DNA of 64,000 nt from Phoronis australis (lineage: Eukaryota; Animalia; Phoronida). Location: the NCBI GenBank assembly GCA_002633005.1, contig NMRA01000088.1:120186-184185 (forward strand). Reading direction: 5' to 3'. The notes beneath the pieces are model-generated. The model did no database searches, was not told the DNA's origin, and saw nothing but the letters and a program-made list of their open reading frames with translations. A program made the translations under genes and the position numbers. Below are positions 1 through 64,000 of this stretch, in pieces (within the stretch, counting starts at the first letter, position 1; each line of letters starts with the position of its first letter).

Positions 1-35
1 CATTTTATTTTTTAAAACAATCAAAAGTGTCCTAC

Positions 36-405
36 CTCGCTTGATATTTCTCGCATATGTTTGATTGGCCGGACGATGGCTGGGTGGCGCTGGTGCTTGT
101 GGTGTAGCAAAGACATGCGCAGCCTTCTGACCACCACTTTCGCCATTCACACCACTGACAGGAGCCCGTGGTGATGTCTGAGCTGTTGGTATGGCTGGCA
201 AGATAGTTGTTTTGTCTGCAGAATGTCCCGTGGGCACGCTACTCTTTCCAGCTGCATTCTGGTTCCCCGCTGTTGACTGGATGGGAGTACCGGCTTGAAT
301 GCGAAGGGTGGGAATCTCCTGCCCGCTGGCCGTGCGTGCCGCCATGTCCTGTCCAGCCATCTTGCCAACCCTCGGCGGCGAACCATGAGACACGTGAGGG
401 TTCAT
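36..405 (-). CDS. First coding exon of an unidentified minus-strand gene (low-complexity Ala/Pro/Gly/Ser/Thr-rich N-terminus); continues off the left edge
   Basis: Acceptor ttggtttcag| (exon starts 409), accATG at 405, open frame MNPHVSHGSPPRVGKMAGQDMAARTASGQEIPTLRIQ...HVFATPQAPAPPSHRPANQTYARNIKR, phase-1 donor GAG|gtagga at 36/35; GC-rich against AT-rich flanks. It is missing from the ORF track because the frame has no stop inside the window. Confidence 0.7.
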
Positions 406-2126
406 GGTCCTGAAACCAATGAAATAATGTAATTAGAAAATTGTGTCGAGACATTTAAACACCAAGGTGTCCAAAACTCTAAATGGATCCCATGAAACCA
501 TGGAACTACCGTTAACACCTAATAGACACACTCACCTGACCAGGACACATAAAGCAATGGGAGCATTTCATCACTAGTGCCAAGAATAAGCAAAAAATAA
601 AACACAGGTGAGATGTGCTTTGGGTGTGTTAAAATGAAACGTTCTTCAGCATGGTATTGTCTTAAACCTAAACGAACACTCTGAGGTTCAGTGAAACACA
701 TCTTTAAGCACACAGCATGTCCCATCACTCTGAACACAACTGGTGGATGGCTGAGAAACCAGCAATATTTTTGTCACGGCGGCAAACCCCTAAGGTACAA
801 ATTTATAACTCATTACTTGTTGACTTTATCAACTACACCCATTTCCTCCGCCATTTTCAGTCACCAGTATACTGCAGCTTCAGACGTTCTTCTTTATTTA
901 TAAGCGCGTGTTTGTAGTACTCGGCCGTACGATGACTTGCTAATTGCTCCGCGTAATTAATCCTAACTACAGTGACTTAAGCACTACGCTGTAGATTATC
1001 GGCCCATTAAAGCATTTATCTTGTCACCAATCCAAAAAGTGATGGGATAATTGGACGCAACGAGAACGTAAACAACATTGTAATTGGGGCACATTTAACA
1101 GAAAACGTCTTAATGAAGAACAATGCGTAAAGACAACCGAGTCACAGAATGAGGGAGAGCTCCAAGTTGGCCCGTTTTCATTCATTGTCTCAATTTGTAG
1201 TTGTTAAGCCTACGTGAAACATAGATGGAGGCCTTAGTTTTTCCAAATTCGCTATCCAATTTACAAAGGCAGGGGTGCACCCTCTCTAAAGTATTAATTG
1301 TATTATAAAACAAAATAACATAATTGAGAAGTACGAATATGTAAATGTAACAGGAACCTGAAGTTGTGTGAAAAATTTCGTAACTATATTCGTGGGCAAG
1401 GTCTCGAACTTCAAAATCCAAATATATCAAGGACATAAATATATTCATAAAGCTGCATTTGCCCTCTTTAACTACCTAAAGAACTAAAATCGCATTAGGC
1501 TTTTTACTCTCAATTTTGATCTTCAAAATAGGCCAAACCTAAAATTGCAAGTTCAAAATGAGGCGTACCCATTGCCCATGTCTTCAGCTGATAACAGAAA
1601 TAGAATTCTATCACGAAAAGGAACGAGGTCGATGTTATGGAAGTAAATACGTTAAGCAACTTCCATTTTCTAGCCATCTACAGGGAGTGACATGCACGTC
1701 TGACATGAATACTGAGTGATAAAAGCAAACCTATAAATAATTCTGGTTGTTTAAATTTTTCAACCTTGTTTTCCAAACAGGCATGATCAGATCCGCTGAG
1801 AACCCGAGTGACTGGAACAAGATCACTACAGGCGAAAATGACCGTCAAAGAAACTGGTTGAAGCCGCAAAAAACAACGCCATCTTTAAAATTTCGTTTGA
1901 AATTTTGTTCGGGTTTTTACTGTGGCTTGTAAGTGTTCCTCCTATTGCACGATTAAACTTAAAATTATCGGGTGGATTTTATTGATTGTTTCTGAGGCTA
2001 GATTTGCTGAAGTTACCTCCACTCTTCTTTGAAGTTGGGGGTGATTTTGACCACCTCTAATTATTGTTGTACACAGCTTCAATCAGGTTAAGTATGCCAA
2101 GAGAGAAGTTAAGTTAAAACTTTCAA

Positions 2127-2377
2127 CATGCGTGCACCCAGCCTTCAAAATGGGGGGCTCGAATTCCCGAGTTTATGGACCTTTTGCTAATAAAAGAGCG
2201 GGCGGACTAAAAAAAAAAACGGGAGCACCACTGTGAATTGCACGTTTGCGCTTATTTACTGGACTTTTGTCCCATTTCCTCGGATATTTTGTCTCTCAGG
2301 GGAAGACCTTTTTGCCCACTTCGCCAAATGGAGGGGCTCGTTCGAGCCCCCCGAGCCCCCTCCTGGGTGCGCGCATG
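2127..2377. mobile_element. MITE with CATGCG(T/C)GCACCCAG terminal inverted repeats
   Basis: catgcgtgcacccag ... ctgggtgcgcgcatg; a related inverted, shorter copy lies at 35779-35915. Confidence 0.7.
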
Positions 2378-2379
2378 TT

Positions 2380-2633
2380 CAAGGTACCTAAACTACAAAG
2401 TCAACGGACTCATAAACACGGGCACAGACGCATGAACACGACTGACGGACCTACAAACACCGTCCACTGACTCACAAACACGGGAACGGACTCACAAAAC
2501 ACGATCCACGCACCCAAATACACGGGACACGGACTCATATTCCTGAGGAAACACGGTTAACGGTTCGTGAGTTGTGTTCATGCGTCTGTGCCCGTGTTTA
2601 TGAGTTCGTTGACCATGTAGTTTAGGTACCTTG
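2380..2633. mobile_element. Palindromic MITE with ~60-bp terminal inverted repeats
   Basis: caaggtacctaaactac...gcatgaacac mirrored by gtgttcatgc...gtagtttaggtaccttg; abuts the previous MITE. Confidence 0.75.
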
Positions 2634-4559
2634 ACTTTCAAGGAGACCTACAATGAAGTCTAAGTCACTGGACTTTGGTTTGTATTTCTGTGATGTTCTG
2701 TCCACTCTGATTTAACAATTTGAATGACATATCAGAATAGGTGCAGACTTGTTTGAATTCACGATGGTTAGAGAAGATTAAGTTTTTATCAAGTTAAAGG
2801 ATCTCTTTGCAACATATTTTAAAATAACATTGTTTAAAAAGTGAAATGGGCACCATCAATACACATAGACATGAGACAGCCACAGGTCTAAATCAGAACA
2901 AATAACAAGTATTAACCTCTTTAATGAGAGGAATTTTTTCACATGCTTCAGGTATGTCTATTAACGGTATTCAACTTAAAATATTCATCCACTTCCTGTT
3001 AATAGATCAAAGGTATACAACAAAGATATCCAAGGCATTAAACTAAACATGCCAGCACAAATGTTTCATCAATAAATCATTATGGGAGAAACACCAACAA
3101 CTGCCTTGAAAAATTCATTACAAGATGATAATTTGCGACCTTTTGCATGATTTAACCCCTGAGTACTTTTTCAAGACTAGCAACATACAAATCACGATTT
3201 CCACAAAATAGCTCACTTTTGGTCTTTGTTTTTATTACACACAATGTATTTTCACTAAAAACTTAATAAGAATTTACGGCAGTTTCATAAAATCTGAACT
3301 CGAATCCTAAAGGTACAAAGCCCTTACTTTCCCATAAGGATATCGTCGTAACTGCAACTATTGAAATATTGTCTAAAACTACGGATATGTCCTTGAAAAC
3401 CCGACAGAATATAAAATTCTTGAATTCCTGAATTCTCACCTGATAACAATACACATGTTTATATTTTACAGAGCAGTATTTTGAAAAAAAACAAACTTGA
3501 CCTGTGTATGACAAACTTACAATAGATAACCTAGCCTGAAGCACACCTGTTAACGATATACTGCGCATCCCTCTTCAACACACCTGGGAACACACTCCCC
3601 TGTATCTTGTGTAACAATTCACTGATGTCTCGCCCCTCTTTAGAACGTGGGCACGGACCAGTAAATCTTTCAGACAATATTTGAGGAGAGGTAATATTCC
3701 GAGTGACTCGGTACAAAGCTCTGAAGAACACAAGCTCGAGATGTCAATATTGACAAAGGAATGTTGGGATGAACTCTCTGTTATCAAACACGCAGAGTTC
3801 CTTGAGCATGTACGGAACCTCCGACAATGACGACAATCCTTGGAAATCACAGCTTTCCATTCACAAATGTATTTGTTTCAATAAAATGGCTTGTATCAAG
3901 TGAATAATTTGTAATAGACTGTAGCAGGCATACTAACTGGTTTCAAATTTTGCATGTGGAATAAATTAAAAGCTATTGTGTGAATGCAACATTTTTGACA
4001 ACCCACATGAACAACAATAAAGAAATAATTTTTTATTTAAACAAATGTCAAAGAACTGTTAGAATCTCAAATGAAACAATCCTAGAAGATGAATATTCTA
4101 AGGCCATGTGAGACCTCATCAACTAGTCTGTGTGTTTAGCCAAATATATACAATACAAAAGAACTATTTTTTGAAAACAAAAAGTATGGATTTTTTACTT
4201 CATCCCAATCTGACTTACACTGGGTCACATGATCACACATTTTTATCAAAATTTACCAAAAAAGAAAGGAACATTTCAAAACAACGATATTAATAACGAG
4301 AGCAATGCTCTTTTGATACAAACTTCAAAGACAAAATCTCAAAAACGCTGAAGCATTTTTCTAAATCATCCTTTCATTTTCGTCCCGAGCAACTTAATTT
4401 TTTGCATAAAAATTCTGAATGTGCCGAGTTCTGATAACCCCTCATCCCGAATTGGGAGACTTTTAAAGACACTTCCTAACAGCATTTTGGACAAAATGGT
4501 GGATGAAGGACCATGGAGGAAAATTTCACAAGAATCAAACTAGCCATCTCAGAGATATT

Positions 4560-4723
4560 TTCACTGTGATATATATTTATTGAAGGATACACAGAACATA
4601 CAAAGAAATAATAACAAACCCAGAAACCGCGAAGCATTATATCTGGGTTGTAAACAATTCATAAATGAAACTTATATACATAGAGGTATATACAATTAAG
4701 TAGTATCTAAAATAAGTATTCCA
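4560..4723 (-). mobile_element. Short insertion, probably a 5'-truncated retroposon 3' end
   Basis: Flanked by a 14-bp direct repeat atctcagagatatt (4546-4559 and 4724-4737); AATAAA on the minus strand near its left end. Confidence 0.45.
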
Positions 4724-5120
4724 ATCTCAGAGATATTCCACAATTAGTTGAATTCAGATGTTTAGCTATAACCTCTCACGACCTCAACATTTTTGTGTGA
4801 TGTTAGAAGGAAGAGAATTATAGTTCTTCTAAAATGGCACATAAAGAATGGTGGTACTTAAGCAAAATTATATTCTGTCAAATTTCTGACAGAATAATTA
4901 GGAAATTCCGTTTTCAATTCTAGCAAAATTTGTACAGTAAAATGTGCACAGGTGAAATAAAAACAATACTCAGTATGACTTTGACCATTTGTGCATCACA
5001 ATATGAGCAGATTTTAAAACATAGAAGTATTACGACGCACAATAATTTTTAATCAAAATAACCAACAAACCACTAAAATGTCTTTCACGCACTGTCATTG
5101 ACCGATTTTGTTTTGCTTTA

Positions 5121-5231
5121 GGCAATAGTCCGATATAACGTGCCCGTATTTTGAGAACCAGTTTTGATGCCCGTTATGCATTGGAGAAAACTGGTTCTCA
5201 AAATTCAGGCACGTTATATCAGACCATTGCC
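5121..5231. mobile_element. Palindromic MITE, Mutator-like family (GGCAAT...ATTGCC ends)
   Basis: Near-perfect hairpin; flanking direct repeat ttgcttta; second copy at 23576-23696. Confidence 0.75.
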
Positions 5232-8200
5232 TTGCTTTATAAGCAAACACTTTCAAACACCAGGAATGGAGCAGTTTAAACACCAAGCAGGACATTTTGT
5301 AGAAGTGCTGTGGAAATCCAATAAGATAGAGCATTCAGCATTGATCTAATATTACACAACCAGGGATGCTTCATTTAAAACCTACCCTACTAGGCCTGCT
5401 AATCCCTGAGGTTTCATTCAAAAACGTGTCATAACCACAGGATTAATACCAGAGGATGTAAAGATGTAATTGGGTACAAGTAACAGGGGCATTGTTTTCT
5501 GTACTGCTGAAATCAATAAGGTCAGAGGTCACACAAGAGCCCACAGTTTACACAACAGCAAAGAAGATCAGCCAACAAGGACCTTATCAACATGTCAATG
5601 TATTGAGCTAAAATCTACAAAACTATGGATTTTAACTCTGGAAGAAGGGAATAAACTATACGAAAGTGGCAAGACTGTAGAATTCCATGTTTGACTTTTT
5701 AATACTCTGTCGTTATTTGGGTCATGTGACCATGACATTTTGGTGGTAAAATTTATCAGAGAAGAAAGCTTCATTGATAGCAAAACAACAGCGTCAACAA
5801 CAAGATCAAATGTTCAAGATGAAATCTCAAAAATGCTGATACAGTTTTCGAAATTATCGTTTCATCATACAACCTTTGACTCAGTCATAAGAATCATAAA
5901 AGTCCTGTTCTTGATAGCTCCTCATGAAAAAGTGCAACAATTTCTAACAGCATTATGAAGAACGGTGAACAAGTATGTCAAAGTTTCCTACATATCTCAT
6001 CGGCCATTTCTGAGATATCAGGTTCTGTAATTGGCCTGATCAACAAGTCTGTATTTAGCCAAATATCTGCACACTAAAATATTTTAAGCCTATAAAAGTT
6101 CATATTTTGTGAAACAAAAAGCCTGTAGAATTTGATTTTTGAGGTTTTACCACTCTGCCATTATTTGTGTCACATTAACACATCAACAAAGAATTATCAG
6201 CCAATACGCACCATATGATAAGTCACATGGATGATTGAAGTAATTTAAAACTGTAACAGATTTCATCAGGCAAATGAAAATATACATGTTTTACCAATAA
6301 AACCTTGAAACAGGGCACACAGTTTTGTACACAGAAGAGACACTTCTAACGTAGGTTAAGAAATGTTATGACTACATTTTTGTTTTTGGGATGTAACGTT
6401 ACTTTTCTGTCCGACAGACTTGGGATTTGCCTTTTGCTGACAATCCACGTTGCAATTCGGGATTGACAGTCTTTTTATTTGAACTGTTTTTATTTATTTG
6501 TTTCGTATTTATTATTTTGCACAAAATGTACTCCCAAAGACAATCTCTGAGTAGGATTCTTCAGCAATCACAAAAATGAAGCCCAGGGTAGACAAAACCT
6601 CTGGTGTATATGTCTGCAACAAACCTCTTCCTTAGCGGTAATAAATTGCAAGAATCAAATTACATATAAGAAGGCTACTTATCTGCTCTGCGGCACAATC
6701 CTCGGAGAGGAGCGCGTAATATCGTGTCTCGAAGAACACTCGCAGGTCTTGACATTAAAAAAATTCTTTCCTCATTACCGGTAATTACACAAAATTCACT
6801 TCCAACAGCATGACCATTGAGTCTATTCAAGGATTAATAACTCTTATTATCCATAGTTATAGTGAGAAATTTGTTCTCAGTTTCCCCGTGCAGCCGATAC
6901 TACACTTGTTAAGATTGTACGATGTTGTCACATTATCGTAGGAACACTAAAAAATTATTCCCCCACCTGCCTGAAATTCTTATTCTCATAATGCACCCAA
7001 GCATATATAAATACATGTGGGTGCAACATTTTCTAATTACAATAAGAGAAAAATGAAAAGCTGAGGGTGGCCTTGTATCCTGAAGTGGACTTGTACGTAG
7101 ATAATAGTGATAATAATAATAACACTTACAAATGAAATTAAGTTCTCTTCCTATTTCTTTTATTGAAAACTTTGAAAAAATTCCCTGTTCCGCCATATTG
7201 TATTCTACATCGAAGAAGCCTTTCTGTACAATGATAATGACACCACAGTAACAACACCATTTCGGACAAAAATGATTCCTAAAATTGCCCCTTTTCCAAT
7301 TTTTAAGTGACCTTAACAGTGTTGTGAATGGTCACATTCTTTCAAAACATAATCACGATGAAGAACTTGAATATGGAAAAACATTTATTTGGTGCGGCAT
7401 AGCTTTCATAGAAAAAATGATGAAATACGTCACTTGTCAGCCATGTTGTGCCCGAAATTCATGAGATTTTACCATAAGCATTACATGTCTATGCTACAGC
7501 ACGGTAGCAGCGCAGTCAATAGTTTCGTAATAAGCAGATTCTGAAATACTTCACATTTTGGACCATCTACGTACAGTTCACCTTCACTTGCCAAACTAAT
7601 AAAACAGGATTATCAGAGGAGGAAACAGATTGAATTTCTAATTATTTCTAAAAAAGTATAAAGATGAAAAACATGTTAAAATTCACCAGAAACTAAACTT
7701 TGAGAATTTCATGAAGAATTTTCCAGTCCAATATTTTTTTTTCAAGTTTGAGGCGGTAACGCGTGCGAAAATAGTTGTAGGTCCCGATGTATTCTGAGGT
7801 AGGTGTCAACTTTGAAATGCCTAGCGACAATATATGCTTGTAAATGTGAAAAAAACAGTCAACAATCATGACAGTGGCAGAATAACCCAGCTCAGCCCAT
7901 TACAAATAACTCCCTGTGTTGGTAGCAAACAGACATACACGCACGGGCACATGCACAATCAGATTGTTTTCCATAACTTATATCTGACCTATGAAAAGAG
8001 TATAATCATTATCAATCTTGTCTTACTCTGACAAGGTGGAGACACGGTATTGCTCTTGGGAAATCGATAGCCAAAAATCAATGTGAAAACACAGTGCAAG
8101 AAAATCAATGCGCCGATACCACCATCGTTTGATCTCTTTATGTTCTGCCAGTGAAAGACAGGGTTGATCGGTGTTGCAAGAATGTGATCAAGAGTGGAGA

Positions 8201-10431
8201 AACTTTGTTTCACTTCAGACATACAGTGGCTGGACAAGTTGAGGGGCACAATATCAAATAATATGTATCACAATGTGAAACAATATGCATGTCAATATCA
8301 AATTGTACACATCGCAGTATTAATGTCATGCAAAATATCATATTTACAACCCAATACAATATCAAATGACACAAAGTATAAAAAGAAAATGTCAAAAATA
8401 TAATAAATAGTCTCCTATAATAAATAGTCAATCCTAAAAGACACAAGATGTTTAATTTGTATCAAGCAAACTGAACATCAAAGTGAAGTTTAACAGTTTA
8501 AATCAATGTAAATAAATTTAAATTTAAACCTTTTCACAAAAGCTATAACCATATTTTCTCACAAAAAGTTAAGTATGTTCGCTTGTTTAAGAGTTATGCG
8601 GTAATCTACTGACTGATATAACAGGTATTGAGCAATAAAAAACAAAAATTCTCCAAAGCATTTCCCTTCTCAGCACTATGAGATCAAATTTCTCTGTCAA
8701 CGATTCGTCATTCCCAAATCAATTCGGTGTTTGTGAAAAATTGGCAGACGCAAACAAACTGTACAAGAATGCAAATACAAACTTTACTTTCGGCTGGCGA
8801 AATCTGGTGCAGTTGAGTAAATGAAAACGGCTTTGTAAATGTTAAGAATGGGAACTTAATCACCATACACAATCGATCATTTATGTTTAGAAATATATAA
8901 AGACTTTTTATTTACTGCTGTACAGTCCACAACTATGGATATTTTGCTTTTGAACTCTTGATACTGATTTCAACACACAGGTCACTTGGAAAATATCTGC
9001 AGACTGTGCTTGTTCTAAACGGAGGAATTCTGTCCGTTTTTAATTGACAACTGCTACCTCAGCAAGCGCAGAGTGACCACTTACTGGAGGACAAATTTCC
9101 AAAGCAAGCCATTTGATGTGCAGGAATTCTGTGACATTTTCTCTCAACAATCATAGACTAAAGCCATGCAACAAATTTCCGAAACAAAGCATTTTAACTG
9201 CAGTAATCCTGAGCTATTTTGTGCAAAACTAAAAGCCACTGTGGTACAAATAATCAAGATTTTATCAAGTGGTGTTCAATGACAGCCGTAAATTAAAACT
9301 GTTTGCAAGTAAAATTCCTCACTGAGAAATCTCAACAAAATAAAATACTGCTTATCACGAAACAGATAGACAAAGAATTACAGTGAAATCCAACAGAACT
9401 AAAAATCAAAAAGCATTCTTGTTTCTTGGACACGGAAAAAAGGCAACATAAATTGTTCCGTTGAGAGCATGTCGGTTTCAGGATTTTTCTCTACAGGACC
9501 ACACCATCAACCCATTTCACAGAAGTGCAGAAATTATCTCATGGTAATCAAAAGAATGTTTGTTCTTGCAATGTCTCTGATGAGACAAGACTACTAACTC
9601 TTTAGAAGGTGTACAGATAATATTATGCTAGATTTATGAGCGTTATCTTAATTCCCGAACGTCGACTTACTACATTTTGATTAATCGGCCGCCAAATTAT
9701 CAGATAGCTTCAGTCGAGAGCTATCACAGTGAGTACGCCTCAAAATGTCCCGAGCAAACATTTATGATCATACAATGAAATCCGATAAGTTTCAACTTAT
9801 AAAATAGGACAAGCAGCATTTGTATGAAGTAATTCAAGCTTACGACATGGACAATTGTCATGTGCATACTATTAAGACCTCTTGGAACCTTAAGAGTTTG
9901 CTGTATAGAATGAACTTAACAAACTGTCTCCCTGGTATAATCGGCATGGTAACAAGAAAATCAGCACTACTTAAATGCAGGCACAAGATTTGAAAATTTA
10001 ATTGTGAATTAGCAAATTAATAGACCCTGCGAAAAATCGTTAATGTTTAATTTCCAAACACAAGAAAAACCTTAAATAATAAATGCCAAGACTTCATGCA
10101 AGAGACAACACCATAGACAATATTCATGGTTGATTCCTTCCACTGGGGCTATCGAGTCACAAATTTACTACTGACACAATTCAAAGGTTTTTTAAAAGTT
10201 ACAAAAGTGAGGCCTTATTTACAGCTATCCGTTTGAGAAAGGTAGCACCATAAATCATTCCACTAATCCACTCATAGTAAAAGAAACCCATTTGAATTCT
10301 TTGTTCCATTGGGTGCAGGCGCTTTTACGGAGGTCGTTGTGTACAGTCAAGTTGTATTAATCAGGAAACAGTGTAAAGACTGGTTTCTTATTTATAGCTC
10401 GGTCTAACATCACACCAAAAATACCCAGCAA

Positions 10432-10890
10432 GACTATTCAACAGGCAGTCAGACAATTCAACACGCAGTCGGACAGTTCAACAGGCAGTCGGACAGTTCA
10501 ACAGGCAGTCGGACANNNNNNNNNNNNNNNNNNNNNNNNNNNNNNNNNNNNNNNNNNNNNNNNNNNNNNNNNNNNNNNNNNNNNNNNNNNNNNNNNNNNN
10601 NNNNNNNNNNNNNNNNNNNNNNNNNNNNNNNNNNNNNNNNNNNNNNNNNNNNNNNNNNNNNNNNNNNNNNNNNNNNNNNNNNNNNNNNNNNNNNNNNNNN
10701 NNNNNNNNNNNNNNNNNNNNNNNNNNNNNNNNNNNNNGGGCAGTTCAACAGGCAGTTGGACAATTCAACAGGCAGTCGGACAATTCAACAGGCAGTAAGA
10801 CAATTCAACAGGCAGTCGGACAATTCAACAGGCAGTCTGACAATTCAACAGGCAGTCGGGTCACAATTCAACAAGGACATTCAAAAGGCA
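10432..10890 (+). repeat. 20-bp minisatellite (ggacaattcaacaggcagtc)n spanning an assembly gap
   Basis: Tandem units visible on both sides of the N-run. Confidence 0.9.
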
Positions 10891-13800
10891 TATTTCTGAT
10901 ACTTATGAACATGAATATTTTTGACAGGGGCTAAAACCATGGTGCAAAGAAGTAATTTTTTCTACTGTCACCATCTTTAAAAAATAATGTGGTGCATCCC
11001 ACTCAAGCAATGGAAGAAGAGAAGTGCCAGAGCAATTTTTTCAAGAAGATATGAACTCGCCTTCGTATTGGACTTAGAACAAGAAACTTATACTTAGCTT
11101 CTGAAAATTGAAAATGATTTGTGCGCTTGGAAAGAATTGATGATTCATTCTTTGTTGGAACAAACTTCTGTAAAACCAATTTTGGACAAAAATAATTGCG
11201 AAAATAGCTTTTTGTAAATTTTCAATGTCTTTTAGCATTGTTGTGAATGGACGTTTTCTAATAGTTCCTGTAGTTGGCTATGGTACAGACCTTGAACACG
11301 GCAATGTAATCAGTCTGAGTAAAATAGGAAACTGTCAGTATTAACAATAACTTTCATGTGAAATAAGAGAAATGTTACAGCATGTAAGTGCATGACTTTA
11401 AGTGTATTCACCAGAAATAAATACTCAAACATTATCCTTTCATACCATATCCCCCCTTTTGGGGAACACCTTTCAAAGTTGCATTTCCACCCTCTGTTTG
11501 CAGCAAAGTAGAAATACACAAGTTTGACAGGAGTTCAGATATGCTACATTAACTGGGTTGCACAATGTACATGAAATGAAAAGAAAAAACGTTTAACTTA
11601 AATTGCATAACACGATTATCAGAATAAAGTTCAAAAAACAAAATTATGTAAAACGTACATCAATAGATTCTCATTTGTGTGTTTTGAACAAACTTTTGTC
11701 ATTCTAAATCCAAACGGAAGAACAGAGCCCGCAGCAAAAGCACAGTTGTTCAGCTAGGTGAACTAAACAAAAGAGTGATTTGTAGTGAAATAAGCTTTTA
11801 CAAATAAATCTCACCAATTTCAGACAAAAATAATTATCAAAATTTCGCTTTCATCATTTTTCAAGGCCTTTTTACATTGGCGCGAGTGTCCACTTTTCAA
11901 AATTTAGTGTGATACTAGATATCATACGAAACTTGAACATTGTAAAGCATCAACTTATCTTTTATGAAAAAATGAGAATTCAAAACAAAATCTCACGTGT
12001 CGGTCATATTATATCCTAGACTGCTGAGATTTTATCCCAATGCATTTCACTCATATAAACCTGAAGCTTGTTAATGCCAACTTAGGGGACTTGCTCACTT
12101 TCTGACTGCTAACAGGATGAGGTTTTGCAGTATCAACTACTCAACATGGTCGCACAAGGGCATAAAGTCAAAAGGGGAAAGTTGGTTCTGGTCTATGTCC
12201 CCCCTCCCCTCGACTGATTTTGAGACCTCTAAAACATGAAACAACACCAGACTGAATCAATTTCAACCAAGGTCTCGTGTTTTTTCAAGAAGCTGCGCAA
12301 AGACACTTCAGCAAGGTTTGCGATGTCACCATTTGCGTTGAGTAAAAAAATGTTGCAAAGAGTACCACATCACCAATTCAATTCTCAACAAAAACAGACA
12401 AGATCCAACCATGCTTTTTAGGTCTAACCTGCATAGAACGGATATGGTATATGAAAAAACGTGACGCAAATTATTCCCCATGTCCCAATAGTGGCAGACA
12501 ATGTGAATCCAAATTAGGGAATGGTCTTACCTTGCGCCGTTTATGGCAATGAAAATACAAAATGTTTGAAATATCAACACTTTTACACATGACTGTAAGT
12601 TCCCGTAAGTTTCATTTTCTGCAATTTCACTCTTTTCCACAGTCCCCCCCACCANNNNNNNNNNNNNNNNNNNNNNNNNNNNNNNNNNNNNNNNNNNNNN
12701 NNNNNNNNNNNNNNNNNNNNNNNNNNNNNNNNNNNNNNNNNNNNNNNNNNNNNNNNNNNNNNNNNNNNNNNNNNNNNNNNNNNNNNNNNNNNNNNNNNNN
12801 NNNNNNNNNNNNNNNNNNNNNNNNNNNNNNNNNNNNNNNNNNNNNNNNNNNNNNNNNNNNNNNNNNNNNNNNNNNNNNNNNNNNNNNNCCCCCCCCCCCC
12901 CCCCCCCCACACACACACACATTTTTGTTGCACGAACCAACATTTCTTGTATCAAAAATAGCACTTCCATCGTCTAATTTAGGACCACATCATCCGCAGC
13001 AACCTCAGAGGATGTATATAATCATAGATGGGGTTTGCTGCTCCATAAAGCACCACTGATAACAGAGCTAAAACCTGTTGCAATTGTCATATTGTCATCC
13101 CATTTTAGTCTTGAAAACCACACTTGCTTTGGCACATATTTAGACATTCTTCGTTTTTTAACCATACATGCATGTCAATCTTTTTAAATCTTATCATAGC
13201 AATTTTGGTAAAAGAAAAGCAAACCTTAGCGATGACGAATATATATGTACTATTACGTTGTCGTAAAAGTGACAACAGCATTGACACCCATGATGGGCTA
13301 TTTCACACTGCTCAGGAATCTACAGTGCTAACTGACCTCAACGTTATAACTACTACGCATTGGCCATAGCTGGGAAAGGTTGCTCGGTGTTACAAATGTC
13401 GCAATTTCACGAAAGAAAAAGCAGAGTAGTTGCACAAAACCATTCATGCTAATCATAATTATGGAGTCAAAATTTTTGACAATGTTATAAGGGTGAAAAG
13501 GACAAAAAATTGTAAAAGCAAATCCGTCTTCATACAGTATTGTTCTTTGATGACTGTATGGTCCGTGAAAAAGTATAGCGGTTAATGTAAATGGGGACAT
13601 TATTATTGTCAAGCCATGATTCTTTCTTGGAGAACAGTTTATTACAGCAAATAAATTTGCATCATGGCCAAACCAAAAACCAATGCAAATAATTTACTAA
13701 GTACACATATAATTTGTAACTAACTGCTATAACCATTTCAATTTAATATTTTACCATTTTGCAATTAATTTGCATAAAACGTTCTCCTTTACTTTTGCAT

Positions 13801-13971
13801 CATTAGTGGATATGGTACGTCAAATTATATGACATTTAAAAACATTAATAAAGGCAACGACTTCAAAAATGACAGGAGAAAGACAACCAAAATTGATTTA
13901 TATGACACTTAAAAAAGGTGAAGTTTAGGAGCAAAATAATATTCTTTCCATTTAGTTAATTTAGTAATACT

Positions 13972-14463
13972 CCCAGAGGGTATTCCCATAGAACCGTATA
14001 TAGTGGGTGCCACTCAGATAGGTGACTTTTTCACAACCAATTTCCATATTTGTCCAGCAAAATTCCCTACGAAGAGATACCATTTGAAATTTAATTCCCT
14101 ACAAAACGGCTCACTTCAGGAGTTTGAAACTCAGCAAAGAGGTAGGGCCTAAAGAGGTTTATTTACAACTATAAAAGTTTCAAGGCAAAACCGTTTTTAA
14201 TCATATTTGTTCCAGATGATATACTGGTTTTTGGCCACATGCCATTTATTCATACACTCTTCAAAGCTGAATGAGTTAAAAAGAAAACTGATGAAAGAGT
14301 TAGTTTTCTAAAATTAAACTACAAAGCCCTGCGAAATGGTGACTTTAATAATTTCTATGGAAGCTCCCTAGAAATGAATTGGGTCCATTCTCTAAATGAG
14401 TACGGGTTATCTCAATTTTCCAACTAAATCCCCTGCGTGAAACATAGCCAAGTATTCCCGGGG
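13972..14463. mobile_element. Degenerate MITE with CCC.G.GGGTA.T-type ends
   Basis: cccagagggtattccc at left, aagtattcccgggg at right; imperfect. Confidence 0.35.
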
Positions 14464-15121
14464 TAATATTTCTCAGGTTAAGATAAGACTAGAAGTTTCT
14501 TCTAAGTCACACGGCAACAGTGAGCTAGAGGTACTATACACGTAGAACAATATGCCTAACTTGGTTGACACAGAATCTGAAGAAGGTTCACTGGGATAGG
14601 AAACATGCGTACAGCTCCATAAAATGAAACTAAAGCAGACGCTTTAGGGAAAAATAATGCGGATAATAGGTGCTTTTCAGACATTGGTCATTAATTTAAG
14701 GTGGACTCGTGCTAGACAGTGACCACAGTCTCTACTGGTTCCGCTGCGTGTTCAAGTTTTCAAACAATGACGAGGTTGGCAAAGTTGGTTGAAATTATAC
14801 ATCACTGCCAATATTCCGAAATAAAAAATCGGGACACTTGGATTTAGGATAGCGTAAGAGGAAATGTCCATATAAAGAGAAACAACATGTCTGCAGCACT
14901 TTATTGTGTTAATGTATTTTAGGACTTTTTTAGTCGTGCCTCAGAAATACGAAAACTAGTGAGGAAAAGTACATCAACAAGCAGCTAGGCGATGACACTT
15001 CGGCTGTTGTGGGCCACGAGGTGAATTGTCAAAAAGCCTGACAATCCAAACAAAAGCAGTACAGTTGGCGACCCATCACAGTGTAACCCTAGGGCTACGC
15101 ACCCTCATCCCTACCCCGTGG

Positions 15122-16877
15122 TAGGGTGAGCAAACCAATATGGCGGAAATTCAGCAAGAGCGAAATTTTGCCATTTTTCATGATTTTCACAAGCTCATAT
15201 CTATTAGCATACTAAGTGGTGGAAAATGAAAAGTATGCCAGTAAAATATTTAATTTTTCTTCTTTCTAATGATATCCATTACAAATAAATTGGACATTAA
15301 TGAGTATTTTTAAAAATTGAAGTAAAGCGAGCACTTCACAAATTTTTCACTCACCGGTAAATTCTTGTGACTTTCAGTAGGGGTCAAACTTTCAGCTGTT
15401 AAATGGCCGTTACTGAACCGATTTTAATGATATTTATATCAAACTGTTTGCTACAAAATTCTGCTTTCAACCCTGAGTGTACACTTTTTATTTTTTTGAC
15501 AAAAATATGAGAAAATGTACTTTTTTTAATTTACTGCCTCGCCACTCTCTCACCTGGAAAAATCCTGAAAGTGTACACTCAATGTCATAATCACTTATCA
15601 TGTCCTAATCCATTCCTGATCAAATTTTTTCACTTCATCTCACCATTTCCATTTAGGAACACTTCTAAAAAGGTAACTTCAGTCATTTTTCAAGAACCAT
15701 GTTGACCTTTCCAGGGTTCAACCTAAACTCGAACCTGATTGGTCAAATGTATTCAACAGAACCAGTCAAAACTTCTCTAAATTACAAAAAGTGGCCCAAA
15801 CCTGGTAAAATATTTTCATTAAAATAATATAGAATAGTTTTAAAATTTAATTTACTTCAATTTTGGGGATAGAGTCATTTTTTCCTATTTTCTTCAAAAA
15901 TATTTTTTGTTACACTTTTACTACCTCGTGGGGGCGCTGTGATCAGTTTCATTTTTAGAAAATTACATATTTCACCAAAATAAATGTTCAGTCAACGCTG
16001 CAGTGCATCAAAACATTTTAGAATACAAATATGCTCTTTTTGGATAGTCACCAACACAACACCTCTCAGTTTCTATATTATTTGATAGGAATGAAATGGA
16101 TTTAAAATTTGTTGAAATTTTAGGGTCCAATTTAATTTTGTTTAATTAAAAATGCATATTATCATTTTTTGTCATTTTGTGTGCAATTTAAGATTGTGAA
16201 AACATTGATCTTACTTGGGAAAAAAGATTAATTTACATAACCTCACAGGTTTTTAAATAAATAACGAAATACTCTGAAAAAGACTAGTTTTCTGGTTTTT
16301 GTTCATTTTGAATTCATTTGTTATGCAAATTTCATTTTTTAGAATTATTTCAAAATCTTTTGGAGCAAAAGAAACATGTTCACTAAACCATAGTAATTCT
16401 TGAAGGGTTTTGTCATTTTCAAGGTAATAAGTTGCTGTCTTTTTAAAACATCACTTGTTCAACTTGGCTTCAGGGGCAAAAATGTCCGGTCACAAGCCGA
16501 AAAAAAACTAAGTCGATGGTGAATTTTTCAATTTTTGTTGTTCTTGTTCGTGCAAAATATAATAATTTGTGGTTTGGTGTCTATGCCATGTTGTTAACCT
16601 ACTTGCAAAGGACTCTCCATCTTGTTTTAAGAGCACTGTGAACTATGGATTCCCAAATATAGTTGTCTAAACTTGCCATTTTCTGTGGCCTGAAATTTCT
16701 GGGTGCCGTTTGCTGAAAAAAAGGCCATTTTTGAGGCTCTAAAATTCAAATAACTCGAGAACCACCGGACCGATTTGAAAAATTCAAAAAGTTTTATAAA
16801 CGGCATGTCTAAAGCTATCATTTAACACTCTTTTCAAGTGTTTCTGATGAAATTTGTATTTGGGTTTGCTCACCCTA
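15122..16877. mobile_element. Non-autonomous DNA transposon, hAT-like (TAGGG termini)
   Basis: TIR tagggtgagcaaacc / ggtttgctcacccta; flanking direct repeat cccgtgg (7 bp; 8 bp if one C was lost); AT-rich interior with no convincing ORF. Confidence 0.75.
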
Positions 16878-17171
16878 CCCGTGGAACCCAATCGTTGCCT
16901 CACTTTACAAGTGTGGACCTACATACAAGTGTCCACTGAAATGACGATCGCATTAATTATTCTGTTTTTTCTAATCAAACAGAAACACCTGTGTTAACCG
17001 TGCACCGCTCAAACAAGAGCCCGGAATTTGTAAACAAATAAATTATTCTTTACAACATCCGTTCCAAGAACTCGGAATCGAGTGAGGCTATGACTCTAGG
17101 AAACGAAAGGCCACCTTCCAAACACATAATTAACACAAACATTAAAAGCAGTCAGCTGACCAACGACATAC

Positions 17172-17470
17172 CTTATACCCTTAGATCACATTCTCTTTCA
17201 CAACAGGAGATCATGTCGAGAGAATTAACTCCGACAGTTGAAGAATTAGTCGCCTCTTCGAAGACAGGATAGCAAATACCACTGACGGCTGAACTCGCGC
17301 ATAGAATATGGCCACTTCGCAGGGGTTCTGACGTTGAACATGGCCGCCACCGCGTGGAGTTGTCAATGGTGATAACGACTGCTCCGACATCTATAGAAAT
17401 AAAATGGTACTAATTTTGTAACCACTTTCGGCGCTAACTTCATCGGCCTCCTGTTGCGGGCTTCTCAGTG
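17172..17470 (-). promoter_or_regulatory. Putative promoter and non-coding first exon of the minus-strand gene
   Basis: Local CpG-rich patch, YY1-like aacatggccgcc at ~17337, strong minus-strand donor AAG|gtatgt at 17172/17171; link to the exon at 409 is inferred. Confidence 0.35.
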
Positions 17471-17853
17471 CCAAGCCGAAGTAGCTGTGTTTCTTGGTTC
17501 GCTTTTTTATAATAAAATGTACGTGGAAGGGAATTTTTGCCAGTTATTCACGGTGATGTGCTTATGATGTTTTACAACGCCTTTTTGGCAGCTCGAGTAA
17601 GACCGTCCTGGCTTCATGGTTAAAGTGATTTTTTTTTATTTCCAATTACCCTAGTCGTCATCTTTTCTTCATATACATATGCACATCAAGATTTTCGTGT
17701 CGTACGCCCAAGGGGTTAGCTCTGAGTGCGTTCTCAAGAATTCCATGTCTAAACTAATGGAAGCCCAAAGAAAATGGCAGACAACCCTCAATGAGTAAGG
17801 CGCAATAGGCGTAAGCCGTTTTACCTGCCCGAGTTTTACTTTAGTGGATTTCT

Positions 17854-17917
17854 GTGTGTGTGTGTGTGTGTGTGCGTGTGCGTGTGCGCGTGCGCGTGTG
17901 CGTGCGTGTGAGTGTGT
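17854..17917 (+). repeat. (TG)n/(CG)n alternating purine-pyrimidine microsatellite
   Basis: gtgtgtgt...gcgtgtgcgtgtgcgcgtgcgcgtgt directly visible. Confidence 0.9.
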
Positions 17918-18243
17918 TTTTTCTCCATTTTTCGTGGCTTTTGAGGTTTTCTTTTTTTCTGCTGAGGCTAAATTCGTATTCTCTAGACATAGTTGCTGAC
18001 TGTTCTTTTATATTGCCTAAGACAGCCAGGCTCAAAAATCGACTTGTTACTGCGGTTTCTTTTAAACCAGCAGAACCATGATCACAAGCAATAGCGAGCT
18101 GTCAGTTTTTTTCCAAGCCCGGACAGTGTCTCTAATTTTAGTGGAAAATACGTTGATACCAATTTTGTAACTGTAAGTGGTTTAAATCAAAAGTTGTATT
18201 TTGACGGAAGGCGAGTTATTGCTATTTCGTTAAAGGTGAAAAT

Positions 18244-21200
18244 GAGTAAATGTCAACAACTACTATTTTTAATGGATAAGCCAAAGTTCACTCGTCATCG
18301 GCTTAAGCAAGGGCAGTAGACAAGTGGGGAAGCAAATAACGATGGTAACGATGGTAACCAGACACACAACATCCAAACGAGTTCAAGTCAAACCAGTGCA
18401 AAACAGTTTTGTAGCACATCGTCTACTCCTAGCGATGCTGAATGGGTCCCCCAGTCCAGTTCGTTCGAATTCTCTATAGCTCATTGGAATATCAATGGGT
18501 GGTCGGTTCACAATAATGCTTTGCGAAAACTAGCAATTTACCAATTTAACTGTGATTTTGTTTCCCTGAAAGAGACACATTTATGCTCTAACGATATCAT
18601 CCAAGTCGAAGGATACCGATTTCGTGGTTGCAACCGTAAAAATTTGCACATTAATGCCCCCAGAAGTTCTGAGGTGTTGGTATGCTTATAAAACACAGTA
18701 TGTTTGATAAATTCGATATAAGTGTTATCAAGAAGAGATATCTCTTCCTGGTGTTATTGATAAGGACTTTGATGGTGGCATTCTAGGGGTAAAGTTTGCA
18801 AGTCTTATGTCTGAGACTTGTTTTGTAATTTATACATGCTACATTCCTCCCGAGGGTTCAAACAGAAGTAAGAACATTGATGACATTTATTCTCATCTCA
18901 CCAACCAATCATACTTTAGTGATGTTGACAGTTTCTTCATTTTGGGGGACTTTAACGCAAGAAAAGGCAACTGAAACTAAATTTTATTCAAGATATTGAC
19001 GAAGGAGGCCCAAGACAAATCATAGATTTTCAGACCAATCGATTTGGTGATGCTTTAACTGACTTTGTGAAAGACTCGAAAATTGGCTATTGTTAATGGC
19101 AGAATTACTCCAGAATTCAACAACTTTGCTTCTGTCTTGGCTAGAGGAAATGCTGTTGTAGATTATGTTTTAATTGACCAAAATAATGTGAAGAATTGTG
19201 TATCGTTTTCTGTTACTAAGACTTCTGATATTATCGATATGTTAGATATCCACGCATTGATTGGGCCAAGATGTAACGTAACAGATCATTCTGTTCTTGT
19301 TCTAAGGTTTAAAATCTCCTCCCCCTGGTATATGTTCATCAGGTATCGACAGACGTTTAGATTCACATACTCTATCGAAAAAACGTAAATATGACACTTC
19401 CAATATCCCTGTAGAATTTAGTAATAATGTGACATTTAATGAAGAAATTTTACGTTTAATTGATTCATTATTGTTATCCTATGAACATCAAAACCAACTT
19501 GATTTAGTGTATCAGTCATTCGTTGACCTATAAATTAATTCGTTGACCTATAAATTAAGGAATTGGATTCCTTGCTGGATTACATGGATTATTATCCAAG
19601 TCGTAAACTAAGAAAGTATTTTAAAAGGAATCAGCCTTATTGGTATTCGGAACTTAACGATTCAGTGAAGAAAATTTTAAAATACATTGAGCAACAACTG
19701 GTCACGTTACAAACAACTATTTATGTCTTCTCGTTATAAATTTGACAAGAAACTAAAATGCGCGAAACGTTCATACGTTCAGATTGAAATTGAGAATGTG
19801 AATACTGAAAATCCTAAAAATTTCTGGGAATATAACAAAAAAACTGGGACCAAAACAGTTTAGCGAAGTTCCTCTGGAAGTCTTGGATTCAAATAATGAA
19901 ATAAACTCCGATAAAAATTTTGTTCTAAATAAATGGAAAAATGATTACGGACAATTATTTAAATGCACTTCTGAAAATACACGATTTGATGGTGAGTTTT
20001 ATTCGAAAATTTTGTACTTGCGCATGCAGCTAGAAAATGATTGTTCTAATATAACTGATCATAGCTTAAATTGTGAAATCTCTATTAATGAGATTAGAAA
20101 TGTTGTTATGAAAAGAAATAACAAAGCCGTCGGCTATGACTGTATACCTTACGAGGTGTTAAGATTCGAAACTATTGTTGTTTTTCTAACCCAATTGTTC
20201 AATGAATCTTTTAAACATGGACTATTGCCGTCGGACTGGTATAAGACATTATAGGATTCTGAAGACCACCCTAGATTACCTTTGAACTACCGTGGGATTA
20301 GTCTTCTTTCAAATACTTATAAAATCTTCAGTGCTGTGTTGAATAGTAGAATTTTGAGTTTCTGTGAATCCTGAAAATGGTGTCCGTCAGGAGAACGTTT
20401 TATCATAGACAGTCTTTGCCTTGTATATAAATGACTTAGCTCTGGTGAAAGTGTCAAATGCGGCCCGAAAATATTTCAGTGCTTCTTTTTGCCGACGATA
20501 TTGCACTTTTGTTTGAAAATGAAAATGAAATGCAAGATATGTTGAAGGTTTTAAACAACTGGTGTAAAAAGTGGAGAATGGTTGTAAACATGGCAAGTTT
20601 GTCCATTTTCGAGCTAAGTCTATGCCTAGAAGCAATTTTGAATTTCGTTTTAACAGTGTTATTAGTTATAAATCATCATACAAATATTTAGGCTGTATTC
20701 TGGATCAACACCTTGATTTCAAAGAAAATTTGAATACGTTATCTGAAGCTTCTGGTAGAGCGTTAGGGAAGATATGCTCAACATTTCGTGGTAACAAGAA
20801 TCTAGGATTCGAAACATTTAAAACATTATTTAATTCGTGTGTTGCATCAATTTTGGATTACGGGTCATCTGTTTGGGGTTACAAAAATTTTGGTAATGAT
20901 GAAAATATTCAAAACAGAGTTATGCGTTTTTATCTAGGGGTCAACCGATTTACAACCACTCATGCTGTTAGCCGGAAATATATTTAAATTGAATATGTTG
21001 GAACAAACTTTTGACCACAGGTGGTGATAGGTTACTAAAGAAGATAAATTATTTCTATGGGACTACTCTGTTGGTAGAAATGGTTGGATAGACGGAATCA
21101 ACCATTTGTTTAACATAACTGGCATGCAATCCTGTTTTCAAAATTTGACTACTTGTAACATAGTAGATGCTAGAAACAAACTATTTGAATACTCGAAACA

Positions 21201-21772
21201 TGTTTGGGCTGAGTCTGTTGTAACAAAACCCAATTTAAGAACCTACATTTTATTTAAGCACGAGTTTTTAACTGTGGAGCTTAATTTATCTCGTTCCAAG
21301 CGATCTCTTCTGGCTCAGTTTGGAGCAGAAAATCTCCCATTGCACTTGGAAACTGGTCGTTATGTAAACACTCCTGTAAGTGAAAGACTTTGCTTGTGTT
21401 GTGATTCTGGTTCTGTAGAGGATGAGCTACCATTTTGTGTTTGATTGTTCTCTTTATAACTCACGGAGGTCTATTCTTTTTAATAACGTTTCACTCCAAG
21501 TCCCGAACTTTTCAGATTTCATAAGGTTAGATACGTTAAAAGTGCTATTGCAGTATTTCCCTAAGCCAAATATATCAAGTCTGCTTTTGTTTGAACTTAG
21601 AAACCGTCGCATTTATGGTAGGCATACGTCTGAGCTGTGTGGTTAAAGTGACTAACAAGCCCAATTGGGCTGGGTACTTATTTTTCTTATGAATGTTATA
21701 CCTATAGCTGTTCGAATTAATTGCACTTGCCGCTATAATAAATAAATACAAAATACAAATACAAAAATACAA
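18244..21772 (+). mobile_element. Decayed non-LTR retrotransposon of the CR1/L2 group (APE endonuclease + reverse transcriptase + C-terminal CCHC-like motif)
   Basis: Motifs across frameshifts and stops: IAHWNING, LKETHL, YIPPEGS, LGDFNAR, VVDYVL, TDHSVL (APE); KAVGYDCIPYEVL, NYRGISLLS, LYINDL, LLFADDIAL, YKYLG (RT); LETGRY..ERLCLCC..VEDE.HF..C..Y; AATAAA then (AAATAC)n tail; candidate 7-bp TSD tgaaaat at 18237-18243 and 21773-21779. Confidence 0.92.
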
Positions 21773-22281
21773 TGAAAATCTACGCTCGCATAGACTGTTT
21801 CAGTTTAAATTCTTGCTCGCTGACTCTTGCTCAAGTGTTTGCCAAAAAGGAGGCACGGATGAAATTGGGAATGTTGGCGCAGCTACATAGATGCGCTGCA
21901 TGGTATATAGCTATATGCATATACGGTGTGACGAATATTGGGAAGGGCAAGAGTGCCAATCTATCAGAACTGACTGGGGCAGGAGATGAGAAGCTCCCGC
22001 GGAAACTCTACGCCACAAGACGTCTTTCAGGGGAGACTCAAATACGGAACTTGCCGGCAAAGGGGTGTGCTTTTTAAACAGTACATACCATGGATTTTTG
22101 CACATTTTGAATTACCGGTGGCCACAGACTAAATGTATGACGTAAAATTTAGCTAAACCCATGTTTATTTTGTGTAATTAGCTCAAAATTTTGATTTTTC
22201 TTTCAATTTTGCCAATTTTCACATTTCCCGCCATGTGACGTCATGGGTTGAACACAGGAGATCAGTGACTAGCATTGAACA

Positions 22282-22530
22282 ATGGCGGAGACCAGGGAAT
22301 TTGAAAGTGACCACGATTATGAGCAAGAATTGAACGAATACTATGAAGAAACGTATGAGAATGGTGGCCAGGATGAGGAAATGGGGTTGCACGAAAGCGA
22401 GAACAAGTTTAATGTGCTTCCGGCTGCGTACTTTTCTACTTTGAGCCTTGTAAACTGGATCCTCCCGCGAGAGAAGCGGTCTCGGGCTCGGCGAGTCAAC
22501 CCAGTCATCCAACAGACGATCCTGAATTAA
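22282..22530 (+). pseudogene. Acidic N-terminal stub of a transposon accessory ORF (KolX-like)
   Basis: MAETREFESDHDYEQELNEYYEE..., with a frameshifted YFEP motif at ~22437; lies inside the TTAA-flanked element. Confidence 0.4.
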
Positions 22531-22579
22531 GAGCTGATGTTTCTGAATGATAAATATTGTCCTTTATTGAACCAGGCCT

Positions 22580-22810
22580 TCATCGTCTCCTGTGACTGGA
22601 GTCGAAACACGAGTCCTCGAAGTGGGCAGAACACAGAGTGGCCCCGGACCGAATCGCTTGGTCCACGATGACTTCCCACTCTCTCGTTCGGCGCACGAAG
22701 TCATGCCACTTCTGCGCAACTTTGGTGTCCTTTGGAACACCGAGACGTTTTCCGCCTGGCTGCTGTTGCTGCAGCCTCCGAAACACATCTTTTGATCCCT
22801 CTACGAACCT
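22580..22810 (-). pseudogene. THAP (C2CH) zinc-finger relic of a transposase
   Basis: C..GCSNS, then after a frameshift PKD....KW..FVRRTR.W...LCSAHFEDSCF, the THAP signature. Confidence 0.85.
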
Positions 22811-23159
22811 TCTCGACACTTTGTCTCTGATCCGAACGGTATGGCAAACGACTTGGGTTCAACCCATGACGTTGTACATAATTATTATTTTTTTCAATTT
22901 TTGCGTGTTTCTTTATGAGCTGTGCACTAAAGGCACTGAAATCAAGTAAGATATAATAATAAAATTTATTTTGAGGTACTAGAGTCATGTTGTGTACACT
23001 TTAATTGTGACCAGGTTCCCTAGTATGTGCCTTTTCCGATTCAATTTCCAGAGAAAGGGTGTTCTAAAAGAAATAGCAATTCACAATAGAAAAAACATTT
23101 ACCACTAGATGTTATACTCAAAAGCAATGAACGGAGAACTCTCAAGAAGTAGGGTCCCA

Positions 23160-24004
23160 GACGTTGCTCACGGTACGACGTAGCACACAGGCGGGCCCCA
23201 GCCAAGCTGCCGAAGGCAGCGCGCACGGCACGGCACGACGCGGCCGGGCTCCAGCGCAAGTCGCCGAGGGCAGCGCGCCGGGCACGGCACGACGCGGCCG
23301 CCGGGGCCCCAGCCAAGCTGCCAGAAGTCAGCGCGGTGGCCGGACGCAACAGGTAGGCGGGCCTCAGCCAAGCTGCCGAAGGCTGCGTAGGCGCGGGCGA
23401 ACGTAGCTAGCAGGTGGGCGGGCCTGGCACTGAACCCAAACTGCCGAAGGCAGCCAGTGCAGGCACTTCCCCGCCGACTGACGTACGTAGCAGGTGGGCG
23501 GACCTCAGCAAAGCTGCCGAAGGCTGCGCAGGCACCGACGGCCGGACGTAGCAGGTAGGCGGGCCTCAGCCAATCGGCAATGGTCTGATAACGTGCCCGA
23601 ATTTTGCGAACCAGTTTTCTGCATTACTGAAATGACGGCCATCAATCTCATGTGGTTCTTGCTCAAAATGCGGGCACGTTATATCAGACTATTGCCCAGC
23701 CAATCTGCCGAAGTCAGCGCAGGCACGGCCCGACCGATTCAGGTAGGCGGGCCTCGTAGCACTGAGATAGGCGGGCCCCAGTCAAGCCGCTGCCGAAGGC
23801 GCCGCACGGACACAGCGCAACGTAGCAGGTGGGCGGCCCGGCAGCCAAGCTGCCGAAGTCAGCGCACGCACTCCCCGACGTAGCAGCTAGGAGGGCGGGG
23901 TCTCAGCCAAGCCTCCGAAGGCTACGCAGGGACGGCCAGACGTAGCAAGTGGGCGGGTCTCAGGCAAGCTGCCGAAGGCCTCGCGGGCACGGTCCGACGT
24001 AGCA
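23160..24004 (+). repeat. GC-rich ~55-60-bp minisatellite
   Basis: Recurring unit gtagcaggtgggcgggcctcagccaagctgccgaaggc..., about a dozen diverged copies. Confidence 0.85.
23576..23696. mobile_element. Mutator-like MITE inserted in the minisatellite
   Basis: GGCAAT...ATTGCC TIRs; perfect 9-bp TSD cagccaatc (23567-23575 and 23697-23705). Confidence 0.85.
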
Positions 24005-25139
24005 CTGTTGACATTTAGTTAGAACTGGATTAGATTATAGTGGAAAAAAACAAATATTTTATTAGCCTTGTCAAATTACGACATTGTGTAGTTTAATTTG
24101 AAAAATACTGTATGCTAACCTTTGTAGGCTGCCTTTACACAGTATGTTTTATGTTGTATTGTAATTTGGTGGTATGTTGGAAAAATAAAAACTTAGATTT
24201 GTCCATGCAGATATTGTTAAAGCAAAGTCACATTCTTATTTTTAAATATCTTTAAAAACTATCCGTCATTTTCGTTGTAACATACATCATCTCCAGAGAC
24301 TCCGGTCCACAAGCACTAACATGGATAACATGTTTTCTGTGACCCCCTGAGCTTTCCAAAAAGAATGGGCCCAACTCGAGGATTTCATTTTTGTCTATGA
24401 AAGTGTTTCATTAAAGGTATTAACATTTTTATAAAATTGAAAATGTGAATCCCCATACTGTTTTAAGTACTGGTTAAATTTGGAATTATGTAGAAGACGA
24501 TTGCTAATGTGTTAGAGTAGTCTCAAGAACAGGAATTGCGTTTACAGTTTATTGTACAATCTGCGAGAGAAAGCTTGCTTGAACACTTATTTTTTGTAAA
24601 ATGAAAAGACATTGATTCCAAGTTTGCTTATTAAAGGGAACAGTATTTTGTTCTGAATCAATTTGGCATACAGCTTTGTACCAAGGCAAGGGCAACGGAT
24701 GGTATCCTATGTCCGCCCTCTTAGACGACACCTTTTTCGCAGAGTTTGAACAACTAGGTGGCATATTAAAAGGCATAGAGAACTTTTTACTACACTGGCA
24801 AACAGTAAATACGCGATGTAAACTGTATCCACGCAATGCCGCAATATGGAGCAGAAATATGTGATAAACAGTCGATGCCCTATGAACCACTGACATATCA
24901 GCCAATCAGAGATTGCTGTCAGCATTAGTGTTTTTACAATCAAATGTGAATCAGCTTTTGTTTGGAGCGCAGCTCGGGCAAATGTGAGTTTTATTTGTAT
25001 GTTAGAACCGGTTTATTGCTGCATTATTTTTACTACAGTCATCTTTTAAACTTGGCATCGGGTAAAAATTAATCACCGATAATTTACAGAGACAGAAAAA
25101 TTTTTTAATAATGTCTTGTAATCTTTCAGAGAATGCTTA

Positions 25140-26330
25140 CTTCACTACATAGGGTTTGTAAAGCGAACTTAGAATGGCCTGCTTAAACGTGGAATTCGAA
25201 AGAAAATAATTGTTAACGTGTTCAATAAAGTCACAAGATAAGAAAAATGTTGTTCTTACAAGATATTGTAACCATCCAGAGAATGTTTGGTTCACCATGT
25301 GACTTTGTAAAGCTAACATACAATCATTCCAAGTTTAAGCAAGGGCGTGGCTTGCTTAAACTTGGAATTGGGTAAAAAAACAATTGCGAATGCATTCAGA
25401 GGTGTTCCAAACGTAATAGAAAATGCATTTATGACATAGTGTAACCGGTTAGAGAATATTTGCTACACCACACGATTTTTTGTAAAGAAGAAATTGAATT
25501 ATTCCAAGTTTAAGCAAGGGTGTGGCTTGCTTAAACTTGGAATTGGGTGCAAAAATACGAAATGCATTCAGGGGTGTTTCAAAAGTAATATAAAATGCAT
25601 TTACAATGTATTGCAACCAGTGAAAGAATGTTTGTTTAACCACGTAATTTTTTATATGGCAGAAACTGGATTGTTTCAAGTTTAAGCGAGCCACGCCCTT
25701 GCTTAAAATTGGAATTGGGGAGAAAACAAATGCAAATGCAATCATAGGTGTTTCGAAAGTAATAGAAAATGCATTTACATTGTATTGCAATCATTAAGAG
25801 GAGGTTTGGTTCACATCGCAAATTTTTAGAGAAGAAATTGAATTATTCCAAGTTTAAGTAACCAGTGTGGCTTGCTTATACTTGGAATTAGGAAGTAAAA
25901 ACTGCGAATGCGTCAGAAGTGCTCTCTCTAAAAGTAATATAAAAAAACATTTAAACTGTATTGCAACCAGTAAGAGAATGTTTGGTGAGTTTTTGTAAAG
26001 CAGAAATTGAATTATTCCGAGTTTAAGCGAGCCACGCCCTTGCTTAAACTTGGAGTTGGATAGAAAAAACTGCGAATGTGCTCATAAGTGTTCCAAAATT
26101 AATAGAAAATATATTTAAAATGTCTTGCAATCAGTTACCGAATGTTTGGTTTACCATGTGATCTTTTGTAAAGCAGAAATTGAATTATTCCAAGTTAAAG
26201 CAAGGGCGTATCTTGCTTAAACTTGGAATTCACGGGGTAGAATAAACTCGTCCAGAAGTCTTCCGAAATTAATAGAAAATGCATATAAAATGTATTGCAA
26301 CCAGTCAGTGAATGTTTAATTCACCTTTTG
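25140..26330 (+). repeat. ~172-bp tandem satellite, 6 clear units plus 1 degenerate, each with an 18-bp-arm palindrome
   Basis: attccaagtttaagcaag-N7-cttgcttaaacttggaat or variants at 25326, 25501, 25673, 25845, 26014 and 26187. Confidence 0.9.
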
Positions 26331-26639
26331 ATCAAACATCAACCAGGCACTAATTTGAAACATCCAGCTTTATTTTTATATTGGGATAGGCAGCAACACA
26401 GGAATAATACGACTCAAATGGCCACGGTATCCGTAGGGCTATGACCTTGAATGTCCGGTGCATTACTGAGGGACATGTAATCACAATACAGTCCTTAAAT
26501 GATTTTTTATTCCAGTCCCTCGGTACTAACCAGTATTCATGAACAGGCCACGGGAGCTTTATCTCGATTTTTTAGAAATGTTTTCTATCCGTAGCCTACC
26601 GGTTCAGTTACGATTTCAGCCCAAGCGCCTTGTTCTGTG

Positions 26640-26950
26640 ATTGTGTGCCAGGCAGCCAAGAACACGCAAGATTCCAAGTTCACGTACGGGGTTTGGCAGT
26701 TTGCTTAATCTCAAGATCACTTGCATGATCTTGGAATTCCAAGTTCACGCAACACTCACTTTCGCTTATTCTGGAGATTAATCAGGATTCCAAGTTCACG
26801 TACAACATTTTGTTGTCAAATTCCCGTCAGGTGTCGCTGTTTTAATTGAAAGTTGCCGCCATTGTTGCGAGTCTTTGTCGAGAAGACATTCAAAAATCAA
26901 GACAAAAATGATCCAGTTTAGGAAATAACTAGTCGCGATTTCGTAATCAG
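26640..26950 (+). promoter_or_regulatory. Putative promoter and non-coding first exon of the zinc-finger gene
   Basis: attccaagttcacg three times, YY1-like gccgccatt at 26855, strong donor CAG|gtaggt at 26950/26951; splice to 37337 is inferred. Confidence 0.4.
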
Positions 26951-27380
26951 GTAGGTATTTGAAGAGCTACGAACGCTCTTGATTGTATAATTAGTCGATC
27001 AAATTTTCGAATTGATTAATTCAGCCGAAATGTAGATGTTTTTGTTTTGCTGATGATTTTGGTTTGGAGACTCTTTCTGAACAAAACGGCTTAAATTTAC
27101 ATAGGCAATTACATAGGCAATTACATCGCCCAGGCTGAATGCCGCAGGCTCTCAGGGGCGATAGTACATCCCCATAAAAAATTACTCATTTCAAAGTACA
27201 GCAAATAAAATCGAATGAAACGTGCATGTATGCACATGGAGTTACAATTATCATATATCATGATCGACTCTGGATACAATTTAGTTAACATAATTTGAAC
27301 ATATCCATGAAAATCTGTCGCGGTTCGCTCTAGTTTCTCTCACCGGGTACCATTTTGAGGAAGCTATGTGAAATAACGGT

Positions 27381-28905
27381 TATTGTTTACAATCCGACTC
27401 CATTAACGTACATACTTGATACTACTATTTTCTGAATCCTCTAGTTATGGTGATTCCAAAAATGTATTACTTGTACTGATTGGTCGATTATTATTCACAA
27501 TTTCCAAGTTTTTCCAAAGCGTTCATTCGCAATGCGGATTTAGTGAGGCAGCCATTTTTAAAAATGCGACTCCTGTCGGTAGGATTCATAACTAACGATT
27601 AACCGCGAGATGTCAAGTGTTTTCGAGGACGACATTTGTCCGCGAGAACACACACTCTTGTGTTTTTTCTAATGAAGTTTTGAAGAGGGAATCCTTTATA
27701 AATGACTATTACTGTTTTTTACTCAGAGTTTCCCTATCATGCCACGCGGTAGGCAATGACCATCGCCTCTGTTGGCCCGAACCAGAGGCGATGTAGAGGC
27801 TATAGGCGCTCTGTACGCCGGAAGCTTTTCGGCGAATTATGCCTCGCACCGACTAAACCATCAAAGTCACGTTGTTATAAATACCTTTTGCGCATAGAGG
27901 AACACCTTAGGAGGTTGTCGATGTGATTAATTCCTTCCAACTCGAACAAATACTCCCGTTATGAAACTTTTTCTTCGAGCAGTCCCTNNNNNNNNNNNNN
28001 NNNNNNNNNNNNNNNNNNNNNNNNNNNNNNNNNNNNNNNNNNNNNNNNNNNNNNNNNNNNNNNNNNNNNNNNNNNNNNNNNNNNNNNNNNNNNNNNNNNN
28101 NNNNNNNNNNNNNNNNNNNNNNNNNNNNNNNNNNNNNNNNNNNNNNNNNNNNNNNNNNNNNNNNNNNNNNNNNNNNNNNNNNNNNNNNNNNNNNNNNNNN
28201 NNNNNNNNNNNNNNNNNNNNNNNNNNNNNNNNNNNNNNNNNNNNNNNNNNNNNNNNNNNNNNNNNNNNNGAAGGGCGGGAACTTCAGCTTTCAAAGTTCG
28301 CCGGTAGGTCCGCAACTTCTGACCTTCGGCCTGGTTAAAAAAATGAAAAAGTTGATTTCACGATTTTGGGAACTGAAATAGGGACTGCTCGAAGAAAAAG
28401 TTTCATAACGGGAGTATTTGTTCGAGTTGGAAGAACTTAAACCCATCGACAACCTCCTAAGGTGTTCGTCTATGCGCAAAAGGTAGTTATAACAACGTGG
28501 CTTTGATGGTTTAGTCGGTGCGAGGCATAATTCGCCGAAAAGCTTCCGGCGTACAGAGCGCCAATAGCCTCTACATCGCCTCTGGTTCGGGCCAACAGAG
28601 GCGATGGTCATTGCCTAGCCACGCGGTATCTTCAACATACTACACAATTTTGGGGTCTTTTTGACACACGCATGATCGTTGTAGTTATCATTCCTGCCGA
28701 CAGGTGTCGCAGTTTTATAATGGCGGTCACTCGAGATCTGCTGCCGCAAATGAACACCTCGTAAAAACGGTGAATGCATGAATAAAAAGAGCCTAATCGG
28801 TACGAGCAATACATTTTTTGGAATCACCATGATCACCCTGACTAGAGGATTCAGAAAATGTTAATATCAAGTATGTATGTTAATGGAGTCGGATTGTAAA
28901 CAATA
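27381..28905. mobile_element. Foldback-type element with long modular inverted arms and an assembly gap at its centre
   Basis: 27381-27445 is the reverse complement of 28842-28905, and ~27750-27985 mirrors ~28380-28617 at high identity. Confidence 0.85.
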
Positions 28906-31900
28906 GATAGAAGCGGAAAGGATTACTGAAGAAAGTAAGCGCTTTTTTTAAGTGATAGTTTTAAGTGTAGAATTTATTTGTGACGAGGTGAAATCTCTTG
29001 ATCGGCGAGTGGATTTCGCCTATCTTCCGCTTAAAATACACTGGACGAAATTAGTACAGAAAGTGTTGCGAAGTATTGTTGCCCCTAACCAGCCAACCTA
29101 GGGGCTACTTGTTGCCTAAAATTTACAGTGGAAGTCTCTTATGGTCAATGATCTCTGTGAAGGCCTCTATATTTAAAGCTTGTACTTTGCAAACATGACA
29201 AGACCAGACAAGGTTGTGGGGACACGGGTTCCAGTAATGTGGGGATAGGATGTGGTATTCTAGTTGTGTTACGCCATTCTTAGTTGGAAAGGCTAACGAG
29301 GTAGCAACAGCAAGTCGATGGAGAGCAGCATAAAAATTAACACAGTCGTTGAGTTTCTACTGACGCACAAAGTTTATTAACTCTATCTACAACACTCTCG
29401 AGTTCCGAATAGCTGTATCTATATGATTATTTTTTTCAGACTCGTTTTCCGGTCTATATAACGCTTATTCGGGTCTCTATGTTTATTAATTTTCTAACCT
29501 TTTTCTGCTCTCCACGATTATTTGATTCAGCAAGTTCACAATTTTTGTTTCATTCAATACAAATTTGTTACACAAAAACTTTATTGTTGACACCGGGTAT
29601 CGTACCTTGGTCATAACACGTAGTAAATTCGCTCTAAAGCTCTAGACCACGAGACATTCAGTTCAGACTTCGTAATTTAGATTAGCTGTATAGGACTCCG
29701 CGTTACACACAGAAGTCACATGTCATACACATTAAAATTTTATTCACTAAAATATACAACTGTATGTTTCTAAGCGTAAAATAAATTGTTCTCCCAAGCA
29801 AGGGTTTACGCAGCAGCCATCTGTTAGACGGCCAGAATGTTATTTTGGACGGGTTCGACAGGATCGGTCAGAATTAAGAAAGTATTGGCAAAATTTAAAA
29901 TAGCTTGAAATGATGACCACTTCTCTCAATATTAACGGCTGGTCGGCAGCTGCTCAAAGAAATAGGCCATCTGTAATTTCAGAAATGAGGAATTTAATGC
30001 ACAAAAAGTGCATTTATCAATATTCCGCACACCGCGTGACACAGATCGGTGTTACCGGCAGCTCAACATACATATGAATAAAAACGCTTTCGACGAGTTT
30101 CTTTGGGTGATCCAATATTTATGATTGCACCCTGTAAAAAACTGGCAAGCCGTTACAACTGTTCACTGTGTCTGTCCCCGAAGTCTGCGTTTCCGGGGAA
30201 TTAATTCCGGGATTTTGCACAGCCAGTATCATCTGCGGTTTCGGTCATTATTGACATGCGCATTCTACATACTTAATCATGTCGTCTGCCGCGCAAAGGC
30301 CAAAGAATTCGAGGATTATTTTACAAGCCGAGAAATGTTCCAGATACAGACATTGACTCAGATGCTAGTAAAACAAATAATCCAGCTACAGATACAGACC
30401 GTGGTGATAATGCGGCCAGTCAGTGAAGCGCAAATACTCGTGCAGTTAATGAACAGTGCCGAACCTTTCAATCAACAAAGTACCAACAAGTTGCCGACAA
30501 CATCAGACATCACCATTTTTACAATTCGCTCCAAACTTGAGAATAGATTGTTTTTATGAACAGGAAGAATGGACTTGTGACAATCTTGAAAATGACGTAG
30601 TTGCTAACGTTCGACAATCAAGTCGATATCTATTGAAATTGATTTCTACTTGCTCTCCCGTCCAAATAAATGGGAAAACGCACGTGAATCGGTTTGTTTA
30701 TTATACCTAATTAGATATTCAAGATGGTAGACGTGGTCGTGGACTCGAATCTTGGGCAATTCTGCAAGAAATCTCAATTTCTGGCCGTGTAAAATTTTGG
30801 ATGTACCGACTTTTTGACGTCGAATTCTGACTAATGTACATTACAAGGGTATTGACTATGAACGTTGTGCAGGACATGAGATTGAGAGAAAACAAAGGCT
30901 CGACTGTCAGGAACATGTATGATAAAAATGCGACTCGTTTTACCAAGACACTTTATTGTCTTTATTCAGACTGTCGCCTTCGTGGAAGACTGGACGTTGC
31001 TGCTGAAATCTTTACCTCCTTGTTATAATTTTTGGACTTAGTCGACATTGGCATCTCTGGTATGAATGTCACATTCTTTTTTTGAGTAAAATGATTCCAC
31101 ATACTATTTGAAACACGTCCATATAGACTTCCATTTAAAGTTACTGACATTGTGTTTCTGTAATGAATATTTGGCAAATAAAAATATTGAAATGCATATT
31201 ATCTGGGCTCAACTTTGTAGCTCAAAGATAACCTGAAAATATTGCAAACATGCGAATTGATTTTGTTAACTAGCTGGACAATAGTGAATGTCGCGGCCAT
31301 TACTTTTTGAGTGACAAAAGTTTTATTTTAAGAAAGCTCAGTTTTTCAAAAATTCTGAACTCATTTTGTCTTTGAATATGTTATGTTAATGTCCCACACA
31401 ATATGGTTATCCGTGGTGAGACATAAGTTGCCTGAAGTTCCTGGCATACACAGGCCCATGGCATGGTCAACATCTGAACCTGTTGGCTTTCAGCACCATG
31501 AAATAGAGCGTCACCTGTTGACCAATTTCTTTCCCCCCTGATTCTTCATTCTGCTGTTCTTTTACAATATTGCGTTACTTGCGTATACAGTTAACAACAA
31601 ATCACAGTAATTGATTTCACTTCATTGTAAGTTTTTAGTACTATATTATTACCAAAGGGACTTTTTTTAGCAAATTTTGCCTCCGCGAAGATGTCATCTC
31701 TCGAAAGATTCCTAAAAAAAATCAACTAAATGGCACATTCGCGTGTCACAAGTGTCCTGTTGGAAATTTGACTACGTTCTTTTCTTTGTCACAAAAGCTG
31801 GAGAATGATGCAAGAAAGAGACATTCATTAGATAATTTTTCACTTAAATGGCTGTACAGGCAAGATGAGTGTTGGTTGGCTCCCAGATTTTTCTTGCACC

Positions 31901-32595
31901 CAGGTGGTCATGAGATCAAGGTGACGAGCAGAACTACCCAGACGTCTTTGTGAAATTTCGAGGTCTATGTAAAATTTACGCACATCTTCCCTTGGCTATA
32001 TTCTGAGACTAGTCTACGTATAGCTAGGTACGCTGCTCCCTAACGTACATTATACTAATGACGTGTTGTCCTATGTATATTGGCTAGAATGCAGCCAAGA
32101 TGCTTGGTCTCACTTCTTTAAGTATTAATAATGTCTATGTAGTATTAAACTTGGTGAAATTCTGTAATTAACCACTAAGGCTCCTGATCGTGTGGAAACG
32201 CCACCTGGCTCTGGATTTTAGCTCTATGGTGGATCAGTTCGGCACTGGATGCCGAACCACTGCTCTATTATTTTTTATACGCCATCAAAAGTTATTGAAG
32301 AAGTCCATTTATCCTAACCTCGTGTTCTGTCATATACTAGGATCATCATCGCATCCTGGCTGATAGGTCGCAAACGTTGGGTGTTTGAAAGTCGCTGTGA
32401 TGTCTCTCTGAAGTTGGAGTGTTCTTGGGACGTGTTTCAGTTTTGTTGGGCACTTCTGCGCGTGCCACATTCTTGCCCGAGATAGAATTCTTTTCCTAAT
32501 TGCTTTGCCGGACATAGAGTTGTCTTGCGAATGGCTTCCATTACCATGTTGTTAACCCGCCGTTCTAAGTCCCATGTCTAATCCTTGCTGGTGGG

Positions 32596-32665
32596 TCACA
32601 AATGTGGGATGTCCCGTGTCACAAATTTGGGATGTCCCGTGTCACAAATTTGGGATGTCCCATGT
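32596..32665 (+). repeat. ~23-bp tandem repeat x3
   Basis: tcacaaatttgggatgtcccgtg repeated. Confidence 0.8.
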
Positions 32666-35600
32666 GAAGCACAGGCACAAACTAGTTTAAAGGGATATTA
32701 TCAGTTTAATGGCCGAAAAAAAAGTCATTTTGATGTTATTTGCTGTATGGAATAAACGTCATGAGGTTATTAGGTTTGACTAGAGCTATAAAATAACAAA
32801 ATGTATTGTTTTTTGTAACTTTATTACAAATCGCAATTCTCGCTGTTGTCTGCCAGACATTGTCTGAAATCAAGGTCAGTGTCTTTGAGAAAGTGGGTTT
32901 GATTCTGCACGTCTGCAAATTTCTTTAAAGCATTTTTCTCACCGAGAATGTCCCTTTCGTATATTGGTGACTAACTACAGCGTGTGAGCGTCTGTGTTGT
33001 TCATCTCTTATGAGATGCATAAGTAGCTTGCGCCCGAGAGCTCCAGCCTTATATGTTGCTGATTGCTAGCACTGTGCAAGCCAAAAGTTTTCAGACAAAA
33101 TGACCCAGAACTCCCCATCACGACGGCTTGACGGAAGCGGAATTCATCGTTGGTGTCATTTTCTTTGTGACCAAGAATGAAGGCGAATTAGTTAGAGATT
33201 AGTAGTGTGGCTTTAATTAGAATTTTTCCACACAAATAGTTATTATCAGTAATTTTTGTTAACAGACTTTGCCGTCATGACTGGAAGACTGTGTTCGAAG
33301 ACTGTGTTATGTCTGATTACTTTTGTCTTGTACTGTACCTCGCTTTATATGGGTGCACCTGCCTGTCCACAGTTGATTCGCTTTGAGTTTGGAAGTTGAC
33401 TCAGCAGTTAATGGCGTAATTGGTGTGTGGAGTTCATCCTTCACGAAGGGGGGGGGGAGTGTTGTATGAGTGCAACATGTGAGTGGCTCGTTGCATTGTT
33501 CCTAGGTAGCTCCAGCTTTTAGGCTATGTTGCTGATTCCCACACGAAACTGGCTTTATGCTGGTCCAGATTAAATTGCTGGTTTTGAATTGATTTGTCTA
33601 GGCAATTAACACATCTATATGTGCATTTTCGAATCTGAAAAATATCGAAAGGTGAGAACTGAGAATAGCTTGATGTGGAAAATTACTATGACCCACTTCA
33701 GTTTACTAGACTGAAACTCAGTGGTCTGCAGTCTCAAATCCAACTGTTGGAGCAAACCTCAATTTTTTTACTGCAGATAACAGTTGATTGCCAAATCTAA
33801 GGGTCTAGATGTCATGAATCTAATTTGTCTTTGAAATCGCAATGACGTGACAGAACTTCACTGTTGTCATGGTGATTGTGGAACCACGTCAACAGATGTC
33901 ACTGAGCAATGAGCTACATGTATGTATCTCATTGGCAGGGAGTAGCAAATCCAAGAGTGTTTTTAAATAATGGTTGTAATTTTGGTAATTAATCCTACAT
34001 GTTTTATTTCTCAATTGTTAAAATTTCCTGCAATTCACCTTAATTTTTTTTGTCTCAAACCAACGTTATCGGTCCCGCTGGTCTTTGAAGCCTTTTTTGA
34101 AATAGATTTGGAATGAAATTGAAATTGTTTAAAGAGATTTAACTAAAATGTCCACTTCACATTGATTAAATCGTTCTTGAATGCATCTGTCGCTGAATTG
34201 AAGAGCAACAGAAGAGTGTATGTTGACACCAGGATCTCGAACACGCAGCACCCAATGAAAGTACTTTGTCCTTTAAGGTTATGCAGAACCCCAGAAATAT
34301 GTCCAACTTCAGAACATCATATCTCAGAAATGGCTGAACGTATTCGTTTGAAACCTTCACATACTATGGTTTATGCACTGTTTTTCAAAACGCTTTTAGG
34401 AATTGGAACGGAAAGGAAACGAAACAATAATCTAAAAAACTAACATCGTTTTTGAGATGTCATGTTGAGCATTTATATCAAATTTAATTCATTCATGCTG
34501 TTGATACGGTTGTTCATGTTGATGACACCGTTGTTCATGTTGATGATACGGTTGTTCATGTTGATACCGTTGTCATGCTATCAATTAATACCTTTGTTTT
34601 TTCTAAATTTTTATCAGTAGTCATTGTCACGTGACCCAATCTCTGACGGATTAGTGTAAAGTGAAAAAACAATGTCTCCATGCCCTTTACTTTCAGAAAA
34701 TATATACTTTTACAGAGTTTATTTCAAAAGCTGATCTCCATTATAAGAACTGGAGTCCATGGAAAACATCTAAAACATTTTGGGGTTCTTTCAGTATTTT
34801 AAAAATAGGGTGTCCAGAATGGATTTCTCAATTTCTTAGGGCATTCATGACCAATGGCATGTGACCAGGTTTTTATGACCTAGAGTCATATTGCTGTCAT
34901 GTAATAGTGTGTGGTATGTTACCATGGCGACATGGTTCAACAACAGTTTTTAGTTTCTTAGCTCCCGGAGCTGCTGTTGACAAGTGAAAAGATAACCTTT
35001 GCTAACTTGCTTATTTTACTTCTGTGTCTAAATGCTGAACAAGACGTCCTAGCTAGGGTGTCTTAATTTGAGTTAGGGTGTCCATTTGGATCCCCTCTAG
35101 ACGAAGGTGTGTATCTGATTGGCATTTTCATAAAATACACTGAACTTTGTTCATGTCATGATAAAATTGCATGATTGTCGTAAGAACTCATTGAAATTTT
35201 AATTTAGACGCGGCAGAATGTCTAATGGCTCGACTGTTGAGTCCGTTGAGTATGCTTGTATTCAGTAGAGATCTCGCTTCACGGAGCACGTTATTTGAAA
35301 CAGATTAATTACTGAAAGCACACCACCCGCATGAAGGTATAGGTGACCCACATTGCCAAGCGGCTGTGGTAACGTTACAGCCAGCAGAGCTATATTGTCT
35401 GGTTCATAGCAGTCTGTACTGCGGTGGTGGTATATGGTGTATACTAAATATTAGTCAGATGTGGATCAAGAGTGTGGGTTGAGTACATTTCAGTGAGTTG
35501 TATGTGAATGTTTGCAAGGTTGAAATTTACAGTTGGAGGTGCAGTAAAGTCTAACTAATATTAGACAAAATTAAACAATAGAATTGCTCTTTTTCATTTT

Positions 35601-35778
35601 TCATAGGCTTTGTACATCGTTGTGAATGCGCACATTTTTTTTCTATGTGTTGTTTGATGGTATCTGTCGTACACAACTTGAAAATGGTTAAGTACGGTAT
35701 TATACTGGCACATCTAGGATGTCTCAAGGCGGGCCAACTGCAATTTTCAAAAGAAAAACCTGAGTAATCCCTTAAAAC

Positions 35779-35915
35779 CATGCGCGCACCCAGGGGCGGG
35801 CTCGGTTGGCGAAGTGGACAAAAAGGTCCGCCTCTGAGAAAAAGAAAGTCCGAGAAAATGAGAAAAAAGTCCACTTAACAAGCACAAACATGCAATTCAC
35901 AGTGGTGGGCACATG
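35779..35915. mobile_element. Short copy of the CATG-terminated MITE seen at 2127-2377
   Basis: Reverse-complement similarity to ~2225-2377; flanking 7-bp direct repeat ttaaaac. Confidence 0.7.
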
Positions 35916-36084
35916 TTAAAACTATGTACACATTCACTGTGTTTGTTTTTATTCTTTTTTTTACCGGGGACAGACTCTCCTAAATTTGCTTACGTACGGT
36001 ATTACTTTGGTGTCATTAATCGTTTATGACTGAATTGAAAATTAATATATGATGAGTCCACCATATTGTAAGTAAATAACGACA

Positions 36085-36700
36085 TATTTATCCAACGTTT
36101 CGGTTTATTACTCTAAACTAAACCATTCTCAAGGAAACAGTTCACAGACTCAAAACAGGTGACACAGGTAGAGAAGAGACTGTACAGGTAGAGAAGAGAC
36201 TGTACAGGTACATGTCAAAAGGCATTGTGAGGGGGAGAGACCAGAAATCAAAACAGTTTGAGCTCAAATGAACCAATGTTTCTATTGAATAATTGAGGTA
36301 AAGCTAAGCATGATTCAACCCTATATGCAGCATAGCCTCCTTTATGAGGAGCCTGAGGGTGGCATTTTCCTTTTCAAGGATCTGAACATCAGCAATCTAT
36401 AGTGTGACCAGTTGTCAAGGAATGATTGAGAACAGCACTGTGTGTGTCTTTGCAGTGTTCTTTGACTCTGATGCTAAGAATCCTGTTCTTCATTCCAATG
36501 TAAAACTGTTCACAGTCACTGCAGTTGAGCTGGTACGTGACTTCTTTGAGAATTACTCAACGGTGTTTTAAGTCTCGACAATCACAAAAGTCTGTTTAAT
36601 TTTAAAGTTTGTGCTTCTTTTCTGGCCTAAATCAAATGTGATCCACCATATTGTGTCTTCTAAATTGTTGAGACTTTGCTGTAGTTTCCCCCAGGGTGGT
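36085..36700 (-). mobile_element. 3' fragment of a Penelope-like retroelement with a GIY-YIG endonuclease relic
   Basis: Minus-strand VTYQLNCSDCEQFYIGMKNRILSIRVKEH...SAVLNHSLTTGHTID, then frameshifted VQILEKE...LLIKEAM and NRNIGSFELKLF*. Confidence 0.88.
36091..36135 (-). ncRNA. Minimal hammerhead-ribozyme-like motif of the Penelope-like element (variant core)
   Basis: tcc-ttgagaat-ggttta(loop)taaacc-gaaac-gtt-gga: stem II, GAAA box, palindromic AACGTT, tcc/gga stem I; the first core box deviates from CUGANGA. Confidence 0.45.
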
Positions 36701-37343
36701 TCTCTTCCATATAGAGGGTCTGGAGGGTGCTGGACCATGCCAAGAAGCCGCAACGCCCCCACGAGAGAATGTCTGAGGTGGCAAAGTAGCCATTCCCCAG
36801 TAAAATTTTGTTTTCTCATTTTTGCATTTAAACGATGAAATATTGAAAGTTATTTTTATTTATCTTTAAGCAAGCGAGTGGGTGTAAAATTGTCAAAAAT
36901 ATGTACTTTTCTCTTTATGCGTTAAACTGATGTTTTATACAATTTGTGTAGCTGCGTTTTTTCTTGTCTACAGTAACCATGCACCAATGCACAACATATA
37001 TGTTTGACTTGAGCAGGACTAGATTTAAATTAAGTGATAAAAAGTTGGGGCAAAATGACAAAATGTTCGATAAACCTAATTTTCACCTCCCATCGAGTGA
37101 TTGAACCATGCTGCCTTGTCTCGTCAGTTACATGCAAAAGTATGGTGTAATAGCTCAGTTGTCTAATAATCGATTCCAGTTAAGTATCACATTCTTTTTG
37201 TGTTACAAAACAGATGGGGGCAGATACCCCTGTGGCTATCTTTTGTGGAAAACCAGTTTAACGAACACAATAATTTTATGACTAAAGCTGCATGATTTTA
37301 GCTTTACCTTAGCGTTTTCGTTCTGCTCTCTTCTAGTCAAACC

Positions 37344-37485
37344 ATGGCTGATCTAGAGCAACTACGGGTTGCCTTCTGTTCTATACTCCTTCAAGCGCGT
37401 GGCTCTGTCGTCTCCAATTTTGTCGCCTGGCTTGACCTGAAGGTGGCAGAGTACAAAGTGTACGGTCACATGATACTGACCGATG
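37344..37485 (+). CDS. Zinc-finger cassette gene, common coding exon 1
   Basis: Acceptor ctctcttctag| (37336), accATGG start, MADLEQLRVAFCSILLQARGSVVSNFVAWLDLKVAEYKVYGHMILTD, donor ATG|gtaagt, phase 1. Confidence 0.85.
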
Positions 37486-38015
37486 GTAAGTGATCATTGG
37501 TCGTAGCTGTTGTGGAATCTAACCTCGGCAATAATCGTGGTTTCTTTACATGATGCGGATAACACTAGTGCGTATGCACGTCAGCAGTTTATGCCAAACG
37601 AACAACAATTCTGTTTCAGGTGTTACTCTGTTCAGTTCGTTAACAAAACAAAAAAACGACGTATTCACTACTTCCACACTTTCGTGGTGGTGCAAAAATG
37701 ATTGTTGGTCATTTTTGTTTAGGACACAGTACTTCATTTTAGCATCAATTTTAACAACGCAGACATGAAAGCACACGTGTTCCAAACCGGCAGAACCTCA
37801 TTTTCAAGCATAATGGCGAATTCCTGCAAGGGTAGACACTAGTGAATACAATTTATTTGTCCCATCTTTTTCATACTAACAACGAATTTACTCGTGGACT
37901 GGTTTTACATTGTGACGAGCAGTTATTTATAAAATTTCTGTTTCAAATCCTAATTAACGACAGAGATGTGAGTACAAAATTTTCTGTTAAAGCCACATTT
38001 ATCGTCACTTTTCAG

Positions 38016-38871
38016 ACAAAGAATCGGAGATTGGTGCTTGCCAGTACAATGTCAATATTGACCCTAATTCATGGCCAAAGTCCACAGCAGTTAGACTTCT
38101 TAGTCAGGCTTCTGATGTCAACATTGTGCATAATGACTCATCTGGCGAAATTCGTAGGAATACTCAGCCGTCTTCTTCAGCCCGCAGGAAAGGGAGGCCA
38201 TCTTACATTTCAAAAATTTTAACTCTTGGCGGACGACGGACAGCACGACCAAAAAGCGTCGTGACAAGTCTGTTGAAAAACGCCATTTCTCGAAGTGCTA
38301 AAAGTTCTACAGTGCAACCAACTTCGACAGACGTCAGCGGACTTGCGTTGAGGCCTGTGGGGGAATGTGGTAGTTTAAATGAGGAGGATACAGGTACAGG
38401 AGAGTCCAGTGGACCTCCACTGGAAATGGAGAGCACACCGGCTGTCCCTGAACACAGCGAACATGACCAGATATTGAACGATGACGCGGAAACATCGGAC
38501 AAGGATAAGGAAACGGTTCATAAACTGACGACGGTGAAAGCCGAGCCGGGGATGGATGATAGTTCTGAACTAGACGACGTTAGTGTCATAGAGCCCAAAT
38601 CTCCGCCGGAAACGGAAGAGGCAGACAATATGTGGCTCAACGAGTCAATGGGCTCTGTGTTTCCCGATATGCCTGATTTCTCACATGGTGCTTCAGTGAA
38701 TCCCGTTTTGCCATCGACGTCGAGTGGAGGAGAGTTCCAAAGCAGCATGGTGCCACGACCATCGCATAAGCAACTGCTTCCATCACGGCATTCTTACTCG
38801 GGTCTAAGTCATCGTAGCCCGTCCGCATCGTCTTCGTTGGTGCTGTCTAGCGTCTCAAGATCGCTGCTCAC
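38016..38871 (+). CDS. Zinc-finger cassette gene, common coding exon 2 (disordered; AT-hook-like RRKGRP, VKAEP SUMO consensus, acidic and Ser-rich)
   Basis: Acceptor cacttttcag|; 856 nt open, in frame with exon 1 and with ORF 38126-38875; donor CAC|gtgaat, phase 2. Confidence 0.85.
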
Positions 38872-39130
38872 GTGAATATTGATAAACTTGTTATTGTGGA
38901 GTTGTTGACTTTACTCGAGGTCATTATCGTGTTTTTCTGACCCCAAAAGTGTAAAGTCTGAATGTCATGAGAAATTGGATGAAAAAGTTTTTGTCTGAAA
39001 AGCAACCAAGTGACCATGAGTAGATGTCGCAAATTGTTTTCTTTTACTTTTTATTGAGAGCTTGTAGTTTTAGTCATGAAAAAGTCATTTGAGGTCATCA
39101 CGTTTTCTTCATTGACAAGCCATAATGTCT

Positions 39131-39410
39131 CAGTGTTCTCCACAACAAAAAATTCAAACTCAACTTGAATTTCAAAATTCATGTGCATGTGTTCAAACGT
39201 CAATGTCTGTATTGTGGGGAGTTTGAAATAAATACAGTGAACAGGTACCCAAAGTCCAAAATGTCATAATTTGCTTAAGAAATAACTAATCTCCCAATGC
39301 TTCAAACTTGTTGCACCGGTTTTTAAACTCACTACAAATAAGCTAAACTCGTCTGGGCAAAATTCAAACTTAATGCAGTGACGAGTCAAAACAAGTCTTG
39401 GAGAACACTG
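39131..39410. mobile_element. MITE with CAGTGTTCTCC TIRs (hAT-like ends)
   Basis: cagtgttctcca ... tggagaacactg. Confidence 0.55.
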
Positions 39411-40025
39411 TGTCTATATGTTTACCACATTTTTTTCAGTCACAAATGAGTGTGGTGTTGAAAATAGTTCCATGTTCAAAATGCATGCATTAAGGGTCAA
39501 TGCGTATTCCTTGGCAGTTGATTTTCCAAAAATTTAGAAACAAAACAAACCTCAGTTCCACATTTTGTGGCTTCAAAATGTTGTACACATGATGTAGCTT
39601 CTATGTGTTTTTGTGTTCTAATCCTGAAAATCCAAGAAAAATATTTTAAAGCAATTGATTCTGTGGTTACGGAGTGAAAGGTTTTGTTTCCTGGTTTAGC
39701 ACAAATAGTACTGTCCCTGAAAGGTTTTCTGCTAAAATACACCCTAATTGCATCACTAAGGCAGTCTTGCTATTTGAGCCGGGCAGTCTCCCTGTAACTG
39801 CCGAATATGGTAACGGTCACTCGTGGGGGGGTGGGGTCTAAGAACCAGTTTCCTCCATTGAATGATGGGCATTGAAACTGGTTCTTAAATTCCGGATCCA
39901 TGCAAGTGACGAGTGCCCCCAAAAATCTGCCAAATGATTAGTAACACTTGTCATTTTAGCACACTTTGTTCCGTTCTTGCTTCAAACTTATGACAGTTCA
40001 GTAAGGTAGTGGAGCTTTAAATGTA

Positions 40026-40375
40026 CAGTGGAACCCACTTAATGTCGTACTGGGTAATAGAATATCTCTGTTATTGTCGTGAAAAGTCGAAAAACCTAAT
40101 TATTTCCCATTAAACGGTTGTAAAAGATTGTCACGTTCCCAGTTATTTCTACAAAATCAAAAATGTTTCTCATCAGTTTATTAATCTATGTGCCTCACCG
40201 TATTTTGCTGGAGGAGTGAAAGTCAGCCGTCTTTCTGAAACTCCACTTTGCGTGGTCAGCTTGTAAAAGTGGTTACGATCCCTACCAAGTCGTAATCTGC
40301 TTAATGGAATATCCTAATGCTAATTATCATAATTTACGTCAAAACCGAGGACATGACATTAAGCGGGGTCCACTG
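40026..40375. mobile_element. Tc1/mariner (pogo/Tigger-like) MITE
   Basis: ta|cagtggaacccacttaatgtc ... gacattaagcggggtccactg. Confidence 0.65.
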
Positions 40376-41294
40376 TTGTCTGTTTTGAAGATTTATTGAT
40401 CCAGTTTCGGTTAGTATACAAAAAACAGCATTACAGTTTTGTAGGACCGTGTTGACAAGCTGCGTATTTAGCAAAATATCCATACAACGAGAGATTTAAA
40501 CTTAGTAAAAGTGCATGTTTTCCGAAAGTAGGAAACCAGTAGAATTTGGTATTTGACATTTTAACAATCTGCCATTAACTGGGTTACGTGACCGGGTCTC
40601 TTTAGTAAAATTTGGAAAAATGAAGGTACTGTACCTATTGCAAAACATTGCCAAGTTTTATTTGTCTGATATGAATGTTCCTGATGAAATCTCAAAAATT
40701 CTGTTGTTACTTGTTAAATTATCGATTTCATTTTCACCTTTATAAGCAACTTCAGATTTTTATCATGAAAATCATAAAAGTCCTTTTTTGATAGCCCCTC
40801 ATACAACAGTGGAACATATTAAATATAATTACCAACAATTTATTGGAAAGCACTGCATTAAGTATAGTATCGGAAAATTTCATACGAATACATTCGACCT
40901 TTTCTCAGACGTCATTTTCTAGAGCAGTGAGAGCATTGCGTAAGGCCTAAATTGAAATTAATTTTCCCCTTCGTTGGGCAGACTTGTAAAATATTTGTGC
41001 GAGTCTTTGATTACTGGCAAGAAAAATTCACTTGTAAAACGAAACGTTTTTACAACAAAAGTGAGTGTGTCCAGTCGAGAAAAATGGAAACCTGGAACTA
41101 TTTCTCCTACCAACCTGCCCCCTGCCCCTCTCAGAGGTGTGGGAGAAGGGCAAGTGGAAAGGAATAATATTTTAAGGTTGGCCTGATTTAGTGACTTTAA
41201 AAACGTTTTTGCAGCATTATTACATGGAATTTGGTGGTTAATTTCTCTCAGTTTTGTGATCTTCGCTTTGTAATGGCAACGTTTTCTTCCTTAG

Positions 41295-41377
41295 TTCTCA
41301 AGCGACTCGAGGTGTTCCCCGCAATAATGATTCAGTGAACGATTTACTGGAGACGCACACAATACAAACAGAGTCAG
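41295..41377 (+). CDS. Zinc-finger cassette gene, common coding exon 3 (last constant exon)
   Basis: Acceptor gttttcttccttag|, donor CAG|gtgagt; 83 nt converts phase 2 to phase 1 and reads open (TSQATRGVPRNNDSVNDLLETHTIQTES). Confidence 0.85.
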
Positions 41378-43334
41378 GTGAGTGACTGCATTGAGATTCC
41401 CAACCGTCTTGTCGCGTTTACACAATAATTTTGACTTGGGACAAAGTAGCACAGTGCTAGAAGCACATTGTCTGTTTCCATGCAATTTGTCATTGTGGAA
41501 ATTGTTACTGCGGCGTTGATTTGTATATGGTTGAAATGATGCAAGTTTTGCCTGATCATCTTGTTTCATGTCAGCTGCGTGTGTGAACGCAAACTGATGT
41601 CAAAACGGAAGTGATCGTTCCATTTGCACTAACGCAATCCCAACAATTAAAGAGCTTCCTTTGTAGAATCTTACATGGTCTGATAAGACCCTTCCACATC
41701 GGCATTGTTTCTGTAAAGACTGTGTGAACAGGACCAGGTGTGTAAATGTGCTCCATGACCAAAGTTGTTGTGTAAACGCAGTATTTGTCTGCTCTCTGAT
41801 GCGGAGCATCTTTGGAAAATGTACTGAGGTGGAGATATGAGATTCTTTTTATTTTGGGTTTCGTCTAAAACTTTGTGTGTAAGAAAATCTTGCATTGTCC
41901 GGCAACGATGTAATAGTGAAATGCTGTCTATGCCAGGTACTACGTATTTTCAAAACAACTGATATGTCAGAGAATCGAATATGATATGTCAGAGAATGGA
42001 ATAAAACAATGTAAAGTTGAGTATTTTCCTCATAATGTTGGAACCATAATGATTTTGCTGAAAACGAACAACAGCTAGAAATATTTTGCAGTCCACATAA
42101 TGTGAATAGAAATTTTAAAAAATAACGGAATGTTAATTATTATGCAATATCCAGGGCCAGAATGTTGACTTTTCACAAATCATGTTGTATCATTCTAGTA
42201 CAACTTGATAAGTTTACTGGAAGTGTGCCATGCATTTGGTCAGGTTTGCAGTCAAGTTTTGTGTACAAAGCACGGCGTGATGTTTAGCATAACGTCAACT
42301 TGCCAAATGCGACCTGGCAAAATTACTAGGTCACCAAGCAAGAAATGAGGTTGTGAGAATGAGGAAACTGCATATGCAGGATTGCAAAAGTTCTGGAAAA
42401 CTGATTTAGCCAAGACAAATCTTAAAGTTGAGTCAATTTTAAGTTGAAACATAAATTTGTCCTGAATCCGTTCCAAGAAAATGGTCTTAGTTTGTCTTAA
42501 GTTTTTGACTGAAGTTTTTTCTTAAAATTTGACGTAACTCACCCGATGTTGAAGTTTCAAAGTTTGGAGGTTGAAACAAATCTAATTTTATCTTAGACTT
42601 AAGCCAAAAATGAACTTAAAATTGGTTTCTTCTTATGGGCCCCTGGCCTACACAAACGGCTCTTGGCAGCAGCGGAGAATGAGAATGAGATACATAATTT
42701 GATGCACCGATGAACTAGACAAATGTCAAGAGCTGCAGGGTGGCGTTTTTTAGCGCAATGTAAAATTAGGAATACACCGTGACCATGGTAACAGCCAATT
42801 ATTGGCTCCAGTAATCCACGCACACACGCCTCCTACCTAAGGGAGAAGCAGCCAAACAGCACTTGTTCTTGGTGCGTAAGTCGTCATTGAGAACCTACTG
42901 TTTTTGCCGAACAATTCCGACCCGTTTCTTTACTTCCTGTAGTATTTTGAGCATGTGCTCAGATGCGTGCATGGCAGTGTGGGATTTTACCGGGTCATCA
43001 AACAAAATCTGAGGTCGCACTGGCGAGTAATTATTTTTAATGAAATTTAAAGGAAATTGTTTTTCACCCAAATTAAAGAGGCCTGGAACGTGATTAAAAG
43101 ACTAAAGTGCAATATTAAAATTGGTTCTCTGCCATTGAAACAGAATTCAACCTGCTCACCAGGTATTTTTAGGGTTTGCTCGTAAAGATTTTTAATTTAT
43201 GTTGATATCAAAGCATTTTCTTTTAGTTCCAAATTAAAAAAAAAATGGTCTGTCATCTGCTCCCCACTCCGTCAATTTTTCTCCCTCAAGGCAAAGCACA
43301 TCTCCTTATTTGGCATGGCAAGACATAGACGTAG

Positions 43335-43401
43335 CACATTTCCTTATATGGAAATGGCACATTTCCTTATATGGAAATGGCACATTTCCTTATATGGAAA
43401 T
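43335..43401 (+). repeat. ~23-bp tandem repeat x3
   Basis: cacatttccttatatggaaatgg repeated. Confidence 0.8.
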
Positions 43402-45360
43402 GTGATGTTTGACTTCAAGCGACTTCAAGCAACTGGCTGTGAGCACATGCACATATTTATCATAAATAGGAGGGAGATTAGAGACTCTGTGATAGCCACA
43501 GAGTTTTTCCTTGGCGTGTATTTCAAACATCGTGAATTTTGTGACTTCTTTCTAGAAATTTCCTCATTTCAGAGGGCAATGTGAATTTACTCTGTAATAG
43601 ACGTTTTTCGGGAATAGTTTAAAAGATATTTTTGACGAGCTTTTTTGCATTCCATGGCTCTTTAATTGTGATCTCCACCTCAGTTCAAAGGATGATATTC
43701 CATTGGTGCGCATGAGGGGGGGGTATGAGGGGGGGGGGTATTTCCTNTCAGATTGTGTTCCTCTGTGTTCAAGTCGTGATCATTGTGCTTCTCAGTTAAA
43801 CTTTTATAGTTAATCTTATTTCAAAGACATCTGCTGGAGACGTTGATTTATTGTGACACATGTTGAAGGTATGATCATAATCGATTGCCTACAGCTTTTG
43901 CTAAAAAATTCTGATACAAACACTATCCTTGGATATGCAGGTTGATATGTCATTTTACCTTCTGTGAAGATATAGGTTGCACGCCCGTTTATTTATCTGG
44001 TCAAGCAGTCACCTGTTCACATAGTCATAATTACTCAAAGGCTAAAGGCCTTAAGTAAAGTCTAGTATTGAATTTGTAGGTCATATTGATGGTCTCGGTA
44101 GGTTTGTGGACTGGTTCACTGGATTGCTGTCATTGTTAGCTGAGGGTCTAGGGTTTGAACCTTAGAACACTAGAAATTTTGAAATTGAAATTTCGAAAAA
44201 AAAAAATTGAAATGGAAATATCTTCGGTCTTGATTTGTGTTTTGCCAGGGAAGGTTCTGTTGCATAAAGGTTACAGTATGAATAGCAACACTGATGTCTG
44301 ATTGTCACCCTTCTTTTTGCTTTTGTGGACAATACATTTTCCGTGGTGCAACTTATCTGAAGGATAAATTTTGAACTTATGCAACCCAGTCCAGGTCATT
44401 GAATATTGACAAACCACGGTAAAATCTTACCTTACAGTGCTCGGCGCATCGCTAAACGCCAAGTCGCATTTGGCAACCAGGTTGCCAAACGAAATCTGTG
44501 CTTGCCAGAAGTGAAAATCTCTGGCGTCTAAATCAATTCCCAGGTTTCTTATCCCCGATGTGGCGTAAAGTTCGTCGACCAAAAAAATGTCGAACGGTTG
44601 TAGCGCCACACAATCCGATTTCTCCGTCAGTGAATGAAGATGCAACGCAGATGACTGCATGGACTGGTAGTACAAATTTTGCCGATCTTGCCCTATTTTT
44701 ACCGAACATTTCAGACTTTCCGACTTTTGTCTTTTTACTTCCTGTTGTAATTTAAGCGTGGTGGCAAATGTGTGATTTCGTGAAATCAACAGATTAATTG
44801 TGATTAAAAGGTAATAAACTTAGGAAAGGTATTAGTAATTAAAAGCTTGGAAGTCAACGCGAAGCCTGAAAAGAATTTAGAGGGAATTATTGTCTGACTT
44901 TGGTTCATTCAGTGGCGACTTTGTGGTTACTTTATCCCAGGGCGCCAAACACAATCTCGTATTCACAGCGCTGCCTTATTAAGACACATGTTAAACGTTA
45001 ATTTTTGATTTTTTTCGTATGAGATTATTAACACCAAATAAATGCTTTTATCATTACTTAAATTATGTACCCTAACTACCATCAGACATTGTTTTGAGGA
45101 ATTTTGGGCATTAACAGTAATGTAAGGTGTCTTTCAAAAATGAAAAGGGTTAGTTTTTGCTATTATTTTTGTCCAAATGTGGTGAAGTTTACCTCATCCT
45201 TGGATATGAAGAAGTTGTGAATGGTCTCAAGTTTTGACAATATGACAATAGCTATTGTCTGATATACTGACATTATGTAGTATCCCTTGTTGTTATGGCG
45301 ATCAAGTAGTTGGTGGATAGTGTTTGGATTTTTCATGTGGACTTAATACTATTCAATTTC

Positions 45361-45630
45361 ATAATGTTTCACTTCAAGTCCCGAACTTTGCAGATTTCAG
45401 AAGATTAGATACGTTAAAACTGCTAATGCAGTATTTCCCTAGGCAATTTGCCAAATTTTATCAAGTCGGCTTTTGATCTTGGAAACCGTCGCATTTATGG
45501 TACATCTGAGTTGTGTGGTTAAAGTGACTAGCAAGTCTAACTGAGCTGGGTACTTATTTTTCTTACGAATGCTATACCTATCTATTGTACTTGCCACTGT
45601 TATAAATAAATACATACAAATACAAATACA
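45361..45630 (+). mobile_element. 5'-truncated 3' end of the same LINE family as 18244-21772
   Basis: Closely matches ~21483-21772, including the 3' UTR and (AAATAC)n tail. Confidence 0.9.
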
Positions 45631-47806
45631 GTGAGCATTCCCTGTTTTTTACAGATTCACAATCATCATTTGTGTTGTACTTTAGTATCATCAAAATATT
45701 CACAGACACCCAAATGTCTCGTACTTTCCGTGAGCGAAAAAATTGCGCTTCGTCCTTGTCAACTCCACCCGACTTGCACACCAGAATTAAAAATTGGATC
45801 AGATGAAAAACCCCTTATTGCTCTCACGCCACTTAAGAGGTTTACTTGGGAGATTGCCGGTTGCTCGTTATTCACTGTGATTTAGGGGTGTTCATTTTTC
45901 TTCTTTAATAAGAGGATTTCCTCTTTTTAGGTTTGGATTTCCTCTTATTTGATTTCCAGTTTCCTATTTTTTGTTTCTTTTTTACCATTATTTTGACTTT
46001 ATTCAAGCACAAGGGTTTATTTCAGTCAATCACAAAAATATTTCTATCACACAAACCTATTTATTTGTGGAACAATACATCACCTGGAAAATTTTCCTCT
46101 TTTTTGTCATTGGTCATTCCAAGCCCTGTTCATACTACAGATGTGTCTATGAAGCAGTCGCTAGCAGAAATCACGAAAAGAGACTCAGAAACAGAAAACA
46201 TATTTTATGCGTTCCATATTGATGGAAAATGTAACTTTTTCCTGGCGTTATTCCTTTGCTGTAATACTAATTGTTGAAAACCCGCATGCACCCATACACG
46301 TTTGCACACTCTGTTGCTAGACCTTCCACTCCCTCAGTGTAGCTGGTGCAAGATGGAACTCGTTGTGGAAATCCTAGAAAAGCCAAAAAATGACAAGAAT
46401 AGTCTTGGCGTATGTAGTATAAGTTTTAAGAAATCATATAGTTGTATTGCGAGTTTGTGCATTCAATTGGGCTTGGCAATAATTATTAGCGAAATATCTT
46501 AATCTGCCTTTTGTAAGTAGATTGGATGATGAAAAAATGATGATAATTTCGCATAAATGGTATTCGAGGTATAACAGTGAGGTCCAGCATTTGATATTAC
46601 CATCATTGAACAATGCTTTTCCATTGGCTAAACTTTCATAAAATAGCTATAGCTTAGTAAACTTGCTAGCAACAATAGTATCATAGCATTATTTGGGGCC
46701 AATATTCTCTGTGGTAGCAAACTGTACATTTGTGAAAAGTAATGCTATGGATTATTTGAGCTTGTGATGTTAACTGCGTAGACTGAACAAATCTGCCTGC
46801 TAGTTGATTTTCTATCGCTAATGTTATGAAAATTAGACTGGGCAAATAGAACGAATCACTACTTAAGTTTCATGCATATGCTGGTACATGTGAATCTCTT
46901 GTAGAATGGGTTATATTTAAGTATTGAAACAGTACTGTTATCTCAGTCAGAATTTATCTCTATTGCTTACTTTCCCTGCATGGTTATGTGTGGTCTATTA
47001 GTATTCCTCGTGTCTGTTGCATGACTTAAGAAAGAAGAAATTTGCGCTCCTAATTCGCCATTGCTGACAAAGGTTTAGCCAAGTAATTACGAGTTCATCA
47101 CCATCTAGAAATAATTCATAGAAATTATCTCAGTAACCGGCTGTTGTCTGGATATTCCCAGAGATGTTGTGCTTTAGCTCGTGTGAGAATTCAATATTAG
47201 AAATACTTGGGTGGAGTGCACAACCAAATTTCTGACTTAAGTCTTGAGTCCCTTTTCTTGAAACAGATCGCTGTACTAAGTCATCATGAATTTCTCACTT
47301 CAGTTTCTGACTGTCCTTTGTGTATTGGATGTCCCAGTTTTGTGTTTTTTTATTGATTTTCAGCCCCCTTTGTCATCCCACATTTACACTCATTTGTACT
47401 GTTATACCTTGTCTGTTTCCATATTTGCCTACTGCCGTAGAGTGATGTTAAACCTCTTGTGGCGTGTTAAAATGGGTCTAATGTTACTTGGTACACAAAA
47501 TTCCCTTAAGATTGGGTCATCTTCTTCATGCAAACCTTTCCACGTCTGTTGCGGTCGATTTCTCTCTTCTGACTATTTCTATTTGTACTGGCCTGTCGGG
47601 CCCTCTGCGAGTTGTTCTTAGGTCAAGGTTCGTGCATGATAGTGGTGTGAGTGGTGGTCTTTCCTTTCTGTCGGGCTCTTGTTTATTCCATTGGGCAATT
47701 GTGTTAGTTTATGTTGGTGTGGGTCTTAAATGTTTCGCCTCTTTAAAAGTTTACACGGTGAGGTTGACGACCACCACTCATAGGCGTGTCTCTTTGGCTT
47801 TTGCAG

Positions 47807-47982
47807 GCTTCACGTGCACAATCTGTGGTAGTAAGATCCAGCGGAAGAACCACATTATCCGCCATCTTAAGTCACATCTGGGTGAAATGTGGGCGTGTCG
47901 CGTCTGCTTCAAGAAGTTCACGCGAAAGGACGTGATGTACCGCCATCTTAGGTCGCACCATCCCGAGGCGAATGTGATGTAG
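47807..47982 (+). CDS. Alternative terminal exon A: tandem C2H2 zinc-finger pair
   Basis: Acceptor tttggcttttgcag|, phase 1; GFTCTICGSKIQRKNHIIRHLKSHLGEMWACRVCFKKFTRKDVMYRHLRSHHPEANVM*; AATAAA at 48951. Confidence 0.9.
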
Positions 47983-48539
47983 TGGCACGGCCCGCATTCC
48001 TGGGGATCGCTCGCGACCTTCAAAATTGTCAGAACATTGAATGTTGCAGGATATCTTGACATATCGCGTGATGTTATGGTTCAACAGAGAAGTTTCACAC
48101 AACTGGAAATGACTGGTTTGAGAAGGAACTCAACTGATACTGGCTTGGTTATTCAGATGGTCATTTTTTCTCTATTGCGTAATTTAAAACAATTTAAAAT
48201 CTGTTCAATTTCTTGGAATCTTCTCGTTTATGACTGTTCAGTCCTTCTTAAGCTGATTTGCCTGTGAATGTGAGTCGTAGTTGTTGGTCCAGAGTTCCCA
48301 TGGTCTCTTCCTTTCTAGTGTCACTGTACTGTGGTCAGTTTTAAATGTTGGATGTTTTGTTCAATTCATACATTAAAGTCTTGCACTGTACACTGTTAGT
48401 GTACACTATCACTGAACTGAACATGGATATAGGATACCATGGAGTACCAAGTGGATTGCATTCTCGAGCTAATACTGTAAACATTCTTCCGTTTGGGACA
48501 GTCTCCAAAATTTGGGACTCCGAAATTCAAGTTGAAATT

Positions 48540-48845
48540 GAACGCTCATGTTTCTGAAAATTTAGACACAAGCGTTTTTGACGTTCATGGTATTTCTTAG
48601 ATATCAGACACTGCATTTCATGTCAACCGAGTGTGAAAGTCGTCACAAATAGCCGCAGAGGTGATGTATCATACGTCCCCATAGTGTGTAGCATTGAGGT
48701 GAATGATCAAGTGCTGTTGATCGTAATCCTTGAATTTGGGTCGATCAACATTGCCTATCTCTAAAAAAATTTGGTACAAGCTCAGACTTTAGCAGAATGT
48801 AAAACTATTTGCTTTGTTTTCACTTGAGAATTTTTACCGTAACGG
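48540..48845 (+). repeat. Old dispersed repeat or local duplication, second copy at ~50730-51030
   Basis: Shared colinear blocks cgtccc..atagtgtgta..gaggtgaatgatc, tgcctat.tctaaaa and gagaattttta.cgtaac. Confidence 0.6.
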
Positions 48846-51175
48846 CCTTTTGGCAAAAAAATCATCTTACTCGTGGTGATGTGTAGAAATGGTCTTGCCA
48901 TGTACTCTTCATCATTGAACTCTGTTGAGTTAGGACAGTTAGTGGCAAAAAATAAAAACTGAATTTACATCTTATTTATAATGTAATTTACGTTGCCTTG
49001 TTATACCTTTTGAATTTTGGCAATTTTCCAAATTTAGTGTTTCTGTGTCAGTTTTTGCTATTATCATTGTATAGTAGGGGCTGTCAATGAAAGTTTCTGA
49101 TGTTGTAGTTAAGATCAAATCAGTGCACTGCACTCTCTGCTGTGCAGGTGATCGCCAACAATTTGAGCTAAAATAAGGACAAAAATAATCAATAGTAATT
49201 ATTGCTAATGGCAATTAAGGTGACGGGAGACCTTATACAAAATGTCTAAACATCACATATCAGAAGTTGTTGATCAGATCAAGTGAAACTTTCACATGCT
49301 GTACTGAATGCACAGTTCTCCAAAACATTGATAGGAATTGTTTTTAAAGTGGCTATGTCTATTTCAGTGTAAGGAACTGCCTTTGAGTCTATCACATTTT
49401 TATATAGACCACTTCTAATTACGAAATTAGTCTCATATTGTCCCGTGCAAATTACTGACTGTTCGTTAATGCTTGCGACCAAGCTCTATAAGTTGTCGTG
49501 TCAGTTAACGCACCAAGCATGACCTCGAGTAATAACGACTTGTCCTTTCTTTCAAAGCCAAGAAACTTCTTGATCTCTGAGCAATGAACTAGCTAGTTTC
49601 ACTGACAGAACATGGGTCTGTAGCCACTTGCTGTACTCGTCCGCCTTACCGCCCAGGGCACTTAAATTGGGAATCTAAAAAACAGAGGGTGGGTAGTAAG
49701 CCGAGAATGGGTGCTTAAAAATGAAAAATTGAAAATTTCGGGTGTGTGCGCCGCACACGAAACTGAGCATAGGCAGTAACCCGTACGAGTACGGTATTTT
49801 TTTCCACTTTGGCATGAAGGGCTATGAAAAATTGGATCTTACAGGATTTTAATAAAAAAGAACAAAAGCTGCCTCAAGTGAAAAATGAAGGGATAATTTA
49901 GGAAACTAACAGCGCTTTTGAGATTTCCTCTTGATCATTTTTATCAAGCAGAATATTATTGATAACGTTATTGTTCAATACACAGGCTTGTTGATAAGGT
50001 CCAACAAAACCTTAACTGCTACTGTTACAGTACATGTTGATGTAATCGTTCAATTTCATGAACACAAAGTGATACTGAGTATCATAGCCGAATTGTGTTA
50101 AACAAACTCTCCTGGATTTTTTTTGTAACTGAAGTTTGGTGGTAACCAAATCCATTTGTGCGCAGTGCATTGGCTTGACATTTGTGGAAGGGGTCTTTAT
50201 AAACAAGCGCGCGTTTTAAACTACGCTCTTGAAGTGCATTTGGTTATGCTGAATCTTTAAGTGAAAAAACAAATAGTTTTCCGGATACTCATTAGATTTT
50301 TGCAGAATTTAGTGATGTAGTTTAGTGTTGAGAAATCAGTTTCCAAATTTCATGTGATCGTTTGTACTTGTCCAAGTGTTGTAAGCAAAGATGTCACAGT
50401 TCAAAAGCATTAATTGAGCTGTGGAATTGACTGTGTTAAATTAACCTGGTACTTGTTAATTAGTTCACGATGTTTTTCAAAAGCTCCCTGTTATGGAGTC
50501 AACAACAAAACTAGTCAAGTACATTTTACCTGAGCTGTATGTTGGCACATGCTGTCTTTTGAACATGAACTTTTTTATTTGTGCCGCTATTGTCTGGTTT
50601 TTAATCTTACTATGGCCAAAAACCGATTTAATTTTGACTCGTACAGTAAAAATTCTCCAGATTGGGATAGTTTCTAAAGTTTGTACATTTTAAATTCACG
50701 CCGAAATTGAATTTTCTCAATTCTGAAGATTGAGATTTGAGCGATTTTGGTATTCATCATATTTCTGAAATTTCAGATGATGCGTTTTGTTGTTAACAGG
50801 GAATGAAAGCAGTCTTGGCAATGCATAAAATTGTTGAAAATTGCGGCCGATGCGACAATTTCAAGCGTCCCGATAGTGTGTAAATCGAGGTGAATGATCC
50901 TTTGTTTTTGATCTTGATTAGTGTAGTTGGCATCACCAATACTGCCTATTTCTAAAATTTAGTACAATCTGCAACCTTGAGCATAATAACTAATTTTTCA
51001 CTGTCTCTAACTGGAGAATTTTTAGCGTAACACTGCTATTTATTACCATCGTTGGATTGGGAGAGTTTTGGATTTTCCTGTATAAGAAAAGTTGTTGTGA
51101 AGGACTAAATTTTAGGTTTTGTAAAAAACTTGAGTCATTTGTTATGTCAATCTTTTTAAGTGCATAAAATGGCCA

Positions 51176-51440
51176 GGGGCTTGTTTCATGAAAATGGCTT
51201 CAGACTTAAGGCAAAAGTTTGGTCTTACGCTCCCTCTTAACAATTTCTGAAAACCTTTAGCCAAGTAATTACGAGTGCATCACAGTCTAGAAATGATGGG
51301 TAGAAATATCTCGTCAACTAGCAGTAATGTGTATTTTCGTAGAGACTGCGCTTTTACTCTAGTGAGGTACATTATTTTTGAGAAATAGTTCTGTGGAAAG
51401 TGAGACCAAGTCTTAAGTCATGTTTCGTGAAATATACCCC
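51176..51440. mobile_element. MITE; related copy at ~47005-47290
   Basis: ggggcttgtttcatgaaa..gacttaag / cttaagtc..tttcgtgaaatatacccc; internal tttagccaagtaattacgagt shared with ~47074. Confidence 0.6.
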
Positions 51441-54000
51441 AGGCCTCTTGTCTACATTACGATGTCAACTAATGTATCTCAACAGAATCATGGTCTGAAA
51501 TCGAACACTACCATATATGCCCATGCACCTATATCCAAAATTTTTCCTGTTTTGAAGCAAATTGTTTACTTTAGTGTTTTGTGTATAGGTGCATGTCCCC
51601 AAGTTTCTCTAATTGGTATAGGTGCACAACTTGCTGTGGCTGCAACCGTACGTATTGTCCTCGACGAAAGTGCGTAATCTTGCCTGTGTGAGACAATTTG
51701 TCGCGACTTGGCTTGACAGCGCATTCCCTAGATTATAACTCAGATAAGACGTTCTGTTAGACTCGGTTCACTTTTGAAGTTGTATGTAACAAGCAGGAAT
51801 AAGTGACAAGAGTCCAGTTCAGTTACTAACTGTTGCAGAATTGGTTATTATGTATTTATATTTGTAAAAGTAGTATATTTCTGTGACATTGAAACACAAA
51901 TAAAATGCCCAAAGTTTAACTGAATTATACGACTTTGTCTAAGACAACACTTCTAATCGACAATTGTTGCGAGCTTTTTCATGAAAGATACTTTGATTTT
52001 CTAATGCGAAAATCTTTTGCTTTTATTTTCGCAAAAATCAAAGAGGCCAGTGTCTTAGGCTTCACCAGCTGTTGAACCAGGAGACCGTGTAGTTATTAAG
52101 TTCAGGCATGACGTCAAACAATGTACTCTGGTTATAGTATACTCCTAAAAACTGCGTAGTTTACCTGTTGTCATTATCAAGTTATCAGCGTACAAAGTTG
52201 AGTTAGCCATTTGGGAAAGTGCGTTTATTATTGTGCAGCCGACTGGCGTAGATCATTTGAAAATTCTTGAGATTTAGAGAGGGATTAAATCAGTCAGAGA
52301 CTACTGGAAATATAATAATAACCTTTTGAAAAATCAACCGTAACTGAATATTAAGCTACTCCTGTAATGTGGGAGAGGAATGCTAACTCACCTGTGTACA
52401 CAAGCAATCTTGGCATTTCTCTAAATGTTCAACTCATCTCCCATGGCAGTCTTCTTTCTCGCTGCTTATTCTTTTTCCAAAATGCTTCAGCTCTTCGCCT
52501 CTTTTTCTCAGATGCACTCGGGAGATTAGTCCTTGGATATTTTCTGCAGTGGCTTTGTTCAGCACCACACACCACCCGCGTCGGCCATTTTTTCATGGCG
52601 CCCACCAACGAAAAGCCAATCAGGTTGCCACCTTGATTTCACTTAAATTTGACTGAAAGCCTTTGTTAGGAATTCGCGATTTGTCATAGAATCACAAAAA
52701 ACACAGATTACACTCTGACAGCTCTTGTCAAAGCTTACATTCGAAAAGTCAGTCATACCCAAAATTGTTGTTTGGTTGTATAACCGATTGTGTCCTTTTA
52801 AATGAACCAGACCTGAATAGTGTAAGGGTATTTAAGAGACATTTATTACCTTCTCAGTAAAACCAGTGAAAGTGACAATAATGTTTAAAATACAGTTGCC
52901 AGTTAAAACAATGTTCATGCAGTACATCTAGGTGTATTATGGGAGCTTGTATATTATTGTTAAGATTCTTGACTGCCTTCCAGGAGTCAAGCTATGAAAA
53001 TGGTCAGTAGGTGGTCTAGAATACACCAGGTCTTTCCAAAAATTGGAAAGTGTCATCTTCTGTTTGACAGAATTTCATGAAAATCCGTCTCAGAACTCTG
53101 AAGATAAAGAGAAAAAATGGAAAGAAACTCAAATTTCCACTAGGGGACACAATGGTTGTTGGATCTACCTGAAAGTCATCTTCATCCATTGTCAAGTTCA
53201 TACGAAATGAAATACACTTGCCAAATTTTACAAAGATCCTACTAGGGGTTTTAAGAGTTACAACTGCAGAACTGATGCAAAAAAGACATCTGAAAACTGC
53301 ATTGTTTTCCCAGCATTACGGAGCTGCCTTGCTCCTGCTGGGGGTTGACTAAGGGTCACCCTCTGGTGGCCCTGAACCATGGGTCAAGCAACTTAAATCT
53401 TACCCCTTCAAGTCTATTCAAAGAAGTTTTTCTGGTTTGCACCCAGGTTTATCGCATCTCTGACACCTCGCTCAAATCAAGAACTTTCTCTAACCAGTGC
53501 CCTAATGTTTGCTGTCTTAACATAGTGTCCCATGTCTCTAGGTGGCGCATCACTGTCTGTTTGGCTGCTCTTATCACGGAGTAATAGTTCTATCAGTGTT
53601 GAAGTCCTAGAAAAAATTGTGGATGGAGTCCTGGGAATAAAGTTGAATGAAGACGTTAACTCTATTGGATAGTAGGTCATAACACAATTTTCTGTGCAAC
53701 TGTAGAAATGAAACCTTATTTGAATTTTACTTACAAATTTAAACTTAATATGGAAAAATGGAATTTTGCCAAGGGACCACTTCCTGTGGGTAAAATTTAA
53801 AGTAAGGGGATATTTTTCGCCACGACTCAGTTTGAAACTTATAGCAACTGATCTTGCTCCTGGGTTGTTTTTCACTGAAAAATGGTGTTCAGAGGCACTC
53901 TGAAGATTTTAATATTCAAATTTGACTTTGGACCTCACTCTAACAAAATGAAACTTTGACTGCCAAAACTGACCACATATTTTTCTCTCTGTCGTTGTAG

Positions 54001-54179
54001 GGTTGGTCTGTCGCATTTGTGAGAGTAAAGTAAAACGACGTACCCACATGAGAGCGCATTTACTAGAACAGCATCTTGGTATAGCACACATGTGCCCCGT
54101 CTGCAAGCACACGTTCTCGCGGCGACGCGCGCTGAAATATCACATGGATAAAGTGCATGCCTGTTCACTTCCTATCTAA
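54001..54179 (+). CDS. Alternative terminal exon B: tandem C2H2 zinc-finger pair
   Basis: Branch-like ctgac, pyrimidine tract, tgtag|, phase 1; GLVCRICESKVKRRTHMRAHLLEQHLGIAHMCPVCKHTFSRRRALKYHMDKVHACSLPI*; absent from the ORF track. Confidence 0.9.
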
Positions 54180-57100
54180 GTCGAGGAGAAGTACATTAAA
54201 TCTCAAACCATTTCCACGATTGTAGACCCATTAATTTAAAATTTGTAGCGATAAAATAGGCTTTTCTGTTTCAAAATAACACTACAGAATTGCAGGAAAT
54301 TATTATTTTGTCTGAAATGGAGCCATTGCCATGGTAACATAATGAAAATTCTTCACTCGAGGACGCAATATGGTGGTCGTGAAATTTTATTTTTATATTT
54401 TTACATAGGAAACTGTAATTCTGTGGAATTGAATTTTATTTAAAATTGCCTAGCTTGCCCTTTTTCATTGTTTACGGTCTGCTATCATTGTTTTAAGTGC
54501 CTTTTTTCAAAATTTTGTCTGATGGTCGCTATGGAGGAGAACTTGAAAACGAATTGTCACTTGTTTGCCGAACTGTGCCCTAAGTGGGTGTTGTTTTAAA
54601 ACTTCTTGTGAGCATAGTGCATGGCTTGGATTATTTTATTATTGCAAAAGCCAAAGGTTGAAGCATGGGACTTAATTTACAATGTTTACATCTCCAAATT
54701 CAACTTTCCTTTCACAAAGGTAGAAAAACACTTTGTGTGATTGTCTAGGTTTTTGAAAGATGATGGCGTTAAACGTTTCTCGGATGACATCTATGAGAAA
54801 AAGCGCAACATCTCGGCCCATTCAGATTGTTGATTATGTGGTGTCAGCATTGTAAGTCACTGTGTAACAGTAAACTTCTATTAGGGTTAGAATGACAACT
54901 TTCAAAATTATGTTGTTGAATGATAGTGATCAACACTGCAGCAGTGTATAACTGGTGCAAGTGCCCTGCTGCTGCACAGCATTGTGGGTAAATATCTGTG
55001 ATGCAAGTGCCCTGCTGATGCACGGCATTGTGGGTAAATAGGGCACTGTGGTATTTTGGGATGTGACTTGATGACATTGCCATAAATGATTTCGTTATTC
55101 TTAGGATTATTAATTTGTAAAAACAAGAATCTGAGGAACGCTAGATCTGACCAAGTTTGTTGATGTTTTATGAGGTGATATTGTTCAGAAGTGTGAAAGG
55201 CCTGACAATTATAATAAATGGAGAGTGATTAAATTCTCACCATTTCTTTCTATGCAAAACGATTAGTGGCTAAATGTTGAAAACTTGTTGTTGGGTTGCC
55301 ACAAATGTTTCCACCCATCTTCTGACATACTGTGTTATTTTGATGTTTTATTGTTTGGTGTTGACCTCGCGTATTAAAAGGATACTAAACCCTGTTTTGG
55401 AGATTTCAACCAGTCATCGACATGTCCCCAGCTAATGCACTATTGGTGTCAATCTTGAGGGATAAAAACACATACTTACTGTGTCGCAAAATCAAAATAG
55501 ATCATAGTTCTTGGTCAGTGATTTTTGCCCGCTGTTGTGTAATTGGTCTAAAGCGTAGGTGGCGCTTGCTTGTTTAAGTAGATGTTGTAGAGAGTTTTCA
55601 AAGTTTGATCCAAATGTTTAGGGCTGAGGAGGGTTACAAAGCATTATTTTGTTTTAGAGATCTGGATGGCAAGGTCTCTGTTATGATTAATAGACCAAAA
55701 CCGGTTTCGGTATTCTTTTAAATCAAGCCAAGTTTTAAATTTGAAGTTGTCAGCACTTTCATGCATGTATTAATTTATGTTGCAAAAGCATTTGATAAGT
55801 CTGCAGTATTGTTCATAAAGTTATGTTGAGTAATTCAATAATTACATTTTTGGTGTGTCTGAATTACATTCATGTTCCAGAATTCGGCATTTGTCAATGC
55901 TTTCTCTCCTAAGCCAAATTCATGGAAAGGATTACTGCACGAGATTGATTGTTTTTCACACTATGTAAGCTGTGAATTCACCTATGAATGCGAAACTTCA
56001 TTTGTGTGTTTAAGATTGTGTTGGACCCTTTAAAAATGGCCAAATTTGGCTGACTTCGGAATGTGATATCTTAGAAAGGGCTGATCGGATTCATACCAAA
56101 CTTTCAAATGCTATGCTTCATTCACTGATCTCAAAAAGGCTGTTTGGAATAGTTTTTAACATCTTCTACTTTTGCACAAAAGGGTATTAAAAATAAAACT
56201 TTTATAATTTTCAGGAAAATTCTTTAAAAGTTGCATAAAATGAAGAAGAAAAGGATATTTTAGGAAACTGTAGCAGCCTTTTTGTCCTACAGCAATTGTG
56301 TGATGACACAGATTAACAATGGCAAGTGTTCACTGTGGTTTATGGGGCTGTCAGTCAATAATGTTATCCATTTGAATGCATTTGAGTAAACTTTCATCAT
56401 TTAAATTTAGAAAGTTAAATATAAGTGGCCGGGCATTAAGGTTATTCCAGATTTCATTGCTGGTGTATTTAGCTAATTGTCTCAAAAACACTGTTGCTAC
56501 TTTTCACTTGTCTTTATTGTATATAGTTCAAGGCCATAGGCCCATGGCACAACGAAAAATGCGAAAGTGCATTAAAGTTGCTATTTTCTGAATTGTCATT
56601 TTGTTTTTGTTTATACACATTTTGCTTTTTTCCTACAATCCTATTTTTGTAGCATCCCACATGGTTATCCATTCTTAGCATCATTTTGGTCAGTCACAAT
56701 ATTTGAACTTTTGTTTGAATCTGATCAGCCATTGTGGCGTTCTGAGATGTGTTGACCTCAAATTTGGGTCCCACATTACCACATGCCAAACCCAACATGA
56801 ATATTTGGAAATTCTTTTGTAGGAATCAACTCCAAGAATTGTTATGTTTGAACCTTGTAACCTTACCACCAGGTGCATTTTCAGGACAGTGCTTTTTCTT
56901 ATTAAGCAGTCTTCAATGCAATATGAACAGTTAGGTATTACATTTTTTATCTTGGGAATGTCTCAAAAAAGGCATTCTGTATTTATTTTGTGCTTTCTTA
57001 TTTAGGAGAAACTTCGAAATTTTGAGGGTGTGGGTGACGGGTATGCAGAGCCCTAGAAAAATGTCCAAATTTGATCAAATTGGGAACATCATGTCTCAGA

Positions 57101-58124
57101 ATTGGCTTATGGCATTGGTAGGAAACTTTAGGATATTATGATTTATGCAATGTTCTCGGGAAGGCTTTTAGGAATTGTTTCTTAAAATCTTCTATTGTAT
57201 GAGGAACTACCAAAAATGTAAGGTTTACGATTTTCATGAGAAAGCTCAAAGGTTGCGTGTAATGGAGACGTAATTACTTAGAAAACTGTAGAAGCATTCT
57301 TGAGATTTCATGTTCACATTTACATTAAACGAAATTCTGTCTTTTATTGGTATTTTGTGGATCTACCTTCCCCCTTTGCTAAATTTTACTAAAAGGATTT
57401 GGTCATGTGACCCAATTGATGACAGATTGGCAAACAGTCAAAACTAAAATTCTGCAGGTTTTCTAGTTTTAGAAAGTACCCGTATGTATTTTTACGGAGT
57501 TAAATCTATAGTGTGAAGATGTTTGACATAGGCGTGTGCAGTAATGTTGTGGCCCTACTTCTAAATCAGACCCTGCCACCTGTTGGACTGGAGTTCAGTT
57601 ACTGTCATACCCCAAACCACCGTCAGATCTCAATTGCGATGGCGGGGCTCTATAAACGACATGGCCATGATTCAGTGTGAGCAATGCGCCGATACCTCAT
57701 GCCTGGGTTTTCTATGACCTGTAGGTGATGATCAGACTGCCCACAAACCCGTCATGCGACTAGATGGTTTTGCCACCCTTTGTACTGTCCTAGAGAAGGG
57801 TCAAGAAAATGAATGACCCCAGTCTGGTTGATAGCCTATCGTTTGTTATGTTTTGCATTTTTCAAGTGCCAGTTTATTTTGTGTTTTTGTTAATTACATG
57901 TATATATATATATTACTCTTAGCTTTTTGGGACACTTTTTGTTTCATCAATGCAGTAGTTAGATGGAAGTTGTGTCCAGAGATATTTTAGAATACAATTC
58001 AGATTGTAGCTTGAGTGCTCATTGCCTCCTGTATGGGAAGTCTATGAAGACTCTAAAATTTCCAAAAAGAGGCTGCAGTAATAGTTTGATAGTTAGGATT
58101 CATTCAGCCTCTCATCACAGACAG

Positions 58125-59165
58125 TCGTCTTATTAACTGAGCTTTCAGGGTTCAGCGTGCTTTGTCAGAATTGTGGGTGACACTCAAGGTAAAGACTTAG
58201 TCCAACAGCCTTCTTGCCTTTTGCACATGTACTACTCAAGTTATTTATGCCCCCTGTGGCCAGTTGCATGAAACAGTCCCAAACAAGGACTCAACTAATC
58301 CCTTTATCTGCTGGGTGTTTGTGGACCTGTGAAGACGGCGATTGTCCTTTCTTGTACTGTTTTAGTTTCATTACTATGTCAACTTTTGGCTTTAGTACAA
58401 ATCGCGTGTAAGCTCTACGTTGATTTCTCAATATTATCAAAAATAAATAAGAATCTTTCCATGCAACGCCCCTAATTTAGGACTAAGTCCCTACTTATTT
58501 CGATTGAACTCGGGAGTCAGTTTTTAGTTATAGTAACGATGAAACAATAGAAAAAGATTACATCTGTGAGTAAAGAAAGACGCAGTAGATTTGGGGCACT
58601 TAGTTGAGTCCCTATTTGGGACTGTTTCATGCAACCGGGTACAGGCNTCATCTTATTAACTGAGCTTTCAGGGTTCAGCGTGCTTTGTCAGAATTGTGGG
58701 TGACACTCAAGGTAAAGACTTAGTCCAACAGCCTTCTTGCCTTTTGCACATGTACTCAAGTTATTTATGCCCCCTGTGCCAGTTGTATGAAACAGTCCCA
58801 AACAAGGACTCAACTAATCCCTTTATCTGCTGGGTGTTCGTGGACCTGTGAAGATGGCGATTGTCCTTTCTTGTACTGTTTTAGTTTCATTACTATGTCA
58901 ACTTTTGGCTTTAGTACAAATCGCGTGTAAGCTCTACGTTGATTTCTCAATATTATCAAAAATAAATAAGAATCTTTCCATGCAACGCCCCTAATTTAGG
59001 ACTAAGTCCCTACTTATTTCGATTGAACTCGGGAGTCAGTTTTTAGTTATAGTAACGATGAAACAATAGAAAAAGATTACATCTGTGAGTAAAGAAAGAC
59101 GCAGTAGATTTAGGGAACTTAGTTGAGTCCCTATTTGGGACTGTTTCATGCAACCGGGTACAGGC
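58125..59165 (+). repeat. ~520-bp near-identical tandem duplication containing a MITE; probably an assembly overlap
   Basis: 58125-58646 and 58648-59165 are separated by a single N; each holds TIRs gttgcatgaaacagtcccaaa / tttgggactgtttcatgcaac (one substitution in the second copy). Confidence 0.85.
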
Positions 59166-59449
59166 AACCAGTACCTCCATATAGTGACCTGTGACCGAAC
59201 CACTTTATTTCCTTGTACTGGCCAGCTCCAGTCTCTTCGGCTTCTAGCCTAGTTCTTCCACAGCCCAGAAATCCCTTCTGTTCGGATTTAAGTACGTGGT
59301 GATTCCAATTATATATATTTAAAGCTGCCAATAATCCGCCTAAAGTCACAAAAATACTTTTGATTAGCACCGTGTACGGTTCAGTGATTGAATCTCAAAT
59401 TGCTCCTGAGCCAAAATAGATGCTTTTTCTTCGCACCAGGCCCTACAAG

Positions 59450-59760
59450 TTGACTTGTCACGGCGTGACATTTTATTCGCCGAGCATGATCTCAAGCAAT
59501 AACGAACTGTCAATTGACCTCTCGCAAGCTCCGCCCCCTTGTGAAGTCACCGACAATGTGTTGTTTGTCGGGTAAAATGGCGGCTTGGAAACGCAGACGA
59601 AGATTTGTCGAGAATGTTGCGTTCTGATTGGCCAGTGAAGCCGTCAGTCAAAATAAAAAAATCAAAAGTAAGGTGTTTTGAGACCGAAGGCGGGTTCATT
59701 GGGGCTGCATCGCCACGTCTATTTTCCAGATAGTCTGGCCACTTATGGACCAATTGTATA
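59450..59760 (+). promoter_or_regulatory. Internal promoter-like CpG patch within the cassette array
   Basis: GC box ctccgcccc (~59529), YY1 consensus aaaatggcggc (59574-59584), ctgattgg box, donor-like AAA|gtaagg at 59667/59668. Confidence 0.45.
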
Positions 59761-61593
59761 ACGTTGAGTTTCCGCGTGCATATTACGAGTACAGTGGCAA
59801 ATAAATTGTTGAAATTTAAGCGTGTTTTTCAATCCAGTTTTAGTAGTTGTTGTTGGATTTATCGTGCCTTTTCCATCCATCGGTTGAAGACGATTCTACG
59901 TTTTCTCAGTTAAATTTCTCAAATAAGAAGAAAAGCTCCCGAGGGTCTTGGGAGCAGTTATTCGCGGGAACTGCACATTGACTCCACGGCGTTTCACTTC
60001 TTGTATCTACTTGTGCTCTACATGACCTGAAGGCCACTGAAACCGGCTGTAATCTTTATTACCTTGGCGTGAATGTGGGCTAATCCTGTTTCTCATTTCG
60101 TTGGCTTTGATGCGTTATGGTGTTTTCCAATTGATGTTTCACGCAAAGTTGTCGAGACTACGTACTTATTCATATCGCCCACTAACGCAGAAAGTAGTTC
60201 CCGCAGTTGGGTCCAGTACTCGCTGGTTCCCTGCGTGCCACTAGGTGGTCGGTAGCCAGCACGCAGGTATCACTTAATTTTGCTCGGGAATTTTTTTTAC
60301 ACCAGCGTTTCTGATTGGCTGATCAAATTCTCAACAGGCAGCGCTTTACGCAAACAAACTGGCATGACTGATGGACTCAAGTGTAATGTGGTCTGTTGTA
60401 TAGACAAATCGGTGCTTAAAATTTATGTACAGGAAATCTGAAACCCATAATTTGTGGTTGCTCCTTTTCGGAGTGCATCTTTTTACTGTCGATGACTTTC
60501 GTTTACGATACTGTCCTGCATTCACACAGTATGAATAACACCGCACCGGTTAAAACGGCCAGGTATGTGTTTATTGTACATGTATGTGCTTCAAACACGC
60601 GGCTATTAAACATTACTGCAGAAACGAAATAGTTGCTGTTGCGCCACTTTCATGACAAGGCTAAAAATCGTTCATAGTTCGCCATTTTTCACGTTGTTGT
60701 AAAGCTAAGCAATGACTGCCGAGGTTACACCAACCAATGCTAAAACGCGTGGTACTGCGTGATACCTGCGTGCTGGCTAGGCACGTAGGGAACCAGCGAG
60801 GGACCAGTCACTAGGTGGCGAGACCGTCTTGTCCACGACTCGGTCGGTTAGAACTACAAAACACCGTGTGTAATTCGACGACATTCTCCGGCAACTTATT
60901 GACCAGGACACATTACCCCTGCCGGAAATTGCCCTCGTTGCTTCGAGCAAGAGATTCAAGTTATGGTTCGCTTCGGCGCTCTACGTCGCGGACCTATACG
61001 TAACAGATCGGAGGCATTCCCGACGGTCTCACCGGAAAATCTTGTGGCAGAGTGGAGTGTTTTTTATGTTAAAAAGACATAATCACTGAAAAGAACTTCA
61101 AGTGTAAGAAAAAACTACTTTAGCACCAATAACTTATGTCACTTAAAGCGGAAAGAGCCCGCGTTCCATCGAAAAAAAAACACTAAATTTTGATTTAGAC
61201 CACTTGTTCCAATGAAATTGATCTCAACTTATTCCTAACAAAGGTGAGAAATTATTATTTTTGGCCTTGCTAAGAGAACTGACATTTCCTCATTTCCCGA
61301 GACCATACTCGGCGCCCAAAATAGCACGCCGCTACAGGCCAAGATGTAGAGCCTGCTTTTAGCAACAGCGAACTGCCAGTTCACTCGAAGCCGGCCCTGA
61401 CACCACCTCCACTGATTAAGGAACAACTCGTGGTTTGAATCAAAAAGTTGGTTATTTTGACGGAAGGCAGTTTCGTAGCCGCTTTAACTGCATGCAACCG
61501 TTTTATATGTGTTGTTTCATTTTCGGCATTTTTCCTTTTGGAAACTTATACAAGGAGGCGCAACAGTGATTTTATGTCTTTTTAATATTGTAG

Positions 61594-61760
61594 GATTCGT
61601 GTGTAAAGTATGCAACCAAACTGTGAAACGACGACAACATATGCGCCGTCATATGCTTCAGCACATGGGAGTATCGTACGAGTGCCCACTCTGCTTTAAG
61701 CATCTTCCGCGCAAAGACAGCGTCAAAGAGCACTTAAGGAGATGTCACAACGTCCATTGA
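61594..61760 (+). CDS. Alternative terminal exon C: tandem C2H2 zinc-finger pair
   Basis: Acceptor tctttttaatattgtag|, phase 1; GFVCKVCNQTVKRRQHMRRHMLQHMGVSYECPLCFKHLPRKDSVKEHLRRCHNVH*. Confidence 0.9.
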
Positions 61761-62147
61761 TCCGGGACCCGTTCCGTTAGCAAGGTGCTCACTGTGACGA
61801 AAGCTAGTCACGAGATCACGTGTTTCAGTTGTAATGCATGACGACTCACCAAAAGACTTGTGTGGTGTTTCGCCAGACCCGCAAGAAACTAGCCTTATGT
61901 GTTCCGCCTGCATGTATTTTAGTGGATAGTGGAGTATCCCAACAAGGAATAATACGCTTGTACAATGTTCAATTGAATTCATGCACTGGTAGGACATTGG
62001 CGGATCTTGGATTCAACTGCAGTGTCAATATTGTCGATAGCTCAAACTGTCGTTATTTGTTTTTCTCGTTTTGATCATGGCCGCGGAGGGACCGGGCCCC
62101 TGCTCCCTTGCGTCCGCTTCTGTAGGACACAGAGCTTTGCTATACAC

Positions 62148-62333
62148 CGGCTCATGTTACATTACAAGGGAATATCGCACATGTGGCTCCTCGAATGTAA
62201 ACGGCTTCGGTGCGAAGACAGTGCCTAAGTGCAGATGTGGGACACTTCTCGCGTTAAACTAAGAATATCGTACGAGTGGCTGTTTTGCTTTCAATGACTT
62301 CCGCGCAAAGGCAACGTCATTGGGCATTTGAGC
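62148..62333 (+). pseudogene. Two decayed tandem copies of the second finger of exon C
   Basis: RLMLHYKGISHMWLLECKRLRCEDSA*VQM and RISYEWLFCFQ*LPRKGNVIGHL align without gaps to RHMLQHMGVSYECPLCFKHLPRKDSVKEHL. Confidence 0.7.
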
Positions 62334-64000
62334 ATTTTCTTACGACATTCCGAGATGAAATGAATTCTCGATAGGATATGGCAGGAGTATCCCTATGTAT
62401 GTATTGGACATAAAAAGCAACGTTTGATATTTTCTTCTGCTGGTGTATCTGGTAAATTGTCTCTTTGTTTAACTATATTGAGCGGACTCGCGAAATGTCA
62501 TTGATTGTCGATTTCTTTGACATATTATTTGGTACTTTTAGGCAAGCAGACTCGTGGACGAGGTGGTCTCGCCACGTGACTAGTCATCTGAGATGTCTGA
62601 CAAGGTTTACTTGAGGTCGTTGCTGTGTTTTTATGCCACTCAACCTGTGTTCTTAGTCAGTTTGGAGAAAACGATGAGTTGGCCCGTTTTAATTTTGTTG
62701 TGCAATGGCCAAACTTCCTGATATATATGAAAAATGGCAATAGTTTCGTTTACATGGGCCCCGAATTTTGATATCAAATTCCTCCTCGTCAATCTGGTTC
62801 TCAAAATCCAGGACCCCTGTAAGTGACCATTGCCGGGGAAAACGGCTGAGTCAAATGAGATTATTGGCTGTTATTTTAGCAGCACTCAGATTGGCTGCAC
62901 TTGACTGGCTTCGCCGATTCCGCCGGGTTAACTGGCTAAGACTTCTGATTGGTTTCAGATGACCTCTTTCAGCGTAGAGACCAATCAGATGTCTTAACCG
63001 GTTGACCCTGTCAATCAAGTGGGCCCATTGCGAAATAAATTCTGTTAGCCTACAATCACTTAAGTCCCGTTTAGACATCAACTTTTGGCCAGGCGAAACT
63101 GACACTGAGTAAATTGACCGTGTCAAGCGGGCGTTTACACACACAACTAACCGTGGCAAGACGGAAATTAAAGGCTGGAGAGACTGGATCGCACATGCGC
63201 AGGTTTACAAATGACGAGAGTAATGCAATGACAAAGAACCCGTAGATAAGTCATTAGGCAAGCGCAGTAGAGATGATCCTTTCCGCCTTGCTCCAGTTTC
63301 GGCGCAAGATGTTCGGGCGCAAATTGCTCTACCTCCGCACAAACGGGTGGCAAAAATTTGTCACCGCGGTGTCAGTTTGCTCCGTGTCAGTCCGTTTACA
63401 CACTGGGACAACTTGTTCCGTGTCAGCTGATCCATGTCAACTTTGTAAGTGTAAACGGTTCTTTAGGTTGTCTTCGTCTTAGGCGAATTTGATAGGTTGC
63501 GGAATTGTCTTGAGCGAATTCATTTTGAATCGTCATTTGGAATCCTCATTTACTATTTGTCTAGTACTTCTGTTATGCTGTATTTACGTTGTATTTTTAT
63601 ATTTTTAACGGAGCATTTCTGAGAGAATTTTGCCGTTTTGGTTGCTTCGTGTCGATATATTTATTCATGTATGAAACGCACAGTAGCTAGTGAAATTGTG
63701 ATGGAGAATTCGCTATCTTCTTTTACGATGTTTCTTCTGAAGTATGAGGCCTATCAGTTTCGTACCTTATAAACTTATTGTGAAGGCATTTGTCATTTTC
63801 TGAAATTAACTGGATGTATGTTAAATATATTGACGCTGATGTTGGCCAATAGTGAAATATATAATTATTCGATGTATGTTGATTTACGTGAACTGAGTTG
63901 AGAGTAAACTTTTTTGCGGAAGGTTTTGTTACCGTTCAGTCGTCTGGTGTCAGTGACGCGGGTTCTTGACGTGCTCGTTCAATATAAAGCTCGTTCATTT

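Follow-up and report, generated by a model that had tools for sequence, protein, structure and literature searches.

Insect BTB genes swap alternative DNA-binding ends on a constant protein body, and one report assigns distinct neural roles to single isoforms (10.1101/132027). In lola, 20 isoforms are described, 17 of them with a zinc-finger end of their own (10.1101/132027, PMC11426971). The latter source also gives at least 30 isoforms for mod(mdg4), attributes isoforms of both genes to trans-splicing and records no TTK-type BTB motif for molluscs (PMC11426971). A related layout is the 3' variable region of Drosophila PGRP-LC, described as having tandem alternative 3' cassettes coupled to separate polyadenylation, and competing RNA pairings (PMC6191721).

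Here we analyze a locus within a 64-kb window, the whole stretch of DNA examined, that the first-pass annotation had proposed as an isoform-diversification locus of this kind. We read it, with a probability of about 0.84, as one gene in which constant exons are joined to alternative finger endings, F1 and likely F2 or F3, one per transcript. It is likely a lola-like alternative-last-exon gene of an animal, probably a mollusc, built on an undescribed mollusc domain.

Constant exons and the F1 ending

The features of the locus are as follows.

37337..37485, + strand: constant exon 1, with ATG at 37344, a 47-aa N-terminal two-helix domain and a phase-1 end; joint 37485>38016
38016..38871, + strand: constant exon 2, a 285-codon linker rich in Ser, Pro and acidic residues; joint 38871>41295
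41295..41377, + strand: constant exon 3, with the phase-1 donor CAG/GTGAGT common to the endings
47807..47982, + strand: F1 coding part, two C2H2 fingers and stop; joint 41377>47807; Pfam zf-C2H2
47983..51920, + strand: F1 3' UTR, about 3.9 kb, its probable end placed from AATAAA at 51899
54001..54179, + strand: F2 coding part, two C2H2 fingers (Pfam) and stop; putative joint to exon 3
54180..55250, + strand: probable F2 3' UTR, its end placed from AATAAA at 55213 or ATTAAA at 55228
61594..61760, + strand: F3 coding part, two C2H2 fingers and stop read from the sequence; predicted ending
about 62050..62332, + strand: decayed finger-exon copy, missed in the first-pass annotation

The constant and finger exons follow one another on a single strand and all fall inside 25 kb. 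The coding parts of the constant exons, 37344-37485 (142 nt), 38016-38871 (856) and 41295-41377 (83), total 1081 nt, or 360 codons plus one G, and their sizes, phases and consensus phase-1 donor were borne out as first described. Joined in silico to the acceptors at 47807, 54001 and 61594, they leave frames open to the stops at 47982, 54179 and 61760, and the predicted products through F1, F2 and F3 have 418, 419 and 415 aa, in agreement with the expected range of about 415-419 aa. A second copy of the constant exons (by tblastn) or of the exon-1 domain (by profile) was absent from the whole window, and the claim that none lies between the finger exons holds.

RNA evidence came from three stranded raw-read runs with the same species label (X1, X2 and X3), of which 18-19% each was read, and a splice joint was listed only if supported by at least 3 reads. 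The first read mapping was swamped by repeats, with no splice joint among the 15 of 41 rows listed, and only its depth table was used. The joints 37485>38016 (11 reads of X3), 38871>41295 (1+1+4 reads, plus 3 reads with one different letter at the joint) and 41377>47807 (7 reads in X3, none in X1 and X2) are all present as GT-AG joints. On this evidence the constant exons make up a single spliced transcript that continues into F1, through the very junction that had been predicted. In X2 the exon-3 bin has approximately 7-fold depth, yet no joints to F1, which counts toward the proposed gene model; this bin holds 390 intronic bases, however, and the excess may reflect intron retention. Exon 1 also ends in phase 1, and no direct joint from it to a finger exon is listed. 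Sense-strand depth over the F1 UTR reaches bin 51475-52045 and is zero in 52046-52616 in all three runs, and a contig piece of X4 terminates at 51906, near the UTR end.

Two details of the constant part had been missed in the first-pass annotation. The exon-2 donor is weak (CAC/GTGAAT) but used in the RNA reads, and a strong acceptor (99.3 percentile) lies at 37337, 7 nt 5' of the ATG, which makes an untranslated exon further upstream likely. Exon 2 is 19% Ser and encodes a linker that is likely disordered; it matched no Pfam family, a search of 1287 candidates of 156-499 aa gave no homologue, and 6 of its 9 listed read variants are synonymous.

The exon-1 domain and its molluscan relatives

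Exon 1 encodes a 47-residue domain whose AF2 model (pLDDT 85.9) has helices at residues 4-17 and 20-40, too small for a BTB fold. None of exons 1-3 matches a Pfam family, nor do any of the 11 aligned homologues of the domain, and the earlier observation that no BTB domain is recognizable is confirmed. The putative helical hairpin may serve as an oligomerization or cofactor-binding module, in the place that BTB holds in lola. A PDB sequence search with the domain gave 0 matches, Foldseek returned a best E of 6.0, a wide VIA search reached a best Z of 4.9 with generic helical hairpins only, and the ESM Atlas held no usable match for exon 1 or the Octopus domain; these searches led to no fold assignment, nor are they proof of a new fold.

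A word search with exon 1 alone found no homologue, and a full HMMER search found 33, of which about one-third were multi-stretch matches left out of the alignments. The domain carries the motif F..W[LV]D.K.[AS]E[YF]K..G.M within one phase-1 exon, and F26, W29, D31, K33, E36, K38, G41 and M43 are invariant in 42 of 42 aligned rows. A profile built without the window's own row scored exon 1 at 67 bits and the next-best ORF at 6.5. The exon-1 end, G/GTAAG, is kept in all three genomic homologue loci, and the domain is N-terminal in 155 of 166 profile matches.

All 76 named relatives are molluscan. Haliotis XP_067686078, Octopus LOC115213480, Mytilus LOC127730005, Pecten LOC117322409 and Mizuhopecten LOC110460779 represent this family and have the exon-1 domain at 36-60% identity over most of the 47 residues. 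The domain is followed in these proteins by a long linker and a C-terminal C2H2, BEN-labelled or HTH-psq module, and a long low-complexity linker with a C-terminal module of DNA-binding type is found at this locus too. The BEN label was taken from UniRef names, and Pfam did not confirm BEN for P0022, P0033, P0036, P0037, P0088, P0106 and P0143. The last helix of a BEN domain reads DNA.

Database annotation gives several family members arrays of alternative last exons, in isoforms that are automatic gene models. Pecten LOC117322409 and Mizuhopecten LOC110460779 each list 15 isoforms, all with distinct ends after a common prefix of 485 and 492 aa, respectively, and 14 of the 15 endings are reciprocal best matches between the two genes. 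These ends average 34% identity among themselves, yet for the 14 matched pairs conservation between the two species is 77-100%. In each of three Octopus species, a common prefix of 372-374 aa leads to one of two triple-finger endings. In the tree, the window's domain groups with the triple-finger subfamily, adjoining Haliotis (98/94, on a long branch). Members of this closest subfamily have three fingers and one or two endings, and the nearest relatives, from three Haliotis species, are single-ending proteins in the database. The large bivalve arrays fall in a different subfamily, where the exchange concerns not fingers but a short terminal helix, the last 25-80 residues of a helical module; here a whole finger pair would be exchanged. 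Our literature search, with most subscription journals outside it, found no paper on the exon-1 domain or on such mollusc arrays.

Probable use of F2 and F3, possible ending choice and predicted DNA contacts

Translations, Pfam and acceptor scores agree with the original description of three phase-1 exons that each encode two C2H2 fingers and a stop. Pfam zf-C2H2 scores are 27.4 (F1), 27.9 (F2) and 32.4 bits (F3) against a cut-off of 25.2, and the acceptors rank at the 98.2, 99.8 and 99.6 percentiles of a home-made acceptor score among 1207 AGs in 41.4-64 kb, with identical phase and identical distance to the first Cys. Scanned in six frames for C2H2 motifs, the whole window yields 7, of which 6 are the named fingers and one (at 62109) lies in the decayed copy. 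A weak finger-like match at 58741 sits in a duplicated repeat and was rejected.

Sense-strand transcription resumes at F2. Depth is at most 0.04 in the bins at 52046-53758 between the F1 UTR and F2, 0/0.03/0.02 in the bin preceding F2, 0.84/1.48/3.3 in the F2 bin (54010-54676) and 1.36/2.01/5.1 in its UTR bin (54677-55343) for the three runs. Given this silent gap, F2 is not part of the F1 UTR. The joint 41377>54001, which had been predicted together with 41377>47807, is missing from the joint table, where a listing takes 3 reads. The 5' edge of F2 at its acceptor is sharp and corresponds to about 3 split reads (about 2 in X2 and 1 in X3) that stop at the acceptor with a 2-nt AG overlap, as the end of exon 3 would give. 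The isoform-diversification claim is supported by the splicing to F1 and by the annotated arrays of relatives; for the joint to F2 the support is indirect.

The unlisted joint would also fit a gene to which only F1 belongs, with F2 and F3 as last exons of other transcripts or as transcribed orphan duplicates joined to nothing. Failed duplicates do occur at this locus: the copy behind F3 has a pyrimidine tract that no AG follows, has lost cysteines and contains in-frame stops, with 52 of 70 bases identical between 62263-62332 and 61669-61738. We consider this explanation very improbable, however, since neither another front domain nor a convincing coding ORF lies between the finger exons, the 5' edge of F2 coincides with its acceptor and relatives are annotated with arrays. 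The proteins of F1-F3 are 37-42% identical, and their codons agree at 31-38% of third and 58-71% of second positions, while every zinc ligand and reading frame is preserved; near-saturated third positions beside intact ligands and frames indicate that the finger exons are old and have been kept. The array may have arisen long ago as a finger exon duplicated in tandem, and the failed copy behind F3 would date from later.

In the preferred reading, the three constant exons are spliced to F1 or, likely, to F2 or F3 instead, the latter two through the same exon-3 donor at 41377. Every ending brings a stop of its own and likely a separate poly(A) site, and each would yield one of three transcription factors of 415-419 residues with a common front part. 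We looked for RNA pairing that could select among endings at this locus alone, in the 0.6-2 kb next to the donor and the 300-400 nt next to each acceptor. The best donor-acceptor duplexes, of -22.0, -18.7 and -23.4 kcal/mol, were matched by 12, 11 and 3 of 12 shuffles, about 8 of 14 random intron triplets did as well as the best site common to all three acceptors (-19.5), and among the 25 longest of 169 inverted repeats not one connects the donor region to an acceptor. Because no docking/selector pairing was found in these stretches, we favor a model in which proximal splicing and poly(A) cleavage would compete with read-through to the next ending.

All endings could instead be used with the distal ones added by trans-splicing from separate pre-mRNAs, a route reported for both lola and mod(mdg4). 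In favor of this, the F1 UTR closes at a clear poly(A) signal and a read-free gap follows, but the exons are ordered on a single strand within a short distance and no sense reads upstream of F2 mark a start of its own, and we regard trans-splicing as improbable. Low intronic depth is expected under cis- and trans-splicing models alike.

Contact residues were read with the C2H2 recognition code. Arg is found at -1 in all six fingers and His at +3 in all three first fingers; those of F1 and F3 are both R/H/R at -1/+3/+6, and that of F2 has Ala at +6. The second fingers differ at +3/+6 (V/R, A/Y and S/E). The proteins are predicted to read partly different G-rich DNA sites. The differing DNA specificities first proposed agree with the second fingers and with the F2 +6 residue, but the overlap at -1 and +3, above all between the first fingers of F1 and F3, means that they may differ less than claimed. 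Such overlap, together with unlike UTR lengths (about 3.9 kb for F1 vs about 1.1 kb for F2), would suit endings that bind similar sites in an array that mainly swaps 3' UTRs, tuning where and when the protein is made. We hold this unlikely, though less so than either of the other alternatives, given the contact differences and the scallop ends, which are dissimilar from one another yet strongly kept between species.

Comparison with described systems

That gastropods, bivalves and cephalopods have this layout on an unrelated, uncatalogued domain argues for convergent evolution. As a tentative proposal, to which we give somewhat less than even odds, molluscs may independently of insects have evolved a transcription factor family that combines a helical oligomerization domain with alternative DNA-reading last exons, and whose isoforms and paralogs hetero-oligomerize in a combinatorial specificity code. 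If so, the family would be a counterpart of lola, fruitless and broad, with finger pairs here, triple fingers in Octopus and single terminal helices in mussels and scallops as its interchangeable modules. Apart from this proposal, the layout names a testable mollusc regulator family among proteins that databases label only "uncharacterized" or "dentin sialophosphoprotein-like", and it means that these animals have more DNA specificities than gene counts suggest.

The product of PGRP-LC is a receptor, whereas that of this locus is a predicted transcription factor; its 3' cassettes and separate polyadenylation resemble the arrangement here, where no docking/selector pairing rose above controls in the stretches searched. 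With mod(mdg4) the locus shares one constant part and several alternative C-terminal modules of DNA-binding type. That gene differs in having BTB and FLYWCH domains and trans-splicing, compared with an unrelated front domain and classical C2H2 pairs on one strand here. The closest likeness is to lola, and also to broad, fruitless and tramtrack, whose constant N-terminal exons, coding for a small conserved domain plus a long linker, are likewise followed by alternative C2H2 last exons. As in the Tramtrack group, constant exons are spliced to a C2H2 last exon (exons 1, 2, 3 and F1 in succession); of the joints from one donor to at least two finger exons that characterize that group, the one to F1 is seen and the one to F2 is not listed. 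The N-terminal TTK-type BTB of the group is replaced here by a 47-aa two-helix hairpin, and the 20 isoforms of lola compare with three intact endings in this window.

Exon architecture and transcript evidence

All three constant exons and all three C2H2 finger-pair exons of the first-pass annotation were found where it had placed them, on the plus strand:

Constant exon 1 (E1): 37344-37485
Constant exon 2 (E2): 38016-38871
Constant exon 3 (E3): 41295-41377
Last exon F1: acceptor 47807, codons to 47982
Last exon F2: acceptor 54001, codons to 54179
Last exon F3: acceptor 61594, codons to 61760

The constant part, 1081 nt long, terminates in phase 1 with a CAG/GTGAGT donor (41377). When the three acceptors were joined to it in silico, open frames of 418, 419 and 415 residues resulted, in agreement with the ~415-419 aa products that had been claimed. 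A six-frame scan of the window detected seven C2H2 motifs. Six are the named fingers and the seventh belongs to a decayed copy at 62.1 kb; each of F1, F2 and F3 exceeded the zf-C2H2 Pfam cut-off. As described at first pass, a pyrimidine tract and AG precede every finger exon, the distance to the first cysteine being identical in all three; a home-made score places all of these acceptors among the best 2% of 1207 AGs. The constant exons indeed have no second copy within the window, and a search across the window for a second exon-1 domain returned none. A strong acceptor lies 7 nt 5' of the ATG (37335-37343) with hardly any reads further upstream; an exon before 37337, probably untranslated, is likely.

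The RNA evidence comes from three raw stranded runs (X1, X2 and X3) that bear the same species label; 18-19% of each was analysed. The joint listing covered 37200-54300 with an entry threshold of 3 reads. It holds nine joints. GT-AG splicing, with one allelic form of a joint included, accounts for four rows, and the remaining five are short events inside repeats. The 37485>38016 joint was supported by 11 reads in X3, and 38871>41295 by 1, 1 and 4 reads plus 3 reads with one differing letter; both are GT-AG. Of the variable joints predicted at first pass, the GT-AG joint 41377>47807 was observed (7 reads, X3 only) and 41377>54001 was not listed at the 3-read minimum; one of the three has been directly seen. 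Coverage of the F1 UTR runs to about 52.0 kb, stopping near an AATAAA at 51899. The exon-3 bin of X2 has about 7-fold depth, yet zero joints to F1, which fits either other partners or intron retention. In the same run, the exon-1 bin also has about 7-fold depth, with the E1>E2 joint not listed and 38067 uncovered; possible reasons are that counts are low, that the allele diverges or that exon 1 has another partner. Partial RNA reads that stem from elsewhere pile up in the hundreds on short intronic repeat pieces at 45900-46130, 39131-39161 and 55340-55660.

Indirect evidence for the 41377>54001 joint is that, past the end of the F1 UTR, sense depth is at most 0.04 over 1.7 kb, and that in each of the three runs sense-strand reads then cover F2 and about 1.1 kb 3' of it. 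In the bin that reaches just 9 bases into F2, depth is 0, 0.03 and 0.02 (X1, X2, X3), which converts to about 0, 2 and 1 reads stopping at the acceptor. The 5' edge of F2 is sharp, an edge that does not identify the partner exon. F3, a predicted ending, sits 20.2 kb from the donor.

Finger cassettes and surrounding features

F1-F3 share 37-42% residue identity, with 31-38% likeness at third and 58-71% at second codon positions, and none has lost a zinc ligand. From these comparisons, they appear to be old duplicates maintained by selection. The segment 62263-62332 agrees with F3 in 52 of its 70 bases, contains stops and has lost cysteines, and is apparently a later duplicate that failed.

Recognition residues (-1, +2, +3, +6), first finger; second finger
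F1: R-N-H-R; R-D-V-R
F2: R-T-H-A; R-R-A-Y
F3: R-Q-H-R; R-D-S-E

Under the C2H2 recognition code, all three cassettes would favor G-rich triplets; the first triplet would be common to F1 and F3, whose second fingers differ, and F2 is the most divergent. With this overlap, the earlier proposal of different DNA specificities is plausible, though partial.

Other features in the window
22583-22858, minus strand: fragment of a THAP domain (PF05485 in Pfam, E 1.9e-5), likely a transposon remnant; a GC-rich tandem repeat adjoins it at 23.1-24.0 kb
18300-21450, plus strand: broken ORFs whose motifs resemble, by eye, those of a LINE endonuclease and reverse transcriptase; no Pfam match at E 0.01 in five of five pieces
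25175-26333 and 27750-28617: degenerate tandem array of about 173-nt period, and 238-nt inverted repeat that flanks an assembly gap
47042-47215 / 51225-51397: old direct repeats (71%) in the F1 3' UTR and its surroundings
48473-48843 / 50642-51031: old direct repeats (66%) in the F1 3' UTR area
58125-59165: 522-nt tandem duplication, 98% identical, with a single N between, possibly assembly-made; an element inside with 46-nt inverted ends is MITE-like

The front domain and its relatives

The 47-residue N-terminal domain encoded by exon 1 matched no Pfam family, in line with the reported absence of a recognisable BTB domain, and nothing in the PDB by sequence or fold. A full HMMER search returned 33 matches. 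An 11-sequence profile retrieved 92 proteins, and all 76 named ones are molluscan, spanning abalone, mussels, scallops, ark shell, Solemya, unionids, venerids, Octopus and Argonauta. Eight positions are invariant across all 42 aligned rows, the domain begins within residues 1-12 in 155 of 166 local matches, and its exon closes at a phase-1 G/GTAAG donor in three of three genomic homologue loci. The AlphaFold2 model contains helices at 4-17 and 20-40 (pLDDT 85.9, pTM 0.51). Since this hairpin is very small with many conserved apolar residues, it likely packs against a partner. A tree built from 34 rows and 47 columns joins the window's domain to Haliotis (98/94) inside a triple-finger group that is itself weakly supported (87/77); the placement is unsure because the window's branch is long. 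The source animal is likely a mollusc.

In relatives, whose isoforms are database gene models, the domain is followed by a long linker and then C2H2 fingers, a UniRef-labelled BEN module or HTH-psq. Pecten LOC117322409 and Mizuhopecten LOC110460779 have 16 clustered isoforms apiece; the 15 listed per gene diverge only past a common prefix of 485/492 residues, with all 15 ends distinct. Reciprocal best matches in Mizuhopecten were found for 14 of 15 Pecten ends (77-100% over 22 residues), and mean identity among Pecten's own ends is 34%. Mytilus ends match reciprocally in three of six cases; in Mytilus LOC127730005 the ends form two nested sets. Three Octopus species have two triple-finger ends apiece, and Haliotis relatives a single ending among the matches returned. 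Bivalve paralogues (scallop and mussel proteins P0084, P0143-P0170 and P0087-P0108) exchange, via at least 15 conserved last exons, just the basic helix that closes a helical module, perhaps a more finely graded switch of specificity than swapping whole fingers.

Proposed choice of ending and comparison with known systems

Most likely, one cassette per transcript would be chosen by competition: either a proximal acceptor is used together with its poly(A) site, or the transcript runs on to the following cassette. Acceptor choice coupled to polyadenylation has been described in tandem 3' cassettes (PMC6191721). Docking/selector RNA pairing was sought four ways with nothing above controls, and weak pairings may be present. 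Trans-splicing is reported for lola and mod(mdg4) (PMC11426971).

The literature searched held no description of the front domain or of such arrays of endings in molluscs. The TTK-type BTB motif was reportedly not found in Mollusca (PMC11426971). The locus has no BTB domain and is therefore outside the Tramtrack group. The exon arrangement is real, and the locus likely works as lola does (10.1101/132027).
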